In this document: positions 1 to 64,000 of the stretch, piece after piece
Layout of the letters: every line of letters begins with the position of its first letter
Position numbering within the stretch: position 1 is the first letter of the stretch
DNA from: a bacterium
GTDB lineage: Bacteria > Actinomycetota > Acidimicrobiia > Spongiisociales > ZC4RG35
Assembly: GCA_028823995.1 (NCBI GenBank)
Contig: JAPPFD010000031.1
Location: 123,877 to 187,876 of the forward strand
Direction of reading: 5' to 3'
Length of the DNA: 64,000 bases
The notes under the pieces: generated by a model
The model's database searches: none
What the model saw: only the letters and a program-made list of their open reading frames with translations
Told to the model about the DNA's origin: nothing
Translations under genes and position numbers: made by a program

Positions 1-93
1 GACTCGAAACCCTCACTATCCAATCCACCTCCCACCGCTTCCGGCCCGCGGTACCCCAGAATGGGGAGAACGCCGGGCTTGATCTGGCCGTTC

Positions 94-1512
94 TCATCGC
101 TCCACCGGCAGGCTGAACCCGATTACCGCGCCGCCGTCGGGGTGATTACGAGCGAAGACGGTTCCCCCATGGGCGGCCACCAGATGCTCGACTATGGCCA
201 GCCCCAACCCTGAGCCGGGGGTGCCTCTCGCTTGGCGCGAGCGGTAGAAGCGACGAAAGATGTACGGAATGTCGCCTTCGGGTATGCCGGGCCCATCGTC
301 AATTACTACGACGGTCCCGCCCTCGACGCTGATCTCAACTCTGGCGGCAGACCATTTGACAGCGTTGTCCACCAGGTTGCCAAGGGCCCTCTCCAATTGT
401 GAGCGCCTTCCTCTCGGCACCGCGCCCTCTCCGGATACCACCACCGCTTTGTGATCAACCCCGCGGAAGCGTTGTGCCACGTCGGCCGCGAGTTCCCCCA
501 GATCTATCTCGGTGAGTTCCTCATCATGGTGGTGCACGTCGGTGGCGAGGTCCACCAGTTCGGTTGCAAGGGCTCCCAACTGGTCCGATTGGGTCAGGGC
601 GGCCTCAGCTATTGCGAGCCGTTGGGAACCGGAGAGACTCCGGTCTTGGCGGAGGAGAGTCTCGAGGTTGGTCTTCAGGGCCGTGATGGGTGTGCGGAAT
701 TCATGTCCGGCATCGGATACCAACCGCTGCTGTTCCTGCCGGGACGCGGACAGTGAGGACAGCATCGAAGCGAATGCGGCGGCCAAGCGCCCTATCTCCC
801 CGGGGGCGGAGCGGTCGAGTTCGACTCCTGCTTCCAATCTCTCGGTGGCGGCAATCTGTTCGGCGGCATCGGTTAGATCGGTGATCGGCCGCACTGCGCG
901 GGAAGCCAGCACCCAGCCGGTCAGGCCTACCAAAAGGATGCCGACAATCCCGATCGGGAGCATCCGCCGGGTGAACCCTGCCACATTGGCATTGACCCGG
1001 GACATGTCCCTGGCAATCTGGAACCCGGCCGCGGACGGGATCTCCGGTGGCGGGTCCCTGAGTCGGCCTGTGAGCATCCGGTAGGGCACATCGTCAACCC
1101 GCACATCCCTTATCGCCGATCCGCCACGGTCGGCAACCGCCAGGTCCGCGGGCTCGACCGGGAAAGTTACGTCTTCGGGACCGGTCCGCAGAACTATTGC
1201 CCCGTCCCGGTCGAAGACCTGCAGGAAAGTATCAGGAGCCACGAGCATTGACTCCCAATCACCATGTGGTCCCCAGTCGTCATGTGCTCCCGTGTCATCC
1301 CCCGCGCTACCGGACACATCGGCGAATTCTCCAGCCTCTTCGTGCAGGTGAGCGGCCTCTTCGTGCAGATGGGCGGCCTCCTCCCGCAGATCGGCGTTAA
1401 CCGCTCCCCGCAGTTGCTGCGCCGCTGAAAGGGTGGCTGCCCAAGTGGTGAGACCGACAGCCACCGCAGCCACCAGGCCGAGGCTCAGAGCCCATCTCCA
1501 GCGGATGCTCAT
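94..1512 (-). CDS. Two-component sensor histidine kinase (HAMP + HisKA + HATPase_c), MprB/BaeS-like
   Basis: N-terminal TM helix, HisKA phospho-acceptor box '[10 protein letters not shown]', ATPase G-boxes '[10 protein letters not shown]' and 'GSGLGLAIV'. The stop overlaps the response-regulator start (ATGA). Confidence 0.85.
1334..1396. repeat. 21-bp tandem repeat x3 inside the sensor kinase gene, encoding [15 protein letters not shown]...
   Basis: Units gcctcttcgtgcagRtgRgcg at 1334-1354, 1355-1375 and 1376-1396 (third copy degenerate). The repeat is in frame and lies in the N-terminal extracytoplasmic segment. Confidence 0.6.
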
Positions 1513-2192
1513 GAGTCCCTCGCCACATACCCCACTCCCCGTACAGTGTGTATCAGCCGCGACTCCCCTCCGGATTCCAACTTCCGCCGCAGGTATCCGA
1601 CATAGACCTCCAGGGGATTGGAGGTGGTTGGGAAGTCATAACCCCAGATCCGGTCCATGATCACATCCCGCGGCAGCACGATCCTGGCGTTGAAGACCAG
1701 CAACTCCAGAAGATCGAACTCCGTCTTGGTCAGGATGATCTCACGCTGTCCCCTGAATACCCGGCGGGCGGCTGGGTCGACGGACAGGTCGGCGATCCGC
1801 ATGGGTTGGCTCTGTCCGGAGACTCCTCCCCTGCGCAGCAAGGCCCGGATGCGGGCCAGCAGTTCCTCCAGTGCGAAGGGCTTTACCAGATAGTCGTCTG
1901 CGCCGGCGTCGAGTCCCGCCACCCTGTGGGTGACCTCGTGGCGGGCGGTGAGCATCAGGATCGGAGTGGTGTCCCCGTCCTTCCGCATCCTCCGGGCCAC
2001 GCCCAACCCGTCCACGTAAGGCATGATGACGTCCAGGATGACGGCGTCGGGAGAGTCAGAAGCGATCATCTCCAGCGCCGCCAGACCGTCCGTGGCGGTG
2101 GTTACGTCGAATCCCTCCAGATGGAGGGCGCGCTGCAACGACTCCCGGACCCGCTGGTCGTCCTCCACCACCAGCAGCCGGCCGCCACTCAT
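1509..2192 (-). CDS. OmpR-family response regulator (receiver + winged-helix), MprA-like
   Basis: '[14 protein letters not shown]...DVIMPYVDG...LMLTAR' receiver with the phospho-Asp, and a C-terminal 'trans_reg_C' winged helix '[13 protein letters not shown]...TVRGVGY'. Confidence 0.9.
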
Positions 2193-2213
2193 CGTTTCGA
2201 TCCCATTCGAAAG

Positions 2214-3374
2214 CTATTTCCGTTCTTCCAGGATCCAGGTGGTCGCGGAAGGACTGTCCTGGAGGGTCACGCCCAGCCTCTCCAGACCGGCGCGGATCCG
2301 GTCTGCTTCCTCCCAGCGTTTCTGGGCGCGGAGGCGGGACCGCGCATCAACCAGCAACTTCACGTAGCCCCCCACCCATTCGGCCGGCTCCACCAGGCCG
2401 GACACCGCCAAATCCGACATCTCCAAAAGAGCGGATCTTAAGGTCTCTCGAGCCTGAGAGGAACCCTCCGCGGCCATTGACTCCAGCCGGAGCAGTGTCT
2501 CGGCAATCATCTCGGCCGATCGGGCAGCCTTGGCCTCGCTGAGATCGGGCAGAGTCTGGAGGGGCTCGGGGGGAGGCGCCGGGGGGCTGGTTTCCAAGAG
2601 CTTGAACATCGTGCCCAGGGCTATCGCTTCTCCGTCGGCCACGAACAGGTCCTCCGCTCCGCTCAGGGTGACCCCTCCCGCCCCCAGGACACTCATCTCT
2701 CCGGTCCCGAGGTCAATGGTGGCGGCCGTGTGCTCATCCACCCCGATCACTCCCATTCCCTCGGGCAGCATGGCTCGAAGCCGCTGGAAGCGGCGCCGCC
2801 CCATGTAGCAGCGGCTGGTGTCGAATCCCTGGCCCTCGGTGTTGTTCCAATGGGGTATGACCACTGCCTCCAGACCCAGGTGAGCGGTGAGGTTCAGCCC
2901 TTCCAACCACTCCAGCCCGGCGCCGGCTTTGAATATTTCGTAGACCGGAAGGGTCTTGGCTCCGGCGGTGAGGGCCGCAGCCGAGGCCAGGGTGACGGTT
3001 GCGCCGTCCGAGAGGAGTTTCCGAAGCGCCGCCGCCAGTCCCGTGTCCTGCCAGGTCGCCAGGGCGTAGCCGGGCGAACCGGGCCCGGCGAAGACGTAAC
3101 GGGCGCGACGGATGGCGGCCAGCATCCTTTCACGGGCACCCTCTCCTTCCGAGGCGGAGCGATAGGAGGCAACCGCGGCGTCTATGGACAGGCTGGTCCG
3201 GAAGAACCTGGTGAGTCGTTCGGAGAGGAGAGGGGCGTTCTCCTGGAATCCGTAAGGAGTGTCCAAGACCACCGCCTCCCGGGCGCCGGCCCGCTCGACT
3301 CCCAGCCGGTGGGCGGCCACCAGGCGATTGGAGACCTCCCCCGACCCCATCAGGATGAGCCTTCCGGCACTCAT
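2214..3374 (-). CDS. Fusion protein: peptidase E/cyanophycinase (S51)-like N-domain plus a domain resembling the C-terminal anticodon-binding domain of cysteinyl-tRNA synthetase
   Basis: The N-terminal half shows the S51 signatures LILMGSGE, 'FAGPGSPG' (GGGNT-like), 'TLASAAAL' (Ser nucleophile region) and 'VIPHWNN' (His). The last ~60 aa, 'RAQKRWEEADRIRAGLERLGVTLQDSPSATTWILEERK', match the CysRS C-terminal motif (A-D-x-I-R-D-x-L-x-x-x-G-I-x-L-x-D-x-P-x-G-T-x-W). I place the start at the internal ATG 3374, which forms an ATGA overlap with the upstream hydrolase stop. The track's ORF extends to 3407. Confidence 0.6.
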   Translation of the reverse strand: MSAGRLILMGSGEVSNRLVAAHRLGVERAGAREAVVLDTPYGFQENAPLLSERLTRFFRTSLSIDAAVASYRSASEGEGARERMLAAIRRARYVFAGPGSPGYALATWQDTGLAAALRKLLSDGATVTLASAAALTAGAKTLPVYEIFKAGAGLEWLEGLNLTAHLGLEAVVIPHWNNTEGQGFDTSRCYMGRRRFQRLRAMLPEGMGVIGVDEHTAATIDLGTGEMSVLGAGGVTLSGAEDLFVADGEAIALGTMFKLLETSPPAPPPEPLQTLPDLSEAKAARSAEMIAETLLRLESMAAEGSSQARETLRSALLEMSDLAVSGLVEPAEWVGGYVKLLVDARSRLRAQKRWEEADRIRAGLERLGVTLQDSPSATTWILEERK

Positions 3375-4279
3375 GGGGACACCTCCCGCGCCAGTTCCTC
3401 GAGCCATCCGGCGGTCAGGCGAGGGTATTGAGCATGCAGATCATGGTGCGCATCCAGCCATATCACCCGGCCCCTGGGAAGAAGGTTGGCGAAACGGGAC
3501 ACGCTCTTTACCTTGGAGGCTCTTCCGGCCGCCGTCTGCGCGGTGGCGATCACCAGGACCGGTTGTTGAATGGAGGGAGCGATCTCGCCCGGCTGGTGCT
3601 TCCACATCTCCGCCAGCAGCCGGAAGTGGTAGTCCCTTTTCAGGTGAGGCCGCGCCGTCCCGTCCGGTGCCACCTGGAAGTTGGCCAACTGGCCCAGGAT
3701 GCCGCTCTCCGGCCAGTCGGAATAGCGCTTCCGGAGCCTCATCTCTAATTCGGTGTAGAGGACCTTGTCGAAGGACGGAGGGGCTAGTTCCCGGGCCGCC
3801 GTCTCCCAATCGGGGAAGGCTCGGCTCAACGTGATGAACCCCCCGTCGATACAGGCCACGGCGGCGATTCGGCTCGGGTGGCGGCTGGCCAACTCCAGAA
3901 CCACATTGCCTCCCAGGGACTGTCCCGCCGCCACGACCGCCGTTTCGGGAGGAAAGAACCTGTCGGTCACCGATAACAGATCGTCTGCCAGGGTGGCGAA
4001 GTCGAAGGGGCCGTCCACCTTGTCGGACTGTCCGTGAGAGCGCTGGTCCACCGCCACGGACCGATAGCCTCTCGATGCCAAGTGGTCGGCGACGCCGTCC
4101 CAGAGGCGGGCATTGGAGGCCAGCCCATGCACGAGCAGGAAGGCGACGGGCCGGAACCCGGCCCGGCTCACCGCGCTGATCCCCACCCCCTGGTCGGTGA
4201 TGATTCGAAGCCGTTGCTGTTCTCTCACTGCCCTCTTCCGAATTGCTCCGTGGCGATTGCCCCGACAAGCATGGACCAC
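3371..4279 (-). CDS. alpha/beta-fold hydrolase
   Basis: 'LLVHGLASNARLW' (HG oxyanion region), nucleophile elbow 'GQSLGG', a C-terminal His region, and the typical ~280-aa length. The true start is probably an internal GTG near 4171-4186. Confidence 0.75.
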   Translation of the reverse strand: MVHACRGNRHGAIRKRAVREQQRLRIITDQGVGISAVSRAGFRPVAFLLVHGLASNARLWDGVADHLASRGYRSVAVDQRSHGQSDKVDGPFDFATLADDLLSVTDRFFPPETAVVAAGQSLGGNVVLELASRHPSRIAAVACIDGGFITLSRAFPDWETAARELAPPSFDKVLYTELEMRLRKRYSDWPESGILGQLANFQVAPDGTARPHLKRDYHFRLLAEMWKHQPGEIAPSIQQPVLVIATAQTAAGRASKVKSVSRFANLLPRGRVIWLDAHHDLHAQYPRLTAGWLEELAREVSP

Positions 4280-4337
4280 GAATATGAGAGGAACATGAGA
4301 TTTAACTTAACCCGCCAGTGGGCTAACATGCAGTGCT

Positions 4338-5609
4338 GTGACAGCCACCATCGTGTTGGGCGCACAGTGGGGCGACGAGGGCAAGGGCCGGGTCACCGAT
4401 TTCTTCGCGGAGTCCGCCGACTTCGTCGTCCGCTACCAGGGAGGGAACAACGCCGGGCACACCATCACCATTGGCGAACGAGTCTTTGCCCTCTCTGTCG
4501 TCCCGTCGGGGGTGATGTACGAGGAGTGCGTACCGGTGATCGCCTCGGGTTGTGTCCTGGATCCGGCGGTGCTCCTCGAAGAGATCGAGATGCTCACCCG
4601 GGAGGGATTCAGCCCCGAACGCCTTCGGATCTCCTCCAACGCCCACCTGATCATGCCCTATCACCGGGTGCTGGACGGGGTGATGGAACTGTATCTGGGC
4701 CGCAACCGGATCGGGACCACCAAGCGGGGGATCGGTCCTGCCTACACCGACAAGTACCAGCGGGTGGGCATCAGGGTCCAAGACCTGTTCGACCCCCGCA
4801 TCTTCCGGGAGAAGGTGGAGGCGGCCCTGGAAGACAAGAACAAGATAATCACCAGGGTCTACAACCGCCTCCCCATGGATCCCGAGGAGGTGACTTCTTC
4901 GTACCTGGAGATGGCGGATCGTCTCCTTCCCTATGTGACCGACACCTCTCTTCTGTTATGGAACGCAATAACCGATGGCCGCTCGGTGCTGTTTGAAGGC
5001 GCTCAGGGAACGCTCCTCGACATCGATCACGGCACGTATCCCTTCGTCACCTCCTCCAATCCCACCGCGGGCGGCGCGTTGATCGGGGCGGGGTTGGGGC
5101 CCACCGCCATCGACTCGGTGGTCGGAGTTGCCAAGGCCTACATCTCCCGGGTGGGCAGCGGTCCCTTCCCCACGGAGTTGTTCGACGAGGTCGGCGATTG
5201 GATGGTGGATAAGGGCCGGGAGTTCGGCACCGTGACGGGTCGACGGCGGCGCTGCGGGTGGCTCGACCTGGTGGCTCTTCGCTACGCGGCGAGAGTCAAC
5301 GGTTTGACGCACCTGTTCATCACCAAGTTGGACATCCTCTCGGGGCTCGACACCCTACGGGTGGCGGTTGGCTACGACGCCGCCGGAGACAGCTACCGGG
5401 AATTCCCCCGTCAGCAGCGGGTGCTGTACAAGTGCACTCCGGTCTACGAAGACCTGGAGGGATGGTCCGAGGACATCACGGAGGCAAGGAGGTTCGAGGA
5501 TCTCCCGGCGGCGGCCCGTCGGTACATACGGTTCATCGAGGAGGCGGTGGGAGTACCGGTGGGCTGGGTCTCGGTCGGTCCCGAGCGGAGCCAACTGGTG
5601 GTGAGATAG
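4338..5609 (+). CDS. purA: Adenylosuccinate synthetase
   Basis: P-loop 'GAQWGDEGKG', 'GGNNAGHT', 'GTTKRGIGPAY', length 423 aa, GTG start. Confidence 0.95.
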   Translation: MTATIVLGAQWGDEGKGRVTDFFAESADFVVRYQGGNNAGHTITIGERVFALSVVPSGVMYEECVPVIASGCVLDPAVLLEEIEMLTREGFSPERLRISSNAHLIMPYHRVLDGVMELYLGRNRIGTTKRGIGPAYTDKYQRVGIRVQDLFDPRIFREKVEAALEDKNKIITRVYNRLPMDPEEVTSSYLEMADRLLPYVTDTSLLLWNAITDGRSVLFEGAQGTLLDIDHGTYPFVTSSNPTAGGALIGAGLGPTAIDSVVGVAKAYISRVGSGPFPTELFDEVGDWMVDKGREFGTVTGRRRRCGWLDLVALRYAARVNGLTHLFITKLDILSGLDTLRVAVGYDAAGDSYREFPRQQRVLYKCTPVYEDLEGWSEDITEARRFEDLPAAARRYIRFIEEAVGVPVGWVSVGPERSQLVVR

Positions 5610-5624
5610 CTCCCCGCCGAAGGA

Positions 5625-6812
5625 TCAAAGCGACTTGGCGAGGGGGGCGGCAAGATCGCCGTTGGGCGACACCGACACTTCCCGGGCGCCCAACCACCCG
5701 ACCATGTCCACGAGTTCTGCGGCAAGCTCCCGGCAGACCCTCTCGGTGGCGATGTCGGGCTCGGCGTAGCTGCCCAGCACCAGCAGGCGTTTGGCGCGCC
5801 GGTCCAGCTTGAGGTCCACGCGGGCGACCATCTTATCCCCGAGCAGGAAGGGCAGCACGTAGTAACCGTGGATCCGTTTGGGGCGGGGAATGTAGATCTC
5901 TATCCGGTAACGGAAGTCGAAGAGCCGCTCCAGGCGCGGTCGGTGCCAGACCAGGGGATCGAAGGGCGATAGGAGCGCCCGTCCGCCAACATGGCGGGGA
6001 AGGGCGGCATCGGGATCCAGGTAGGCCGGCTCCGACCAGCCTTCTACCTCGACTTCCCGGATTTCGCCCGACTCCACCAGGTGCGACAGTGCCTTGCGGG
6101 CCGGCCAGATACCCATGCGGTAGTAGTCGGCGAGATCGGCCGCGGTCCCCACGCCGCAGCGCGCCACCGCCAGGCGGAGCAGGCGTCGTAGGGCTTCCGG
6201 GCCCTCGACGGGCGGTTCGTCCAGCGCCCAGGCGGGATGAACCCGCTCGGGGACGTCGAACCATCGGATGAAGTTCGGCCGGTCGGCCACGGTGACCGTC
6301 CCTTTCCAGAACAGCCACTCCAAGGCGCGTTTTCCCATGTTGTGCCCCCACCAGGATCCGCCGGACTTCCCCGGCTCGCTCAGGTCAGAAACCCGAAGGG
6401 GTCCCTCTTCAGCCACCTCCTGGCACACCTGTTGTACGTATTCGGGGTTGTCGTAGTTGACGGACTCGATCCATCCCCGAGGCGTCTCACGCATCCGGTG
6501 GACGAGGAGGGGTCGGTGGCCGATCGGCATCAGGGATCGCTCGTGCCCCCAGTACTCGAAGAGTTCCTGAGACGTCCACAGCCACTGGTCCAGGAGATCG
6601 CGGGGATAGGCGCCCAGCCGGGAGAAGAAGGGGAGATAGTGCGCTCTGGCGAGCACGTTGACAGAGTCGAGTTGTACGACGCCCATCGTGTCGAGGGTCT
6701 CTCGGAAGCCGTCGGCGTCCACCGGCTCCGTGGGGCGGGCCCGCCCAAGCCCGGTGGCGATTATCGCCATCCGGCGGGCCTGGTCCAGGGTCAGTCGCTT
6801 CACATCCGCCAT
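5625..6812 (-). CDS. Winged-helix DNA glycosylase of the YcaQ/AlkZ family (DUF1006)
   Basis: About 395 aa, 'DQARRMAIIATGL' N-terminus and the overall YcaQ-like composition. Start taken at internal ATG 6812 (MADVKRL). Confidence 0.65.
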   Translation of the reverse strand: MADVKRLTLDQARRMAIIATGLGRARPTEPVDADGFRETLDTMGVVQLDSVNVLARAHYLPFFSRLGAYPRDLLDQWLWTSQELFEYWGHERSLMPIGHRPLLVHRMRETPRGWIESVNYDNPEYVQQVCQEVAEEGPLRVSDLSEPGKSGGSWWGHNMGKRALEWLFWKGTVTVADRPNFIRWFDVPERVHPAWALDEPPVEGPEALRRLLRLAVARCGVGTAADLADYYRMGIWPARKALSHLVESGEIREVEVEGWSEPAYLDPDAALPRHVGGRALLSPFDPLVWHRPRLERLFDFRYRIEIYIPRPKRIHGYYVLPFLLGDKMVARVDLKLDRRAKRLLVLGSYAEPDIATERVCRELAAELVDMVGWLGAREVSVSPNGDLAAPLAKSL

Positions 6813-6952
6813 GGGAGGGATCCCGGGGGTGCGGCGGCGTTGGTGGCAGGGCACATCGGATAGGAGCCTATGTTCGTCTCAGCCGCCCTCAGCCTATTTG
6901 TGGCTGGGCGGCGGGACATCGGCAGGTAATCTCACATAAGCGGTGGGACCAA

Positions 6953-8281
6953 ATGAGTCCCCCGGCCGATGAGATGATAGATCGCTACACGCTTCCGGAG
7001 ATGGCCGAGTTGTGGTCGGCTGAGCGGCGCTTAGGCACCTGGAAGAAAGTGGAGGAATTGGCGCTGGAGGCTTGGGCCGAGGCCGGAGTGGCGCCCGCTG
7101 AAGCCGCGACGGCAATCCGGAGGGCGCCGGTTCCCACCCCGAAGCAGGTTGCGGAGCGGGAGGCGATCATCAATCATGACCTCGCAGCCTTTGTCGACGT
7201 CCTGGCGGCGGGCATGGAAGAGGGAGGGGAGTGGGTCCACTACGGGCTTACCTCCTCTGATGTGGTCGACACGGCTGCCGGCGTGATCATGGACGAGGCG
7301 GCCCGCCTGTTGATCGGTGAGGTCGAGCGTCTTTTCACGGTGCTCAGGGAGGCGGCGCTGGAGCATCAGGAGACGGTGATGCTGGGTCGCACCCACGGCA
7401 TGTGGGCTGAGCCCACCTCGTGGGGTCTCAAACTGGCGAACTGGGCCTTCCAGGTGGCCAGGGACCATGAACGGCTCGGCGCCGCCCGCCAAGCGGTGGC
7501 GGTCGGCAAGGTGAGCGGCGCGGTAGGCACCTATGCGCAATGCCCCCCGGCGGTGGAGGAATACGTATGCGCGAGGCTCGGGATCGGATCGGAACCGGCT
7601 TCCACCCAGGTGACGGCCCGGGATCGACACGCCCAGTTGCTGGGCGCCATCGCCTTAGCCGGGGCTTCCCTGGAGCGTTTCGCCACCGAGATCCGTCTGC
7701 TGCAGCGCAACGAGGTGGGAGAAGCGGCGGAGGGATTCCGGCCCGGCCAGAAGGGATCTTCGGCCATGCCCCACAAGAGGAACCCGATCACCTCGGAGAG
7801 AATGGCCGGCATGGCCCGGTTGCTCCGGGGCTACTCGGCGGCGGCGCTCGAGAATGTGGCGCTGTGGCATGAGCGGGACATCAGCCATTCCTCGGCCGAG
7901 CGGGTGATCATCCCGGACGCCTGTACCGTCCTCCACTACATGCTGGTGACCTTCACCGGGTTGATGGAGCGCCTGGAGGTGAACGCGGAGCGGATGAGGG
8001 CCAACCTCGATTCAACCGGAGGCCTGGTGGTCAGCGGGGCGCTTCTCTCGGAGTTGATCCAGCAATCCGGCCTCAGCCGTGACGACGCCTACCGGATAGT
8101 GCAGCGAAACGCTGCGGCGGTGCTTGACGGCGGCAGGGTCCTGTGGGAGGAACTGGCCTCCGATCCCGACGTGACTGTCCCGGCCGACCGGCTGCAAGAG
8201 GTTTCCGACCCGATGAGGTTCCTGGCGGAGACCCCGGTGGTCTTCGATCGACTCCGGGCTCTCAACCTGCCGCCCCACTGA
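6953..8281 (+). CDS. purB: Adenylosuccinate lyase
   Basis: 'MIDRYTLPEMAELWS' PurB N-terminus, fumarate-lyase signature 'GSSAMPHKRNP'. The start could instead be ATG 6974. Confidence 0.95.
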   Translation: MSPPADEMIDRYTLPEMAELWSAERRLGTWKKVEELALEAWAEAGVAPAEAATAIRRAPVPTPKQVAEREAIINHDLAAFVDVLAAGMEEGGEWVHYGLTSSDVVDTAAGVIMDEAARLLIGEVERLFTVLREAALEHQETVMLGRTHGMWAEPTSWGLKLANWAFQVARDHERLGAARQAVAVGKVSGAVGTYAQCPPAVEEYVCARLGIGSEPASTQVTARDRHAQLLGAIALAGASLERFATEIRLLQRNEVGEAAEGFRPGQKGSSAMPHKRNPITSERMAGMARLLRGYSAAALENVALWHERDISHSSAERVIIPDACTVLHYMLVTFTGLMERLEVNAERMRANLDSTGGLVVSGALLSELIQQSGLSRDDAYRIVQRNAAAVLDGGRVLWEELASDPDVTVPADRLQEVSDPMRFLAETPVVFDRLRALNLPPH

Positions 8282-8325
8282 TTGACTGCCGGTTGACGGG
8301 CTATCCCAGCCGGGCTCCTTAAAGG

Positions 8326-8359
8326 GTTTCGGCTGGCGGGCGGACCCACCAGCCGAAAC
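8326..8359. terminator. Bidirectional hairpin between convergent purB and proX-like genes
   Basis: Perfect 11-bp inverted repeat GTTTCGGCTGG (8326-8336) / CCAGCCGAAAC (8349-8359) with a 12-nt loop, followed by an AT-rich tract. Confidence 0.45.
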
Positions 8360-8386
8360 GGTCGATTAATTATGGATTGGGATCAG

Positions 8387-9325
8387 CTACCCGCGGGCGA
8401 TCTCCAGCCAACTGTCGACCCGGTCGCGGTTGGAGGCGATCCAGGCCTCGGCGTCAGCTTGGACATCGGCGTCGGAGTACTCATCGGCCGCAGCCATCTT
8501 GGCGTTCTGAGCGGCGATGTCGCTCAACGGAATCGCCACCACCTCGAGGAGACGGCGGATATCCGGGTTGTCATCCAAGAAGTCGGTGTTGGCCACTGCC
8601 CGGATGTCGTTGACGCCGTGTTCGTACACCCAGACCGCATTGTCCCCGGCAACCAGGGAGTTGGCGGTCCAGTTGGGGGTGTAGGCGTAGAACAGCACCG
8701 ACTCACCGGCATTCACCCGGTCGATGACGCCTCGGACCAGGTCGTCGTAGTTACCGACGATCTGCTCCACGCTGGCGCCCCAACTCTCATCGGCGATCAG
8801 GTCGTTGATCCAGGTGTTGCATCCCCAACCGGCGTTGCATCCGATCAGGTCGGCCTTGCCGTTTCCGTTGGAGTCGAAGACGCCGGCATTGGCGGCTACG
8901 TCAGCCATGGAAGAGATTCCCAACCGGTCGGCCGTGGCCTTGTCGACCATCCAACCCTCGACGCCTCCCTTGGCTACTTCATAGCCGACGGGTTCGATGG
9001 GGAGATCCACCGCTTGTCCGGTGACGTTCTCCCCCTCCAGGAAGATGTCGTGGTTCGGGAACCATCCGTTGGCCCACAGGTCGTACTGCCCGGCGGCTAG
9101 GGCCGGATAGAAGGAGAAGGGCTGCAACTCTGCCAAGGCGGGATCGGTGACCTCGTGTCCGAGTTCTTCGATCAACTGAGCGTAGATGGCGGCCTGCATG
9201 TGACCGGAGGACCAATCGGCCCGGGCCATCGTCACCGGCCGGTCCTGGCCGTCGGTGGCGCAGGCGGAGAGCACCAGCACGAACGCCGCGAGAGCGGCGA
9301 TCAATACATTCGATCTCTTGGTCAT
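8387..9325 (-). CDS. Glycine betaine/choline-type substrate-binding lipoprotein (OpuAC/ProX family)
   Basis: Lipoprotein signal with lipobox 'LSAC', aromatic-cage region 'WANGWFPNHDIF', 'YAYTPNW'. Translationally coupled (ATGA) to the upstream BCCT gene. Confidence 0.85.
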   Translation of the reverse strand: MTKRSNVLIAALAAFVLVLSACATDGQDRPVTMARADWSSGHMQAAIYAQLIEELGHEVTDPALAELQPFSFYPALAAGQYDLWANGWFPNHDIFLEGENVTGQAVDLPIEPVGYEVAKGGVEGWMVDKATADRLGISSMADVAANAGVFDSNGNGKADLIGCNAGWGCNTWINDLIADESWGASVEQIVGNYDDLVRGVIDRVNAGESVLFYAYTPNWTANSLVAGDNAVWVYEHGVNDIRAVANTDFLDDNPDIRRLLEVVAIPLSDIAAQNAKMAAADEYSDADVQADAEAWIASNRDRVDSWLEIARG

Positions 9326-11091
9326 GACGGGTCGCCTCCTCTTCCCAGCCTCTCAAGCAAGCCGCTGTGCTGGGCCTTGAAGATGGCTTCGTCGTAGTGA
9401 CTCTCCAAGAGGTCGAGTTCTTCGTCGAAGGCCTTCTTGAGGCTCCACAGCATGATGAGAAGCACGAACAGGAATGGCAGGCCGGTGGCCACGGCGGCCG
9501 TTTGGAGCGCCGATAGGCCACCTCCCAACAGCAACACGCACGCAACCAGGCCCTCCATGCACGCCCAGAAAACCCGCTGAGGCTTGGGCGAGTCGAGCTT
9601 CCCTCCGGAGGTGAGGTGATCCACGACCAGAGAACCCGAGTCCGACGACGTAACGAAGAACGACACCAACAGCAGGATGCCGACTATCGAGACGAAGAAG
9701 GTCCATGGGAAGGCTTCCAACATCACGAACAGGGCGGTGGCCACGTTTTCGTTCACCGCGGTGGCGACGTCCAGTTCACCGGTCATCTGCAGATTCATGG
9801 CCGCTCCGCCGAACACCGCGAACCACAGGAAGCACAGGAGGCAGGGGAGCACGATCACACCGATGATCATTTCCCGCACCGAGCGCCCCTTGGAGATTCG
9901 GGCGATAAACATTCCGACGAAGGGAGACCAGGAAATCCACCATCCCCAGTAGAAGATGGTCCACCACTGCTGCCATTGGGTCTCGATCAATGCTGCGTTC
10001 CAGAACGAGAACTCCGGCAATATCTGGATGTAGACGCCGATGCTCTCAACGTACAGCGACAGGACCAACAGAGTCGGTCCCACCAACATCACGAACAGCA
10101 GGAACGCCGCGGCCAGATAAACGTTGAGCTGGCTCAGTCTCTTGACCCCTGCGTCCAGACCCGCAACCACCGAGATGGTCGCCAGCCCGGTGATGAAGGC
10201 GATCAGGATGATCTGGAAGCCGGTGCCCGATGGCAGGCCGAAGAGCTTGTTCAACCCTGCGGCAGCCTGACCGGCGCCGAATCCCAGCGAAGTGGCAAGA
10301 CCGAAGAGGGTCGCCACCACCGTCAGGATGTCGATGGCGTTGCCCCATCCACCGTAGATCCTCGGACCGAGAATCGGATAGAAGACCGAGCGGAAGGTCA
10401 GCGGCAGGCCCCGGTTGTAGGCGAAGAATCCCAGGGCCAGGGCTACCAGGCCATAAAGCGCCCATCCATGAATCCCCCAGTGGAGATAGGACGTTGCCAG
10501 CGCTCCTCTTGCCGCGCCCGCTGAAAGGGGCTCGACGTCGAAGAGGGGAGGCGGCGCTGTCAGGTGGTAGATCGGCTCTGCTACGCCCCAGAACATCAAC
10601 CCGATGCCGAGACCGGCGGAGATCAACATTGCGTACCAGGCGCCGGTGGAAAACTCCGGAAGGGCTCCTGGACCGCCTAGTCGAATCTTGCCGTACCTGC
10701 CTAACGCAAAGTAGAGAGCGGCGCCGATGAAGATGTTGAACGCAATGATGTACAGCCAACCAACCTTCTCGTTGATAAAGGTGAGAATGGTGCCGAAAAC
10801 GTCCGCGGCCGATTCCGGGAACAACAGAGTCCAGGCGATGAACAGCAGCAGGAAACCTGCCGCGTAGAACGTCACCTGCGGGTGGATGTCGAATCCCCAC
10901 TTGACAATGTTCTTGTCACCAGGCTCCCGGTCGGCTACCTCGGGATAGAAATCAATATCTGGATCGACTTGGAGGCCCTCGAACTGGGGTCGGTTTTGAA
11001 TGGCCGCCGCACGGCGGCGTTCCTCTTCCTCTTCCCAGTCTTCGTAGGCCTCGGCGATCTGAGTGAGATCGAGATCTTCTTTGTCAGACAT
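9322..11091 (-). CDS. BCCT-family (betaine/carnitine/choline) transporter
   Basis: 12 TM helices, BCCT signature 'WTIFYWGWWISWSPFVGMFIARISKGRS', 589 aa. Confidence 0.9.
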   Translation of the reverse strand: MSDKEDLDLTQIAEAYEDWEEEEERRRAAAIQNRPQFEGLQVDPDIDFYPEVADREPGDKNIVKWGFDIHPQVTFYAAGFLLLFIAWTLLFPESAADVFGTILTFINEKVGWLYIIAFNIFIGAALYFALGRYGKIRLGGPGALPEFSTGAWYAMLISAGLGIGLMFWGVAEPIYHLTAPPPLFDVEPLSAGAARGALATSYLHWGIHGWALYGLVALALGFFAYNRGLPLTFRSVFYPILGPRIYGGWGNAIDILTVVATLFGLATSLGFGAGQAAAGLNKLFGLPSGTGFQIILIAFITGLATISVVAGLDAGVKRLSQLNVYLAAAFLLFVMLVGPTLLVLSLYVESIGVYIQILPEFSFWNAALIETQWQQWWTIFYWGWWISWSPFVGMFIARISKGRSVREMIIGVIVLPCLLCFLWFAVFGGAAMNLQMTGELDVATAVNENVATALFVMLEAFPWTFFVSIVGILLLVSFFVTSSDSGSLVVDHLTSGGKLDSPKPQRVFWACMEGLVACVLLLGGGLSALQTAAVATGLPFLFVLLIMLWSLKKAFDEELDLLESHYDEAIFKAQHSGLLERLGRGGDPS

Positions 11092-11376
11092 ACGAACTCC
11101 TTTCTACTCGTGGGTCGGCCATTTTCGCCTCCTTCTGTCGTCTTAGCTTCTTCTTTACCACCCGCGACGAATTATCTCCGGTAGACCCGTGCAGCGTCGG
11201 CAGGGGGCAAGCATTTTCCCAGCAACCCTACTTATGAACCGGCGGGCGCGTCGCAAAAAGCGGTGACTCTTTTTTTCTTGTTTCACCTGGTGGAATGACT
11301 TCCAATTTCAGGACGGAAAAGGGGCAATTGCACATCGCTTTGCTACCCTTCGGCCCAGCCCACCCGGACACCTTTC

Positions 11377-13461
11377 ATGCGCAGAATCTCCATTGTTGTC
11401 TTGGGAATACTGTCGATAATGCTTGTTTCTCCTCTGGCCGCGGGTATGGTCCAGGTCGAGTCGGGGGACGAAGGCGGTGAAAGACAACCGGTGCGGATGG
11501 CCCGGGCCACCTGGGACACCGGATGGTTCCAAGCCGAGGTTTATCGCCTTTTGATGCAGCGGCTCGGATATCAGGTTGAGGGACCTGTGACCATGGACAA
11601 CGACGAGTTCTACGAAGCCGTGGCGGTTGGCGAGGTGGACCTGTGGGCCAACGGATGGTTCCCGACACAGGACGTCTTTCTTCAGGAGGACCATGTGGAA
11701 TTGGTGGGAACCCAGGTGGACGATGGCGCGCTGCAGGGATACTTCGTGGACAAGGCCACCGCGGAAGCTCACGGGATCACCAACCTCGGGGACTTGGCCA
11801 GCCCCGAACTTGCCGCGCTGTTCGATGAGGACGGGGACGGGTTGGCCGACCTCACCGGGTGCGAGCCCTCGTGGGGTTGCGCGGCGATCATAGATCACCA
11901 CCTGGAGGCCTATGGGTTGAGGGACACGGTCGAACAGGTTCAGGGCGCCTACTCACCCTCGATAAGGGCGACCTTCGATCGGTATCGGTCCGGGCGACCG
12001 GTCCTCTACTACACGTGGACGCCCAACTGGACCGTTGGCGAGCTACAGCCTGGTCGGGACGTGGTCTGGCTCGAGACGCCCTTCCCCTCACTGCCTTTGG
12101 AGCAGGCTGCCTACCTGGACCGGACCACGATCGCCGGGATCCGGGGATGCGCCAACGATCCGTGCCAGGTCGGCTGGCCTCCCAATGACATACGAGTGGT
12201 GGCCAACAGCCGTTTCCTGGAAGCCAACCCATCCATCCGCAGGCTGCTGGAGCAGGTGGTGATCCCGCTGGGGGACATCTCTGCCCAGAACGCCTTGATG
12301 GTGGCCGACGAGGGGGATCCCGAGGACATCCGCCGCCATGCCGAAGAGTGGGTGGACGCCAATCAGGCCCTCGTGGAGGGCTGGATAGAGGCTGCGGACC
12401 CGGAGGCCGTGGGACTGGAAGAAACCGGCGGCGCCATCTCGGCGGCCGGGGGCAGGCTGGCGGTTGCCGTACGCATTCTCCCGCCATTCGTGGTTTATGA
12501 CGACCGCTCCTACAGCGGCTTCGAGGTGGAGTTGGCGCACCTTCTGGCCGCCCGCCTGGGGATGGAAGTCGACATCCACGCGGTGGACACGGTGGCGAAG
12601 CAGATCGATGACATCGACCGTGGCGTCGCCCGGTTGGCCCTGGGGGGAGTGGCAATCACCGAATCCAGGGAGCGGTTGGTCGATTTCTCCTTGCCGGTGC
12701 TCAACACCGGGCTGACCATCATGGCGCCCAGCGAAGCGGACCGGCACATCGGTGATCGCATCCTGATGTTCCTGAGAGCGATTTTCTCCTCGGACCTCCC
12801 CTGGTTGCTGGTGGTGTTCGGGGTGGCGGTTCTGATCTCCGCCCATGTGATCTGGTGGTTGGAACGGCATCACAACGCCGATTTCGCCGTGCCCTACCGC
12901 CAGGGAATCTGGGACTCGTTCTACTGGTCTGTGGTGACCATGAGCACCGTCGGTTATGGCGACAAGGTGGCCAGGGGCGACAAGGGGAGAGTGTTCGCTC
13001 TGATCTGGATAGCCCTGGGAACGCTTGTGTTCGCCAGTTTCACCGCTTCCATCGCCTCATCCCTGGCGGTCAGCGAATTGCGTGGCGAGATCGCCGGCCC
13101 CTCCGATCTACCCGGTCACCGGGTTGCCACGGTCTCCCAGACGTCGGGGGCAGCCTACCTGTCCTCCATAGGGGTGGGGCCGGTGCTGGTGCAGGACGTC
13201 GGGGATGCGTATTCGCTGCTTCAGGCAGGCGAGGTCGATGCGATTGTCTTCGACGCTCCCGTGCTTCATTTCCACGCCTCCCGGGAGGGAGCCGGCGAGT
13301 TGGTGACGGTCGGTCCCGACTTCGAACAGGTCCAGTACGGGTTCGTGCTGAGCCAGGATGACGCCGATTTCCGGGAGCAGGTCAATCTGGCCCTGCTGGA
13401 TCTCATCGAGAGCGGGGTCTATCGCCAACTCCACGACCGGTGGTTCGGTCCGTTGGGTTGA
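11377..13461 (+). CDS. Exported fusion: ProX-type betaine-binding domain plus a GluR0-like ligand-gated K+ channel (PBP3 S1 lobe, M1-pore-M2, S2 lobe)
   Basis: Signal peptide. Residues ~40-350 are paralogous to the ProX at 8387-9325 ('WANGWFPTQDVF', 'YYTWTPNW', 'IRVVANSRFLEANPSIRRLL'). Residues ~360-450 form a PBP3 S1 lobe ('ITESRERLVDFSLPV'), followed by a TM, a pore helix 'WDSFYWSVVTMSTVGYGD', a second TM, and an S2 lobe ('DAIVFDAPVLHF'). There is no third TM, which is the GluR0 topology. Confidence 0.8.
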   Translation: MRRISIVVLGILSIMLVSPLAAGMVQVESGDEGGERQPVRMARATWDTGWFQAEVYRLLMQRLGYQVEGPVTMDNDEFYEAVAVGEVDLWANGWFPTQDVFLQEDHVELVGTQVDDGALQGYFVDKATAEAHGITNLGDLASPELAALFDEDGDGLADLTGCEPSWGCAAIIDHHLEAYGLRDTVEQVQGAYSPSIRATFDRYRSGRPVLYYTWTPNWTVGELQPGRDVVWLETPFPSLPLEQAAYLDRTTIAGIRGCANDPCQVGWPPNDIRVVANSRFLEANPSIRRLLEQVVIPLGDISAQNALMVADEGDPEDIRRHAEEWVDANQALVEGWIEAADPEAVGLEETGGAISAAGGRLAVAVRILPPFVVYDDRSYSGFEVELAHLLAARLGMEVDIHAVDTVAKQIDDIDRGVARLALGGVAITESRERLVDFSLPVLNTGLTIMAPSEADRHIGDRILMFLRAIFSSDLPWLLVVFGVAVLISAHVIWWLERHHNADFAVPYRQGIWDSFYWSVVTMSTVGYGDKVARGDKGRVFALIWIALGTLVFASFTASIASSLAVSELRGEIAGPSDLPGHRVATVSQTSGAAYLSSIGVGPVLVQDVGDAYSLLQAGEVDAIVFDAPVLHFHASREGAGELVTVGPDFEQVQYGFVLSQDDADFREQVNLALLDLIESGVYRQLHDRWFGPLG

Positions 13462-13522
13462 GTGGGCGGTCCTCGGCGAATTCCGTTGCCCCTAGCCGCC
13501 GGTAACTGGTAGCCTCCGGGCT

Positions 13523-14185
13523 ATGTCATGGCGCAAGAAATCCAACACTCTGCCCGATAGGGAGAGGGCGCTCCCCGGCCGGGAGAATCCCCTTTCGGTG
13601 CCTGAATTCCACTTTGTCACCGGTGCTCGCATCACGCCCCCCTTCCCGGAGGGATCCGAGGTGATCTGGTTCGGCATGGGGTGCTTCTGGGGCGCAGAGC
13701 GGATGTTCTGGCAAACCGAGGGCGTGTACTCCACCGCGGTGGGGTACGGCGGCGGAATCACCCCCAACCCCACCTATGAAGAGGTGTGCTCGGGAATGAC
13801 CGGCCACACCGAACTGGTGCAGGTGGTGTACCAGCCGGGACAGATCGACCTCGACGCGCTCATGGCCGTCTTCTGGGAGGGTCACGATCCCACCCAGGGA
13901 ATGAGACAGGGGAACGATTACGGGACCCAGTATCGCTCCGCGGTGTACGTCTCCCGCCCGGAGCAATTGCCGGCCGTCCGGGCAAGCCTCGAGGCGTACC
14001 AGACGGAGTTGCACAGGAACGGATACGACCGGGTCACCACCGAGATCGGTGAGGGAAAGTCCTTCTACTACGCCGAGGACTACCACCAACAGTACCTGGC
14101 CAAGAACCCGTGGGGGTACTGTGGCATCGGGGGCACCGGGGTCTCGTACTGCACCCCTGCCCAGGCACAGCCCGCCACCCGATAG
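13523..14185 (+). CDS. msrA: Peptide methionine-S-sulfoxide reductase
   Basis: 'GMGCFWGAE' catalytic Cys motif, 220 aa. Confidence 0.9.
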
Positions 14186-14198
14186 GCCGCCGAGCGCG

Positions 14199-15344
14199 GT
14201 GAAGGAGTCTCTTCGCTCCCAGGTTCCTCCGTTCTACGTGATGGAGGTGATGAAAGCGGCCGCCCTGCGGGAGGCGGAGGGTGGGGACGTCCTTCACCTG
14301 GAGGTCGGCCAGCCCATGACTCCCGCTCCCTCCCGGGTGCTGGAGGCTGCCCGGAAAGGCCTGATCGAGGACCGGCTGGGTTACACCGCCGCAACCGGCC
14401 TGGGCGCCCTCCGGGAGAGAATCGGTCGCTTCTATCAGGACCGGTACGGCCTGGATGTGTCGCCGGATCGGGTGGTGATGACCATCGGGGCCTCCGCCGG
14501 GTTTGTCCTGGCCTGCCTGGCGCTCTTCGACCCCGGCGATCGGGTGGCGATGACGGTGCCCGGCTACTCGGCATACCGCAACGTGCTCTCTGCCCTGGGT
14601 CTCGAATTGGTGGAGGTGCGGGTGGACGCCGGGACCCGCTTCGTTCCTTCGACCGAGCGCCTGGAGATGGCAGGTCCGCTGGACGGGCTGGTGGTGGCGA
14701 GTCCCTCCAACCCGACCGGGGTCACCCTCACCCCCGAGGAGCTGAACTCGGTGGTCGAGTTCTGCGAGAACTCGGGGACCGTCCTGATCAGCGACGAGAT
14801 CTATCACGGCATCCACTATGGGAGGCGGGCCAGCAGCGCTCTCGAGTTCAGTGATGCGCCGGTGGTGGTGCAGAGTTTCTCCAAGTATTTCTCGATGACT
14901 GGATGGCGCCTGGGATGGTTGGTGGTTCCCCCCGAACTGTTCCGTCCTGTGGAACGTCTCTCTCAGAATCTGTTCATCGCGCCGCCCACCGTCTCCCAGT
15001 TGGGCGCCCTGGAGGCCTTCGACTGCACCGCGGAACTGGACGCGATCGTCACGGCCTACGCCGAGAGCAGGGACGTGCTGGTGGCCGGGTTGGCGGAAGC
15101 CGGCATAAGCCGGATCGCTCCTCCCGACGGGGCGTTCTACGTGTACGCCGACATCTCTCATCTGGGCCTGGATTCTCCCTCCCTGTGCGCCCGCTGGCTG
15201 AAGGAGATAGGAGTGGCGGTCACCCCCGGCATCGACTTCGACCCCGACCAGGGAGACCGCTGGGTCCGCTTCTCCTACTCCGAGTCCACCGACGACATCG
15301 CAGAGGCGGTCCGCCGGCTTAAGAAGTGGTCGGCGCTGCGCTAG
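14199..15344 (+). CDS. PLP-dependent aminotransferase, class I/II (aspartate/aromatic aminotransferase-like)
   Basis: 'SKYFSMTGWRLGW' (PLP Lys region), fold-type I length. The track ORF starts at 14049, but homology begins near 14199 (GTG) or 14241 (ATG), so the start is uncertain. Confidence 0.8.
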   Translation: MKESLRSQVPPFYVMEVMKAAALREAEGGDVLHLEVGQPMTPAPSRVLEAARKGLIEDRLGYTAATGLGALRERIGRFYQDRYGLDVSPDRVVMTIGASAGFVLACLALFDPGDRVAMTVPGYSAYRNVLSALGLELVEVRVDAGTRFVPSTERLEMAGPLDGLVVASPSNPTGVTLTPEELNSVVEFCENSGTVLISDEIYHGIHYGRRASSALEFSDAPVVVQSFSKYFSMTGWRLGWLVVPPELFRPVERLSQNLFIAPPTVSQLGALEAFDCTAELDAIVTAYAESRDVLVAGLAEAGISRIAPPDGAFYVYADISHLGLDSPSLCARWLKEIGVAVTPGIDFDPDQGDRWVRFSYSESTDDIAEAVRRLKKWSALR

Positions 15345-15369
15345 CCCGAGAACCGGTAGAGTTGCGGTC

Positions 15370-15780
15370 GTGACCGACCCTTCCGTGCTGAGCGTCGGCG
15401 GGGGCTTCGCCGAGATGGTGGGCATCGTTCTCGACGAGTCGTCCTCATCGAGGGTGCGCGGGCACGTGGAGGTGGGGGAGAAGCACCATCAGCCGTTCGG
15501 CATCGTGAACGCGGGACTTCACAGCACCATGGTGGAGACGCTGGCCTCGGTGGGAGCCTTCATGTGGGCACAGGAACACCGAATGGCGGCGGCGGTCGGC
15601 GTCCACAACGCCACCGACTTCTTCCGCTCCCACCGCCTGGGGCGCCTGGACGGGGAGGCCGTCCCTGTCCACCAGGGGCGCAGCCAACAAATCTGGCAGG
15701 TGACGATAACCCGCGCCTCGGACGGGAAGATGGTCGCCCAAGGTCGGTTGCGCCTCCAGAACCTGGATCAGGTTCGCTGA
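15370..15780 (+). CDS. PaaI/YbgC-type hotdog-fold thioesterase
   Basis: 136 aa, 'HGGA-like' core 'NAGLHSTMVETLASVG', 'QQIWQVTI', matching the PaaI pattern. Confidence 0.8.
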   Translation: MTDPSVLSVGGGFAEMVGIVLDESSSSRVRGHVEVGEKHHQPFGIVNAGLHSTMVETLASVGAFMWAQEHRMAAAVGVHNATDFFRSHRLGRLDGEAVPVHQGRSQQIWQVTITRASDGKMVAQGRLRLQNLDQVR

Positions 15781-15917
15781 GTCTCAAAGTCAGCCGCGCC
15801 ATCAAGAGGCTTTGAGCGGCCGATCGGGCCCCCATTTACCGAAATCTCCACCCATGGGCACAACGTGAGCCCGTCCCCTTGGTGAAGGGTTCCGGAAAAT
15901 TTTAACTCTCCGATTTC

Positions 15918-15947
15918 TTGACGCGCGCCGCCTGCGGTTACTAGCGT
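15918..15947 (+). promoter_or_regulatory. Candidate sigma-A-type promoter TTGACG-18-TAGCGT upstream of the LivK-family substrate-binding-protein gene, leaving a ~165-nt leader
   Basis: Hexamers read from the sequence in a 333-bp lower-GC intergenic region. There is no experimental support. Confidence 0.25.
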
Positions 15948-16113
15948 CCGTATATCGGATAGAGATTCCGGTAAACGGGCATTTCGATCGGGGTGTCCAC
16001 CCTGGCAGCGTCAGGTGGGGCATTCCTTTCGAGATTGACTGAGAACGAGAAGAGCAGCGTGACCCTATGTCCATCCTCTTGGTGGCATGGGTCCGGAAGG
16101 AGAAGGCAGGTAA

Positions 16114-17361
16114 ATGAGTAAACATAGATCTTGGGTACGAGTATTGGTAGTGCTGTCCGTCCTGGCTCTGGTCGCCACGGCTTGTGGTGACGGAGAAGAA
16201 GAAGCGGCGGAGACCACGGCAGCTCCCACCACCGCGGCCCCAACCACCACCGCCGCTCCCGAACCGGCAGAGCCCATCAAGCTGGGCACCATCTGGTTCA
16301 ACTCCGGGGTGGCAAGCGGCCTTGGCGACATCATGCGCAACGGGTTCGAGTTGGCCGTGATGCAGAAGAACGAAGCCGGAGGACTACTGGGAAGCCAGAT
16401 CGAAGTGATCCACTACGACGAGGGCTACTCGGCCGACGAGTCGGTTGCATCGGCGAGAAAGGCCATCGCAGACGGCGTGGCCGGAGTCGCCGGCGGCAAT
16501 GACGCCACCACCTGTGTGGCGATGAAGGACGTCACGGCCGAGGTCAGCATGCCATTGGTCGTGACCGCCTGCGGGTCCGAGTTGATCACCGAAGAGGGAT
16601 ACGAGGGAGCGGTGCACATCCGCGCCCCCGTGAAGCAGAGCCAATCCGACAGCAACGCCTTGTCGGTGCTGGCCCGCTGGATGATCTCCCAGGGTTACAA
16701 GCGGGTCCAGGGTGTGGGCGTCGACTCCGACTGGGTGCGTCTCACCCATGATGAGTTCACTCGCATCTTCGAGGAAGAGGCCGCGGCGGACTTCGAGTAC
16801 ACCGGCATGGTGTACTTCCCCTACGGCACCGCTGAAGCTCGGGTCGAAGTGACCAAGGGAGTCGGCAACGATCCGGACCTGCTGTATCTCGGTCTGTGGG
16901 GTAAGGACGTGGTCGTGAATGCCGTCCAAGCCGCCCGCGAGATCGGCTATGAGGGTGACATCATGGTCAACGAGGTCGTGTACACCCCGCCGGAAGTGGA
17001 AGCCCTGGGTGACCTCTCCGAAGGCATTTACAGTTCCACCGGGTGGATTCTGGACGAGTCGATTCCCGAGGCGGCCGCCTTCTCCGAGGCGTATGAAGCC
17101 GAGTTCGGCCATGCACCGGACTGGTGGTCCGAACTGGGCTACACGGCGGCCTTGCAGTTGATCGCGGCGATCGAGGCGGCAGGAACGACCGACCATTCGG
17201 CCGTTGCTCCCCTGATGAACGACGAGCATGGGTTCGTCACTCCTCGCGGTAAGCCTTTGCGCTTCAACGAGAAGGGACTCCGACTGGTTGACGACTGGAT
17301 CATCATCCAGTCAACCGGTGGTGAACTGCATCCCGTCGACGCCGTTCCGTTGGCCGGGTAG
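16114..17361 (+). CDS. LivK/AmiC-family (PBP type 1) ABC substrate-binding lipoprotein
   Basis: Signal with lipobox 'LVATAC', Ala/Thr/Pro-rich linker, periplasmic-binding-protein type 1 fold length (415 aa), strong RBS GGAAGGAGAAGG. Confidence 0.85.
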   Translation: MSKHRSWVRVLVVLSVLALVATACGDGEEEAAETTAAPTTAAPTTTAAPEPAEPIKLGTIWFNSGVASGLGDIMRNGFELAVMQKNEAGGLLGSQIEVIHYDEGYSADESVASARKAIADGVAGVAGGNDATTCVAMKDVTAEVSMPLVVTACGSELITEEGYEGAVHIRAPVKQSQSDSNALSVLARWMISQGYKRVQGVGVDSDWVRLTHDEFTRIFEEEAAADFEYTGMVYFPYGTAEARVEVTKGVGNDPDLLYLGLWGKDVVVNAVQAAREIGYEGDIMVNEVVYTPPEVEALGDLSEGIYSSTGWILDESIPEAAAFSEAYEAEFGHAPDWWSELGYTAALQLIAAIEAAGTTDHSAVAPLMNDEHGFVTPRGKPLRFNEKGLRLVDDWIIIQSTGGELHPVDAVPLAG

Positions 17362-17382
17362 ACGTAACTCTCCCATAACTCT

Positions 17383-17433
17383 GATGTATCGGCCTGCGCC
17401 CTTTATCCGGGGCCAGGCCGATACATCCTTATT
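17383..17433 (+). terminator. Strong intrinsic-terminator-like hairpin after the substrate-binding-protein gene
   Basis: Perfect 14-bp inverted repeat GATGTATCGGCCTG (17383-17396) / CAGGCCGATACATC (17414-17427) with a 17-nt loop, followed by CTTATT. Confidence 0.55.
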
Positions 17434-17459
17434 GACCGAGAAAGGAGGCGCCGAAGAGA

Positions 17460-17858
17460 GTGGAGAGAGTATTCGTACCGGTTGAGGAGGAACTCTTCCG
17501 GGCCATCGGGTCGAAGAGCCGCTGGAATGACGTGGTGCGGGCGGGGAACACCCTCTGGGTGACGGGCCAGTTGGGCTGGGACAAGACCACCGGGGTGCTG
17601 GGGGAAACCTTGGAGGAACAGGCGGAACTGGCCCTGGAGAACCTCAAGGTTGCCTTGGAGCGGGCCGGCGCCAAGATGAGCGATGTGGTTCTCACCCGGG
17701 TTTACCTGGTTGATCACGACCATTACCACCGGTACGAGCCGATTTATGCCCGGTACTTCCCCGACCGGCAGCCCGCCCGGGTGTCGGTGGTGGTGGCGGA
17801 GTTGATTCACCACGCCCTGATCGACATCGAGGCGGTGGCGGTGGTGGACGACGGATGA
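17460..17858 (+). CDS. RidA/YjgF family reactive-intermediate deaminase
   Basis: 132 aa, 'NTLWVTGQLG', 'VLTRVYLVD', matching the RidA pattern. Confidence 0.85.
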   Translation: MERVFVPVEEELFRAIGSKSRWNDVVRAGNTLWVTGQLGWDKTTGVLGETLEEQAELALENLKVALERAGAKMSDVVLTRVYLVDHDHYHRYEPIYARYFPDRQPARVSVVVAELIHHALIDIEAVAVVDDG

Positions 17859-17913
17859 CCCTTTTCCGGCGCCATCCGTCCGTTGATCCGCACCCCGGTA
17901 CAAGGAGTGGAAG

Positions 17914-18243
17914 ATGATCAAAACGGTGACCCTGCTGACCAGGAGACCCGACCTGACCAGCCAGCAATTCCATGAACATTGGAAGAATGTCCATGCACCT
18001 CTGGTCCTTGCCATGCCCATGGTGCGCCGGTACGTTCAATGCCGCCCCCTGGAGGTTCCCGGCCGCGTCGCGCCCTGCGACGGGGTGGCCGAGGTGTGGT
18101 ACGACACCGTGGAGGACTTCCTGGCCACGGCCGACTCTCCAGAGTACGCCACCCTCCTGGCCGACGAGAAGAACTTCATGGGCGCCAAGACCCAGGACTC
18201 GGTGTTCGTGATCGTCGAGGAGGACGAGTTCGGTGTCGGGTAG
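17914..18243 (+). CDS. EthD-family (dimeric alpha/beta-barrel) protein
   Basis: 109 aa, 'MIKTVTLLTRRPDLTSQQFHEHWKNVHAPLV' typical EthD N-terminus. Confidence 0.6.
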   Translation: MIKTVTLLTRRPDLTSQQFHEHWKNVHAPLVLAMPMVRRYVQCRPLEVPGRVAPCDGVAEVWYDTVEDFLATADSPEYATLLADEKNFMGAKTQDSVFVIVEEDEFGVG

Positions 18244-18258
18244 ATCTGCCGGCCTCAG

Positions 18259-19059
18259 ATGACTGCCGTTCCCAGCCATCCGCCAGGGTCTCTCTCGAAG
18301 GGTCTGCAGATACTGGCTGCCTTCGACGAGAAGTCTCCGGCTCTTTCGGTGGCCGACATCTCGCGCCGCACCCAGATCAGCCGGGCCAGCGTCTATCGAC
18401 TCACCGGTGTTCTGGAAGACATGGGGTACATACGGAGGACCGAGCGTCTCTACCGGCCTTCCAAGAAGGTCCTGAATCTGGGGGTGGCCGCGGTTGAATC
18501 TCGGGAATTCGTGGAGCACATCCGGCCCTACCTGGATGAGATCAGTGTGGCATTGCCGGAGGCGACAGCCGTCAACTACGGCGTCCTGGAGGGCGCCGAA
18601 GTCATCTACATGGCGAGGCGGCACCGCGACGACATCATCACAATCAATCTTCAGGTGGGCAGTCGCCTCCCTGCCCATCTGAGTTCTTTGGGCAAGGCCA
18701 TCCTGTCGGCCATGCCACCCCAGGAAGCTGAGGGGGTGTTGAGGGAGATGGACTTCCAGCGCCGGACCACAACCACCGTTACGGGCGCTGATGACTACCG
18801 GGCGCAATTGGAGGAGGCCCGGATCAAGGGGATCGCTCTGAACGACCAGGAACTGACGGTGGGTCTGCGGTCGGTGTCGGCGCCGGTGTTTCATGGCGCC
18901 GAGGTGATAGGAGCGGTGGGGGTGGCCACCCTGGCAACCCGAGCCGACATCGAGACCTTGGAAAACCACTACGGCCCGATTCTCAAGTCCTTCGCGGAAA
19001 CGATCACAGAGGAGATATCGGCCACACGATTCGACAACCGGGTCCCGATCTACGGCTAG
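18259..19059 (+). CDS. IclR-family transcriptional regulator
   Basis: N-terminal winged HTH 'LSKGLQILAAF...ADISRRTQISRASVYRLTGVLEDMGYI' plus a C-terminal IclR effector domain. Confidence 0.85.
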   Translation: MTAVPSHPPGSLSKGLQILAAFDEKSPALSVADISRRTQISRASVYRLTGVLEDMGYIRRTERLYRPSKKVLNLGVAAVESREFVEHIRPYLDEISVALPEATAVNYGVLEGAEVIYMARRHRDDIITINLQVGSRLPAHLSSLGKAILSAMPPQEAEGVLREMDFQRRTTTTVTGADDYRAQLEEARIKGIALNDQELTVGLRSVSAPVFHGAEVIGAVGVATLATRADIETLENHYGPILKSFAETITEEISATRFDNRVPIYG

Positions 19060-19114
19060 CCATGAATCGGTTGTCTCAACCCGGGTTGGTCGGTCACCAT
19101 GCGAGGTCCGGCGG

Positions 19115-19978
19115 ATGAGTTGGGACGTCATCGGCCAGCAACTCTGGAACGGTCTTCTCAACGGTTCGATCTACGTGATATTCGCGGCCGGGTTGAGCCT
19201 CGTGTTCGGAGTAATGAGGGTGATCAACATGGCGCATGGCGAGTTGACCATGTTGGGGGCCATGCTTTTGTTCACGGCCACCGATCTGGTGGGATTGGGC
19301 TATTTCACGGGTGCCGCGCTGGTGGTGGTGGTGATGGCCCTGGCCGGATTCCTGGTCAACCGGGTAACGGTCCGCCCGTTCCTGGGGCATTCGGAGTTGG
19401 TGGTGATCCTCTCGACCGTGGCGTTGAGCTTCATGTTGCTGAACGGCAGTCTTGTGGTATGGGGGTCGGGGCCCAAGGGAGTTGATAAGCCTTTCAATGA
19501 GATTGTCCAGGTGGGAGGGGTGTACGTGACCACCGCCAGCGTCCTCCTGGTTGGGGTGTGCTTTGCCGCGGTCCTGGGGTTGTACCTGATGCTGACTTTC
19601 ACCAAGCTGGGGAAGAAGACCCGGGCCACCGGCCAGAACCTGCTGGGTGCCCGTCTGATAGGGATCAATACCACCGCCGTCTATGACACCACCCTGATAG
19701 TGGCGTCCGGATTGGCGGCCCTGGCCGGAGTGTTGATCGTCCTGGTTTCGTCCGCATCTCCCAACCTGGGACAACCCCTGCTCATCACCGGCTTCGCGGT
19801 GGTGATTGTGGCCGGGATGGGAAATGTGGCGGGCGCGGTGGCGGTGGGGTTGTTCATGGGTGTGACCGAGGCGTTGTTCGGCCAGTTCGTCTCCACCTAT
19901 TACCGCCAGGGATACCTGTACGTGGTGATGATCATCGTCCTGCTGCTTCGCCCACAGGGCCTGTTCGGGAGGAAATGA
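19115..19978 (+). CDS. livH: Branched-chain amino acid-type ABC permease (LivH family)
   Basis: 8 TM helices, LivH-like 'INMAHGELTMLGA'. Confidence 0.85.
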   Translation: MSWDVIGQQLWNGLLNGSIYVIFAAGLSLVFGVMRVINMAHGELTMLGAMLLFTATDLVGLGYFTGAALVVVVMALAGFLVNRVTVRPFLGHSELVVILSTVALSFMLLNGSLVVWGSGPKGVDKPFNEIVQVGGVYVTTASVLLVGVCFAAVLGLYLMLTFTKLGKKTRATGQNLLGARLIGINTTAVYDTTLIVASGLAALAGVLIVLVSSASPNLGQPLLITGFAVVIVAGMGNVAGAVAVGLFMGVTEALFGQFVSTYYRQGYLYVVMIIVLLLRPQGLFGRK

Positions 19979-19979
19979 G

Positions 19980-21002
19980 GTGCGGTTGAGAATCCCTCCG
20001 GGGTGGTGGCTGGGCGGTCTGGTGCTCCTGGTGGTCGTGTTGGTACCGCTGTTCCTGTTCACCAACACCTACAACCGCGGGCTGTTGGTCCTGATCGTGA
20101 TATATGCGATCGCCGGGCTCAGTCTCGATTACATCATGGGCGAGATGGGGCAATTCTCCTTCGGACACGCCGCTTTCTGGGGGTTCGGCGCCTATGTCTC
20201 GGCCAAACTGGCACTCGATCTGGGTATTTCCCCGTGGATCGGTTTCCTGGCGGCGCCGGCGGCCGCCGGCCTGGTTGGCCTCCTGATCGGCTACATCGCC
20301 CTGCGCCGCACCCGGAACCTGGAACTGGCGATCGTCACCCTGGGCTTCGGGGTATTGGCCTGGACGGTCGCTCTGCGGTGGCGGCCGGTCACCGGCGGCC
20401 CGTCAGGACTGCGCCAGGTCCCCCCGCCCAGTCTGTTCGGCTGGGAGATACGCTCGGAGTTGGCCTACTTCTACTTCGCCCTGCTGCTCCTGCTGGGCAT
20501 TGTGTTCCTCCTGTCGAGGTTGCGGACCTCCCGCTTCGGCAGAGGCGTACGCAGCATTCATGAGAACGAGGACCTCGCCAAGTCCATAGGTGTGGCGGCC
20601 ACCAAGTACTACGTCCTGGCGTTCTCGTTCGCATGCGCGCTGGTGGGATTCTCCGGCGCCCTTTACGCCCACCACTTCCGGTTCGTAAACCCGAATCTGT
20701 TGGGTCTCGACTACATGTTCATCTTCTTGATAGTCGTCCTGGTGGGAGGGACGGGGACTCTGTGGGGACCGGTAATGGGCGCGGCGATCTTCGTCCTGGT
20801 GAGCGAGTGGCTCCGGGCTCTGCAGGAATATCGCTTCGTGATATTCGGCGTGGTGCTGCTGCTGGTGGTGCTGTTCATGCCGATTGGGGTCTTTCCCGCC
20901 CTGCAGAAGGTTGCGCGGCGCATCAGGGGACGCAGCGATGAGGACACGGACGGCGCCCCGGCGAGCGAAGATCGCGCTCTGGAAGCGGACAGGGCGAGAT
21001 AG
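19980..21002 (+). CDS. livM: ABC permease (LivM family)
   Basis: LivM-like TM profile, 340 aa. Confidence 0.85.
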
Positions 21003-21004
21003 GG

Positions 21005-21772
21005 ATGGCGATCCTTGAAACCACCGGCCTCACCAGGATGTTCGGCGGCCTGTCGGCGGTGGACGAGTTGGACCTCTCGGTTGAGGAGGGGGAGATCCGG
21101 GGTCTGATCGGGCCGAACGGCTCCGGCAAGACCACTGCCCTGAACCTGATAACCGGCTACATCAAGCCCACCCGGGGGATGGTCAGGTACCAGGGCTCGG
21201 ACGTTTCAGGCGAGCAACCTCACGAACTGGCGCGCTTGGGACTGGTCCGCACCTTTCAGATCACCACCCTGTTCGAGAACCTCACCGTTCGGGACAACGT
21301 CGTCCACGGAAGCCATCTCAACAACCACACATCGTTGATGGGGGCCCTGACCAGGTCCAAAAGGTACCGGCGGCAGACTGCGGAGATCGAGGACCGGGTT
21401 CGGGAGTTGCTGGCTTTCGTGGGCCTCGGCGAGCGGATCGACGCGGTGGCTCGTGACCTCTCGGCGGGAGAGCACCGGTACCTGGAGATCGCCATCGCCC
21501 TGGCTGCCAAGCCCAAGGTGCTGCTCCTGGACGAACCGGCCACCGGCCTCAACCCCGAGGAGGCGGCCTATCTGATGAACCTGATCAGGACGCTGCGCAG
21601 CCAGGGCGTCACGGTCCTCCTGGTGGAGCACAACATGCGCCTGATAACCAACATCTGCACACGGATCACCGTGCTCAACTTCGGTGCCAAGATCGCCGAG
21701 GGAACCCCCGAGGAGATAGTGGACAACCCCGATGTGATCACCGCCTACCTGGGGAAACGCCGCGGTGCTTGA
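21005..21772 (+). CDS. livG: ABC ATPase (LivG family)
   Basis: Walker A 'GPNGSGKTT', signature '[12 protein letters not shown]', Walker B 'LLLDEPATG'. Confidence 0.9.
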
Positions 21773-22469
21773 GATCAACGCTCTCAACGTGGCCTACGGG
21801 CGGGTGCAGGTGCTCTTCGATGTCTCGATCAGCGTGCCGGAGGGGGAGTTGGTGACGGTGATCGGAGCCAACGGCGCGGGAAAGACCACTCTGCTGCTCA
21901 CCGTCTCCGGAGTGCTCAGACCCCAGAGCGGCGAGATCTCCTTCGAGGGTGAGAGAATCGACAGCCTCAGACCTCACGAGATAGTCGGCATGGGCCTGGG
22001 CCACGTGCCGCAAGGCAAGGAACTCTTTCCCGCCATGACGGTTCTGGAGAACCTCGAGATGGGCGCTCACATGGTCAACGAGGAGGACGAGTACCGCCGA
22101 CGGCTGGAGCGGGCCTTCGAGTTTTTCCCGCGCCTCTCCGAACGGGCCCGCCAGCGCGCCGGGACCCTGAGCGGCGGGGAGCAGCAGATGCTTGCCATAG
22201 CCAGGGCTCTGATGGCCGAGCCTCGGCTCCTGCTGCTGGACGAGCCGTCGGCGGGTCTGGCCCCGATCATCGTGGACCATCTGGCCGAGATCATCCTCGA
22301 CCTCAACCGCCAGGGGTTGACTGTGCTGCTGGTGGAGCAGAACGCCTTCCTGGCTTTGGAGATCGCCCGGAGAGCTTATGTGATGGAGTCGGGTTTGGTG
22401 GTCGAGAGCGGCGAGACCCAGGATGTGCTCGAGAGCGATCTCGTGCGAAGGGCCTATCTGGGGATCTGA
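21765..22469 (+). CDS. livF: ABC ATPase (LivF family)
   Basis: Walker A 'GANGAGKTT', 'LSGGEQQMLAIA', 'LLLLDEPSAG'. The stop overlaps the next gene (TGATG). Confidence 0.9.
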   Translation: MLEINALNVAYGRVQVLFDVSISVPEGELVTVIGANGAGKTTLLLTVSGVLRPQSGEISFEGERIDSLRPHEIVGMGLGHVPQGKELFPAMTVLENLEMGAHMVNEEDEYRRRLERAFEFFPRLSERARQRAGTLSGGEQQMLAIARALMAEPRLLLLDEPSAGLAPIIVDHLAEIILDLNRQGLTVLLVEQNAFLALEIARRAYVMESGLVVESGETQDVLESDLVRRAYLGI

Positions 22470-24529
22470 TGGCTGAATTCAGAATCGGGGTCGACATCGG
22501 CGGGACCTTCACCGACTGGGTGATGGCCGATTCCGAGGGTGGGGTACAGGTCGTCAAGACCCCCACCACTCCCGATGGGTTCGGGGGAGTCTTCAATGCC
22601 ATGGATGAAGCGGAAGTGACCGGAGACCGGTTCCGCTCTTTCGCTCATGGGACCACCCTGGGCACCAACGCCTTGATAGAAAGACGCCTCCCGCGGGTGG
22701 CCATGGTGACCACCAGGGGAGTCACCGCCGTCCTGACCCAAGCCGCCCGCGGCTCGAAGGAGGACATATGGGACATCTATCACGAGTCCCCCCGTCCCTC
22801 GATCGTCAAGCCGCGAGACCGCTTGGAAGTCACTGAACGGACGCTCAGTTCCGGCGAGGTGCGTACCCCTCTCGACGAGAGGGAGGCCCGGGCGGTGGCT
22901 CGGATCCTGCGGGGTCGGGGCATCCGCACCATCGCCGTGTGCTTCCTGCATTCCTACACCAACGGCCGCAACGAACGGAGGATGAAGGAGATCATCCTGG
23001 AGGAGTTCCCGGAGGCGCTGGTCCGGACCTCCCATGAGACCATTCCTCGCATTCTCGAGTACGAGCGTTTCACCACCACCATCCTCAACGTGGCCCTGAT
23101 CCCGGTGATGATCGATTACCTGCAGGCACTGGAGCAGGGTCTGCGGAGTCGGGACTACCCCGGCGACGTGCTGATCGTGCAGTCGGCGGGAGGCCTGATG
23201 GGGGTGGAGGCCACCTCCAACATCCCGGTCCGTACCGCCAATTCGGGTCCCTCGGCGGGCGCGATCGCGGCCCGAGAGATAGGGGCCCTTGCCGGTTTCG
23301 AGAACATCATCGGCCTCGACATCGGCGGGACCAGCACCGACGTCTCGGTTACCCTCGAAGGCCAGTTGAGGACCACCGAGACCTGGGAGGTGGAGTGGGG
23401 ACATCCGATCATGTTCCCGGCGGTGGACATCATCACCGTCGGAGCAGGGGGAGGGTCGGTGGCGTGGTTCGACCCGGGAGGAAAGCTCCGTTCGGGACCT
23501 CACAGTATGAGGGCCGTGCCCGGACCGGCCTGTTACGGCAAGGGAGGGGACCAGCCCACCAACACCGACGCCCACGTGGTGATGGGGAACCTCCGGCCGG
23601 GCGCCATGTTGGGCGGGGCGATGGAGATCTCACCGGAGCTTGCCCACAAGGTGATCCATGACGGGATCGGTCGAAGGCTGGGCGGCGACACCGTCTCCGC
23701 CGCGGCGGCGGTGATCGCGGTGGCCGAGGCGAACATGGCCAACGCCATCAGGCTGGCCACCATGAGGCGGGGGCTGGACCCCCGCGACTTCGCCCTGGTG
23801 GCATTCGGCGGCGCCGGGCCGTTCCATGGGGCGCGGGTGGCGGCCGAGTTGTCAATACCCACCGTGCTGGTGCCTCCCCGGCCCGGACTCACTTCGGCTC
23901 TGGGTTGTCTCATGGCCGACATCCGCCATGACCTGGGCGCCAGCATGTTCTATGGGGAGGCGGCGGCGGTCGACATCGACGAGATGAACGAGCGTTTTGA
24001 CGAGTTCGACGCCCAGGTACGGGCGGCCCTGGACCGGGAGGGCATTGCGCCGGAGAGCCAGTTCGTGGAGAAGACCATCGACATGTGCTACGCGGGACAA
24101 TGGAGGGTGTTCGCCATCCCGGTCTCCGGAAAGATGACCAGGGAGAGTCTTTCGGAGAGCGTGGAACTCTTCAGGAAGTTGTACCTGCAGAGGTTCACCT
24201 TCGACCTGGGGGAGCGGGAAGTGGAGATCCACGGAATAAACGTCACCGGAACGGGGATCTCCGACAAGTACCGGCCGCAGGCGGCCGAGCAGGGTTCCGC
24301 CGCGGCCACCGCCTCTGCGTCACGTCAGGTCTACTGGCGAGAGGCGGGAGGTTGGGTGGATACGCCGGTGTGGTCCCGGCCTTCCCTGCCGGTTGGGTTC
24401 CGGACCGTGGGGCCGGCCGTGGTGGAGCAGATGGACTCCACCACCCTGGCGCCACCCGGAATGAGTCTTTTTGTGGACCGTCATCTCAACCTGGTGCTCG
24501 ACACCACCGGAGAGGGAGGTGGGGCATGA
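22469..24529 (+). CDS. Hydantoinase/oxoprolinase family, A (HyuA/OplB-like) subunit, copy 1
   Basis: 'VDIGGTFTD' N-terminus, 'GIDIGGTSTD', 686 aa, ATP-dependent hydantoinase A family. Confidence 0.85.
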   Translation: MAEFRIGVDIGGTFTDWVMADSEGGVQVVKTPTTPDGFGGVFNAMDEAEVTGDRFRSFAHGTTLGTNALIERRLPRVAMVTTRGVTAVLTQAARGSKEDIWDIYHESPRPSIVKPRDRLEVTERTLSSGEVRTPLDEREARAVARILRGRGIRTIAVCFLHSYTNGRNERRMKEIILEEFPEALVRTSHETIPRILEYERFTTTILNVALIPVMIDYLQALEQGLRSRDYPGDVLIVQSAGGLMGVEATSNIPVRTANSGPSAGAIAAREIGALAGFENIIGLDIGGTSTDVSVTLEGQLRTTETWEVEWGHPIMFPAVDIITVGAGGGSVAWFDPGGKLRSGPHSMRAVPGPACYGKGGDQPTNTDAHVVMGNLRPGAMLGGAMEISPELAHKVIHDGIGRRLGGDTVSAAAAVIAVAEANMANAIRLATMRRGLDPRDFALVAFGGAGPFHGARVAAELSIPTVLVPPRPGLTSALGCLMADIRHDLGASMFYGEAAAVDIDEMNERFDEFDAQVRAALDREGIAPESQFVEKTIDMCYAGQWRVFAIPVSGKMTRESLSESVELFRKLYLQRFTFDLGEREVEIHGINVTGTGISDKYRPQAAEQGSAAATASASRQVYWREAGGWVDTPVWSRPSLPVGFRTVGPAVVEQMDSTTLAPPGMSLFVDRHLNLVLDTTGEGGGA

Positions 24530-26373
24530 ACAGTGACCGCCGAGGGCCGGAGCTGACGCACGGGGTCGATCCGGTCACATTCTCGATTCTCTCCAGCGCC
24601 TTCGTCAGCCTGGTGGACGAGATGGTGGAGGCGCTGCGGGACGCCTGCCTGTCGTTCGTGATCTACTGCGGAGACGTCAGCGGAGGGATGCTCAACGCCA
24701 GGGGTGAACTGGTCGCCCAGGGCACCCGGGATGTGGCGGTCCATGTCGGGGCGCTCCAACCCAGCACGCAGTCGGTGATCGAGGACTTCGCCGAGGTGGA
24801 GGGAGGGATCGAGGAGGGGGACGTCTTTGCCTTCAACGAACCCTACCGGGGAGGGACGCACCTTCCCGACATGACCTTCATCAGCCCGATCTTCTGGGAG
24901 GGCCAACTCATCGCCTTCACCGCCACCAAGGGACACTGGTCGGATGTGGGCGGCCCCACTCCGGGCTCCATGAATGCGCTGGCTTTGGACATCTATGCCG
25001 AGGGGTTGGTTATTCCCCCGCTCAAGGTGGTTTCCCGGCGTGTGATCCGCCATGACGTGAAGAACCTGATAATGGCCAACATCCGCCTGCCGGTCAATTC
25101 GACCGGTGACCTGATCGCTCACATCGAGGCGGCCAGGGTGGGGGAGAACCGTCTCCACACCCTCATAGAGAAGTACGGGCTGGAGACTGTGGTGGGCTCC
25201 ATGGAGGGGACACTCGACCATTCCGAGCGCGAACTGGCAGCCGAGATCCTTCGGTGCCCCGAGGGCACCTGGGAGACCGATGACTTCATCGACTACGATC
25301 CGCAGGCGCCCGAGGACGGTCCGGTGAGGGTCTCCCTGAAGATGACCATCCAGCACGACCCCCCGCGGGTCATCTATGACATGACCGGGTCCGGACCGCC
25401 GGTGCAGTCGGGCATGAATGGCACCCGCGGTTCGACCACCGGGGCGCTGGTGGCCGGCACCAAGTACATCTTCCCCAAGCCTCTGATGAATGCAGGGTGG
25501 CTGCGCATCATCAAGGCGATATTTCCCGAGACAAGCGTGGTCAACGCGATCAGGCCCTACGCAGTGTGCGGGGAGGTGTCGGGCGCCTACGAGAAGACCA
25601 CCGCCTGCGTCCAGCGGGTGTGGGCGCAGGTGGCGCCCCAGCGCTCCTTCGCCGGGAATTTCAACCTCGAGTACGTGGTGGCCGGCGGGGTGGACGACCG
25701 TCCCGGCCGGCACAACAATTACTTCGTCTACTACCACTGGCACACCGGCGGCTGGGGGGGAAAGTTTGGAGCGGACGGACGCGACTGCGGCGCCGCCATC
25801 TTCGGACTTGGCATACTGAACCAGTCGAGCGAGGTGATCGAGAGGATGTGGCCGGTCACCTTCGACCGCCTGGCGCCGGTCACCGACTCCATGGGCGCCG
25901 GACAGTGGCGAGGAGGGGCGGGGCTGGAGTCGGTGCTCCGGGCCGAGAACGCCGGAGGCGTGCGGCTGTCATACATCGCCGACCGGGGAGAGGAAGGCCC
26001 CGGGGGACCCCGCGGGCTGTTCGGAGGGGAGGACGGGATCCCCATCCGGGTCGCCAAGCATGTGGGCACCGACCAGGAGGAAGACCTTCCCATATACTTC
26101 GCCGACGAGTTCGTGGGCCAGCACGGCAACTTCTATCACGTGTCGTCGGGAGGAGGAGGGTACGGCGATCCACTGGAAAGGGAGCCGGAAGCGGTGCTGG
26201 AGGACGTACTGGACAGGTACGTCTCGATCGAGTCGGCGCTCAGAGACTACGGAGTGGTGATCGAGGTACGGGACGCCGATCTTCTTGACTACCTGATAGA
26301 CGTCAAAGCAACCCAAGACTTGCGGGCCGAATTGCGCGCCGCCCGATTGAACACAGGAGAGAAACTGCCATGA
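24526..26373 (+). CDS. Hydantoinase/oxoprolinase family, B (HyuB/OplA-like) subunit, copy 1
   Basis: HyuB-family homology begins at ATG 24526 (ATGA overlap with hyuA, RBS GGAGAGGGAGGTGGGG). 'NEPYRGGTHLPD' motif. The track's 24085 start is an artefactual N-terminal extension. Confidence 0.85.
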   Translation: MNSDRRGPELTHGVDPVTFSILSSAFVSLVDEMVEALRDACLSFVIYCGDVSGGMLNARGELVAQGTRDVAVHVGALQPSTQSVIEDFAEVEGGIEEGDVFAFNEPYRGGTHLPDMTFISPIFWEGQLIAFTATKGHWSDVGGPTPGSMNALALDIYAEGLVIPPLKVVSRRVIRHDVKNLIMANIRLPVNSTGDLIAHIEAARVGENRLHTLIEKYGLETVVGSMEGTLDHSERELAAEILRCPEGTWETDDFIDYDPQAPEDGPVRVSLKMTIQHDPPRVIYDMTGSGPPVQSGMNGTRGSTTGALVAGTKYIFPKPLMNAGWLRIIKAIFPETSVVNAIRPYAVCGEVSGAYEKTTACVQRVWAQVAPQRSFAGNFNLEYVVAGGVDDRPGRHNNYFVYYHWHTGGWGGKFGADGRDCGAAIFGLGILNQSSEVIERMWPVTFDRLAPVTDSMGAGQWRGGAGLESVLRAENAGGVRLSYIADRGEEGPGGPRGLFGGEDGIPIRVAKHVGTDQEEDLPIYFADEFVGQHGNFYHVSSGGGGYGDPLEREPEAVLEDVLDRYVSIESALRDYGVVIEVRDADLLDYLIDVKATQDLRAELRAARLNTGEKLP

Positions 26374-27725
26374 CAGACGCCCGTTCAAAGTTCGTAGACC
26401 TGTACACGCAACGCACGCCCGGATCCCTGCGACTCTACGAGGAAGCCAGAAGACACCTGCCTGGCGGCGTCCCCGGAAACGCCGGATTCCGTCCCCCGTA
26501 TCCCCTGTATGTGGAGGAAGCGCGCGGCCCCTTTCTCTGGGATGTGGACGGGAACAAATACATCGACTCGTTGATCGGAGGAGGCCCTCACATCCTGGGA
26601 CACTCACCTCCCGCGGTGATGGATGCGGTGGCCAAGCAACTCTCGTCGGGCACCAGCACCATCGCGCCTTCTCCCAACAACCTGGTTCTGGCGGAGAAGA
26701 TTCGAAAGCACATGCCGCACATGGAGATGATCCGCTTCGTCCACACCGGCTCGGAGGCGGTGCACATGTCGATGCGGGTCGCCCGCGCTTTCACCGGCCG
26801 CCAGAAGATCGGCAAGTTCGAGGGCAACTTCCACGGCGGTTACGACAACCTGCTGGTGAGCGGGACCTCCTTCGCCGGACCCGAGGAGCGTCCGGTCTCC
26901 CTTCCCGAGGGGGCCGGGATACCCCAGAGCGTCCTGGACGACACCGTGGTCCTCCCGTACAACAACACCGACGCCGCGGTGGCCCTGATCGAGGAACACG
27001 CCTCGGAGTTGGCCGGAGTGGTGGTGGAAGCGGTGGGGGGGACCTGGATGGCGGGGATCGTGGCCGACCAGAGGTTCCTGGAGGCGCTTCGGGAGGTCAC
27101 CGCCCACCACGGCATCCTGCTGATCTTCGACGAGGTGATCACGGGGTTCAGGGTCGCCCTGGGGGGAAGCACCGCGGTCACCGGGGTCACCCCGGACCTG
27201 GTGGCGCTGGCCAAGACCATCGGAGGAGGACTTCCGATGGGCGCCTTCGGAGGACGCCGGGACGTCATGGACCAGGTCGTCACTCCTCCCCGGGACGCCG
27301 ACGACAGGCGGGTCACCATCTTCCAGTCGGGGACCTTCCAGACCAACCTGGCCTCGCTGGCGGCGGGGATTGCCATGCTGTCGGAACTGGAGAAACCCGG
27401 CGTCTACGAGAACCTCGAGGAGACCGGCGAGCAGGTGCGAAAGGGCATCGAGAAGATCGGCGCCAACCAGGGACTGCCGGTCCAGGCCACCGGCCAGGGC
27501 CCCATCTTCGGGGTTTACTTCGCTGAAGAACCGGTGCGCACCATCCGCGATGTGCTGGCCAGCGACCGGGAGATGGCGGGGACCTTCTACCTGGGGCTGG
27601 TGGCCCACGGGATATACATCACCCCCTATCACCTCGGCTTCACCAACGCTGCCCAGAGCCAGGCCGAGATCGATCAGGTGCTGGAAGTCTGCCAGCGGGT
27701 GATGGAGACCATCAAGGAGGACTGA
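26370..27725 (+). CDS. Class III (omega) PLP aminotransferase / glutamate-semialdehyde-aminomutase-like, copy 1
   Basis: 'LIFDEVITGFR', 'AKTIGGGLPMGAFGG' (PLP Lys), 451 aa. Confidence 0.85.
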   Translation: MTDARSKFVDLYTQRTPGSLRLYEEARRHLPGGVPGNAGFRPPYPLYVEEARGPFLWDVDGNKYIDSLIGGGPHILGHSPPAVMDAVAKQLSSGTSTIAPSPNNLVLAEKIRKHMPHMEMIRFVHTGSEAVHMSMRVARAFTGRQKIGKFEGNFHGGYDNLLVSGTSFAGPEERPVSLPEGAGIPQSVLDDTVVLPYNNTDAAVALIEEHASELAGVVVEAVGGTWMAGIVADQRFLEALREVTAHHGILLIFDEVITGFRVALGGSTAVTGVTPDLVALAKTIGGGLPMGAFGGRRDVMDQVVTPPRDADDRRVTIFQSGTFQTNLASLAAGIAMLSELEKPGVYENLEETGEQVRKGIEKIGANQGLPVQATGQGPIFGVYFAEEPVRTIRDVLASDREMAGTFYLGLVAHGIYITPYHLGFTNAAQSQAEIDQVLEVCQRVMETIKED

Positions 27726-27770
27726 CGGCTTGATCTGCACGCAGACGCGACCAAAAAGGCCGGGACCGGA

Positions 27771-29003
27771 ATGAAGGGAATGCTCTCGGGTGTGACAGTC
27801 CTGGAACTGGGCCAGGTGATCGCCGGCACCTACGGTGGGATGATTCTTGCCGATCTGGGCGCCGAGGTGATCAAGATCGAGCCTTTCTGGGGCGATGCGG
27901 CCCGGAACCCGAAGATCACCCCGGTGGGATCCGAGAGCGCCATTCACCTGCAGATGAACCGGGGCAAGAAAAGCATGGTGCTCGACCTCAAGAGCGAGGC
28001 GGGGCGAGAGATCTTCTGTGAACTCGTGGCCGCTTCGGACGTGGTGATCGACAACTTCCGTCCTGGGGTCATGGAACGGCTGCGGATCGATCCCGAGAGT
28101 CTCTCCCGACACAACCCCCGGATCATCACCGTCTCCATCACCGGCTTCGGCGCCACCGGGCCGGCCCGCGATCGGCCGGCCTTCGATCTGGTGGTGCAGG
28201 CTTACAGCGGCTTGCTGGACATGACCGGCCCGGGAGACGGACCCCCGGCGCGGGTCGGGATTCCCATAGCCGACATCTGCGGCGGGATCTTCACCGCCCT
28301 GGCGGTGCTGGGCGCCCTGGTGGGCCGGGAGCTTCATGGAGAGGGCCAGCACGCCGACATCTCGATGCTTGATACCTTGGTCTCGATGCTCTCCTATGAC
28401 GCCTTCGACCACCTGAACACCGGGGCGGTGATCCAGCGGCGGGGGACCGCCCATGCTCACATCGTGCCCTGGCAGGCCTTGGAGGTGAGGGATGGCTTCG
28501 TGGTGGTGGCGGCCCGGGGTGACAAGTTCTGGAGAAACCTGTGTGACGCCATTGGTCGTCCCGACCTCAAGGACGACCCCCGCACCAGGGACAACGCCGC
28601 CCGCTTGGAGCACCGTTCCTTCGTGGAGGAGATCCTGACCACCGAGTTTGCTCGCCGGACCAAGGCCGAATGGATGGAGATGACGGAGACATACGATCTC
28701 CCGGTGGCTCCGGTCAATGACATCGCCGAGGTGTTCACGGACCCACAGGTCCTGGCGAGGGACATGGTGCGGCATTACCGGCACCCCGTTCTGGGCGATC
28801 TCTCCTACCTGACCAGCCCCGTGAAGCTCAGCGGCTGGCGCCATCCGAACCAGTCCGCTCCCATGCTGGGGGAGCACACCGCCGAGGTGCTGATGAAAAA
28901 GATGAACTACTCGCCCGAAGCGATCGAGGACCTGATCGACCAGGGCGTGGTGAGCGCGGGCGGGGACCATGACGGGATAATGGCTGCAGGGCTGGGATCA
29001 TGA
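27771..29003 (+). CDS. Family III CoA-transferase (CaiB/BaiF/Frc-like)
   Basis: 'VTVLELGQVIAGTYGGMILADLGAEVIKIE' N-terminus, 410 aa. Confidence 0.85.
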   Translation: MKGMLSGVTVLELGQVIAGTYGGMILADLGAEVIKIEPFWGDAARNPKITPVGSESAIHLQMNRGKKSMVLDLKSEAGREIFCELVAASDVVIDNFRPGVMERLRIDPESLSRHNPRIITVSITGFGATGPARDRPAFDLVVQAYSGLLDMTGPGDGPPARVGIPIADICGGIFTALAVLGALVGRELHGEGQHADISMLDTLVSMLSYDAFDHLNTGAVIQRRGTAHAHIVPWQALEVRDGFVVVAARGDKFWRNLCDAIGRPDLKDDPRTRDNAARLEHRSFVEEILTTEFARRTKAEWMEMTETYDLPVAPVNDIAEVFTDPQVLARDMVRHYRHPVLGDLSYLTSPVKLSGWRHPNQSAPMLGEHTAEVLMKKMNYSPEAIEDLIDQGVVSAGGDHDGIMAAGLGS

Positions 29004-30043
29004 CCGAAGGCGCCGGCCTCATCTCCTCGGTCACCTCCCCTCCCCTCGGCGACCAGGATGGCGGCTCCCCCGAAAGGGGTGGCGATCTTGGCGGTTTGAG
29101 CGACGCCCAACTCCTCGATGTCTTCCGGACCATGTACACCATCCGCCGTTTCGAGGTGACCATGGAACGCGCCCATCTCGCCGGAGACCTGTATGGGCCC
29201 TTCCACTCCTCGATGGGACAGGAGGCGATCCCGGCCGGGGTGTGCGCCGCTCTCCGGGCCGATGACGTGGTTGCCTCCACTCACCGCGGGCACGGGCATG
29301 CGATAGCCAAGGGCGCCGAACTCGGGCCGGTCTGCGCCGAGTTGTGGGGCAGGGCCACGGGGTACTGCGGGGGAAAGGGCGGATCGATGCACATCGTCAG
29401 CACCCGCCACGGGTTCATCGGTCAGAGTCCCATCATCGGGGGAAGCGGCCTGCTCGCCACCGGAGCGGCCCTGAGCTTCGACCTGAAGGGGGATTCGAGA
29501 GTCGCCGTGGCCTTCCTGGGAGACGGGGCGGTCGGCCAGGGGGTCTTTCACGAGACGCTTAACCTGGCGGCCATCTGGCGTCTGCCGGCTGTGTTCGTGG
29601 TGGAGAACAACGGATACGCTCACTCCTTCCGGGCCGACCAGATGCAGCTGAACCCCGACATCGCGTCGCGGGCGGAGGGCTACGGGATGCCGGGGGTGGT
29701 GGTGGACGGGACCGATGTCTTCTCGGTGTATGGGGCGGCCGAGGCCGCGGTGGAACGCGCCCGGGCCGGGGACGGTCCCACCCTGATAGAGGCCAAGTGC
29801 TACCGGTGGCGAGGGCACAACCTGGGCGACGCCGAGCATCTCTACCGGGAGCGCCAGGAGGTGGAGGAGGCCCGCCGGAACGATCCTCTCCACCGCTTCC
29901 GCCAGGCCGTGTCCGGCCGGCTGGAGCCCGGCGCCCTCGCCGGCATCGAGGCCGCCGTGGACGAAGAGATCGATGATGCAGCCAGGTTCGCCGCCGAGTC
30001 CCCGTTCGCCGATCCGCAGACCGCGCTGGAGGGGAGCTACTGA
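29000..30043 (+). CDS. TPP-dependent 2-oxoacid (acetoin/branched-chain/pyruvate-type) dehydrogenase E1 alpha subunit
   Basis: TPP motif 'GDGAVGQGVFHETLNLAAIWRLPAVFVVENNGYA', 347 aa. Confidence 0.85.
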   Translation: MTEGAGLISSVTSPPLGDQDGGSPERGGDLGGLSDAQLLDVFRTMYTIRRFEVTMERAHLAGDLYGPFHSSMGQEAIPAGVCAALRADDVVASTHRGHGHAIAKGAELGPVCAELWGRATGYCGGKGGSMHIVSTRHGFIGQSPIIGGSGLLATGAALSFDLKGDSRVAVAFLGDGAVGQGVFHETLNLAAIWRLPAVFVVENNGYAHSFRADQMQLNPDIASRAEGYGMPGVVVDGTDVFSVYGAAEAAVERARAGDGPTLIEAKCYRWRGHNLGDAEHLYRERQEVEEARRNDPLHRFRQAVSGRLEPGALAGIEAAVDEEIDDAARFAAESPFADPQTALEGSY

Positions 30044-31035
30044 TGCGGGAGATCACCTTCATCGAGGCCGTGCGGGAGGCCCAGGCCGAGGCGCTGATCG
30101 CAGACGACCGGGTGTTCATCATGGGACAGGAGATCGGATCGTACGGAGGGGTGTTCCGCGCCACCCAGGACTTCGTTCGCCGGTTCGGCGAGCACCGGGT
30201 TCGCGACATGCCGATCGCCGAGCAGTCGATGCTGGGCGCCGGGGTGGGCGCGGCGGTGATGGGGATGCGGCCCATCGTCGAGGTGATGTTCATGGACTTC
30301 GTCGCCTGCGGCATGGACGCCATCGTGAATCACGCCGCCAAGATGCGCTACATGTCGGGCGACCAACTGCGGGCGCCGATGGTCATACGGACCCAGGGGG
30401 GCTCCGGCACCCACCACGGCTCCCAGCACTCCCAGACCCTGGAGAGTTGGTTCCTGCACGTTCCCGGACTGGCGGTGGTGGTGCCGTCGGTGCCCCAGGA
30501 CGTCAAGGGCCTCTTCAAGACTTCGGTGGAACTGGAGCACCCGGTGCTGTTCGTCGAGCACCGGGCCCTGTACAGGACCACGGGAACGGTCACCGACCCG
30601 GTGGCGCCCATCCCGCTCGGACAGGGAGTGGTCAGGCGTCGGGGGGATGACGTCACGGTGGCGGCGGTGGGCAAATCCGTCCATCAGGCCCTGGCGGCGG
30701 CCCTCGAGATGGAGGAGGAGGGCGTCTCGGTGGAGGTGATCGACCTTCGGACCCTGGTGCCCATGGACGTCGAGTTGGTCCTGGAGTCTCTCTCCCACAC
30801 CCATCGGTTGGTGGTCGCCCACGAAGCCGTGGAGAGAGGAGGCTGGGCGGGGGAGTTGGTTGCCAGGGTGGTTGCCGAGGGGTTCGACGAGTTGGACGCC
30901 CCGCCCCTCCGGGCCGGCAGCAAGGCGACGCCCATTCCCTTCGCCCGGGAACTAGAAGCGGCAATGATCTCGGACGAGCGCCTGATCGCCAGGCGGATCC
31001 GGGAGAGTCTCGACCTGGCGGAGTACTCGGCATGA
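30043..31035 (+). CDS. 2-oxoacid dehydrogenase E1 beta subunit (transketolase-like)
   Basis: 'VFIMGQEIGSYGGVFRAT', 'PIAEQSMLGAGVGAA', 330 aa. Confidence 0.85.
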   Translation: MREITFIEAVREAQAEALIADDRVFIMGQEIGSYGGVFRATQDFVRRFGEHRVRDMPIAEQSMLGAGVGAAVMGMRPIVEVMFMDFVACGMDAIVNHAAKMRYMSGDQLRAPMVIRTQGGSGTHHGSQHSQTLESWFLHVPGLAVVVPSVPQDVKGLFKTSVELEHPVLFVEHRALYRTTGTVTDPVAPIPLGQGVVRRRGDDVTVAAVGKSVHQALAAALEMEEEGVSVEVIDLRTLVPMDVELVLESLSHTHRLVVAHEAVERGGWAGELVARVVAEGFDELDAPPLRAGSKATPIPFARELEAAMISDERLIARRIRESLDLAEYSA

Positions 31036-33062
31036 CCAGGGCGGCGGTCGACATCGGGGGGACCTTCACCGACGTGGTCACCATCGACGAGTCCACCGGC
31101 GAACTGGTCCAGGCGAAGGCGTTGACCACCTATCCCGATCCGACTCCGGGGTTTCTTGCCGCCCTCGCCAAGGCCACCGACCGCGACCGTTTGGAGACCG
31201 TCGGGTACGGCACCACCTTGGCCACCAATGCGGTTCTCACCCGCTCCGGCGCCAGGACTGCCCTTCTGACCACCCAGGGTTTCCGCGACGTGCTGGAGAT
31301 ACGCCGAACCCACCGCTCCAGTCTCTTCGACATCTACGAAGAGATCCCCGCTCCGGTTGTGCCCCGGCCCCTCCGGTTCGAGATCCCCGAGAGGACCGCA
31401 GCAGATGGAAGCGAGGTGACGCCCCTCGACGAGCAGGCGGTCCGGGCCGTGGCCGGGAAGATTCGTCAAGCCGGGGTGGAGTCGATCGCGGTCTCCTACC
31501 TCTTCTCTTTCATGAACCCGGCCCATGAGCTGCGCACCCGCCAAATCCTGGCCGAGGAACTGCCGGAACTCTCCGCCGATATAACCATCTCCTCTGAGGC
31601 GCTTCCCCTCCATCGCGAGTACGAGCGCACCAGCACCACCGTGATGAACGCTTACCTGACTCCCCTGGTGAGGAGCTATTTCAGCCGGCTCCGCGCCGAG
31701 TTGGCGGAGAGCAAGCTGTATGTGTGGTTGCAGATGATGCAGTCCAACGGCGGTTTGGTGCGCCCCGACCGGGCTGCTTCTTTTCCCATCCTGACCCTTC
31801 TGTCGGGACCGGCCGGGGGAGTGATGGCCTCCGCCTATCTTGGACGGTTGCTGGGGGAGACCCATCTGCTCACCCTCGACATGGGTGGGACGAGTTGTGA
31901 CGTGGCCGGGATCACCGACGGCGAGCCCGACACCCGACTCGACTTCGAGATCGGCGGCTACTCGGTGTCGTATCCCACTCTGGACATCCACACAGTAGGC
32001 GCCGGCGGGGGGAGCATCGCCAAGGTGGATGGCTTCGGGAGGGTGTCGGTGGGCCCGGATTCGGCGGGTTCGGATCCGGGGCCGGCCTGCTACGGCCGGG
32101 GAGGGGAGTTGCCCACCGTCACCGACGCCAACCTGGTGCTGGGCGTCTACGACCCCGACTTCCAGATGGGAGGAGAGATATACCCCGACATCGACCTGGC
32201 CGCCCGGGCCATCGAAGAGCATGTGGGAAAGCCCCTGGGGATCTCGGTCGTCGACGCGGCGGTGGGGATCATCCGGCTGGTCAATGCCAACATGATGCAC
32301 GCCCTGCGCACCGTATCCATCGAGCGGGGCCGGGACCCCCGAGATTTCGCGCTGGTGCCCTTCGGCGGCGCGGGACCCACCCACGGGGTGCACATCGCCG
32401 AGGAACTTGCCCTGCGCCGGGTGGTGATTCCTCCCATCCCGGGCTGCAACTCGGCGCTCGGCATCCTCGCTTCCGACGTCCGGCATGACCTGGTGGCCAC
32501 CCTTCGAGCCCGTGTGGCCCGTCTGGATCCATCGGATCTGGGAGAGACGCTCTCGGCCTTGGCGGAGGAGGCGCGCCGTGAACTGGATGAGGACAGCATC
32601 CCGCCGGAGAATCGGACCCTCAGGGCCAGCCTCGACATGCGCTACGCCGGCCAGGCCTACGAACTCAACGTCCCCCTCGCCTCGCTCCGCCCCGACGCTT
32701 CCACACTGGAACAGGCGATCGCCGACTTTCATCTCTCCCACCGCACCCGATACGGGCACTCGCTCGGCGATGACCGCGTTGACCTGGTGAATGTGAGGCT
32801 CACCGGGCTGGGCGCCACCCCGAAGCCGCTCCTGGGAGGAGGGTCGGGCGCGTCGGGCCAAGCGGAGCCGAGGTCGTATCGCCGGGTGGTCTCCGTGCAG
32901 GGCGAGGCGTCGAGCGTGCCTATCTATCACCGCGAAGACCTGGAGCCGGGACAGACCGTCATGACGCCGTCGGTGATCCAGCAGTTGGATTCCACCACCT
33001 ACCTGCCGTTCGGGGAGGTCCGGGTGCATGACACCGGCGCGATCGTGGTAGACCTGCCATGA
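31032..33062 (+). CDS. Hydantoinase/oxoprolinase family, A subunit, copy 2
   Basis: 'VDIGGTFTD', 'LDMGGTSCD', 676 aa, paralogous to 22469-24529. Confidence 0.85.
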   Translation: MTRAAVDIGGTFTDVVTIDESTGELVQAKALTTYPDPTPGFLAALAKATDRDRLETVGYGTTLATNAVLTRSGARTALLTTQGFRDVLEIRRTHRSSLFDIYEEIPAPVVPRPLRFEIPERTAADGSEVTPLDEQAVRAVAGKIRQAGVESIAVSYLFSFMNPAHELRTRQILAEELPELSADITISSEALPLHREYERTSTTVMNAYLTPLVRSYFSRLRAELAESKLYVWLQMMQSNGGLVRPDRAASFPILTLLSGPAGGVMASAYLGRLLGETHLLTLDMGGTSCDVAGITDGEPDTRLDFEIGGYSVSYPTLDIHTVGAGGGSIAKVDGFGRVSVGPDSAGSDPGPACYGRGGELPTVTDANLVLGVYDPDFQMGGEIYPDIDLAARAIEEHVGKPLGISVVDAAVGIIRLVNANMMHALRTVSIERGRDPRDFALVPFGGAGPTHGVHIAEELALRRVVIPPIPGCNSALGILASDVRHDLVATLRARVARLDPSDLGETLSALAEEARRELDEDSIPPENRTLRASLDMRYAGQAYELNVPLASLRPDASTLEQAIADFHLSHRTRYGHSLGDDRVDLVNVRLTGLGATPKPLLGGGSGASGQAEPRSYRRVVSVQGEASSVPIYHREDLEPGQTVMTPSVIQQLDSTTYLPFGEVRVHDTGAIVVDLP

Positions 33063-34828
33063 GCCGCTTCCAGGTTGATCCGGTAACGGTCGAGGTGGTG
33101 ACCAGCGGTCTGGCCGCCGGGGCCAGGGAGATGGGCATCACCATGCGTCAAACGTCGAGTTCCACGATCTTCAACGAGGGGAACGACTACTCATGCGGGA
33201 TGTTCAACGCCGAGACCGAGTTGGTGAGTCACGGGGAGTTCCTGCCCATCCATCTGGGCTCCCTTCCCTATTCGGTGAATTACTCCATCGATGAGGTGGG
33301 CGCCGACCAGTTCCGCCCGGGAGACTCCATCATTCTCAACGACCCGTTCCGCGGTGGGTCTCACCTGCCGGACGTGACGATGGTGACGCCGATCTTCTAT
33401 GAGGGAAAGCTGATCGGATGGGGGGCGAATCGGGCCCACCATCTGGATGTGGGAGGAACGGTGCCGGGCAGTTTCTACGCCCAGGCCCGGGAGAACTACC
33501 AGGAGGGTCTGCGGATCCCGCCGGTGAGGCTCATAAAGGAGGGGGAGATCGACGAAGAGATCATGCAGATGATCCTGGCCAATGTGCGACTCCCCGAGAA
33601 CATGCGATCGGATCTCCTGAGCCAAGTGTCGGCCAATCTCACCGCCCGCCGCCGCCTGATCGAGTTGGTGGAGCGGTACGGATTGGAGACCGTGGAGCAG
33701 TGCATGGCGATCGAGATGGACAACTCCGAGCGCCGGATCCGCGCGGCGATCGCCGGATGGCCGGACGGCGACTACTACGCCGAGGACTCCATGGACAACG
33801 ACGGGATAACCGATGTCCCCCGCACGGTCCGGGTGACGGTGAAGGTGCGGGGTGACGGGGTGGTGGTGGACTTCAACGGCACCGACCCGCAGGTGGAGGG
33901 GCCTCTGAACAGCGTCTTGGGCTACACCGCATCGGGTGTCTACATGACCATTCAAGCCGCCACCGATCCCACCATCCCGCCCAATGGGGGGTGTTACCGC
34001 CCGGTGGAGATCATCGCTCCCAAAGGGACGATCGTCAACCCCAGATTCCCGGCCGCCTGCACCGGTGGCAACGAGATCGTCTCGGTGATCCACAACGCTG
34101 TTTACCGGGCGCTGGCGGAGATCCCCCGCGACATCCCCAATCCGGTCCGGTTGATGGCCGCCGATCAGGGTTCGTCCAACAACCTGTTCCTGAGCGGCTT
34201 CGGCGAAGACGGGGAGCGGTTCGTTCTCTACGAGTACCCCGAGGGCGGATGGGGCGGCGCCGAGGGCCGGGACGGCCAGAGCGCCATCTACTCGATCGTG
34301 GGCAACACCTGGAACCTCCCGGTTGAGGCGATCGAGATGAGGTACCCGCTCCGCATCGACCGGTACGAGCTTCGCCAAGACTCGGGAGGTCCCGGAGAGT
34401 GGAGGGGCGGGTTATCGGTCAGACGTGATTACAGGTTGCTTGCCCCCACCGGGGAGTTGTCGGTGCTGGGCAACCGGGTGAGAGTCCCCCCTTACGGTCT
34501 GTTCGGCGGCCACCACGGCGCCCCTGCCCGGTACCGGATCGATGCCGGCACGCCTGATGAACGGCTGGCGGCACCCGAGTTCGGCGCCAAGAAGTCGATG
34601 GTTCCCTTAGAGCGCGACCAGGTGGTTAACCAGGAGACAGCAGGTGGCGGCGGATACGGCGATCCGTTGGACCGGGACCCGGTGGCGGTGGCCCGCGATG
34701 TCGCGTACGAATACATCTCCCGGAGGAGCGCCTTCGAGGACTACGGGGTGGTGCTGGACGATGAAGGTGCACTTGACCGGAAGGGAACTGCATCCCGCCG
34801 GGAAACTCTCAGGGAAAACCGAAGGTGA
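33059..34828 (+). CDS. Hydantoinase/oxoprolinase family, B subunit, copy 2
   Basis: 'NDPFRGGSHLPD', 589 aa, paralogous to 24526-26373. Confidence 0.85.
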   Translation: MSRFQVDPVTVEVVTSGLAAGAREMGITMRQTSSSTIFNEGNDYSCGMFNAETELVSHGEFLPIHLGSLPYSVNYSIDEVGADQFRPGDSIILNDPFRGGSHLPDVTMVTPIFYEGKLIGWGANRAHHLDVGGTVPGSFYAQARENYQEGLRIPPVRLIKEGEIDEEIMQMILANVRLPENMRSDLLSQVSANLTARRRLIELVERYGLETVEQCMAIEMDNSERRIRAAIAGWPDGDYYAEDSMDNDGITDVPRTVRVTVKVRGDGVVVDFNGTDPQVEGPLNSVLGYTASGVYMTIQAATDPTIPPNGGCYRPVEIIAPKGTIVNPRFPAACTGGNEIVSVIHNAVYRALAEIPRDIPNPVRLMAADQGSSNNLFLSGFGEDGERFVLYEYPEGGWGGAEGRDGQSAIYSIVGNTWNLPVEAIEMRYPLRIDRYELRQDSGGPGEWRGGLSVRRDYRLLAPTGELSVLGNRVRVPPYGLFGGHHGAPARYRIDAGTPDERLAAPEFGAKKSMVPLERDQVVNQETAGGGGYGDPLDRDPVAVARDVAYEYISRRSAFEDYGVVLDDEGALDRKGTASRRETLRENRR

Positions 34829-36180
34829 AAGACACCGGACGCCTGGCTCGGAAGGTCGAAGCCCTATATCGAGACCGCACTCCCGGATCCCGGGCCCTGT
34901 GGGAGGAGAGCAGGGGGATCCTGCCCATGGGTGTCTCGGGGGCCGCCAAGTTCTACGAGCCGTACCCGGTGGCGCTGGCCTCCGGGTCAGGGGGGCATGT
35001 GACGGATGTGGACGGAAACGACTATGTCGATCTCCTGATGGGCGCCGGTTCCTCCCTGTTGGGCCACTCCCATCCCTCCGTGGTGGCGGCGGTACGTGAC
35101 CAGATCGGGCGGATGGCCACCGTCCTGGCGCCCGCTCCGCTCGAGCGGGAGTTTGCCGAGCGAATCCGGGGGCTGATGCCGTACCTGGAGCGTCTCCGGT
35201 TTGCAAACACGGGTTCCGAGGCGGTACGCACCGCTCTGCGCGCCGCCCGGGCGGCCACCGGCCGGATGCGCTATGCCAAGTTCGAAGGCAACTACCACGG
35301 TTCCGATGACTACTTTCTCCTGTCCTCGGTCTCGCGGGAGGTGGCGGGACCTCCCCACCGCCCCAAGCCGGTCCCCGACTCGGCCGGGATTCCCGACCGC
35401 ATCCGAGAGGAGACCCTGCTGCTCCCCTACAACGATGTGGAGAACGCGGTGTCTCTAATCTCCGACAACGCCCCCGACCTGGCCGCGGTGGTGATGGAAC
35501 CGGTGGCCTTCTCCAGCGGCGGCGCGGTGGCCGCCGATCGGCACTTTGCCCAAGCGGTCCGGGACGTCACCGCCCAAAAGGGAATCGTGCTGATCTTCGA
35601 CGAGGTGGTGACCGGCCTGCGGCTGGGGACCGCCGGCGCTCCCGGATACCTGGGAGTGACGCCTGATCTGTCCTGCATCGGGAAGGCCATCGGAGGGGGT
35701 CTGCCCCTGTCGGCGGTGGGTGGGCGAGCCGACATCATGGAAACCGTGCTGGGCGCCTCGGCCCACGCCCGGGGCACCCACATCTTCCACTCCGGGACCT
35801 TCACGGGGAACCCGGTCTCGCTGGCAGCCGGGATGGCCGTCCTCGACGTCCTGGAACGGGAGCCGGTGCTCGAACACGTCGACTGGCTGGGCGACAGGTT
35901 GCGCGCCACTCTCCAGGAGGTCCTCGACTCCCACGGGCGGGGTCACATGACCGGATTCGGCTCGATCTTCCAGTTGCATTTCACCGAAGCCCCTCCCCGC
36001 AACCGGCGGGAGATCCTGGCCGGGGACCTCGTCATGCTGGCCTCGGTGCTGCTCGGCATGTGCGCACACGGGATCCTGTGGCCGCCCGTCCACCCGGGGG
36101 TGGTGGCCTTCGCACACACCGAGTCGGACATCGACCGGATCGCCTCGTGCCTGGAGACGGTGCTGGAGATGGCGTCATGA
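34825..36180 (+). CDS. Class III PLP aminotransferase, copy 2
   Basis: 'LIFDEVVTGLR', 'GKAIGGGLPLSAVGG', 451 aa. Confidence 0.85.
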   Translation: MKDTGRLARKVEALYRDRTPGSRALWEESRGILPMGVSGAAKFYEPYPVALASGSGGHVTDVDGNDYVDLLMGAGSSLLGHSHPSVVAAVRDQIGRMATVLAPAPLEREFAERIRGLMPYLERLRFANTGSEAVRTALRAARAATGRMRYAKFEGNYHGSDDYFLLSSVSREVAGPPHRPKPVPDSAGIPDRIREETLLLPYNDVENAVSLISDNAPDLAAVVMEPVAFSSGGAVAADRHFAQAVRDVTAQKGIVLIFDEVVTGLRLGTAGAPGYLGVTPDLSCIGKAIGGGLPLSAVGGRADIMETVLGASAHARGTHIFHSGTFTGNPVSLAAGMAVLDVLEREPVLEHVDWLGDRLRATLQEVLDSHGRGHMTGFGSIFQLHFTEAPPRNRREILAGDLVMLASVLLGMCAHGILWPPVHPGVVAFAHTESDIDRIASCLETVLEMAS

Positions 36181-36929
36181 CCCGAGCCGACCATTCGGAG
36201 CAGCGCAAGGCCGCCATCCTCACCGGTGCAGGTAGGGGCATCGGCAAGGGGATCGCCACCACCCTGGCCGAGCGGGGATACGACCTGGTCATCACCTCCC
36301 GCACCCGCGAGGACCTGGAAGTGACAGGACAACTGGTGGAACAGGTGGGCGGCTCGGCGGCAATCGTGGTTGCGGACCTGAAGGATCCGGACACCCCATC
36401 GGTGCTGCTCGAGACGGCCATCGATCGATACGGTCGCCTGGACGGGCTGGTCAACAACGCGGCCGTCAATGTGTTCGCTCACTTCTGGACCCAGTCCGAG
36501 AGCACCCTCGATGAGACCATCGCCACCAATCTCACCGCTCCCTTCTACCTGTGCCAGGCCGCAGCGAACTACTGGGTCGACAACGGTCGGGGAGGGGCGA
36601 TCGTCAACATCAGTTCGGCGGAGGACACCATCGCCTATCCCGAGCAGGTTCCCTACGCCTGCTCGAAGGGTGGGCTCCTCTCTCTGACCAAGGTGCTGGC
36701 TCTGGAGTGGGGGCCCTTGGGGATCAGGGTCAACGCGGTCAGTCCCGGTTCGGTCGACACCGAGATGACCCCCGACGTCTACCGGCAGGAAGCCCCGAAA
36801 CTGATGCCGATCGGTCGCCTGGGGAGACCCGAGGACATCGGCGCCTGCGTCTTCTTCCTGTTGAGCGACGACGCGGCGTTCGTCACCGGCACGGCGCTTT
36901 ATGCCGACGGGGGGTACATGCTGCAATGA
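36177..36929 (+). CDS. Short-chain dehydrogenase/reductase (SDR)
   Basis: 'TGAGRGIGKG' Rossmann motif, 'NNAA', catalytic 'YACSKGG'. Start at ATG 36177 (ATGA overlap), and the track's 36060 start is an extension. Confidence 0.85.
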   Translation: MTRADHSEQRKAAILTGAGRGIGKGIATTLAERGYDLVITSRTREDLEVTGQLVEQVGGSAAIVVADLKDPDTPSVLLETAIDRYGRLDGLVNNAAVNVFAHFWTQSESTLDETIATNLTAPFYLCQAAANYWVDNGRGGAIVNISSAEDTIAYPEQVPYACSKGGLLSLTKVLALEWGPLGIRVNAVSPGSVDTEMTPDVYRQEAPKLMPIGRLGRPEDIGACVFFLLSDDAAFVTGTALYADGGYMLQ

Positions 36930-37678
36930 GCGGGAAGTTGTCGGGGAAGAACGCCATCGTCACCGGGGTCGCCTCTGGGATCGGGAAGGCCACCGCCGTC
37001 AGGCTGGCGGCCGACGGCGCCAACCTCTTCTGCGTGGATCGGGATGAGGCAGGTCTGGCGCAATTGGTCGGCACACTGGGCGAAGGCCATGTCGGATTCC
37101 CCGCCGATCTGAGCCGGGCCTCATCGTGCCAGGAAGTAGTAGCCGCGGCCCTCGAGCACTGGGACAACCGGATTCACATCCTGGTCAACGCCGCGGCGAT
37201 CCTGATCCGCGAGCCCACCTTGTCCCATTCCAGGGAGGCCTGGGACCTGACCTTCGACGTAAACCTGAGAGCGCCGTTCATCCTCTCCAGGGATGTGGCG
37301 GCGTCCATGATGGAGGCGAGAATCCAGGGAGCCATAGTCAACGTGGCCTCCATCGAGGCGGTGCTTCCCGGTCGCGGGCATGTCGCCTACACCGCCTCCA
37401 AGGGAGCGATAACCATGCTGACCCGCTCCTCGGCTTTCGAGATGGCCCCTTATGGGATCCGCGTCAACGCTGTCTCCCCGGGGGTGATCGCCACCGGCAT
37501 GAACGCCGACCTGCGGGAGGACCCGGAGAGCTGGTCGGAGATGCTGTCCGGCACGCCCATGGGTCGCCACGGCCAGCCCGTTGAGATAGCCGCAGTGATA
37601 GCCTTCCTGGCCTCCGACGACCCGAGCTTTGTCACCGGTGCGATAGTCACCGCCGACGGCGGCTGGACCCTGCATTGA
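36926..37678 (+). CDS. Short-chain dehydrogenase/reductase (SDR), second paralogue
   Basis: 'TGVASGIGKA', 'YTASKGA'. Start at ATG 36926 (ATGA overlap), and the track's 36551 start is an extension. Confidence 0.85.
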   Translation: MSGKLSGKNAIVTGVASGIGKATAVRLAADGANLFCVDRDEAGLAQLVGTLGEGHVGFPADLSRASSCQEVVAAALEHWDNRIHILVNAAAILIREPTLSHSREAWDLTFDVNLRAPFILSRDVAASMMEARIQGAIVNVASIEAVLPGRGHVAYTASKGAITMLTRSSAFEMAPYGIRVNAVSPGVIATGMNADLREDPESWSEMLSGTPMGRHGQPVEIAAVIAFLASDDPSFVTGAIVTADGGWTLH

Positions 37679-37711
37679 ACGCGGCGGCATGGAAGTGAGA
37701 AAAGGCGGGAC

Positions 37712-38857
37712 ATGCGACTGGTGAAGATGCCCCGACTGGGACAGGACATGGAAGAGGGGACTCTCGTGGAGTGGGCCAAGTCGGTGGGTGACGAGGTCTC
37801 CGAGGGTGAGGTCCTGGCGGTGATCGAGACCGACAAGGCAGAGGTGGCATTCGAGTCGCCCGCCGGCGGGTACTTGGTGGCGGTCCTGGCGGATGCGGGC
37901 TCGACGCTGGCCATTGGAGAGCCGATCGCATGGATCGCTGATGATCCCGGTGCGAAGCCTCCCTCCCCGGAGTCGGTCCCCGCCTCGAGTGAGGAGGCGC
38001 CGCAACCCAAGGAGACTCTCACTCCAGAGGCCGCCATCCAAAGAACCCGGCCCCGGCCGGGACGACGGAAGCCGGTCTCGCCCCTGGCCCGCCGCCGGGC
38101 AAGGGAACTGGGAGTCGATCTGGCCGGCGTCGAAGGTACGGGTCCGGGGGGAAGGGTCACCGAGGATGACGTGGTGAATGCCCACCAGGCGGTGCAGGCT
38201 TCCGCCGGGGACTCCGATGATCTGTCTCGAATGCGGCTGGCGATCGCCGCCCGTATGTCCAAGTCGGCAGCGGTTCCCCAGTTTCAACTGGTACGAGAGA
38301 TCGTCCTCGAGAAGCCCGAGGGTCAGGGAGACGGGCCGAGAGTGACCTATACGGACCTGTTGCTTTGGGCCACGGCCGGGGCGCTGGCGGAGAGGCCGGC
38401 GGTCAACTCCAGTTGGGTCGAAGGCAATCCCCCCACGGTCCGATCCCATCCGAGCGTCAATCTCGGGTTCGCGGTGGCTGTTGACGACGGTTTGATCGTA
38501 CCGGTTATCCGAGATGCCGCGTCCCTGTCGCCGGCGCAGATCTCCGTCCAGCGACGCCGGCTGGAGGGGGCGGCTCGCGGCGGGCGCCTGCGTCCCGAGG
38601 ACCTGTCCGGCGGGACCTTCACCGTCTCGAATCTCGGCGGGGCCGGGGTGGACGAGTTCATCGCTCTGTTGAACCCACCGGAAGCGGGCATACTGGCGGT
38701 AGGCGCGGTGAAGCCCAGGCCGGTGGTGGTGGACGGCGCCCTGGTGGCGGCCCCCACCGTGCGGCTTACCCTTACCGGGGACCACCGGGTCTTCGACGGC
38801 ATGGAGGGAGCGAGATTCCTCCAGGCCATCGCCGACCGACTGCAACCCCGGACCTGA
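37712..38857 (+). CDS. Dihydrolipoamide acyltransferase (E2) with one lipoyl domain
   Basis: Lipoyl-Lys motif 'IETDKAEV', Pro/Ala linker, E3-binding-like 'SPLARRRARELGVDL', catalytic 'DHRVFDG'. Confidence 0.85.
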   Translation: MRLVKMPRLGQDMEEGTLVEWAKSVGDEVSEGEVLAVIETDKAEVAFESPAGGYLVAVLADAGSTLAIGEPIAWIADDPGAKPPSPESVPASSEEAPQPKETLTPEAAIQRTRPRPGRRKPVSPLARRRARELGVDLAGVEGTGPGGRVTEDDVVNAHQAVQASAGDSDDLSRMRLAIAARMSKSAAVPQFQLVREIVLEKPEGQGDGPRVTYTDLLLWATAGALAERPAVNSSWVEGNPPTVRSHPSVNLGFAVAVDDGLIVPVIRDAASLSPAQISVQRRRLEGAARGGRLRPEDLSGGTFTVSNLGGAGVDEFIALLNPPEAGILAVGAVKPRPVVVDGALVAAPTVRLTLTGDHRVFDGMEGARFLQAIADRLQPRT

Positions 38858-38894
38858 ACATGACACCTCTAGCATCTGCGACGAAGGGAGCACG

Positions 38895-40166
38895 ATGAGC
38901 CTTTACGAGCCGACATACATGGAGGGCACCCTGGGCACCATGGCCGTGGACTGGGAGGAGCGGATCAACATGGCCCGGATGCGCGACGAGCGCAAGGCCC
39001 GGGCCCAGCACCAGATCGCCGAGGCCGGGCTGGGGTCGGTGCTCTTGCTGGACGATCCCAACATCCGCTACGTCACCGGGCTGGCCATGCTGGGCGGCTC
39101 GGGCGCGGATCACTACAGCTTCCTGACCGCCGGAGGAGACGTGGTGCATTGGGACACCGCCGATCACGCCAGCAACGAGCGCGCCAACTGCCCCTGGCTC
39201 CCCGACATCCGCTACGCGGCCCCCGGACTGGGGAACGTGCCCCGCGCCAGCGGGTCCCCGTCGGCCCGGGAGTTCCTCCTCGACACCATGGCGGACCTGA
39301 TCGTGGGGGCCGCCCACGACTACGACGTTCACCGAGACCCGGTCGGCATCGACTCCACCCAGCCGGCCCTGGCCCGGAAGCTCTCGGAGCGGGGGCTGGA
39401 TGTCCGGGAGGGCGCCGCCGACGCTTTGCACACCGCCCGGCAGACCAAGACCAAGGACGAGATCGAGTGCTTCCGGGTCCTCTCGGCGATCTGTGAGGCC
39501 GGGTTCATGGCCATCAAGAAAGCCGCCGAGCCGGGCATGCTCGAACAGGAGGTCTGGGGAGCGGCGGTGGAGGCCGTCCTGCGCAGGGGAGGGACGGTTG
39601 AGGGAGGGTATCTCACCAGCGGCCCGAACACCTGGCCCAAGCACCAGGCCAACACCACCGACCGGATGCTGCGCCCCGGCGACATAATGTACGCCGACTT
39701 CTACAGCGCCACCTTCCAGGGTTACCGGTCATGTGTCTACCGGACCTTTTCGATAGGAAAGCCCGAGCAGCGCTCCGTTGACGCCTACAAGCGCGCCCGG
39801 GACTGGATGTACGACGTGATCGAGGCCATCCGGCCCGGTGTCACCACCGGCGAGGTGGCGATGCACTTTCCCGACCGGGAGGGCGAGCGCATGGACTGGT
39901 ACGGCGCCAAGGACTACTGGGAGATGACCACCAACCAATGGGCCCACGGACTGGGGCTCCAGCTATATGAGCGCCCGTTGATCTGGCGGGGAATCTCCGT
40001 CGACCACCCGATCGAGATCCAGGAGGGCATGGTCATGGCGGTCGAGACCCAAGAGCCAGACGGAAGCTCCGGCATGCGGGTTGAAGAGATGATCGTGGTC
40101 CGCGAGAACGGCGCCGAGGTCCTAACCCGCTGGCCGGTGGATGAGATAACGGTTATCGATTTCTAG
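38895..40166 (+). CDS. M24-family metallohydrolase (creatinase/prolidase/ectoine-hydrolase-like), copy 1
   Basis: Creatinase_N-like N-terminus. All five M24 metal ligands are present (D..D in 'DIMYADFYSATFQGYRSCVYRTF', His in 'HGLGLQLYE', Glu in 'AVETQE' and 'RVEEM'). Confidence 0.8.
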   Translation: MSLYEPTYMEGTLGTMAVDWEERINMARMRDERKARAQHQIAEAGLGSVLLLDDPNIRYVTGLAMLGGSGADHYSFLTAGGDVVHWDTADHASNERANCPWLPDIRYAAPGLGNVPRASGSPSAREFLLDTMADLIVGAAHDYDVHRDPVGIDSTQPALARKLSERGLDVREGAADALHTARQTKTKDEIECFRVLSAICEAGFMAIKKAAEPGMLEQEVWGAAVEAVLRRGGTVEGGYLTSGPNTWPKHQANTTDRMLRPGDIMYADFYSATFQGYRSCVYRTFSIGKPEQRSVDAYKRARDWMYDVIEAIRPGVTTGEVAMHFPDREGERMDWYGAKDYWEMTTNQWAHGLGLQLYERPLIWRGISVDHPIEIQEGMVMAVETQEPDGSSGMRVEEMIVVRENGAEVLTRWPVDEITVIDF

Positions 40167-40171
40167 CTCCG

Positions 40172-40193
40172 TTGACGCGAAACTGGCTATAAT
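40172..40193 (+). promoter_or_regulatory. AT-rich promoter-like element with a consensus TATAAT upstream of the toxin-antitoxin pair
   Basis: TTGACG at 40172-40177 and TATAAT at 40188-40193. The spacing is non-canonical at 10 bp, so the -35 assignment is doubtful. Confidence 0.3.
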
Positions 40194-40225
40194 ATTCTGT
40201 ACATTACGCCCCGGGTGTTCCAATC

Positions 40226-40498
40226 ATGAACAGAACCATTCCCATAACTCAGTTTCGAAATCAATGCTTGAGGCTCATGGATGAGGTGAAGGCCACCGGT
40301 GACACCCTCATCGTCACAAAGCACGGGCGACCGCTGGCAGCGGTGATTCCTGTTGTGGACGAGCGGTCAAGAAGCATTATCGGATGGAGCAGCGAAATCC
40401 GATTGGGAGATGATTTGACCAATCCGGCCATTCCTCCGGACGATTGGGAGATCGTCTCTCAGCCTGATCGAATTGCGACCAGCCTCCGAGGCGAGTAG
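40226..40498 (+). CDS. Phd/YefM-family antitoxin
   Basis: 'IPITQFRNQCLRLMDEVKATGDTLIVTKHGRPLAAVIP' typical Phd/YefM N-terminus. Low GC (about 50 %). Confidence 0.8.
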   Translation: MNRTIPITQFRNQCLRLMDEVKATGDTLIVTKHGRPLAAVIPVVDERSRSIIGWSSEIRLGDDLTNPAIPPDDWEIVSQPDRIATSLRGE

Positions 40499-40507
40499 AA
40501 GTCACGC

Positions 40508-40930
40508 GTGGCAGTCATCTTGGACACTGTTGCGTTGCTATGGATGTCTCAAGGTAGCCCGAGACTGGGCACCCGAAGCTCACTCGAAATCGAACAGGCG
40601 GCCCGTGATGGTTCCTTGAGGTTCTCGACGATTTCAATGCTGGAGGTCTCCCGCCTCCATTGGGACGAGAACATCGATCTGCGAGTGTCCCCGGAGGTAT
40701 GGTTGCGGGGTCTTCTCGACGGAGGCGTCCACGAGATTCCCGTAACCGGGGAGATCGCCGGATTGGCCGGGTCTTTGAAGGTCCGCCATGGTTTCCATTC
40801 TGACCCTGCGGATCAACTGATCACCGCCACCGCGATCGTGACTAGGAGCAGCCTGATCACCTCCGACCGCAGAATTCTGAGTTGGGCGAGGCACAGAGAT
40901 GACATCCAGTGTCTCGACGCCCGTACTTGA
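40508..40930 (+). CDS. PIN-domain toxin (VapC-like)
   Basis: 140 aa, GTG start 10 nt after the antitoxin stop, acidic PIN residues (D6, E..., D near the C-terminus 'ITSDRRI'). Low GC. Confidence 0.7.
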   Translation: MAVILDTVALLWMSQGSPRLGTRSSLEIEQAARDGSLRFSTISMLEVSRLHWDENIDLRVSPEVWLRGLLDGGVHEIPVTGEIAGLAGSLKVRHGFHSDPADQLITATAIVTRSSLITSDRRILSWARHRDDIQCLDART

Positions 40931-40963
40931 GGTTCATTTGTGGTGTTCGCCGAAGCGCGGGCT

Positions 40964-41836
40964 CTAGCCACGTCGCGCGGCACCCGCCCGGGCTAACACT
41001 GACCTAGCGGTTCGGGCCACTGCGTAGTCGATCATCTGGCCGTCGGCGCCGATCGAAGCCGTGCCCTCCGTTTCGGCCTTCTCGAACAGGTCCAGGATGG
41101 CTTGGTGGTGAGCCACTTCCTCGGGAGTGGGGGTGAAGACTTCGTTGATGACGCTCACCTGGGCGGGGTGGATGGCGAGTTTGGCGACGTATCCCATGCG
41201 GCGACCCATCCTGGCTTCGGTGCGGAGCGCCTCGGAGTCTCGGTAGTTCATGAACACGCCGTCGATGGGATTCGCTATGCCTGCTGCCCGGGCTGCCAGG
41301 AGAACCCGGGAACGGGAGTAATTCAACCCGGTGCCCGTGGGTTCCCACTCAACGCCGAGGTCGGCCACCAGGTCCCCCTGCTCGGCGCTCCCGAACATGA
41401 CGGCCTGCACCCTCGGGAGTCGATCGAGTATCTCGAAGGAGTTCTCCACTGCCACCGCGCTCTCGATCATCGGGACGAGAGTGATGGAACCGGCCGATTG
41501 TCCCGTCGCCGTCTCCAGGGCGCTCAGGGCCCCGCACACCTCCAGCATCACCTCTCGCTGTTCGGCCTTGGGGAGGATCACCCCGGCCGCTCCGGCATGG
41601 GCAGCCGCCACCAGGTCTTCCCACATGAATCCGGTCTCGAACCCGTTGAGACGGATGTAATAGGGGATGGGACTCTCGGGAAGGGAAGCGAGATTGGCCC
41701 GCGCCTCCTCCTTCACGTTGGTGGCCACCGCGTCTTCGAGGTCCACGATCACGGCGTCCGCGGCCGACCGGACCGCTTTGGCGATCAGGTCGGGACGGTG
41801 GCCCGGCGTGAAGAGCATCGAGCGAACGGCATCCAT
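40964..41836 (-). CDS. HpcH/HpaI aldolase / citrate-lyase beta (CitE)-like acyl-CoA lyase
   Basis: 'RSMLFTPGHRPDLIAKAVRSAADAVIVDLEDAVA' CitE N-terminal signature, 290 aa. Confidence 0.8.
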   Translation of the reverse strand: MDAVRSMLFTPGHRPDLIAKAVRSAADAVIVDLEDAVATNVKEEARANLASLPESPIPYYIRLNGFETGFMWEDLVAAAHAGAAGVILPKAEQREVMLEVCGALSALETATGQSAGSITLVPMIESAVAVENSFEILDRLPRVQAVMFGSAEQGDLVADLGVEWEPTGTGLNYSRSRVLLAARAAGIANPIDGVFMNYRDSEALRTEARMGRRMGYVAKLAIHPAQVSVINEVFTPTPEEVAHHQAILDLFEKAETEGTASIGADGQMIDYAVARTARSVLARAGAARRG

Positions 41837-41889
41837 CGAAGGTTCCCTTCTCTTGTTCTCTGAGTCAACCAGCTAGGGATATAGTACCC

Positions 41890-42813
41890 GTGATGGGCTT
41901 CATCACGACGGTGACCGGTGATGTGCCGACCGAAGAAATCGGCGCAGTCCTGATGCATGAGCACATCTTTTGCGACTTCCACAGGATCACCAATGACCTG
42001 AACCAGATACTGGATGACCCAGACCTGGTCACCGCCGAACTGGGCCACCTGGAAGCCACGCCGGTGCGAACGGTGGTGGAGATGACCAGCGTCGGTTTGG
42101 GCCGGGACCTGAAGGGCCTGCGGGAGATCGCCATGCGGACGGGCCTCAACATAGTGGCCGGCTGTGGCTGGTACCGCGAGCCGTTTCTCCCACGGGAGGT
42201 CTTCGAGACAACCTCGGACGGCCTGGCGGAGATCCTGGTCTCAGAGATCAATGAGGGGGCTCAGGACGGGAGAGTACGGCCGGGGATCATAGGAGAGATC
42301 GGCGCCAAGCGGGTTCCGATGACTCCAGCCGAAGAGCGGGTGCTGCGCGCCGGTGGGTTCGCGCAACTTGAGACGGGAGTCTCGATCTATACGCATGCCT
42401 CCCGGAGCACGGTCGGGATCGAGCAGGCCAGGATCCTGATCGGCATCGGCGTCCCGCCCGGGAGGATCGTGATCGGACATGCCGACACCGTGCCCCGGAA
42501 TCGGAGGGAGTACTGGGCGGAGTTGTTGGACATGGGCGTCACCCTCGGCTTCGACACGCTCAAGCCGGACCCCCCGTATGAGGTGGGAGTCCGCATAACC
42601 GGTCTGAGGTGGCTGGCCGAACGGGGATCGCTTGATCAGGTGGTGGTATCCAACGACATCTGCTACCGGTCACAGCTTCGGTCATTCGGCGGCGGCGGCT
42701 ACCCGTACTGCGTCACCGGCTTCATCGATTTGCTGCGAGAGGCCGGGTTCGGCGACCGGGAGGTCCGGACGATCTTCTGGGACACGCCGACGAGGATTCT
42801 CCAGAGACCCTAG
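41890..42813 (+). CDS. Phosphotriesterase-family (Php-like) amidohydrolase, paralogue 1
   Basis: 'HEH' at res ~22-24, 'YTHA', 'IGHAD', 'SND' metal ligands. 'PGIIGEIGA' carries Glu in place of the carboxylated Lys, as in E. coli Php. TATAGT lies 5-10 nt upstream of the GTG/ATG, suggesting a leaderless transcript. Confidence 0.85.
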   Translation: MMGFITTVTGDVPTEEIGAVLMHEHIFCDFHRITNDLNQILDDPDLVTAELGHLEATPVRTVVEMTSVGLGRDLKGLREIAMRTGLNIVAGCGWYREPFLPREVFETTSDGLAEILVSEINEGAQDGRVRPGIIGEIGAKRVPMTPAEERVLRAGGFAQLETGVSIYTHASRSTVGIEQARILIGIGVPPGRIVIGHADTVPRNRREYWAELLDMGVTLGFDTLKPDPPYEVGVRITGLRWLAERGSLDQVVVSNDICYRSQLRSFGGGGYPYCVTGFIDLLREAGFGDREVRTIFWDTPTRILQRP

Positions 42814-42879
42814 AGGCCGCACCGCGCTCTCAGCCCTGGTTGGCGTGTGGATGTCGCGAATCAAGATGCCGTGTATCGC

Positions 42880-42908
42880 TTGACATGCGGCTCTCCCAGG
42901 GTTATGGT
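42880..42908 (+). promoter_or_regulatory. Consensus-like promoter TTGACA-17-TATGGT upstream of the Dpp-like substrate-binding-protein gene
   Basis: TTGACA at 42880-42885, a 17-nt spacer, and TATGGT at 42903-42908. Confidence 0.4.
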
Positions 42909-42916
42909 CAGTGATC

Positions 42917-42926
42917 TGTGATCACA
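42917..42926. promoter_or_regulatory. Perfect palindrome TGTGATCACA (GntR-type operator consensus NyGT-N-ACrN) immediately downstream of the -10
   Basis: Read directly from the sequence. A GntR/FadR-family regulator is encoded in the same island (50249-50950). A half-site-like ATGTGATCAT also occurs at ~55207-55216, in the Ldh_2/PTE3 divergent region. Confidence 0.35.
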
Positions 42927-42966
42927 CATCACAACACAAGATTCGGACCGATTAAAAGGAGTTGGT

Positions 42967-44586
42967 ATGAGGAGAGTTTTGAAACCTCGTAGCCGCGGAG
43001 CCCCAGGCGGGTGGCGGCTAGGTCTGCAGGTTGCGATCGTATTCTGTTTGGCAGCATCTCTGCTTGCCGGGTGCGCCGAAGATGAGCCGGAGGCCCCGGC
43101 TACGACAGCCGCGCCGGCTACCACAGCCGCGCCGGCCCCGGTCGACCCTGATGCAGAGAAGAGAGGCGGGACACTACAACTGGGTACGCCTCAGCCGATA
43201 CAAACACTTGACCCGCATCAGTTCGGCATTTACAACAACCGCAACGCTTGGCCGGGTCTATTCAGCGGGCTGACGCGTTACACCGAAGAACTCGAACCGG
43301 TCCCCGATCTGGCCGTGTCATGGGACGTGGACGATGCCGGGACGGCATGGACGTTCAACCTGCGAGAGGGTGTGCAGTTCCACAATGGTGAACCATTCAC
43401 GGCTGCGGACGTCAAATACTCCCTTGACAGATTGCTCCACCCCGACACGAACGCGGGCGTCTACGCCGAAGCGATATCTACGATCGAAGAAGTCGAAGTG
43501 GTTGACGATCAAACCGTGATCTTGCACCTCTCTGCGCCTTCCGCGATCCTGCTGGCAGGGTTGGCGAGAGCCATGATCATTCCCGAGGGTTCGGGAGATA
43601 CCATCGCTCAGGAAGGCATCGGAACCGGGCCCTTCGTAATGGTCGACTATGTCGCCGACGAGCGTCTGATCATGACCCGGAACGAGAACTACTGGGAAGA
43701 GGGATTGCCCTACCTTGACGGAGTCGAGGTGACCGTGCAGCCCGACACGACCACGCTGTTCACGGCCCTGAGCGCCGGCGACGTTGACATCTATTGGCAG
43801 CTCGAGCCGCGTTTCGTCCAGCAGATCGCCAAGGAAGGCGAGTTGCGGACACTCTTCGCCCCCAGTTCCTCGGTTGTCACGTATATGAGCATTTACAACG
43901 GCGCTCCGCCGTTTGACGATGTGCGTGCCCGCCAGGCGCTGCTTCACGCCTTGGATCTCGAGACCATCAACACCCTTGCGTTCTTCGACACGGGAATAGC
44001 GGTGCCGACTAACAACCTGCTTCCTCCGGGCCACTGGGCCGAGGCCCCCGGCCTTACCGAGTACCCGTATGATCTTGACCGCGCCAAGGCGCTGTTCGAA
44101 GAAGTAGGTGTTACCGAACTCAGCTATGTCGGACTCAACATCGTGCCGTGGACCCGGATCATCGGAGAGGTGATGGAACAGTCCTTCGGAAAGATCGGGA
44201 TCAAGTTGAACGTCTCGATGCCGGAACTCGGTGGGTGGGCTGAAGCCTTCACGCCGCACCCGGCGCCCGGCAGCATCGTGGCCAATGCCGCGCTTCCTGA
44301 CTACGATCCGGCCTTCCTGTGGAATCTCTCCCACCCCGACGTCAACCCGTGGGGGTTCGGGGACGAGTCCTACGCTCAGCTTCTTGCGGATGCTGCGGCC
44401 GAGTTGGATCTGGACAAGCGCATAGCAGCCTACGGCGAGGTGCAGAAGGTCTGGAACGCGGAAGTTCCAACTCCGATCCTGTACTTTGACCGCTGGTTCC
44501 ATGGTGTGCGAGACCGGGTCCAGGACTTGAAGCACCTCAACAGTGGTGACCTCGATTACAGGGAGACATGGCTCACCGATAAGTAA
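42967..44586 (+). CDS. Family-5 (DppA/OppA-type) ABC substrate-binding lipoprotein
   Basis: Lipobox 'LAGCAEDEP', Ala/Thr/Pro linker, 539 aa SBP_bac_5 profile. Confidence 0.85.
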   Translation: MRRVLKPRSRGAPGGWRLGLQVAIVFCLAASLLAGCAEDEPEAPATTAAPATTAAPAPVDPDAEKRGGTLQLGTPQPIQTLDPHQFGIYNNRNAWPGLFSGLTRYTEELEPVPDLAVSWDVDDAGTAWTFNLREGVQFHNGEPFTAADVKYSLDRLLHPDTNAGVYAEAISTIEEVEVVDDQTVILHLSAPSAILLAGLARAMIIPEGSGDTIAQEGIGTGPFVMVDYVADERLIMTRNENYWEEGLPYLDGVEVTVQPDTTTLFTALSAGDVDIYWQLEPRFVQQIAKEGELRTLFAPSSSVVTYMSIYNGAPPFDDVRARQALLHALDLETINTLAFFDTGIAVPTNNLLPPGHWAEAPGLTEYPYDLDRAKALFEEVGVTELSYVGLNIVPWTRIIGEVMEQSFGKIGIKLNVSMPELGGWAEAFTPHPAPGSIVANAALPDYDPAFLWNLSHPDVNPWGFGDESYAQLLADAAAELDLDKRIAAYGEVQKVWNAEVPTPILYFDRWFHGVRDRVQDLKHLNSGDLDYRETWLTDK

Positions 44587-44605
44587 GCGGTAGTCTGTCC
44601 AATCC

Positions 44606-46309
44606 GTGGAATCGTTCACGACCCCGCTTCCGATGGAAGACGGTATCCGGCTAGCAACCGATATCTTCCTTCCATCCGGAAGCGGGGGTCCCCACCCCGC
44701 GTTGCTGATGCGGACACCCTACGACAAGGCTCGGGTGGAGGATGGACGGATGATCTATACCGAGATCGTTGGAGAGGCGGTCAAGGCCGGCTATGCCGTG
44801 GCCATTCAGGATCTCCGTGGGCGTTTTGAATCCGAGGGGGAATTCGTGCCGTTTCACGAAAACCCCGTCAGCGACGCAAGGGACGGTGCAGCCACCGTGT
44901 CTTGGATCAGAGCTCAGGACTGGTGCGACGGCTCCGTTGCGATGTGGGGTGACTCCTACGGGGCTTGGACACAGTGGAAGGTAGCTATTGACGGGGACGT
45001 CAAACCCGACGCCATCTTTCCCTCCGGCCTTCCGATGAGCGCCCTCGATTCGCCCGTCCTGAGGCCTGCCAGGCGAATCCTCTGGTATGTCGGCCGCATG
45101 GGGCCCGACTCACGCCGGCGCTCGGACCGGAGCGAACACTCCCTCGACGCGGAGTCCGCTTACCGTAACTGGCGAACGGTGGAGAGAAGCCGTTGGCTGT
45201 GGTTTCTCCCCTGGAACGAAATGCCCGATTATCTGCTTGGCGGCCTCTCACCCCACTACCAAAGCCTGCTTCGAAGCAGGCCAAGCGACTATCTGTCGTG
45301 GATCAGACGTTGTGAGGAGTTTGAGGGACCTGTGTTGCTTCTGACCGGTTGGTTCGACATAGATGTGGGCAGCGTGATCGAACTCCATGGAAGGCTGAGC
45401 AACCGACCGGGCGAGTCCGGCCCTGCGTATCTGATCATCGGCCCTTGGAAGCACATGGACCCCAAATACGATCTGAGCCGACACCGGGGTGAGATCGACT
45501 TCGGCGAAGCTGCCCAATGGTCCTATCCGGATGTCTTGGTCCAATGGTCCGATTTTGTTCTGAAAGGCAAGCCCGGACCTCTGTTTCCCGGACCGCCGAT
45601 CCGGTATTTCGCGATGGGGGATGGGTCCAACCAGTGGCAGGAGGCCGACCGCTGGTCTGAGATCGTCGCACCTTCCCAGCGCCTCTATCTCACATCCACT
45701 GCCGCGTCGGGTGAGAGTGGCGGCGCCCTCTCGGAATCTCCTTCCACGGAGACCGCGACTTGGCGCTATGTGTACGATCCGCGAGACCCGGTTCCTTCGG
45801 CCGTGGACGAGGACGCGTACTATGGCCCCTTCGACATCGGCTACATGGACATGCGACCGGATGTCCTGTCCTTTGCCACCGCGCCGATTGACCAACCGCT
45901 CGACATCCGCGGATCGGTGGATGTTGACCTCGTGGTGGCCAGCAGCGCCGTCGACACCGACTTCTGTGCCTGGGTCGCCGAAGAACGCCCGGACGGCGCG
46001 TCGATTCTTATTGCCAGCGGGTTTGTCCGAGCCAGGTACCGGAACGGGATCGATCAGGAGACATTCTTAGAACCGGGAAGGCCCGAGACGATCCGGATCC
46101 GGTGTCGCCCGACCGTCTACCGCCTGGCCGCAGGGTCTCGCCTGGTGGTGAAGATTTCCAGCAGTGACTTCCCGGACTATGACCGGAGTCACAATCTCGG
46201 GACCGATCCCTACTCGGATGCCCGACTCGTATCGGCAGTGCAGACATTGACAAGTGGACCGGAGGAGCCGTGCAGCGTCTACCTGCCGGTATCGGGGCCT
46301 GTGAAATGA
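44606..46309 (+). CDS. CocE/NonD-family alpha/beta hydrolase (Xaa-Pro dipeptidyl-peptidase / alpha-amino-acid-ester hydrolase-like)
   Basis: 'DGIRLATDIFLPSG...PALLMRTPYDK' N-terminus, nucleophile 'GDSYGA', C-terminal jelly-roll domain, 567 aa. Confidence 0.85.
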   Translation: MESFTTPLPMEDGIRLATDIFLPSGSGGPHPALLMRTPYDKARVEDGRMIYTEIVGEAVKAGYAVAIQDLRGRFESEGEFVPFHENPVSDARDGAATVSWIRAQDWCDGSVAMWGDSYGAWTQWKVAIDGDVKPDAIFPSGLPMSALDSPVLRPARRILWYVGRMGPDSRRRSDRSEHSLDAESAYRNWRTVERSRWLWFLPWNEMPDYLLGGLSPHYQSLLRSRPSDYLSWIRRCEEFEGPVLLLTGWFDIDVGSVIELHGRLSNRPGESGPAYLIIGPWKHMDPKYDLSRHRGEIDFGEAAQWSYPDVLVQWSDFVLKGKPGPLFPGPPIRYFAMGDGSNQWQEADRWSEIVAPSQRLYLTSTAASGESGGALSESPSTETATWRYVYDPRDPVPSAVDEDAYYGPFDIGYMDMRPDVLSFATAPIDQPLDIRGSVDVDLVVASSAVDTDFCAWVAEERPDGASILIASGFVRARYRNGIDQETFLEPGRPETIRIRCRPTVYRLAAGSRLVVKISSSDFPDYDRSHNLGTDPYSDARLVSAVQTLTSGPEEPCSVYLPVSGPVK

Positions 46310-47379
46310 TGTCTTCCGGGCAGTCAAAGGGACGATCCGACCGGTTTATCGACTTGCGTAGCGACACCTACAACCTACCCACGCAGGCGATGTTGACGCG
46401 TCTTGGATCCGCCGTCGAAGGTCCACGTATTGGAGGGGCGGAACAGTACACCCGGGAACTGGAGCGGGCAGTATCCGCCCTGACCTCCAAGGAAGCCGCT
46501 GTGTTCCTTCCCACCTGCAGCGCCGCCAATCTCCTGGCGCTGATGGCGCTGGCCAACCCGGCCGAGAACGTTGTTGTTGACGCCGACTCGCACATACGGT
46601 GGCTGGAGGCGAACAGCGCCTCGGTCACAGGAGGGGTCCAGTTGGTCCCCGTGCCAAGAGCCGGCAGCGTCGTCGACCCGGTCGCCTTGGTCGATTTCGC
46701 GGAACGATCGTCCCACTTCGGGCTTCCGCCCCTGGGTTTGATCTGTGTTGAGAACTCTCACAACAACGCCGGGGGAACGGTGGCGACCCGGTCGGACATG
46801 AAACGGGTCTCCAGCATGGCGCGCAAATACGGCGCCCGCGTTCATATCGATGGGGCCCGCATCTTCAACGCTGCCGCTCGCCTCGACGCTGAGGTCAGCG
46901 AACTGTGTGCCCCGGCCACCACGGTGGCGTTGAGCCTCAACAAGAGTCTGGGAGCACCGTACGGCGCCGTTCTGGCGGGTCCTGGAGACGTCATTGCCAA
47001 AGCTAGGAACCTCCGGGGTCAACTGGGCATCGCGTCCATACACCAGGAGGGCCTATTCGCAACGATGGCGCTGGAGGCTCTTGAAACCAACATGGAGGAT
47101 CCACGCCTCGACAACCACGAGGCGGAAAAGTTGGCGCGATCTCTCACCCGGCACTTCGCGTCCGAGTTGGCGGTGCAAACTCCCCAGACCAACATCATTC
47201 TCTTTGACGTTTTGGCGGACCTGACCGCCGCCGAGTTCTGCAGGGAACTGGAGACCAGGGGAGTACTGGCAAAACCGCGGTCTGCCACCCGGTCGGTTCG
47301 TCTCGTCGTGAATCGTGGGTCGCGACAACACGATCTGGGACGTGTGACAGAAGCCTTCGCCAGTGTGCTAGGTCATTAA
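46306..47379 (+). CDS. Low-specificity threonine-aldolase-like PLP enzyme (fold type I)
   Basis: 'DLRSDTYNLPTQAM' N-terminus, PLP-Lys region 'SLNKSLGAPYG'. Start at ATG 46306 (ATGA overlap with CocE). Confidence 0.75.
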   Translation: MMSSGQSKGRSDRFIDLRSDTYNLPTQAMLTRLGSAVEGPRIGGAEQYTRELERAVSALTSKEAAVFLPTCSAANLLALMALANPAENVVVDADSHIRWLEANSASVTGGVQLVPVPRAGSVVDPVALVDFAERSSHFGLPPLGLICVENSHNNAGGTVATRSDMKRVSSMARKYGARVHIDGARIFNAAARLDAEVSELCAPATTVALSLNKSLGAPYGAVLAGPGDVIAKARNLRGQLGIASIHQEGLFATMALEALETNMEDPRLDNHEAEKLARSLTRHFASELAVQTPQTNIILFDVLADLTAAEFCRELETRGVLAKPRSATRSVRLVVNRGSRQHDLGRVTEAFASVLGH

Positions 47380-47390
47380 CAGGGAGGCTT

Positions 47391-48305
47391 ATGGGTTCCA
47401 TTGTGACAGTGACAGGTGAGGTGCCCAGCACGGACATCGGCGCAGTACTGATGCACGAGCACATCATGTGTGATCTCTACCGGATCTCTGGTTTCCCGGA
47501 CCATCAACTCAACGATGTCGATCTAGCTGTCAGTGAGCTTGGTCACCTGGATAAGACTCCGGTGCGGACGGTGGTCGATGTGACGAGTGTCGGACTGGGC
47601 AGAGATCTCCAGACTCTGCGACAAATCGCTATGGCCACGGGACTGAACATCGTTGCCGGATGTGGTTGGTACCGCGATCCTTACCTGCCACAGGACGTCT
47701 TCGATAAGACTTCCGACGAACTGGCCGACATCCTGGTCTCGGAGATAAACGGAGGGTCTGGCGACGGGTGGATTCGACCGGGGATCATTGGAGAAATAGG
47801 GGCGTACACGGATCCGATGTCTCCTGCGGAGGAGCGAGTCCTACGTGCAGGCGCGTTTGCACAAGTGGAGACGGGGGTCGCCTTGTATACGCACGCGGCC
47901 CGCAGCGCGGTTGGGATCGAGCAGGCCAGCATCCTGCTCGGAATGGGCGTTCCGCCCGAGCGGATAGTCATCGGCCACTCTGACACGTTCCCGCGGAAGG
48001 AGTACTGGTCGGAGTTGCTCGGCATGGGTGTCACCCTCGGATTCGACACTGTGAGGCCTCACTTTCCCTATGATGTCGAGGTCCGCATCGCCGGTCTGAT
48101 GTGGCTGGCGGAGCGAGGCTCCCTGGATCGTGTCGTGGTCTCCAACGACGTGTGCATTCGCTCACATCTCCGCGCGTACAACGGCGGGGGTTACCCGTAC
48201 TGCGCCACGGATTTCTTCGACTCTCTGCGAAGGGTCGGGTTCGGTGACCAGGAATTCCGCACGATCTTCCATGAGAACCCGGCCCGGCTTCTCGCTGTTC
48301 TGTAA
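47391..48305 (+). CDS. Phosphotriesterase-family (Php-like) amidohydrolase, paralogue 2
   Basis: About 70 % identical to paralogues 1 and 3, with the same ligand set HEH/YTHA/IGHSD/SND and Glu in place of Lys. Confidence 0.85.
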   Translation: MGSIVTVTGEVPSTDIGAVLMHEHIMCDLYRISGFPDHQLNDVDLAVSELGHLDKTPVRTVVDVTSVGLGRDLQTLRQIAMATGLNIVAGCGWYRDPYLPQDVFDKTSDELADILVSEINGGSGDGWIRPGIIGEIGAYTDPMSPAEERVLRAGAFAQVETGVALYTHAARSAVGIEQASILLGMGVPPERIVIGHSDTFPRKEYWSELLGMGVTLGFDTVRPHFPYDVEVRIAGLMWLAERGSLDRVVVSNDVCIRSHLRAYNGGGYPYCATDFFDSLRRVGFGDQEFRTIFHENPARLLAVL

Positions 48306-48308
48306 GCC

Positions 48309-50252
48309 ATGACCGGGGCAGAGCAAGGATCCCAAGACGGCGGCCGCCCGCCGACGCTGGAGATCAGCGATTTGACTTTGTCTCTCGAGGGAGTCGGCGC
48401 CGATCCCGTGGACTTGGTCAAGGGCGTCAGCCTGGAAATCTCCCAGGGCCAGTGCCTCGGGTTGGTCGGAGAGTCCGGGGCGGGGAAGAGCCTGACAGCC
48501 AAGGCCATTGTGGGACTCCTGCCCAGGGGGATCAGCGTCTCGCGCGGTTCGATCAGGGTCGGCGGGCAGCCTCTGACGTCCTCGCAAGTCAACTGGCGGG
48601 AAATCCGGGGCGTACTGGTCGGGACCATTTTCCAGGACCCCATGTCCAGCCTCAACCCGGTCATGAGAATACGGACCCAGGTGGAGGAGGTGATCAAGGC
48701 ACATTTGACCCTCAACAGGCATGAACGGGACCAACGAGTGGTCGAGTTGATGGAAGCCGTGGACCTTCCCGGTCACAAGGGCTTCCTGTCCCGCTACCCG
48801 CATGAGCTGTCGGGCGGCCAGCAGCAGAGGGTGGCGATCGCCATGGCCATTGCCTGCGATCCGTTGCTATTGATCGCCGATGAAGCGACAACCGCCCTGG
48901 ATGTCCGCACCCAGGCCCAAATCCTGAGGCTGCTCAGGTCCCTCGTGGATGACTTGGGACTAAGCATGCTGCTGGTTACTCACGACATGGGGGTCATCGC
49001 CGGCGTTTCGGATCGACTGGCGGTGCTCTACTCAGGACGTGTCGTCGAAAGGGGCAGGACTCCCGACGTCCTGTCCAATCCTCACCATCCCTACACGAGT
49101 GGCCTCATCGAAAGTTGCCCTCTCGATCTCAAGGGCGGGTTCCGGACCGAGGTCCGGCCCATCATGGGGACGGCGCCGATCGACGCGGAGTCGATCTGGG
49201 ACAAATGCGTCTATGCGCCCCGCTGCTCCCGAGCCGAGAGCAAGTGTCGAAGTCACTCTCCGCCAATGGAGGATTACGGAGAGTTGCATGGCGCCGCATG
49301 CTTCTATCCGTTGGGGGATGTACCAGGAGACGAATCACCCGCGACATCGGGTGAGGTGGATACAGGCCCCCTGACGTCATCCGGACCGGCCCTTCTCACC
49401 ACGGCGGCACGCGGACCGGGGTCGCCGCCGCAGAATGGAAAAGGAGCAGAAGGCACCAACGATGTAATCGTGCAAGCGACCGGACTAACCGTCTCCTACA
49501 GGGAAGGGCGCACATTCTCCTACAGCCGGAAGGCTGTCCCGGCCGTTCAGGAGTTCGACCTTGAATTGAGGAAGGCTGAGACCGTGGCGGTGGTGGGAGA
49601 GTCGGGAAGCGGTAAATCAACCGTCGCCCGCGCCCTGATACGGCTGGAGCCAAACAACGCGGTGGTGGAGGGGCGACGCCAAATCCTCGGCGCCGACCTG
49701 GATGAACTGGGTAGGGGCGCCCTGCGGGGCATGCGCCGGAGGGCACAGATAATCTTTCAGGATCCCTACGGAAGCCTCAACCCGCGGCGCAGGGTTGTCG
49801 ACCTCCTGATGGAAGGCCCTCGCGCGCACGACCTTGAGTCCTCCGATCCGCCCTTGGATCGAGCCGGACAGTTACTGGAACGCGTCGGTTTGGATCCGTC
49901 CTTCGCCGACCGGTATCCACACCAGATGTCGGGCGGTCAACGCCAGAGGGTGGCGATCGCCCGGGCGCTTTCCCTGGAGCCCCAGGTCCTGATTTGCGAC
50001 GAACCGGTTTCGGCGCTGGATGTCAGCATCCAGGCCCAGATACTGGAACTCCTGGCGTCACTGGCCCGCCAGGAGGGACTGGCGTTCGTTTTCATAACTC
50101 ATGACTTGGGAGTGATGAACATGCTCGCCGACAGGGTCATCGTGATGAAAGAAGGAAAAACCGTCGAGACCGGCATGGTCGAGGAGGTACTCGCTCGGCC
50201 GAACACCCGATACACCAGAGAACTCATCCAAGCCAGTCTGGTTGCGATATGA
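48309..50252 (+). CDS. Fused tandem ABC ATPase (DppD-DppF-like), two nucleotide-binding domains
   Basis: Two Walker A motifs ('GESGAGKS', 'GESGSGKS'), two signatures ('LSGGQQQRV', 'MSGGQRQRV'), 647 aa. Confidence 0.9.
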   Translation: MTGAEQGSQDGGRPPTLEISDLTLSLEGVGADPVDLVKGVSLEISQGQCLGLVGESGAGKSLTAKAIVGLLPRGISVSRGSIRVGGQPLTSSQVNWREIRGVLVGTIFQDPMSSLNPVMRIRTQVEEVIKAHLTLNRHERDQRVVELMEAVDLPGHKGFLSRYPHELSGGQQQRVAIAMAIACDPLLLIADEATTALDVRTQAQILRLLRSLVDDLGLSMLLVTHDMGVIAGVSDRLAVLYSGRVVERGRTPDVLSNPHHPYTSGLIESCPLDLKGGFRTEVRPIMGTAPIDAESIWDKCVYAPRCSRAESKCRSHSPPMEDYGELHGAACFYPLGDVPGDESPATSGEVDTGPLTSSGPALLTTAARGPGSPPQNGKGAEGTNDVIVQATGLTVSYREGRTFSYSRKAVPAVQEFDLELRKAETVAVVGESGSGKSTVARALIRLEPNNAVVEGRRQILGADLDELGRGALRGMRRRAQIIFQDPYGSLNPRRRVVDLLMEGPRAHDLESSDPPLDRAGQLLERVGLDPSFADRYPHQMSGGQRQRVAIARALSLEPQVLICDEPVSALDVSIQAQILELLASLARQEGLAFVFITHDLGVMNMLADRVIVMKEGKTVETGMVEEVLARPNTRYTRELIQASLVAI

Positions 50253-50950
50253 ATCGTCCTTCGACACAGCTTCCCCAATCCAACGATCCCATGTACCGGA
50301 CGCTGGAAGACTTTGCATACAACACCATCCGTGAAGCGATCCTGCATGGGGAACTGAAACCCGGGGAGAGGATTCTGCTCAAGGACCTGGAGGCCACGTA
50401 CCGAATCAGCCGCACCCCGATCCGCCAAGCTCTGAGGCGACTGTCCGAGCGTGGATACGTCACTCTGCAACCGCATTCCTCCATGCGGGTGCGGCCCCTG
50501 AGCCCGGAGGAACTGAACGAGCTTTACGCCCTACGCCGGGCGATCGAACCGATAGCAATCGCGGAGGGTATCAAGAGAGCTGACGACTCCGTCATGGCCT
50601 TCCTGGATTCCCTCCTCGGGGAAATGCATGCTGCCACGGAAAGGGAGGACCGCGTGAGTCTCATCGGGCTCAACAGCAAGTTCCACAGGTCGATGTATGA
50701 GCCCTCCGGAATGCCTCACCTGCTTTCCATGTATGACAGGCTGGTGGGCATCTGCGAGCGTTATCAGTGGACCCAAGCGAACGCGCCCGTCACCGAACTC
50801 AGAGGCGACCGCCGGCATCACGAAGAGATCATGGACGCCTATCGCCGCAGGGACGAGGGTCGGGCCATCGACCTGATTCAAATCCACCTGGAGCAGGCCC
50901 GCGAGGCCATCCTGAGACATCTGAGTTCCCGGGGAGCCCTGGCGCCATGA
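50249..50950 (+). CDS. GntR-family (FadR/FCD subfamily) transcriptional regulator
   Basis: Winged HTH 'ILLKDLEATYRISRTPIRQALRRLSERGYV' plus an FCD effector domain. Confidence 0.85.
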   Translation: MNRPSTQLPQSNDPMYRTLEDFAYNTIREAILHGELKPGERILLKDLEATYRISRTPIRQALRRLSERGYVTLQPHSSMRVRPLSPEELNELYALRRAIEPIAIAEGIKRADDSVMAFLDSLLGEMHAATEREDRVSLIGLNSKFHRSMYEPSGMPHLLSMYDRLVGICERYQWTQANAPVTELRGDRRHHEEIMDAYRRRDEGRAIDLIQIHLEQAREAILRHLSSRGALAP

Positions 50951-52344
50951 CGGAGAGGAGCTGTCGGGAGTTCGACGCCGCCAATCGCCACCTGAACGCC
51001 TTCGTAGCGGTGCGTCACACCTCCGAAGGCCGCCAGGACTCGACAGGCCCCGCCCCGGCCGGCGATTCGGAGATCCGCCGCTCGTGGGGAGACGATCGAG
51101 GGAGGACGCTGGCTGTGAAGGACAACATAGCCGTGGAGGGATTCCCGTTGGCCGCGGGTCTCGGCGTTCCGGTGCTTTCCCAGGACGAAACGGTCTCCGC
51201 CGCGTGGGTCGAGTGGCTGGTTGGCCGGGGGTTTGTGATCTTGGGCAAGGCCAATATGTATGAACTCGGTTACGGCGCCCCAGGCTGCGGGTTGCCTCCG
51301 GCGGTGAATCCGTGGGACCACTCCCTGATTCCCGGTGGAAGCTCGAGCGGCTCAGCCGTGGCCGTGGCGGCGGCGCTGTGCGCGGCGGCTCTGGGCACGG
51401 ATGCAGCCGGATCCGTCCGGATCCCAGCGGAGTATTGCGGGGTTCTCTCCTACAAGCCGTCCGGGAAACAGGCTTGGCACAAAGACGGCATCTGGCCCGG
51501 ACCTTCCACTCTCGATGCCATCGGAATAATGACGCGAGACCTGGACCTTCTGGCCCAGGCCATCCCGTCCCAAAGCGGCCGCGGCGAAGGAGACGACAGC
51601 CACGGTACCCGTGCACCTTCGGACTCCGGGCGGGACACCCTTTGCATCGGGATCCTGGATCTCGACGGTGAAGATGTGGACGACGATCATGCTCTGATAC
51701 TGGAGGAGGTACGAGCCTGGGCGGAAGATCGCGGCTTTGCCACATTGAGCGTGCAACTGCCAGGTCTGGGGAGCCGCGTCCGGGATGCGATCTGGAAGAT
51801 ATTTGCCTACGAGTACTCCCGCGCTCTCGAGTTGCATCTCACCGAAGAGGCCAGGGCGGTGCTGTCCGCCCCTTCCCGCCAGTTGCTTGCCGACGGTCCC
51901 AGGACCACCGCCGAGGAGTATTCGGGAGCGTTGGACGCCCGGCTCCGGCTGCAGCGCCGATACGCCGAGGAACTGAGCGACTGTCATGCGGTCGTGACCC
52001 CCGTCACTCCGGTACGGCCCTATTCCCTGACCTGGTCTCGCGCCTTTGCTCAATGCGAGGAGGACGAGGTCTCCGGGAGTCCGATCGATCTGTCAAACGT
52101 CGAAGCCTTACTGACCAGGAAGACCCGGTACACCGCGCCGATCAACCTGGTCGAGTACCCGACGCTGACCCTTCCCATGCGCCTTCATAGGGATGGCCTA
52201 CCGGTGGGAATCCAGATTGCCTCGGTTCCTGAACACGAGCCTGAGATGTGGGGCATCGCCCAAAGGATGTGGCAGGACCTCGGTCCGCAAGCACAACGCA
52301 AGGATGGGCGAGCCAGGTTGTACGGCAGCTTTGCGGATATGTAG
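50947..52344 (+). CDS. Amidase-signature (AS) family amidase
   Basis: 'GGSSSGSAVAVAA' AS motif with the catalytic Ser, Lys in 'LAVKDNI'. Start at ATG 50947 (ATGA overlap with the GntR gene), and the track's 50767 start is an extension. Confidence 0.85.
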   Translation: MTERSCREFDAANRHLNAFVAVRHTSEGRQDSTGPAPAGDSEIRRSWGDDRGRTLAVKDNIAVEGFPLAAGLGVPVLSQDETVSAAWVEWLVGRGFVILGKANMYELGYGAPGCGLPPAVNPWDHSLIPGGSSSGSAVAVAAALCAAALGTDAAGSVRIPAEYCGVLSYKPSGKQAWHKDGIWPGPSTLDAIGIMTRDLDLLAQAIPSQSGRGEGDDSHGTRAPSDSGRDTLCIGILDLDGEDVDDDHALILEEVRAWAEDRGFATLSVQLPGLGSRVRDAIWKIFAYEYSRALELHLTEEARAVLSAPSRQLLADGPRTTAEEYSGALDARLRLQRRYAEELSDCHAVVTPVTPVRPYSLTWSRAFAQCEEDEVSGSPIDLSNVEALLTRKTRYTAPINLVEYPTLTLPMRLHRDGLPVGIQIASVPEHEPEMWGIAQRMWQDLGPQAQRKDGRARLYGSFADM

Positions 52345-53303
52345 AAAGGCGGCATCAAATACTCAAGGCATCCGGTCAAAGGTTCCTGCAGGCGATCCCT
52401 GTTCTGCTGATAGCGTCGGCGGTTCTCTTCTTCGCCATGAGATTGGCCCCGGGTGATCCGGTGCTGGCGATGTACGGTGGCCAAATTGGGGTGTCACTTG
52501 AAGAGTTGGACGCGGCGCGAGAGAGACTCGGTTACAACGATCCGATGCTGGTGCAATACGGACGGTGGCTCTCTGACATAGTCAGGGGCGAATTGGGCAA
52601 CTCGGTGGTGAATGGACTTCCTGTCGAACAGGTCATCGCCGAGAAGATCTGGCCGTCGGCGCAATTGGCGATCGTAGCCCTGATCCTGTCGGTCTTCATC
52701 GCGGTTCCCGGCGGGGTATTGGCGGCGCTTCGGCGTGGAAGCCTGATTGACCGGTTCCTCACCGGCTTTGTCAGCGCGGGGATAGCGATACCGCAGTTCT
52801 GGCTGGGAATCATGCTGATTCTGGTTCTGGCGATCCAGTTTCAGATCTTCCCGGCCTCCGGCTACGTCTCGCCTGCCGAGGGCCTCGGAGAGTGGGCCAT
52901 GCACATCGCATTGCCTTCGCTGACGCTGGCCATAACCCTGGCTGCGCCCACGGCGAGGTTCGTGAGGTCAAGCATGCTCGACGTCCTTTCGGAACAGTTC
53001 GTGGACGTGGCGAAGGCCAAGGGGCTGTCCGGTCGCCGCGTCATCTGGGTACATGCCTTGCGAAATGCGCTACTGCCGGCTTTGACGATCGTCGGCTTGC
53101 AGGCAGGCACGCTGATGGGTGGCGCCGTCCTGATCGAATGGGTTTTCGGGTTTCCGGGCTTGGGGTGGCTCCTGGTCAACGCCGTTACAGCAAGGGACTA
53201 TCCGGTCTTGCAGGCATCCCTTCTCCTCTTTGTAACGGCTTTTCTGCTTGTCAATTTCCTGGTTGATCTCTTCTACCGGGTTCTTGATCCGAGGTTGAGA
53301 TGA
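52248..53303 (+). CDS. ABC permease (DppB-like)
   Basis: 'LAPGDP' N-terminal motif, 6 TM helices, EAA-like loop. Start is uncertain: only GTG 52248 or 52269 are in frame, and both overlap the amidase 3' end by ~75-95 nt. Confidence 0.75.
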   Translation: MGHRPKDVAGPRSASTTQGWASQVVRQLCGYVERRHQILKASGQRFLQAIPVLLIASAVLFFAMRLAPGDPVLAMYGGQIGVSLEELDAARERLGYNDPMLVQYGRWLSDIVRGELGNSVVNGLPVEQVIAEKIWPSAQLAIVALILSVFIAVPGGVLAALRRGSLIDRFLTGFVSAGIAIPQFWLGIMLILVLAIQFQIFPASGYVSPAEGLGEWAMHIALPSLTLAITLAAPTARFVRSSMLDVLSEQFVDVAKAKGLSGRRVIWVHALRNALLPALTIVGLQAGTLMGGAVLIEWVFGFPGLGWLLVNAVTARDYPVLQASLLLFVTAFLLVNFLVDLFYRVLDPRLR

Positions 53304-54151
53304 ACTTCTGGAAAACCATGGTCACCCGGGACCGCGTGGCGCTGGTGGCGGCTGTCATCCTCGGTCTCATCGCGGTGTTCGCGCTGATTTGGCCGTTTGT
53401 CAGCCCCTACGGCCCTCGAGAGATCCATGCCGACGCCGCCTTGAGCGGCCCGTCGGCCCGGTTTTGGCTGGGCACTGATGACACCGGGCGCGACATGGTG
53501 ACCCTGCTCGCCCATGGGGCCCGAATCTCCCTGGGGATTGCCGTGGCGGCCGAGATACTGGCTGTGATTTCCGGCGTCCCGCTGGCCATGATGGCGGGGT
53601 TGCTGGGAGGCATCGTCGACAGCATCATCATGCGCACCACGGACGCCCTTCTGGGTTTTCCTGGCATCCTGATCGGGTTGATGGTGGTGACGCTGTTCGG
53701 AGCATCGCTGGCCACCTTGATGATTGCCATTGCGCTGATGACCGTGCCCTATCTGATCAGAGTCGTCAGGAACGCGGTTGTCGTCGAGAAGCAGAGGCTG
53801 TACGTGGTCTCATCGACTGCCCTTGGCGTCAAACCGGGGACCTTGCTGCGCAGGACGATCCTGCCCAACATCGTTTCGCCGCTGATAGTACAGGTGTCAT
53901 TCGGTCTGGCGGTAGCCATCCTGACCGAGGCTTCATTGGGCTTTCTGGGCCTCAGCGTGCAGCCACCGGCCGCCTCATGGGGGACGCTTCTCCAGGTGGG
54001 TTACAGCTACATCCGCATCACACCGTGGCTGGTGTTATTTCCCGGCATTCTGATTTTCGTCAGCGTTTGGGCTTTGAACACCCTCGGCGACGCGGGGCGC
54101 GATGTGTTGGACCCCCGCCTGCGAGACACTGTTGAGCAGGGCGCCCGGTAG
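53300..54151 (+). CDS. ABC permease (DppC-like)
   Basis: 6 TM helices, 'ASLGFLGLSVQPP' DppC-type EAA loop. Confidence 0.85.
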   Translation: MNFWKTMVTRDRVALVAAVILGLIAVFALIWPFVSPYGPREIHADAALSGPSARFWLGTDDTGRDMVTLLAHGARISLGIAVAAEILAVISGVPLAMMAGLLGGIVDSIIMRTTDALLGFPGILIGLMVVTLFGASLATLMIAIALMTVPYLIRVVRNAVVVEKQRLYVVSSTALGVKPGTLLRRTILPNIVSPLIVQVSFGLAVAILTEASLGFLGLSVQPPAASWGTLLQVGYSYIRITPWLVLFPGILIFVSVWALNTLGDAGRDVLDPRLRDTVEQGAR

Positions 54152-54188
54152 ACCGGAGGCTCACACCCCGGTCATGGGTGACAAAGGG

Positions 54189-55214
54189 TCAAACTGCAGC
54201 CGCCATCTCCTGCAGGGTCCTGTGGAAGGCGCTCGGCACCAGGATCCCGTTGCTGATGGATTCCCGGCGGGCCGCGTAGCGCCGTTCGGAAGGTAAGCGG
54301 GTTCCTTCCTGGGCGAGCACCCGGCCAAAGAGCTTCTCAGAGTGGCTGAGCGGACTCTGTGTATCCGCGTGGAAGTGTGTCGGGTCGATCGCAATGATCA
54401 GCTCTCCTCCCAATGGCGGCATGTCTTCGCGGGGATCGGTCTCTGTTGCCTCGAAGCTGAATGGGGCGCCGATCAACGCCCCGGCAAGCAGTTCGACCAT
54501 CAGGGCGAGGGCAGCGCCCTTGTAGCCGCCGAACGGCAACTGAGAGCCCTTCAGGCCTTCCTCAGGGTCGGAAGTCGGGTTGCCGTCCGCGTCGATGGCC
54601 CATCCCGGGGGTATGGGTTTCCCGTCTCGGTGATGGAGCAGGAGGTCTCCCCGGGAACTCGCGCTGGAAGCCTGATCGAATACCAAGGGTGGAGCGCCGT
54701 CGCGGGGCCAACCGAAGGCCATCGGGTTGGTGCCGTACACCCGCTGGGTTCCTCCGGCCGGAGCCACGAAGGCCATGTACTGGGTGAAGGCGAATGAGAC
54801 AAGGCCTTGCTCTGCCAACCACTCCACCTCGGGCCAGAGCGCTGCTACGTGATAACAATTCACAATGGAGACCGCAGCGATCCCATTTGCCTTTGCCTTT
54901 TGGACAAGCCGTTCGATGCCTACCTGGATCGCCAGGGGGGCATAACCCCGGTTGGCGTCGACTCTCGCCAAACCCGGAGAGATGTCTCGAGTCTTGGGAA
55001 CCGCCGTTCCATTCACTTTGCCGTCTTCGAGACCCTTCACATAGAAGGGCACCCGGAACAGACCATGAGCTTTACAATCGTCGCGCTCCGCCGCGGTGAT
55101 GGTTCGAGCCACGGCGTCGGCGTTCTCCGCAGATGCTCCATTCACCACCAGAGCAGCTCTTGCGAGTTGATGGACTTCTTCGAGAGATACTCTTACTAGG
55201 TCATTCTCAGGCAT
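54189..55214 (-). CDS. Ldh_2-family (malate/L-lactate dehydrogenase type 2) NAD(P)H oxidoreductase
   Basis: 341 aa, 'ITAAERDDCKAHGLFRVPFYV' catalytic His region typical of COG2055 (pyrroline/piperideine-2-carboxylate reductase, sulfolactate dehydrogenase). Confidence 0.8.
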   Translation of the reverse strand: MPENDLVRVSLEEVHQLARAALVVNGASAENADAVARTITAAERDDCKAHGLFRVPFYVKGLEDGKVNGTAVPKTRDISPGLARVDANRGYAPLAIQVGIERLVQKAKANGIAAVSIVNCYHVAALWPEVEWLAEQGLVSFAFTQYMAFVAPAGGTQRVYGTNPMAFGWPRDGAPPLVFDQASSASSRGDLLLHHRDGKPIPPGWAIDADGNPTSDPEEGLKGSQLPFGGYKGAALALMVELLAGALIGAPFSFEATETDPREDMPPLGGELIIAIDPTHFHADTQSPLSHSEKLFGRVLAQEGTRLPSERRYAARRESISNGILVPSAFHRTLQEMAAAV

Positions 55215-55404
55215 GTGATCATCCCTCCTCGGAAAGCCTTCCGTTAGAGCCTACCCGTACGGTCGAGTCGTTGCCGGGTCCCGCTCCTGTTATTGCCGAC
55301 ACCCAAGCTCAACGGGTTGATTCACGCCTGTCCCGAAGCCGGGAAGGTCGTGTCGGAGGCCACCAGGCCGATGCGGCCCCGGCTGCGAGCTTATAGTTCC
55401 GGCC

Positions 55405-56319
55405 ATGGGTTCCATCATGACCGTGACCGGTGAAGTGCCGGCTGCCGAAGTCGGCGCCGTCCTCATGCATGAGCACATCATGTGTGATCTGTACCGCGTG
55501 AGCCTCAACTCGGATCACCTGCTCGATGACGTCGACCTTGCCACCAGAGAGATTCGCCATCTGCAGGCCACTCCGGTGCGAACAGTGGTTGACGTGACCA
55601 GCGTGGGTCTGGGGAGGGATCTTGAAACGCTGCGGAACATCGCTTTGCAGACCAATATCAACATTGTCGGTGGATCAGGGTGGTACCGCGACCCCTTCTT
55701 CCCGCAGGAGGTCCTTGACAAGACCTCGGACGGGCTGGCGGAGGTGCTGATCTCCGAGATTGAAGACGGGCTCCAGGGCAGTGGAATACGACCGGGGATC
55801 ATCGGGGAGATCGGAGCTCTCCGGAGGCCGATGTCTCCGGCGGAAGAACGGGTGCTGCGCGCCGGGGGATTCGCCCAACTAGAAACGGGAGTCTCGATAT
55901 ACACGCATGCCGCCCGGAGCACGGTCGGGATAGACCAGGCCAGGATCCTGGTCAGGATGGGTGTTCCGGCCGACCGGATAGTCATCGGCCACTCCGATAC
56001 GGTGCCCCGGAAGGAGTATTGGGCGGAACTGCTGGACATGGGTGTCACGCTCGGGTTCGACACCGTGAGACCGCACTTCCCTTATGACCTGGAGGTTCGC
56101 GTGGCGGCCTTGGAGTGGCTGGCTGAACGCGGTGCCTTGGACCGGGTCGTCATCTCCAACGACGTGTGCTTCCGATCCCATCTGCGCGCCTTCGACGGCG
56201 GTGGTTACCCATTCTGCGCCACCGACTTCTTCGACTCCCTGCGACAAGTCGGGTTCGGAGACCAGGAGTTTCAGACGATATTCTGTGACAACCCGGTCCG
56301 GCTTTTGGAGCGGTCCTAA
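55405..56319 (+). CDS. Phosphotriesterase-family (Php-like) amidohydrolase, paralogue 3
   Basis: Same signatures as paralogues 1 and 2. Confidence 0.85.
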   Translation: MGSIMTVTGEVPAAEVGAVLMHEHIMCDLYRVSLNSDHLLDDVDLATREIRHLQATPVRTVVDVTSVGLGRDLETLRNIALQTNINIVGGSGWYRDPFFPQEVLDKTSDGLAEVLISEIEDGLQGSGIRPGIIGEIGALRRPMSPAEERVLRAGGFAQLETGVSIYTHAARSTVGIDQARILVRMGVPADRIVIGHSDTVPRKEYWAELLDMGVTLGFDTVRPHFPYDLEVRVAALEWLAERGALDRVVISNDVCFRSHLRAFDGGGYPFCATDFFDSLRQVGFGDQEFQTIFCDNPVRLLERS

Positions 56320-56492
56320 ATGGTGGCCGCAGCTCCCCGGCCGCCAACATCCCGGGGGGTAATCAGGAATTTTGGCTTTACCCGATTTGGTGGATTCTGG
56401 TACGGTTGGGGCTAAGGGGGACTGGCCAGTTCCTACGCGCGCGCGAAGTGGTTATGGGGCCGCTTGAGGGGTTGTCTATCCCGGGGTCACGA

Positions 56493-58184
56493 TCACAGCG
56501 GCGGAAGCATCATGAGAGCACCGCCGTGGCCGTCGACAGCCGCTATCAGTTCCTTTTCCCCCTCTGATCGGTGGCGGCCCGAGGAGATCCTTTGGCCGAT
56601 ATCGACTCCGCAAAGAGCCGGAACGCCGAGCCATCCGGCCACTTCGAAGAGGTGCGCGGCGGGGCTTCCTTCCTCGGTGACGAGGCCGGCCGCATTCCAG
56701 AGCAGCGGAGCAATGTTGCCGACAGGGTGGGATGCGACGATGACTTCCCGAGGACAGAATCGGGCGGCATCCTCCGCGTTGCGAATGTACCGGAGCCGCC
56801 CGACGCCCCAGCCCCCGGCAGCGGGGATCCCGGCGAAGGTTTCACCCTGGGAAGTGATCACTCCATACGTCCACGCATCCCAGTTCGTGGTTCCCACCCG
56901 GCGAATGGGACCTTGTTGGCCGGAGGGTGCCGGGTCCAAGTTGTCCGGGTCAAGATACCAGATCCAGCCGGGGCGGGGGATCACACCGGAAGCGGTGAGG
57001 GCTCGCCCCAACTCCTCAAGGTTGCGCAGTTGTCCGTGAGCGAGAGACCTGTCAACCTCCGGATGCCGGGAGATAAGGTCCAACAGCGGAGACGACTCAC
57101 CGTTGCGCAACGCCGCCAGGGCTCGATCGATGTCGGTGGGAGTAACAGGTTCTCCCCAACGTTGTGACATCAACACTGCTGACCCTTTCTGAAGATCCTC
57201 GATGAGGGTCGCCACCGGCCTGGGGGCCTGTTCTATCGCAGCGGGGGAGAGGTCTTCGAGACCGATGGCCCACGGCCAGACATGTCGCTCGCCCACAGGA
57301 CCCGGGTACCGAATCATCATGCGAACCACACCTCTCATCCATGGTTCCCGGTTTTGGGCCGGGTCAGGCGCCCGGGTTTCGGTCCTTTGCAATCGCCAAT
57401 CCAGCTTCGGTTGAGCTTGCACCAGATGGAGCTTTCCATTCTGGTCGGCCATCCACTCGATGTGATTGCACTCGATCTTCTCAGCGGTGGCTCTGCTCAG
57501 AACGGCGATCCGGCGGAGTAGGCGGGAACCTAGGGGTGAAGAATCCGCCTGGACTTCGTCGTCCCGGGTGACGACGGCAATGTGGCCTCTTTCCCAGCCC
57601 CCCACCAACCCGGCGGGATGTCCCGGCGTGCCAATCACCTTTACAGCCCCGTTCTCTTCTACGGTGGCAACTCCACCGTAGGTTGGTCGGATCTCGGGTT
57701 GGACGAGCACAGCCATGCCCACCTCTTGTGGAGATGTCCCCGTCACTACTCCTCTCTTCAGAGTGTTCGGGTTGAAGACCGAGGCCCAGCAGCCGATCAC
57801 GCACTGGGTGAGTTCTTCGGGCTTCATCCCCAGATAAGAGGAGAAGGCTCCGGCCCAGATGCTCTCTCCTTCCGCCCTACTCGATGAACGCACCACCAAG
57901 GAATCTCCAAGATTCCGTGCTTCCTCTGCGAGGTCCTGGAGTAGAGCGGGAGGCGGGTGATTGTAGACGGCCGTCCTGGCTGCGCCCGAGTTATCGGTTG
58001 ATCGGAGCGTGGCTTCTCCGGCTCCGATGACCGGATCGGAGACACCCACCGAGACTACGAACCCGTCGAGAACCGGCAGACCCCGGGCTCTGGCTCTTGC
58101 CAGCCGGCTGGCTTTTGCTCCCACCAGGGCGGGATTCTGTGCGTCGGCCTGGTCGAGCCAGACCAGACGGGCCCCTCCGGCCAT
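56493..58184 (-). CDS. PEP-synthase/PPDK-like phosphotransferase: N-terminal PPDK_N ATP-grasp domain plus C-terminal phospho-histidine swivel domain, no PEP-binding TIM barrel
   Basis: 'LVGAKASRLARARARGLPVLDGFVV' (PPDK_N). C-terminal 'GLVTEEGSPAAHLFEVAGWLGVPALCG' aligns with the mobile-domain consensus 'GGxTSHAAIVARELGIPAVVG' and conserves the His. Confidence 0.75.
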   Translation of the reverse strand: MAGGARLVWLDQADAQNPALVGAKASRLARARARGLPVLDGFVVSVGVSDPVIGAGEATLRSTDNSGAARTAVYNHPPPALLQDLAEEARNLGDSLVVRSSSRAEGESIWAGAFSSYLGMKPEELTQCVIGCWASVFNPNTLKRGVVTGTSPQEVGMAVLVQPEIRPTYGGVATVEENGAVKVIGTPGHPAGLVGGWERGHIAVVTRDDEVQADSSPLGSRLLRRIAVLSRATAEKIECNHIEWMADQNGKLHLVQAQPKLDWRLQRTETRAPDPAQNREPWMRGVVRMMIRYPGPVGERHVWPWAIGLEDLSPAAIEQAPRPVATLIEDLQKGSAVLMSQRWGEPVTPTDIDRALAALRNGESSPLLDLISRHPEVDRSLAHGQLRNLEELGRALTASGVIPRPGWIWYLDPDNLDPAPSGQQGPIRRVGTTNWDAWTYGVITSQGETFAGIPAAGGWGVGRLRYIRNAEDAARFCPREVIVASHPVGNIAPLLWNAAGLVTEEGSPAAHLFEVAGWLGVPALCGVDIGQRISSGRHRSEGEKELIAAVDGHGGALMMLPPL

Positions 58185-58185
58185 G

Positions 58186-59454
58186 TCAGTCCACGACGAT
58201 TATCTCGTGAGACTTGTAGGACGAGACCATCTCGATCCCGGTGTCGGTGACATACAGCATCTCCTCGAGACGCACCCCGAAGCGGTGGAGTTTTCCGTGC
58301 TGGGTCTCCAGGGCGAAGGTCATCCCGGGCTCGATCTCCACGGGGTGGTCCAGGGACCAGATGCGCGAGATCACCGGCGGGTCGTACTGGGCCAGGCCCA
58401 GGCCGTGACCCCAGAGGTTGGCCGCCGCCTGGTCCTCCTCGGCGTATCCCCACACCTCCTGGGCGCTCGGCCACTTGGAGGCGACGTCGGCGGTGGTGAC
58501 TCCCGGCCGGGTGGCCTCGATGGAGTCCCAGAGCCAGGTGTGAGCCTCGTCGTAGACGCTCTGCATCTCGTCGGTGGGCTTCCCGCCCACGCAGTAGGTG
58601 CGGTACACGCAACTCTTGAACCCGTTCCAGGTGAGGGCGGCCAGGTCGACGATCACCAACTCCCCGGGGCGGATCATCCGGTCGGAGAAGTTGCGCCAGT
58701 TGGGCCAGGCGTTGGGACCCGATGACACGATCACGTCCTCGACGTCCTCCATGCCGGGAATCGAATAGAGTTTCTCGAACCCGAAGGCCGCCACCTGGTT
58801 CTCGGTCATCCCCGGCTTGATGAAGTTGGTGATCTCGTAGTGGACGTAGTCGCAAATCGACCCCACCATCGAGAAGGCCTTGACCTCGTCGGGGCTCTTG
58901 ATGGCCCGGGCCTCCATCATGGGAGTCATGCCGTCGGTCCACTCGATCCCGTGCTGCTGGAATGCGCCGATCAGGTTGATGTCGATGAAGTCGACGCCCA
59001 GCGGTTTGTCCTTCACTCCGGCTGCCTCCAGGTCGCTGATCAGGGCCTTGGTGAACTTGTTCACCTGCTGCGTGGAGGCCGGACCCACCGCTCCCTTTAT
59101 CCAGGCGTACGAGTACCGGATGTTCTCCTTGGGGATCCACGGGTTGTGGACTTTCAGGTGGAACCCCAGGTCGCCCTGCTCATAGACGATCGGCGGCTGG
59201 TCCTCGATCAGCACCACGTAGCGGAGCCCGGGCTTGAGACGGTTCCAACCCGGGGTCATGGTGGAGGAGACGTACCGCATGTTCTCGTCGTAGAAGAGCA
59301 ACAGGGCGCCCAGACCGTAGCGTTTCATCGCCTCGTGGGCTCTCTTCAACCGCCACTTCCGGACAGCGTCCCAGTTGATTCCCTCTTTCCAGTCCGTGCT
59401 CAAGACCCCGAATGCTTCCCTCATGTTCTTCCTTGCTCGATTGGGGGAAATCAT
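58186..59454 (-). CDS. M24-family metallohydrolase (creatinase/prolidase-like), copy 2
   Basis: Paralogue of 38895-40166, with the same metal ligand set ('HGLGLAQYD', 'ALETQHG', 'RLEEM'). Confidence 0.8.
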   Translation of the reverse strand: MISPNRARKNMREAFGVLSTDWKEGINWDAVRKWRLKRAHEAMKRYGLGALLLFYDENMRYVSSTMTPGWNRLKPGLRYVVLIEDQPPIVYEQGDLGFHLKVHNPWIPKENIRYSYAWIKGAVGPASTQQVNKFTKALISDLEAAGVKDKPLGVDFIDINLIGAFQQHGIEWTDGMTPMMEARAIKSPDEVKAFSMVGSICDYVHYEITNFIKPGMTENQVAAFGFEKLYSIPGMEDVEDVIVSSGPNAWPNWRNFSDRMIRPGELVIVDLAALTWNGFKSCVYRTYCVGGKPTDEMQSVYDEAHTWLWDSIEATRPGVTTADVASKWPSAQEVWGYAEEDQAAANLWGHGLGLAQYDPPVISRIWSLDHPVEIEPGMTFALETQHGKLHRFGVRLEEMLYVTDTGIEMVSSYKSHEIIVVD

Positions 59455-59492
59455 ACCGCCGCGCCCTCCCGGGAGAGTTGAGGAGGGCTTGC

Positions 59493-60548
59493 TCAGGGAG
59501 TCAGAAGGACCTTGAGGTGGTCGCCGCTCCTGGCGGCGGCGAAGGCCGCGCCCGCCTCCTCCAAGGGGTAGCGACCGGTGACCAGGGGCGCCAGGCGGAT
59601 CCGGCCCTCGGCGGCAAGACGGATACCTTCGTCATAGTCCCGAGGCAGAGCGGCTCTCGGGTTGTGAAGGGTGAGTTCTTTGAAGTAAAGCTGGTAGTAG
59701 GGCATTTCGGTTCCCCCGCCGGTCACGGTGCCGTAGATGATCACGTCGCCTCCCGGCATTGCGAGGTCGATCGATTGGACGACCGTCTCCTCTTTCCCCA
59801 CCGACTCGATCACCAGGTCGGCGCCCCGCCCGGATGAGGCTCGGGCGACCACGTCGGATGCTTCGTCGGGGGTGGCGACCAGGTCGGCGCCCAGGCCCTT
59901 CGCCAACTCCAGCTTCCACGGGGAACGGCTGACGCCTATCACGAGGCCCGCGCCACGATCGGAAAGCAATTGGGTATGGAGCATGCCGGAGACGCCCAAG
60001 CCGATCACCACGGCCACCGTGTCGGAGGAAACCGGCACCGGCTGCTGGGAGTGGACCACGGTTCCCAGGACCTGCAGGAGCCCGGCCTCGTCCGGCGGGA
60101 TCTGATCGGGGACCGGATGCAGGTAGCGATCCTCCAGCCCGATGGCCTCGGCGAACACCCCGTCGAAGTCCCGCCCCAGAAGGCCCCCGCGCCCGCAAAG
60201 ATGGGGCCTGTCCCTACCGCACAGATAACAGTCGCCGCAGTTGATCCCCGGATTGACGAGCACCCTCGTTCCGTGAGAAACCTTGGCCTCCGGCGGGGCC
60301 TGCGCCACGGTGCCCACCAATTCGTGGCCGAGCACCCGTGGGTAACTGACCGGTGTGGAGCCGTCCAGAATCTTGAGGTCCGTGCCGCATATCCCGGCCC
60401 GCTCCAGACGGACCAGGACCCCCCTGTCCACCCGGGGAAGCGGCCTGTCCACCATCTCGAGCCAACCCGGTCCCGTGGTCGCAGCAGCTCTCACGCCTTG
60501 TCCTGCCACTTGAACTTCGAAATAGGACCTCCAAGGGTCACACGGCAT
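59493..60548 (-). CDS. Zn-dependent medium-chain alcohol/polyol dehydrogenase (threonine/sorbitol dehydrogenase-like)
   Basis: 'GICGTDLKILDG' catalytic Zn, structural-Zn Cys cluster 'CGDCYLCGRDRPHLC', Rossmann 'GLGVSG'. Confidence 0.85.
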   Translation of the reverse strand: MPCDPWRSYFEVQVAGQGVRAAATTGPGWLEMVDRPLPRVDRGVLVRLERAGICGTDLKILDGSTPVSYPRVLGHELVGTVAQAPPEAKVSHGTRVLVNPGINCGDCYLCGRDRPHLCGRGGLLGRDFDGVFAEAIGLEDRYLHPVPDQIPPDEAGLLQVLGTVVHSQQPVPVSSDTVAVVIGLGVSGMLHTQLLSDRGAGLVIGVSRSPWKLELAKGLGADLVATPDEASDVVARASSGRGADLVIESVGKEETVVQSIDLAMPGGDVIIYGTVTGGGTEMPYYQLYFKELTLHNPRAALPRDYDEGIRLAAEGRIRLAPLVTGRYPLEEAGAAFAAARSGDHLKVLLTP

Positions 60549-60816
60549 TCTCTACGTCGCACTTCGGCACTCGGTTCCTAACGAGGGGGAATCGTGCAAA
60601 CACCTCTCACCAGCGAGGGCCCAAAACTCAAGTGTTGGGTCTAGGCGTCCCGACTCGAGGAGGTATTTCTGGTGGAGGGCGGCTGGAGCCTATCCCACGC
60701 CCCACGCTTCTCTGTGATGCTCGGGTCGGGCAGTGACGGTCTGGGCAGATCCTTGGGGTTAGGCACCGGAGGAGGTGAGGGGTTGTCTTGTTTTGGGGTT
60801 GTTTCTGTTCTTTTAC

Positions 60817-61317
60817 TCAAAGGAAAAGATCTCCCAATAGAAGGAACATACCGGTCACTTCAATCATAAGGGCTGCAAGGCCCCAAGAGAAGGTCATTAG
60901 CTTTCTCTTGAGAACCTTCCGGTTGGTGTCCGCCTGGTCACCCATCCAGATTGCAAGCTCGCGATGCACTTCTGAGATGCTTCTCGGCGGAGTCCCCTCA
61001 ATGTAATAGCCGATTATGACGCGCGGATCATGCACAAGGCGTAGGCTGGCCGGTTCCCAGATGAACAGGGTGGTAAAGACCACGCCGAGGAACCCCACGA
61101 TTGCCAGGCCCCCTCCGACAAATCCGAGCCCATCGATGTTGCTGATCTCGTCACGGTAGTTCTGAAGGGCGACAAGAAAGAGGCTTGCTGCAAATGTAGC
61201 CGCCGTCAGGAGCTTCCCGGCTCGATCGCGAGTGTCCTGTATCGTGGCCATCTGCTGGTCTAGCGTTCGCAGCCCGGTCTCGTAGGAGAGGGCATAAGCG
61301 GCAGGGTCCCCGTCCAC
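60817..61317 (-). CDS. Hypothetical 166-aa membrane protein (soluble N-terminal helix plus 3 predicted TM helices) in a low-GC patch
   Basis: ORF with TM-like hydrophobic stretches, GC ~52-55 % against ~68 % in the flanks. I do not recognise the family. Confidence 0.4.
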   Translation of the reverse strand: MDGDPAAYALSYETGLRTLDQQMATIQDTRDRAGKLLTAATFAASLFLVALQNYRDEISNIDGLGFVGGGLAIVGFLGVVFTTLFIWEPASLRLVHDPRVIIGYYIEGTPPRSISEVHRELAIWMGDQADTNRKVLKRKLMTFSWGLAALMIEVTGMFLLLGDLFL

Positions 61318-61419
61318 CCGCCCAGATCATATCGCCGCTACGAACTTATCGCATCTCACCAGCACCCGACATGGCGCTGAGACCGATGGCGGGGCGTATA
61401 TCTTTGACCAGATGAGAGC

Positions 61420-62358
61420 TTGCCGGTGACCGATCCGCCCACTTCTCCACCGGCGTCTCGGGTCCTTCCTTACTTCTTCCTGGGCGCGATCGTGCTGGGC
61501 CTCGGCTTCAACTGGCCGCTGATCGCAATAGGTGTGGACAGCATGCCGCCATTGTGGCTCATGACGTTCCGCATGCTGGGAGGGGCCCTGGTGGGCTTCG
61601 GGATGAACGCGGTGGCGGGCCAGCGGGCCTCCGTTCACCCTCGGGACCGGAAGATCGTCACCGTCCTGGGGATCTTCCGCCTGTTCGCCATCTTCATCTT
61701 TGTCTTCTACGCCCTCCAGATTCTCCCGCCCGGCCGGTCCGCAATCCTGGTGTGGACCAGCACGCTGTGGGCCGTTCCCCTGGCGGCCATCTTTCTCGGA
61801 GAACGGATGTCCCGCTTGCAGACCGCCGGTCTGGTGGTCGGGATCCTGGGAATAGGAGTGGTTGTCGAGCCCTGGGCGCTGAGCTTCTCCGAGCCCAGGG
61901 TGATCTGGGGGTACCTGCTGCTGATGGGCGCAGCCCTTTCGGCGGCGTGGACCTCTGTGTATATCCGGAGACACTCCTGGACGGCCAGTCCCCTGGCCTC
62001 CACGCCGTGGCAGATGCTGTCCGGAGGCGTTCCGGCTCTGGCTGCGGCCCTGGCTGTGGACGGGATTCCCGACATCCAATGGACCTGGCTGGTGTGGGGT
62101 GTGGTGTTATACCAATCCACGTTTGCCGGTCCGTTCGTGGTCTGGGCGCACCTGTCGGTCCTCCGACACATCCCGGTGGTCCCGGTCAATCTGACTCTGA
62201 TGGTCACTCCGGTGGTGGGACTTCTGGCGTCGTGGTGGTGGGTTGACGACGTGATCACCCTTACGCTGGTGGCCGGGCTGGCGATGATCACCCTGGGAGC
62301 GACAGCCAACATCTTCGGAGACGAGCACCTGCGGCCACATCGATCCGGTATGACGTGA
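61420..62358 (+). CDS. EamA/DMT-superfamily transporter (two EamA repeats)
   Basis: 10 TM helices, 312 aa, duplicated EamA pattern. Confidence 0.8.
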   Translation: MPVTDPPTSPPASRVLPYFFLGAIVLGLGFNWPLIAIGVDSMPPLWLMTFRMLGGALVGFGMNAVAGQRASVHPRDRKIVTVLGIFRLFAIFIFVFYALQILPPGRSAILVWTSTLWAVPLAAIFLGERMSRLQTAGLVVGILGIGVVVEPWALSFSEPRVIWGYLLLMGAALSAAWTSVYIRRHSWTASPLASTPWQMLSGGVPALAAALAVDGIPDIQWTWLVWGVVLYQSTFAGPFVVWAHLSVLRHIPVVPVNLTLMVTPVVGLLASWWWVDDVITLTLVAGLAMITLGATANIFGDEHLRPHRSGMT

Positions 62359-63548
62359 GCCCGAGATCCCGCCGGGAGCAGCTGGCTCTCCTGATGACCG
62401 TCTGCTGTCTGGGCATGACCCACCTCTCCCTGGTTTCCCCTGTCCTTCCCGAGTTGGCCAAGGCTCTGGGAGTCTCGATCTCGGTGGTGGGGTGGGTGCA
62501 GGGTTCGGCGGCGTTCCCCGGGATATTCCTGGCGATTTTCGTCGGTTATCTGGCCGACCGCTTCGGTGGGCGCCGGGTGATCCTGACCTGTGTGACAATC
62601 TTCACCATCTTCGGGTCGGCGTGCTTTCTGGCCACATCCTTTCCGATGCTGCTCGGGTTGCGGATGTTGCAGGGGATCGGCACCTCGGGGATCGTGGGCG
62701 TGGCCGTCACCCTGATCGGCGAGTTGTTCGAGGACGACCAGAAGCGGCTGAGAGTGCTGGGCACCAACCTCGCCCTGATGTACCTGACCCAGTTGGTGGT
62801 TCCCGTGTTATCGGGGATCGTGGCGGCGGGAGGGGCCTTCCGGCCCTTCCTGCTATATCTGGTCGGGGCGCCGATCGCCATCTGGGCCTACCGCCTGGCG
62901 GTCGGTCAGCCGGGAGAGGCGGCTTCTTCCCCTATTCGGCATGTCCGGGCCGCCCACCAGGACCTGCGCCGCCGGAAGACGGGTGTGGATTTCCTGGGCC
63001 TGATCCTGGTTACGGCCATAGGGGTGATGGTCTTTCAGGGGGCGACCCTGACTGCCGTTCCGTTGATGCTTGACGAGGTGTTCGGGACCGCCAGCACCGG
63101 ACGGGGTCTGGTGGTGTCCGCGTTTCTCCTGGGAGCGATGGTTTCCGTACTGGGAGTGGTCCGGGTCATCTCGGGGAGGATTTCGGGCCGGGTGCTGAGC
63201 ACCGGGATATGGCTGATGTCCATCGGGCTGTTCACGGTGCTGGTGGCGGGCTTTCCGCTGATGGTCTCTGCGGGCCTGGCGATTGCCGGGGCCGGGTTCG
63301 GGCTGGTAATCACGCTGGCGCAGCGGGACGCAATCACTTCCTGTTCCCCGGCCTATCGGGGGGTAGTGATGCTCACTTGGGTGGCGGGAGTGCGGGTGGC
63401 CCAGGTGATAGCGCCGCCGTTCGCTTCATTCGTCACCGGTGTGGTGGGTCCCCGGTCCATGTTCCTGCTGACCACGGTCATGACCGCCTTCGCAGCTTTG
63501 GCTTGGCGTCCTCTGAGACGCCGACTCAGGGGGACCTTTTATTCCTAG
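62355..63548 (+). CDS. MFS transporter
   Basis: 12 TM helices, 'GYLADRFGGRRV' MFS motif A-like loop. Start overlaps the EamA stop. Confidence 0.8.
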   Translation: MSPRSRREQLALLMTVCCLGMTHLSLVSPVLPELAKALGVSISVVGWVQGSAAFPGIFLAIFVGYLADRFGGRRVILTCVTIFTIFGSACFLATSFPMLLGLRMLQGIGTSGIVGVAVTLIGELFEDDQKRLRVLGTNLALMYLTQLVVPVLSGIVAAGGAFRPFLLYLVGAPIAIWAYRLAVGQPGEAASSPIRHVRAAHQDLRRRKTGVDFLGLILVTAIGVMVFQGATLTAVPLMLDEVFGTASTGRGLVVSAFLLGAMVSVLGVVRVISGRISGRVLSTGIWLMSIGLFTVLVAGFPLMVSAGLAIAGAGFGLVITLAQRDAITSCSPAYRGVVMLTWVAGVRVAQVIAPPFASFVTGVVGPRSMFLLTTVMTAFAALAWRPLRRRLRGTFYS

Positions 63549-63590
63549 GTGATCGGAGATTCCTGGGGGGATGGCGGTAGGGTTACACCC

Positions 63591-64000
63591 ATGACAAGAC
63601 TTCCTGAATTAAGTTCGGCCGCGGCGGTTTCTGACGGTGAGGGGCCCGTCTTGGTGGTGCCGATGGGCGTCGACCGGGAGCCCGGGCCGGGTGCCGAGTA
63701 CGTGTTGGATCAGCTGGGTTCGTGGGTGGGTGATCACCTGGAGGGAGTGGGTTTCTCGGGTAAACCGGGGGAGGTGGCGGTGATCCCGACCGGGGGTGGA
63801 TTCCGGTACAACTGGGTGGTGATGGCCGGTGTGGGTGGCGATCCCGACCATGAGACGGTGCGCAGAGCTTCGGCTGTTGCCTACCGGGCCGCTCCCCGGA
63901 CCGAGAGCCTGGTCACCACCCTCCACCAGGTATCCACTCCCGGCGCCCTGGCCGCCACCGTGGAGGGGGCGCTCCTGGCCGGGTATCGATACGAGAACTA
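63591..64000 (+). CDS. pepA: Leucyl aminopeptidase (M17) N-terminal domain, truncated by the window end
   Basis: The frame is open from ATG 63591 to the window end. 'FSGKPGEVAVIPT' and 'EGALLAGYRYE' match the PepA N-domain pattern. Confidence 0.6.
   Translation, partial: MTRLPELSSAAAVSDGEGPVLVVPMGVDREPGPGAEYVLDQLGSWVGDHLEGVGFSGKPGEVAVIPTGGGFRYNWVVMAGVGGDPDHETVRRASAVAYRAAPRTESLVTTLHQVSTPGALAATVEGALLAGYRYEN

Follow-up and report, generated by a model that had tools for sequence, protein, structure and literature searches.

The region described here is a catabolic locus of an uncultured marine actinobacterium of the class Acidimicrobiia, contained in a window of 64,000 nucleotides (JAPPFD010000031.1:123877-187876; positions are counted from its first letter). 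Three genes of the phosphotriesterase (PTE) family, all on the plus strand, occur there together with a Dpp-type importer and other enzymes (Table 1): PTE2 lies within a conserved, repressor-controlled import and breakdown operon, and PTE1 and PTE3 are located on its flanks. The three proteins match Pfam PF02126 (PTE) end to end (E 5e-63 to 5e-67; gathering score 22.4 bits), with protein identities of 70% (PTE1/PTE2), 68% (PTE1/PTE3) and 76% (PTE2/PTE3) and nucleotide identities of 72–73%, in agreement with an initial annotation that had placed three PTE-family genes of about 70% identity at these positions. All three are intact, with no internal stops, and are not pseudogenes; their products have no signal peptide and are cytoplasmic. 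The true start of PTE1 is probably the ATG at 41893 rather than the GTG at 41890. The gene content reported for the island was also found in full (SBP_bac_5, Peptidase_S15/CocE_NonD, Beta_elim_lyase, fused DppD/F ATPase, GntR-FCD, Amidase, two permeases and Ldh_2).

Table 1. Genes and regulatory elements of the PTE locus, in window coordinates.
Feature	Position	Strand	Remarks
HpcH/CitE-like C-C lyase	40964..41836	-	Pfam PF03328, E 1e-42; NCBIfam RipC/CitE-like below cut-off
PTE1 -10 box, TATAGT	41880..41885	+	7 nt before ATG 41893
PTE1, Php-like binuclear-metal hydrolase	41890..42813	+	PF02126 match; outside operon, independently transcribed
Operon promoter, TTGACA, 17 nt, TATGGT	42880..42908	+	sigma-70-like site
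Palindromic operator GTGATCTGTGATCACACATCAC, core TGTGATCACA	42911..42932	.	directly downstream of -10 box
Family-5 lipoprotein substrate-binding protein (SBP)	42967..44586	+	Pfam PF00496; lipobox LAGC, then Pro/Ala/Thr linker
CocE/NonD-family serine hydrolase	44606..46309	+	TIGR00976, 291 bits (cut-off 66)
PLP-dependent threonine-aldolase-like enzyme	46270..47379	+	PF01212, E 1e-58
PTE2, Php-like hydrolase of operon core	47391..48305	+	PF02126 match
Fused double ABC ATPase, DppD/DppF type	48309..50252	+	two ABC_tran stretches and oligo_HPY
GntR-family regulator with FCD effector domain	50249..50950	+	PF00392 and PF07729; also one in the L019 operon
Amidase-signature amidase	50767..52344 (ORF)	+	PF01425, E 1e-55
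Two permeases, DppB and DppC type	52248-53303, 53300-54151	+	BPD_transp_1 with BPD_transp_1_N or OppC_N; last genes of operon
Ldh_2-family oxidoreductase	54189..55214	-	PF02615, E 2e-95
PTE3 -10 box, TATAGT	55392..55397	+	7 nt before ATG 55405
PTE3, Php-like hydrolase, offshoot of PTE2-type lineage	55405..56319	+	PF02126 match

The operon comprises 10 genes (42967-54151) under a single promoter, in the order lipoprotein SBP, CocE-like hydrolase, threonine-aldolase-like enzyme, PTE2, ABC ATPase, GntR/FCD regulator, amidase and two permeases. Its genes overlap or are separated by gaps of 20 bp at most; the spacers between PTE2 and the neighbouring aldolase and ATPase genes are 11 and 3 bp, respectively. 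When the binding protein is aligned with DppA (1dpp), D408 falls opposite an Asn and R355 in a gap (the alignment is of modest confidence there), both being residues that hold the free dipeptide in DppA. Judged by its sequence the protein is not a canonical dipeptide binder, and since it does not have these DppA residues "peptide-like" is to be read as a family label only. The CocE/NonD hydrolase matches PDB 1ju3 over residues 7-562 (E 1.7e-71) and is full-length like cocaine esterase. The aldolase-like enzyme matches L-allo-threonine aldolase (2fm1/1jg8, E 1e-50) and scores 212 bits with the GntG-family aldolase model, below the cut-off of 230; its ORF runs into the end of the preceding S15 gene, which leaves the start uncertain. 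The amidase probably begins near 50947, as its Pfam domain starts only at residue 61; it reached no NCBIfam equivalog and has no PDB relative at E<=1e-30.

The operon promoter is the only sigma-70-like site found in the 40.4–57 kb interval and is kept in 14/14 Acidimicrobiia loci. The operator is likewise kept in all 14 while the flanking spacer diverges, and is presumed to be the site at which the GntR/FCD repressor encoded in the operon binds; its position right after the -10 box suggests repression by this regulator until an effector arrives. In locus L019, the PTE of which is only 47% identical, SBP5, S15, aldolase, PTE and ABC genes occur in the same order with GntR and amidase genes alongside, the equivalent promoter reads TTGACA then CATAGT, and the same TGTGATCACA core lies within an 18-bp perfect palindrome upstream of the operon. 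Neighbourhoods of relatives at 39–47% identity repeatedly hold Dpp-type importers, M20/S58/M24/amidase hydrolases, PLP enzymes and imine-handling enzymes. The association of the PTEs with an importer and hydrolases, as originally proposed, therefore holds for PTE2, on the basis of the L019 gene order and operator core, but does not extend to PTE1 and PTE3, which lie outside the operon.

Two further genes border the operon and its flanking PTE copies. The Ldh_2 gene, convergent with the operon and divergent from PTE3, travels with the island in Acidimicrobiia and is absent from L014 and L019. Its best solved relative by far is delta1-piperideine-2-carboxylate reductase (1wtj/2cwf/2cwh, E 5e-75; next match 5e-38), and its product is a putative DpkA-like imine/N-alkyl-amino-acid reductase. 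The HpcH/CitE-like lyase gene, divergent from PTE1 across a 53-bp spacer, is a conserved left flank found in 14/14 loci, including the island-less L014. Class-III aminotransferases are encoded upstream in the window.

Residue-by-residue alignment identified six Php-type metal ligands in PTE1-3 (H22/H24, E135, H168, H196 and D253 in PTE2/PTE3 numbering), the Php counterparts of which are H12/H14, E125, H158, H186 and D243. E135 is part of the invariant motif RPGIIGEIGA, in which Glu replaces the carbamylated Lys, and the six residues are invariant in 42 relatives with identities down to 37%; the alignment to Php thus confirms the earlier assignment of HxH, H, H, D ligands and a Php-like Glu. 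The AlphaFold model of PTE2 (mean pLDDT 95.8) superimposes on 1bf6 with TM 0.91/0.95 and an rmsd of 1.6 A. In the pocket, Y94, R95, R129 and C255 are invariant or nearly so across the wider clade, and R171, R202, K/R203, N252 and C271 do not vary among the three paralogue types but do so in distant relatives; only 10 positions discriminate the PTE types, with mostly conservative changes. Through a chain of alignments R171, three residues past the beta5 His, and Y94 correspond to Arg209 and Tyr131 of sponge PTER, which are the anion-binding/selectivity-filter residue and the oxyanion residue, respectively (PMC12873775). PTER acts as an amidohydrolase on N-acetyltaurine and N-acetyl-beta-alanine (PMC11374699, PMC13311154, PMC12873775), and N-acyl amides therefore belong among the candidate substrates; as the pocket has a Tyr and one Arg in common with PTER, a small anionic amino-acid-derived ester, lactone or N-acyl amide appears most likely. 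The view that such enzymes lack an established physiological substrate still applies to Php itself, but with PTER it is out of date for the Glu-bridged members of the family.

Degradation of quorum signals or antibiotics had also been suggested, a proposal for which there are no pointers at this locus. A role of PTE1-3 as organophosphate hydrolases, or as PLL-like lactonases acting on AHLs or gamma/delta-lactones, is highly improbable, in spite of fold matches to GkaP, DrPLL and PTE variants (TM 0.85–0.88) and of a Tyr at the site which we take to be that of SsoPox Tyr97 and PTE Trp131. The bridging ligand is Glu, whereas to our knowledge all characterised PLLs and PTE/OPH carry a bridging carbamylated Lys, and the NCBIfam scores fall far below cut-off (81 bits against 500 for OPH, 72 against 630 for phospho-furanose lactonase). 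The proteins are cytoplasmic and surrounded by amino-acid enzymes and a family-5 importer rather than by acyl-chain catabolism, and the invariant arginines suggest an anionic, not a hydrophobic, substrate; AHL or organophosphate hydrolysis by PTE1-3 is unlikely.

The description of the three PTEs as lying inside one island applies to PTE2, but PTE1 and PTE3 have their own operator-free leaderless promoters and are variably present. The -10 box (TATAGT or TAGAGT) stands at the same distance in 13/13 PTE1-type copies, and the PTE3 element is identical in the window, L001, L002 and L014. No Shine-Dalgarno sequence was found in the 13 PTE1-type and four PTE3-type copies, nor a GntR operator upstream of PTE1 or PTE3. 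A -10 box so close to the ATG, together with the lack of a Shine-Dalgarno sequence, points to leaderless transcripts for both genes. PTE1 and PTE3 show no regulatory tie to the operon and persist in L014 without the operon at the locus, and hence may serve another pathway.

The paralogues are separated by dS values of 0.9–1.36, and the PTE1-type clade and the PTE2-type copies each span 13–14 species-level Acidimicrobiia genomes, which contradicts the initial designation of recent paralogues. In the tree the PTE1 and PTE3 clades have bootstrap supports of 95 and 99%, respectively, and PTE3 branches inside the PTE2-type lineage; both PTE1 and PTE3 stem from old duplications and have been gained and lost from species to species. 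With dN/dS of 0.08–0.25 among orthologues of PTE1, PTE2 and PTE3, all three copies are under purifying selection. The number of copies per genome is 1–3 (14 Acidimicrobiia loci compared): PTE2 occupies its operon position in 13/13 loci with the island, as well as in L019, PTE1 is missing from 3/14 loci and PTE3 occurs in only 4/14 genomes. In L014 PTE1 and PTE3 are direct neighbours at a locus that lacks the importer island, the PTE3 gene there being at dS 0.89 from the window copy, and one genome has a fourth-type PTE copy (L015) at a different place, with a TATAGT box of its own. GC3 is 0.69–0.74 in island genes, below most flanking genes (mostly 0.8–0.9), with PTE1 at 0.82, like most flanks, and PTE2 at 0.70, like the island; the island and the flanking PTE copies may thus differ in history.

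Php is often assumed to be a repair or detoxification hydrolase, and the separate promoters without operator, the adjacent PTE1 and PTE3 of L014, the GC3 values and the L015 copy agree with PTE1 and PTE3 being stand-alone constitutive hydrolases of this kind, which would adjoin the island only through local duplication and island insertion and leave PTE2 alone to work with the operon. This is unlikely, however: the clade-specific pocket residues are all common to the three types, which speaks for identical or closely similar substrates, PTE3 derives from within the PTE2-type lineage, and 13/14 genomes retain PTE2 or one or more extra copies at the locus.

The explanation we favour, although tentatively, is that of a GntR-repressed import and breakdown operon including PTE2, with PTE1 and PTE3 as old separate duplicates and an acylated or depsipeptide-like amino-acid compound as substrate. 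The operon products are a lipoprotein-anchored family-5 binding protein, a Dpp-type ABC importer and four cytoplasmic enzymes (CocE-like, aldolase-like, PTE2 and amidase). The importer would take up a small anionic amino-acid-derived compound with ester or lactone plus amide bonds, either depsipeptide-like or an acylated amino-acid compound. PTE2 would open a carboxylic ester or lactone bond by means of its Glu-bridged two-metal centre and hydroxide, with Tyr94 stabilising the oxyanion and Arg171 (with Arg202/Lys203) gripping the acid group of the substrate. The CocE-like hydrolase and the amidase would cleave the remaining ester and amide bonds, the aldolase would convert a released beta-hydroxy-alpha-amino acid to glycine and an aldehyde, and the Ldh_2 enzyme may handle a cyclic imine or N-alkyl amino acid. 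These chemical steps we infer from guilt by association, and, with an esterase-type and an amidase-type hydrolase among the operon products as well, the ester or lactone is only a candidate for the bond cut by PTE2. Since the clade-specific pocket residues are shared by PTE1-3, PTE1 and PTE3 probably catalyse the same reaction as PTE2, either on closely related variants of the substrate or under another form of control.

Alternatively, PTE1-3 could be PTER-like deacylases that strip short acyl groups from N-acylated amino, beta-amino or sulfonic acids (e.g., of the N-acetyltaurine or N-acetyl-beta-alanine type), the freed amino compound feeding the nearby aminotransferases and aldolase and the paralogues covering different acyl-amino acids. 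Glu-bridged PTER is the one cited relative with a demonstrated physiological substrate (PMC11374699, PMC13311154), and the PTE2 model agrees closely in fold with sponge PTER 9efa (TM 0.91). The Arg171/Tyr94 correspondence, with an Arg that is absent from Php, Rsp3690 and Pmi1525, two further invariant basic residues after the second-shell His (R202 and K203) and the class-III aminotransferases upstream point in the same direction. We nevertheless regard this reading as rather unlikely, as an invariant Cys takes the place of PTER His305, which has been proposed to donate a proton to the leaving amine, and a Thr that of Arg238, the PTER helical insertion after beta1 (residues 35-75) is missing, and PTER lies outside the best 60 PDB sequence matches (26% identity to PTE2 versus 35% for Php). 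In addition, an AS amidase is already present in the operon and taurine-specific genes (Xsc, TauABC) did not turn up in the window.

Among known systems, E. coli Php (YhfV; 1BF6/4LEF) is the closest solved relative (E 2e-55, 35% identity) and has about 300 aa, the same six metal ligands and a Glu bridge for the carbamylated Lys; relatives of the window PTEs often adjoin PLP enzymes, which presumably occur in the Php gene neighbourhood as well. PTE1-3 are not Php equivalogs (NF007373, 204 bits against a cut-off of 486): Arg171, Thr199 and Cys255 replace Phe, Leu and Thr of Php, and the importer, CocE-like hydrolase, aldolase and amidase operon around PTE2 is unlike the context of Php, for which we know of no substrate of its own. 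Rsp3690 (3K2G) and Pmi1525 (3RHG/4QSF), the second-best solved relatives (3k2g E 3e-37; TM 0.91–0.92), are bacterial PTER-like hydrolases with the same GEIG motif, reportedly of the carboxyl-esterase type, but they have about 360 aa with an insertion, Gly instead of Arg at His+3 and Phe at Asp+2. The PLLs (SsoPox 2VC5, GkaP 3TN3, DrPLL 3FDK) and P. diminuta PTE/OPH have the fold and HxH, H, H, D ligands of PTE1-3 but longer loops 7/8 (314–330 aa), and their substrates are hydrophobic, in contrast to the arginine-rich pocket of the window PTE clade. The COG1735 phospho-sugar lactonases (Lmo2620, 3PNZ), PTE-family enzymes that catabolise an anionic lactone in the cytoplasm, match in sequence (E 2e-30), but NF045706 gives 72 bits against a cut-off of 630 and sugar-phosphate genes are absent from the neighbourhood of the window PTEs. 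PTER (9EFA/9EFB) shares with PTE1-3 the PTE fold, the Glu-bridged binuclear centre and the oxyanion Tyr (PMC12873775), but is eukaryotic, single-copy and outside any operon. The three-copy locus is an ordinary yet useful pointer towards the substrate of the Php-like enzyme branch.

The three phosphotriesterase-family (PTE) paralogues of the window are members of the amidohydrolase superfamily, in its Glu-bridged part, and are nearest to Escherichia coli Php. As the initial annotation had described, each is an intact open reading frame at the stated coordinates and the proteins are about 70% identical; all three lie on the forward strand (PTE1/PTE2, 70%; PTE1/PTE3, 68%; PTE2/PTE3, 76%). All of them match PF02126 over its full length (210–227 bits against a gathering score of 22.4 bits; profile positions 3–298 of 298; E = 5e-63 to 5e-67). 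The closest solved protein is Php (1bf6/4lef; E = 2e-55), and the AlphaFold (AF2) model of PTE2 (pLDDT 95.8, pTM 0.94), in which strands and helices alternate as a (beta/alpha)8 barrel, is matched to 1bf6 by Foldseek with TM 0.91/0.95 and 1.6 A. The metal site is Php-like: in the 1bf6 alignment H22/H24, E135, H168, H196 and D253 (PTE2/PTE3 numbering) fall on the ligand positions of Php (H12/H14, E125, H158, H186 and D243), and the expected HxH (beta1), His (beta5), His (beta6) and Asp (beta8) are kept in all three proteins. The replacement of the carbamylated Lys by Glu also held on alignment; E135 lies at the end of beta4 in an invariant RPGIIGEIGA motif, opposite the Glu of the 1bf6 GIIAEIG motif. 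The six ligands do not vary among 42 aligned relatives, down to 37% identity.

Narrower assignments were rejected. The proteins form a clade related to Php and are not its orthologues (204 bits against the cut-off of 486 for the equivalog NF007373). Organophosphate hydrolase OPH (NF041153, 81 bits, cut-off 500; Glu instead of Lys at the bridge) and phospho-furanose lactonase (NF045706, 72 bits, cut-off 630) were discarded, as were the phosphotriesterase-like lactonases (PLL), which in common with PTE itself have a carbamylated-Lys bridge where the window proteins have Glu. Hydrolysis of an AHL or an organophosphate by the three enzymes appears most improbable.

PTE2 is a fixed member of a presumably repressor-controlled importer/hydrolase operon, around which PTE1 and PTE3 stand as satellites with their own promoters and in variable copy number. 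The operon consists of ten genes that overlap or are separated by gaps of at most 20 bp, and all the neighbours named in the initial annotation (Dpp-type importer, CocE/NonD hydrolase, amidase, threonine-aldolase-like enzyme and Ldh_2 reductase) were found again. Its promoter (TTGACA, 17 nt, TATGGT) is the only good sigma-70-type site between 40.4 and 57 kb, and the 22-bp palindrome GTGATCTGTGATCACACATCAC follows directly after the -10 box. Promoter and palindrome are kept in 14 of 14 Acidimicrobiia loci, while the remaining spacer drifts. Locus L019, whose PTE (P0061) is only 47% identical, has this gene complement too, with SBP5, S15, aldolase, PTE, two ATPases, two permeases, GntR/FCD and amidase; there TTGACA, CATAGT and GACCTGTGATCACAGGTC, a perfect palindrome that shares its core with the one in the window, precede the SBP gene. 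A gene for a regulator with GntR and FCD domains inside the operon and a conserved palindrome at the promoter are the features of a GntR/FCD-repressed catabolic operon. The position of the palindrome right after the -10 box implies a putative operator, to which the operon's own FCD-type GntR protein would bind as repressor. GC3 is 0.69–0.74 in the island genes (PTE2, 0.70) and 0.8–0.9 in most flanking genes (PTE1, 0.82).

Features of the PTE region and of the rest of the window (window coordinates)
Feature	Position	Strand	Remark
Stand-alone OpuAC protein	8387-9325	-	
BCCT transporter	9322-11091	-	
OpuAC/SBP_bac_3/ion-channel protein	11377-13461	+	694 aa
Hydantoinase/oxoprolinase A+B pair, then class-III aminotransferase	22469-27725	+	
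Hydantoinase/oxoprolinase A+B pair, then class-III aminotransferase	31032-36180	+	
M24 creatinase/prolidase-like gene	38895-40166	+	left of PTE region
PIN-domain gene	40508-40930	+	low-GC gap between M24 gene and HpcH
HpcH gene	40964-41836	-	divergent from PTE1
PTE1	41890-42813	+	
Operon promoter	42880-42908		
Palindrome (putative operator)	42911-42932		
Operon	42967-54151	+	ten genes
PTE2	47391-48305	+	304 aa
Ldh_2 gene	54189-55214	-	
PTE3	55405-56319	+	
PPDK_N/PEP-utilizers gene	56493-58184	-	adjoins PTE3
M24 creatinase/prolidase-like gene	58186-59454	-	right of PTE region

The satellites carry a different signal. TATAGT stands exactly 7 nt before the ATG of PTE1 and PTE3, with no ribosome-binding site, and this holds for 13 PTE1-type and 4 PTE3-type copies; the pattern is a signature of leaderless transcripts and suggests the ATG at 41893 as the probable start of PTE1. 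When the operator was sought upstream of PTE1, PTE3, Ldh_2 and HpcH, TGTGATCACA with at most one mismatch was found only at 42917 and, apart from that, once at 21733; the spacers of these four genes contain no inverted repeats. Co-regulation of the four through the GntR operator is ruled out by its absence there. A lack of functional linkage between the operon and PTE1 and PTE3 would be in keeping with these separate promoters; on the other side stands an arginine-rich set of pocket residues that all three enzymes have in common, and such a separation is considered unlikely. Within this set R171, R202, K/R203, N252 and C271 are unvarying in all three paralogue types and variable in relatives of 37–47% identity, while Y94, R95, R129 and C255 show little or no variation in the wider clade. 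Because the specificity residues common to the paralogues are basic, they point to a small, anionic substrate, in which the bond cleaved may be either an ester or an amide. Fixed differences between the types are found at only ten alignment positions and are mostly conservative (F/L29, E/D63, C/S91, S/A170, E/D228, Q/R247, Y/F270, V/A272, D/E295).

A scan of one genome per species returned 15 close loci, all from Acidimicrobiia MAGs. As to the conservation of the three-PTE arrangement, a point raised by the initial annotation, the island is conserved and the full triple is not. Of the 14 loci at this chromosomal site (L001–L014), 13 carry the block SBP5-S15-aldolase-PTE-ABC ATPase-GntR-amidase-two permeases-Ldh_2 in unchanged order, whereas PTE1, PTE2 and PTE3 occur together only in the window, in L001 (OZ242375.1; 99% identical to PTE2) and in L002. 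PTE1 and PTE2 are present in L003–L008, L010 and L011, the operon copy alone in L012 and L013, and an operon copy with a PTE1-type copy shifted to the PTE3 position in L009; L014 has PTE1 and PTE3 adjacent to each other and lacks the entire importer island at this site. A further copy (L015) lies in an unrelated locus of one genome. The region thus records paralogue turnover, with one operon-bound copy, two independently transcribed satellites and one to three copies per species.

The paralogues had been taken as recent, which the divergence data contradict. In a neighbour-joining tree of 34 PTE copies (200 bootstraps) the PTE1-type clade is split from the PTE2/PTE3-type copies with 95% support, and PTE3 is a subclade (99% support) within the PTE2-type sequences. 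Between the window paralogues dS is 0.90–1.36 and nucleotide identity 72–73%, values that rule out recent tandem duplication or gene conversion; compared with an orthologue dS of 0.02 to about 1.2, they place the PTE1/PTE2 split before all sampled species. All three genes are under purifying selection (orthologue dN/dS 0.08–0.25 for each), so that none is decaying; pseudogenisation is ruled out and the earlier view of intact genes stands. In the comparison with the near-identical L001, PTE1 shows a dS of 0.116 and PTE2 and PTE3 of 0.018; this unevenness may reflect recombination at the island's left boundary. In L009 (17924-19151) the PTE1-type gene lies downstream of Ldh_2 with its own TAGAGT box and a stretch like the 5' end of the HpcH gene, and no copy occupies the usual PTE1 position; the PTE1 cassette appears to have been relocated.

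The operon partners give some indication of the chemistry. The binding protein is a family 5 lipoprotein (lipobox LAGC) which, aligned to DppA, has Asn at D408 and a gap at R355, presumably the residues that hold the free dipeptide; the canonical DppA ligand contacts are not conserved. The S15 protein is a full-length CocE-like hydrolase (1ju3, E = 2e-71; above the TIGR00976 cut-off), and the PLP enzyme is nearest to L-allo-threonine aldolases (E = 1e-50), slightly below the GntG-aldolase cut-off. Ldh_2 is closest to delta1-piperideine-2-carboxylate reductase (1wtj, E = 5e-75; next Ldh_2 structure, 5e-38), an enzyme (DpkA) that is also active as N-methyl-amino-acid dehydrogenase. For the amidase the PDB contains no relative with E ≤ 1e-30, and no NCBIfam equivalog is reached; among the neighbour genes only the CocE_NonD subfamily was reached. 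In tblastn searches of plasmid records the best matches were 40% (PTE2) and 31% (S15 hydrolase) identical, in unrelated contexts.

We tentatively favour, at somewhat less than an even chance, a model in which PTE2 and the operon enzymes degrade an imported compound, an anionic derivative of an amino acid that contains amide bonds as well as ester or lactone bonds. PTE2 would open one such bond with a metal-activated hydroxide, the CocE-like hydrolase and the amidase would cut the remaining ones, the aldolase would cleave a beta-hydroxy amino acid and the DpkA-like enzyme would handle a cyclic imine or N-alkyl amino acid. PTE1 and PTE3 may catalyse the same type of reaction on substrate variants, or do so in different conditions.

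PTE relatives of 39–47% identity are found in nine kinds of neighbourhood, four with a Dpp/Opp-type importer and a fifth (L027) with SBP_bac_5 fragments only. Their recurrent partners include hydrolases (M20, S58, M24, amidase), PLP enzymes (alanine-racemase-fold, SelA-like and class III aminotransferases) and imine/amine enzymes (ornithine cyclodeaminase/mu-crystallin, D-amino-acid oxidase-type, RidA). These partner genes support an amino-acid-derivative theme in the wider clade and point to no specific compound. L022, L030 and L031 (PTE relatives of 42–44% identity) share another recurrent module, in which the order is M20 peptidase, SBP_bac_5, two permeases, NicX, aldo-keto reductase, DUF3830 and PTE, and L022 has a second PTE beside an Ala_racemase_N/D-Ser-dehydratase-like gene.

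Genes for the catabolism of amino compounds are densely packed in the remainder of the window (hydantoinase, aminotransferase, CoA-transferase, 2-oxoacid dehydrogenase, M24, Liv-type and betaine-type transport). The two hydantoinase pairs are separated by genes for a family-III CoA-transferase and for 2-oxoacid dehydrogenase E1 alpha/beta, and upstream there are an IclR regulator and a Liv-type ABC importer; the region looks like a second duplicated catabolic module. The two M24 paralogues are 32% identical, and the one on the right is similar to DddP-type M24 proteins from end to end, with a score far under the DddP cut-off. In most of L002–L013 the PPDK_N protein is 54–73% identical (55% in L002), against 91–98% for the neighbouring M24 protein where present and 97% for PTE3 in L002, which suggests allelic replacement or fast evolution. 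The PIN-domain gene is present, absent or very divergent (60–88% identity) in otherwise syntenic loci and is probably a mobile toxin-antitoxin remnant at a variable spot. A protein encoded next to the BCCT and OpuAC genes has an N-terminal OpuAC (glycine-betaine-binding) domain and an SBP_bac_3 domain that is interrupted by the pore of an ion channel (Ion_trans_2/Lig_chan). It resembles bacterial ligand-gated channels of the iGluR/GluR0 type, to which a betaine-type sensor would have been added.

To our knowledge the substrate of Php, whose structure has been available since 1998, is still not known, and PTER was deorphanised only in 2024. In the literature no description was found of this operon or of the PTE expansion in these bacteria, and nothing usable on Php/YhfV function or on phosphotriesterases together with sponge Acidimicrobiia or with threonine aldolase/amidase clusters. 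Since this bacterial, Glu-bridged clade belongs to an operon of tight conservation, it could be of use in finding what Php-like enzymes act on: the binding protein, the FCD-type sensor and the defined putative operator are three independent handles on the natural ligand. The locus is solid and well delimited, yet not surprising; it is no new kind of system, and its chemistry is inferred. Several isolate names of related MAGs (RHO1/RHO3_bin, SB0665_bin, OM1 bin76) resemble those of sponge-metagenome bins and suggest a possible sponge origin, for which the literature checked gave no confirmation.

The fold search with the PTE2 model also retrieved sponge PTER (9efa/9efb). PTER hydrolyses N-acetyltaurine (PMC11374699) and N-acetyl-beta-alanine (PMC13311154); the sponge enzyme binds Zn through His27, His29, Glu174, His206, His235 and Asp303, with Tyr131 as oxyanion residue, His305 as proton donor (general acid) and Arg209 (anion-binding), Arg238 and Tyr268 as sulfonate site (PMC12873775). 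In a mapping through two chained alignments, Glu174 corresponds to E135, and the oxyanion Tyr131 and the anion-binding Arg209 (His+3) have equivalents in Y94 and R171. Three features are missing: Arg238 is replaced by T199, His305 (Asp+2) by the invariant C255, and the helical insertion at residues 35–75 is absent, the PTE2 model having none after beta1. A PTER-like N-deacylase role of the PTEs is considered rather unlikely. More doubtful is its extension, in which the Acidimicrobiia clade and, with it, the long-orphan bacterial Php branch would act as animal PTER does, on small anionic metabolites of amino type that are acylated at N or O. On this reading the conserved gene set (SBP5, CocE-like hydrolase, aldolase, PTE, amidase, GntR) would encode a hitherto undescribed route for the uptake and salvage of such compounds, which might stem from a host if the MAGs are sponge symbionts, and the presence of three paralogues would broaden the range of compounds accepted. 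Were it true, the regulator, the operator and the binding protein of the operon could be used to identify the natural substrate. At the Arg209 position Php has Phe, and Rsp3690 and Pmi1525 have Gly; among the solved relatives examined, the window PTEs share the Arg with PTER only.

Follow-up and report, generated by a model that had tools for sequence, protein, structure and literature searches.

What does a shortened PEP-synthase-like dikinase do when its gene lies one nucleotide behind that of an M24-fold protein? The question is raised by three co-oriented minus-strand ORFs in the window (the whole stretch of DNA analysed, 64,000 nucleotides long). KIN (56493..58184, 563 aa) is a truncated PEP-synthase/RPH-like dikinase made of an ATP-grasp domain, a variable helical insert and a phospho-His swivel, as recognized from the ORF, Pfam/NCBIfam, an AF2 model and Foldseek. 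The M24-fold (pita-bread) partner protein (M24, 58186..59454, 412-422 aa) was identified from its ORF, Pfam/NCBIfam, PDB alignments and homologues, and a Zn-dependent medium-chain dehydrogenase (Zn-ADH, 59493..60548, about 333-351 aa) from its ORF and Pfam/NCBIfam. A first-pass annotation had proposed the phosphorylation of a hydroxylated xenobiotic or antibiotic, coupled to amide hydrolysis and alcohol oxidation, and its three minus-strand ORFs, the 563-aa size and the single nucleotide that separates the stop codon of M24 from the start codon of KIN (TGA C ATG) were recovered exactly. As called, the M24 and Zn-ADH ORFs measure 422 and 351 aa; M24 probably starts at the second ATG, at 59424, which yields the 412 aa that match all homologues, and Zn-ADH probably at about 60494, its homologues aligning from residue 27.

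Results

In KIN, Pfam reported PPDK_N at residues 20-174 (E 1.9e-15) and PEP-utilizers (PF00391) at residues 478-531 (E 4e-6), while PDB profile searches extended the ATP-grasp to residues about 5-262, beyond the 155 residues reported by Pfam, and the swivel to about residues 447-557. The features were delimited on the minus strand as ATP-grasp domain (residues 1-263, 57396..58184; PDB profile alignments and invariant columns), central region (residues 264-447, 56844..57395; domain model) and swivel phospho-histidine domain (residues 448-563, 56496..56843; PF00391 plus PEPS and RPH swivel alignments). The family profile aligned residues 5-262 to PEPS 9dae (E 1.6e-35) and 8a8e (E 5e-35). A total of 258 homologues were collected, and in an alignment of 96 homologues (numbered one lower than the protein, with the start codon left out) K24, R99, S116, E243 and Q256 were invariant or nearly so. 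The first four are the counterparts of RPH-Lm Lys22, Arg117, Thr136 and Glu297 (roles described in PMC4844700), and by sequence and model the ATP-grasp is catalytically complete. H511 (codon 56654-56652; GSPAAH in the window, family motif GSP(A/G)AHLFE) was invariant in 96/96 homologues and aligned with the catalytic His of PEPS and RPH, the chain ending 52 residues further on. Neither Pfam nor the PDB profile search detected a PEP-utilizers_C/TIM barrel (PF02896) in KIN. Pfam, PDB profiles and homologues therefore agree with the original description of a PPDK_N ATP-grasp and a C-terminal phospho-His domain with its conserved His and no TIM barrel.

The best Foldseek matches of the whole-chain AF2 model (pLDDT 90.3, pTM 0.87) were RPH, HpeI, PEPS and PPDK, with RPH 5hv3 at the top (E 7e-21). 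To this extent the RPH-type architecture first assigned to KIN holds, but the central 184 aa are not RIF-binding-like and the match involves the two end domains only. Taken on sequence and model, KIN is a genuine PEP-synthase/RPH-like ATP-driven phospho-histidine enzyme that has no substrate domain of a known kind.

The middle of KIN had been described as some 170 aa of substrate-binding region that might define specificity. It comprises about 184 residues (264-447), is all-helical and family-specific, and found no sequence match in the PDB by profile search. Modelled alone it reached a pLDDT of 85.9, and Foldseek of this model against the PDB returned nothing significant (best E 0.89, TM 0.20). 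It is also the lowest-conserved part of the protein (40% identity vs 76% for the ATP-grasp N-terminal part). Across 71 loci KIN measures 361-672 aa and the central region ranges from absent, in the orthologues of 361-465 aa, to about 300 aa; it is missing or vestigial in about 19/71 orthologues keeping the M24 partnership, and forms reduced to ATP-grasp and swivel still follow M24 at loci L004, L019, L020, L035, L037, L059 and L092. In the long forms the extra domain is well folded and bears conserved motifs (R-x-PGP-x-GE, W305 and R428). Since it varies among orthologues from absent to about 300 aa, the region cannot be an essential substrate-binding domain, and since it is deleted in orthologues still adjacent to M24, it cannot define specificity for a conserved function. 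By this comparison of orthologues, the central region is variable and dispensable.

The partner protein matches Pfam Peptidase_M24 (E 1e-33). PDB alignments place its metal ligands at D270, C282 (codon 58611-58609), H350, E383 and E397, a D-C-H-E-E set in which Cys takes the place of the second Asp in the D-D-H-E-E of M24B Xaa-Pro peptidases, and a ligand census found this Cys in all kinase-linked copies. The same set occurs in a paralogous M24 subgroup whose genes have no kinase in their vicinity; the paralogue in the window (38895-40166) belongs to it. In M24B Xaa-Pro peptidases, the two His flanking the metal His are functional, substrate histidines; where PepE has H-R-T-G-H ... H-E, M24 has N-L-W-G-H ... 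Y-D, with Asn and Tyr instead of both. Read from these residues, the partner is not a canonical peptidase, and its identification as an M24B Xaa-Pro peptidase was rejected on the Cys for Asp ligand and the lost flanking His. Its sole full-length likeness is to the DMSP lyase DddP, with which it is collinear (NCBIfam 107 bits over residues 27-415; PDB 4s00, E 3e-24). DddP was rejected in turn, with 107 bits vs a cut-off of 600 (NF043017) and Cys replacing an Asp of the D-D-H-E-E iron site. Given the D-C-H-E-E site, the missing flanking His and a full-length likeness only to a lyase, the amide hydrolysis first attributed to M24 is not supported.

At least 575 stretches of the species-genome collection contain relatives of M24; they come from Actinomycetota and a small number of other phyla. 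The identity of M24 across Acidimicrobiia, Actinomycetes and Nitriliruptoria is 75-100%, compared with 31-68% for KIN and 47-88% for Zn-ADH, and M24 is, to judge from these values, under exceptional constraint.

The robust signal at the locus is the M24->KIN gene pair. Eighty loci were gathered, and among the 69 M24-centred ones with enough downstream sequence M24 was followed by KIN on the same strand, with a gap of 0-120 nt, in about 67; the pair was also present in 7/8 KIN-centred loci, including one from a Dehalococcoidia MAG. The link between the two genes noticed in the window is thus confirmed, and the genes around the pair change from locus to locus. The distance matrices of M24 and KIN correlate with r = 0.72 (2485 pairs), which speaks for their co-inheritance. 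M24 occurs without KIN at loci L023 and L081 and KIN without adjacent M24 at L091, which shows that neither is absolutely dependent on an adjacent partner, and the 150 best representatives of the family, which are 342-631 aa long, include no natural M24-KIN fusion. KIN is the faster-evolving of the two by a factor of 4-10, and its alleles have been replaced even where genomes are nearly identical (between the window and L008, M24 is 100% and KIN 55% identical). Such fast evolution and allele swapping are compatible with a catalytic subunit, but equally with an accessory or regulatory protein.

Zn-ADH carries Pfam ADH_N and ADH_zinc_N. Its identification as L-threonine 3-dehydrogenase was rejected: it scored 154 bits with TIGR00692 (tdh), below the cut-off of 458, and so is not a threonine dehydrogenase orthologue. 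On its domains, it is a generic Zn-dependent MDR. While the gene is upstream and co-oriented in the window, as first described, and part of the same operon, an orthologue lies at a distance of 10 kb or less in 34-37/80 loci, and it is chiefly the sponge-symbiont Acidimicrobiia that have it directly upstream; from this survey, the association is clade-specific. The dehydrogenases beside the pair vary, with HIBADH-like, 2-hydroxyacid dehydrogenase, Ldh_2, SDR and GFO members elsewhere. The genes that recur nearby encode hydroxy/oxo-acid dehydrogenases, an isopropylmalate-synthase-like enzyme, amidohydrolases and GntR regulators; neither resistance genes nor a biosynthetic-cluster context were recurrent around the M24/KIN loci. 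These catabolic neighbourhoods and a score of 44 bits vs 999 with RIF_Ptrans_rph give no support to the phosphorylation of a hydroxylated xenobiotic or antibiotic. As far as gene content can tell, the M24->KIN pairing points to an uncharacterized two-protein enzyme of catabolic clusters, and not to an antibiotic kinase.

Discussion

We tentatively propose, with somewhat less than even confidence, that KIN and M24 form a two-component AMP-forming phosphotransferase (dikinase) with the acceptor site on M24. By the chemistry of PEP synthase, PPDK and RPH, the beta-phosphate of ATP would be transferred to H511 of KIN, with AMP and Pi set free. As KIN has no conserved acceptor-binding domain, the substrate to which its swivel hands the phosphoryl group would be bound by M24, and the anatomy suggests that it may lie in the metal site D270/C282/H350/E383/E397. 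M24 would then stand in for the TIM barrel of PEP synthase or the RIF-binding domain of RPH, and the phosphorylated compound could be the product, or phosphorylation could prime the substrate for an elimination or hydrolysis catalysed by M24. The neighbourhoods suggest as substrate a small hydroxy-/oxo-acid-like or N-heterocycle-derived catabolite, which neighbouring dehydrogenases and the isopropylmalate-synthase-like enzyme might supply or consume. It is more doubtful that the Cys-metal-centre M24 provides a PEP-synthase-type dikinase with its phospho-acceptor/substrate module for the ATP-driven activation of a common small catabolite, be it by enol/hydroxyl phosphorylation or by phosphorylation-assisted elimination or hydrolysis. 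If true, this would represent a new assembly of the swivelling-histidine machine, in which an unrelated metalloenzyme fold contributes the second active site.

In favour of a two-component dikinase we have counted the conserved catalytic residues of KIN, its missing acceptor domain, the pairing and co-inheritance of the genes, the constraint on M24 and its non-canonical site, and the precedents of HpeHI, PpsAB, CreHI and VadK. We have counted against it that M24 and KIN are each found alone, that fusions are lacking among the best 150 representatives, that KIN evolves fast and swaps alleles, and that D-C-H-E-E occurs in kinase-free paralogues. The pair might instead be two separate enzymes for consecutive steps, essentially the model of the first-pass annotation minus its antibiotic element. 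KIN would be a self-contained RPH/HpeHI-like dikinase with its acceptor at the helical region or domain interfaces, and M24 would cleave or hydrolyse the phosphorylated product or make the kinase substrate. RPH as the best whole-chain structural match, the well-folded extra domain with conserved motifs in long KIN forms, a pairing that is not absolutely obligatory and shows no fusions among the best 150 representatives, and the fact that catabolic pathways are commonly opened by small-molecule dikinases are all in line with it. We nevertheless consider it unlikely, because the about 19/71 orthologues that lack the central region would have no candidate acceptor domain, this region is unlike the RIF-binding domain, and the least-conserved part of KIN would be an odd site to share a substrate with the ultra-conserved M24.

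A VadK-like regulatory or activating protein kinase, acting on M24 or another pathway enzyme, seems to us distinctly unlikely. KIN would autophosphorylate at H511 and pass the phosphate to, or otherwise modulate, a partner protein, the chemistry being left to M24. In its short orthologues KIN has the minimal architecture of VadK, which autophosphorylates and interacts with pathway enzymes (PMC13400623), KIN shows the pattern of an accessory factor (fast-evolving, length-variable, allele-swapped and sometimes lost, as at L023 and L081), and M24 is far more constrained. However, KIN falls outside the VadK/PPDK lineage (14.5 bits with PRK05878), its nearer relatives being PEPS and RPH, a translational coupling as tight as that seen in about 97% of loci is found with subunits more typically than with regulators, and no phospho-acceptor residue of M24 can be nominated from sequence. 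A role of KIN in resistance, as a phosphotransferase that inactivates antibiotics (rifamycin-type) or as some other resistance kinase, is highly improbable: only the layout of ATP-grasp plus C-terminal swivel and the top structural match to RPH agree with it, while the RIF-binding domain and its Arg666/Glu667/Lys670 network are absent, the RIF_Ptrans_rph score is far below the cut-off, and the conserved context is one of catabolic operons with GntR regulators instead of resistance or biosynthetic clusters.

Compared with known dikinases, KIN shares with PEP synthase and PPDK the homologous ATP-grasp and swivel and the phospho-His motif G-x-x-x-H, but lacks their TIM barrel (PF02896), has its swivel at the C-terminus and not in the centre, carries Gln (LVQAQP) in place of the 'QxRP' Arg, and scores 56.7 bits with NCBIfam PEP_synth, below the cut-off of 739. 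As in RPH (RPH-Lm; PDB 5hv1/5hv3/5fbs), the swivel is C-terminal and the catalytic His stands about 50 residues before the end (motif position: PMC12167813), and the AMP + Pi forming mechanism would be expected for KIN too. The RIF-binding domain of RPH is about 430 aa, with arm 1, arm 2, an apex and the Arg666/Glu667/Lys670 phosphate network (PMC4844700). KIN, in contrast, is 300 aa shorter, M24-paired and in a catabolic context, its all-helical insert, between 0 and about 300 aa long, has no detectable likeness to that domain, and RIF_Ptrans_rph (NF041857), with a cut-off of 999, gives KIN only 43.8 bits. VadK (Rv1127c, M. tuberculosis) is a truncated PPDK that phosphorylates itself on a His and works jointly with enzymes of a single pathway (PMC13400623). 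It has the layout of short KIN orthologues, with ATP-binding and phospho-His domains and no PEP/pyruvate domain, but is of PPDK descent (the cut-off of PRK05878 is 456 bits), has no M24 linkage and plays a regulatory role with no known small-molecule acceptor. On the partner's side, M24 has in common with DddP and Xaa-Pro peptidases the pita-bread fold, an N-terminal creatinase/prolidase-type domain and four of the five metal ligands, and differs from them in its extreme sequence conservation and its linkage to a kinase gene.

In the literature searched, no M24 partner is described for any dikinase. HpeHI, PpsAB and CreHI are two-component small-molecule dikinases (PMC12167813), and HpeI (9goj) is among the structural matches of KIN. 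They divide PEP-synthase-type machinery between two chains whose genes are neighbours in catabolic clusters, as we propose for KIN and M24. Their split is, however, into an ATP-grasp protein and a protein with a RIF-binding-like acceptor domain plus swivel, whereas in the pair described here, whose partner gene is not RIF-binding-like, ATP-grasp and swivel would stay together in one protein and the second would be an M24-fold protein.

Results

Three minus-strand ORFs, whose positions in the first-pass annotation were confirmed by an ORF check, encode a Zn-dependent medium-chain dehydrogenase (ADH, 59493-60548), a protein of the M24 (pita-bread) fold (M24, 58186-59454) and a dikinase-like protein of 563 aa (KIN, 56493-58184). 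Only one base intervenes between the stop codon of M24 and the start codon of KIN (TGA C ATG), which suggests that the two genes are translationally coupled, and 38 nt separate the ADH and M24 genes. Neither promoter-like nor minus-strand terminator-like sites were found inside the ADH-M24-KIN block. The block is surrounded in the window by a larger catabolic island comprising an amidase, a peptide-type ABC transporter, an S15 hydrolase, a threonine-aldolase-like lyase and three paralogues of the phosphotriesterase (PTE) family. Upstream, positions 42967-52344 form a catabolic or peptide-uptake block whose members are an SBP_bac_5 binding protein, an S15 (CocE/NonD) hydrolase, a threonine-aldolase-like beta-eliminating lyase, a PTE, a fused double ABC ATPase, an amidase and permeases. 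The PTE paralogues (PF02126, PHP/lactonase-like) lie within 15 kb on the plus strand (41890-42813, 47391-48305 and 55405-56319), each with a full-length Pfam match of 210-227 bits, and a PTE gene is also found beside KIN in the unrelated locus L091. The last of these paralogues and the Ldh_2 gene (54189-55214) were discarded as parts of the module, since they are adjacent in the closest relatives only. Between the ADH operon and divergent EamA/MFS transporter genes there is a 166-aa predicted membrane protein (60817-61317, minus strand) of no significant family, with a weak match to LPG_synthase_TM (E 0.008).

The conserved unit is M24 followed by KIN, a widespread and uncharacterised gene pair. 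An M24 gene of 411-423 aa was immediately upstream on the same strand in seven of eight KIN-centred look-ups, which started from homologues at 57, 50, 39, 36 and 33% identity plus the homologues P0075 and P0112, and one of these loci belonged to a Dehalococcoidia MAG. The exception was L091 (5001-6620), where KIN has no adjacent M24 and lies beside broken-up tRNA-synthetase ORFs on a long-read contig of low coverage. Reciprocally, KIN was directly downstream in all three M24-centred look-ups (Phytohabitans suffuscus, Salinactinospora qingdaonensis and a 4.7-Mb MAG contig). A scan with one genome per species found M24 relatives encoded in at least 575 stretches, from which the best 80 loci were retained; wherever the downstream sequence sufficed, KIN came after M24 on the same strand with a gap of about 0-120 nt, except in two loci. 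These were L023 (10001-12198), with the order HMGL-M24-HIBADH, and L081 (10001-11969), where M24 is followed by a GntR gene; both lack KIN. The pairwise distances of M24 and KIN were correlated (r = 0.72, 2485 pairs), pointing to broad co-inheritance. No M24-KIN fusion was present among the best 150 representatives of 24,890 profile matches, and an 863-aa open frame in L067, considered as a possible Rosetta stone, was rejected because its reading frame differs from that of M24.

Pfam located PPDK_N at residues 20-174 of KIN (E 1.9e-15) and the PEP-utilizers mobile domain at residues 478-531 (E 4e-6), with no PEP-utilizers_C barrel, which bears out the domain architecture first proposed for this protein: an ATP-binding domain and a C-terminal phospho-histidine domain without a PEP barrel. 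A profile built from 96 homologues was aligned with PEP synthase structures and with rifampin phosphotransferase (RPH); residue numbers refer to the 563-aa protein, and two of the alignments (A1 and A2) were built without the start codon and are numbered one lower. The ATP-grasp domain is complete (residues ~5-262) and includes the "HIEW...LVQAQP" Mg/nucleotide strand, and the swivel domain spans residues ~447-557. Residues K24, R99, S116 and E243 correspond to Lys22, Arg117, Thr136 and Glu297 of RPH-Lm, which in that enzyme hold the phosphates of ATP and the Mg in place (PMC4844700); together with Q256 they are invariant or nearly so across the KIN family. H511 (in GSPAAH; codon 56654-56652) pairs with the phospho-carrier His of PEP synthase and RPH and is invariant in the family. 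The AlphaFold2 model was confident (pLDDT 90.3, pTM 0.87) and, as its best PDB matches were RPH (5hv3, E 7e-21), the RPH ATP-binding domain, HpeI, PEP synthase and PPDK, KIN truly belongs to the superfamily of swivelling-histidine dikinases. Homology predicts that it forms a phospho-His intermediate together with AMP and Pi. A PEP synthase fragment or a pseudogene was excluded by the invariant catalytic residues, the confident model and a length of ~560 aa kept in more than 100 homologues. Large and varied, the KIN family comprises more than 150 clusters (50% identity) at E below 1e-114.

The central region (residues 264-447) yielded no significant PDB sequence match, even with the family profile, and a hidden PEP barrel or RIF-binding domain was ruled out by its all-helical structure, by the PDB profile search and by Foldseek on a domain-only model. 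This region is wholly deleted in many orthologues of ~420-440 aa (alignment A3; P0063, P0069, P0075 and others) and in the 418-aa KIN of a second Phytohabitans-like assembly (GCA_054778935.1). KIN length, taken from the 71 loci where the gene is complete, spans 361 to 672 aa continuously, and the short forms consist of ATP-grasp and swivel domains only, yet they are still directly behind the M24 gene. The centre is also the least conserved part of KIN between the window and its relatives (e.g., 40% identity in locus L008 versus 76% over the first 140 residues). It is dispensable and is not a substrate domain of known kind. Since orthologues vary to this extent, the centre cannot set the specificity of a function conserved across the family, and the role of specificity determinant originally assigned to it does not hold in that sense. 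Residues 344-368 (window ~57081-57155) gave a sub-threshold Pfam match to DUF7158 (21.4 bits, cut-off 27).

M24 was 75-100% identical across Acidimicrobiia, Actinomycetes and Nitriliruptoria, and in the same loci identity was 31-68% for KIN and 47-88% for ADH; where M24 diverged by less than 2%, KIN had already diverged by 21% on average. Third-position GC was 0.90 in the M24 gene, 0.68 in KIN and 0.66-0.81 in neighbouring genes, and the high M24 value could reflect strong codon bias (high expression) or a foreign origin. Alignment to Mycobacterium tuberculosis PepE and to DddP showed that M24 keeps four of five metal ligands (D270, H350, E383 and E397), the second Asp being Cys282 (codon 58611-58609) in every kinase-linked copy. 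Whereas in PepE and prolidases two His flank the metal-binding His, M24 carries Asn and Tyr there. Among characterised families, only that of the lyase DddP resembles M24 over its full length (107 bits; cut-off 600), so that "M24 hydrolase" names a fold rather than a function. The Cys was discarded as a signature of the partnership because a paralogous M24 subgroup without kinase also has D-C-H-E-E. One such paralogue is encoded in the window (38895-40166, plus strand; 423 aa, 33% identity to the kinase-linked M24, no adjoining kinase), downstream of a 2-oxoacid dehydrogenase E2 gene (37712-38857).

Comparison of window positions 56493-60548 with 8918-13032 of L008 (JAPPFC010000036.1) disclosed a mosaic. 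Flanking DNA was 89-93% identical on both sides, and identities were 100% for M24, 99% for Ldh_2, 97% for PTE, 84% for ADH and 55% for KIN, the DNA similarity breaking down about 420 nt into the KIN gene. Unlike the neighbouring genes, KIN has its nearest allele (68%) in a more distant genome, that of the L012 type. This collapse and the L012-type affinity indicate that the KIN allele was replaced by recombination within the operon.

The Zn-ADH gene is immediately upstream only in sponge-symbiont Acidimicrobiia clades, which hold the closest relatives of the window (RHO bins, Candidatus Spongiisocius and Candidatus Poriferisocius), and 34-37 of the 80 loci have an ADH orthologue no more than 10 kb away. 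Unbiased clustering of neighbours over ~80 loci gave Amidohydro_2 (36 loci), Zn-ADH (34), an isopropylmalate/homocitrate-synthase-like HMGL protein immediately upstream on the same strand (28), a GntR/FCD regulator (27), an L-threonate/tartronate-semialdehyde-reductase-like HIBADH immediately downstream of KIN (24), SDR (23), Ldh_2 (18), D-2-hydroxyacid dehydrogenase (17), GFO/IDH/MocA (16), S15 hydrolase (12, as recurrent direct neighbours in other Actinomycetes), Amidohydro_1 (11) and MoCo hydroxylase (10). These contexts, which also include a cyclase, are heterogeneous and indicate no single substrate. Rather than resistance or biosynthetic clusters, M24-KIN loci are operons for the catabolism of small hydroxy-/oxo-acids or of ring-cleavage/N-heterocycle products.

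Discussion

These results show that KIN is a catalytically intact ATP-grasp and phospho-His module that has no conserved acceptor domain and whose gene is tightly linked to that of an extremely conserved protein with a metalloprotein fold. We tentatively suggest that M24 and KIN might together form a two-component dikinase whose second active site would be of a new type: KIN would charge H511 from ATP, and the swivel domain would pass the phosphate on to a substrate sitting in the metal site of M24. A split between polypeptides has precedents in this enzyme class (HpeHI, PpsAB and CreHI; PMC12167813), and VadK is an ATP-grasp and swivel protein that works through partner proteins (PMC13400623). 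In the literature searched, we found no M24, creatinase or Xaa-Pro partner of any dikinase; MarK was dismissed as a relevant kinase, as it is an unrelated UPF0261 kinase.

It is rather doubtful that M24 and KIN are two independent enzymes for consecutive steps, with the acceptor bound by the central region of KIN itself, a reading weakened by the short KIN forms. That KIN regulates or activates M24 as a VadK-like kinase would fit its fast evolution, occasional loss and allele swapping, and we consider this unlikely. An antibiotic kinase is highly improbable. The first-pass annotation had proposed a small-molecule kinase of the RPH type acting in concert with amide hydrolysis and alcohol oxidation, which is supported only in part; the dikinase module and the M24 pairing stand, but the centre is not RIF-binding, the M24 label denotes a fold only, the Zn-ADH link is limited to certain clades and the context is not one of resistance. 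The rest of the probability falls to readings beyond those listed here.

A dikinase tied to M24 in this way would offer a first clue to the function of a widespread unannotated pair now labelled "PEP-utilizing enzyme" and "Xaa-Pro peptidase", labels by which genomes of sponge symbionts and soil actinobacteria would be wrongly credited with genes for gluconeogenesis and proteolysis. It is unusual in itself that M24 is so extremely conserved across classes beside a fast-evolving kinase, and the pair is experimentally tractable, consisting of two soluble proteins with cultured hosts such as P. suffuscus and S. qingdaonensis. The apparent novelty is a swivelling-histidine dikinase with a new partner and a missing acceptor domain, for which we infer mechanism and substrate. 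The known second active sites of these dikinases are TIM barrels (PEP synthase, PPDK and PTS enzyme I), RIF-binding-type domains (RPH, HpeHI, PpsAB and CreHI) or glucan-binding modules; a dikinase devoid of all three and bound up with a partner of the M24 fold would represent a new combination of modules.
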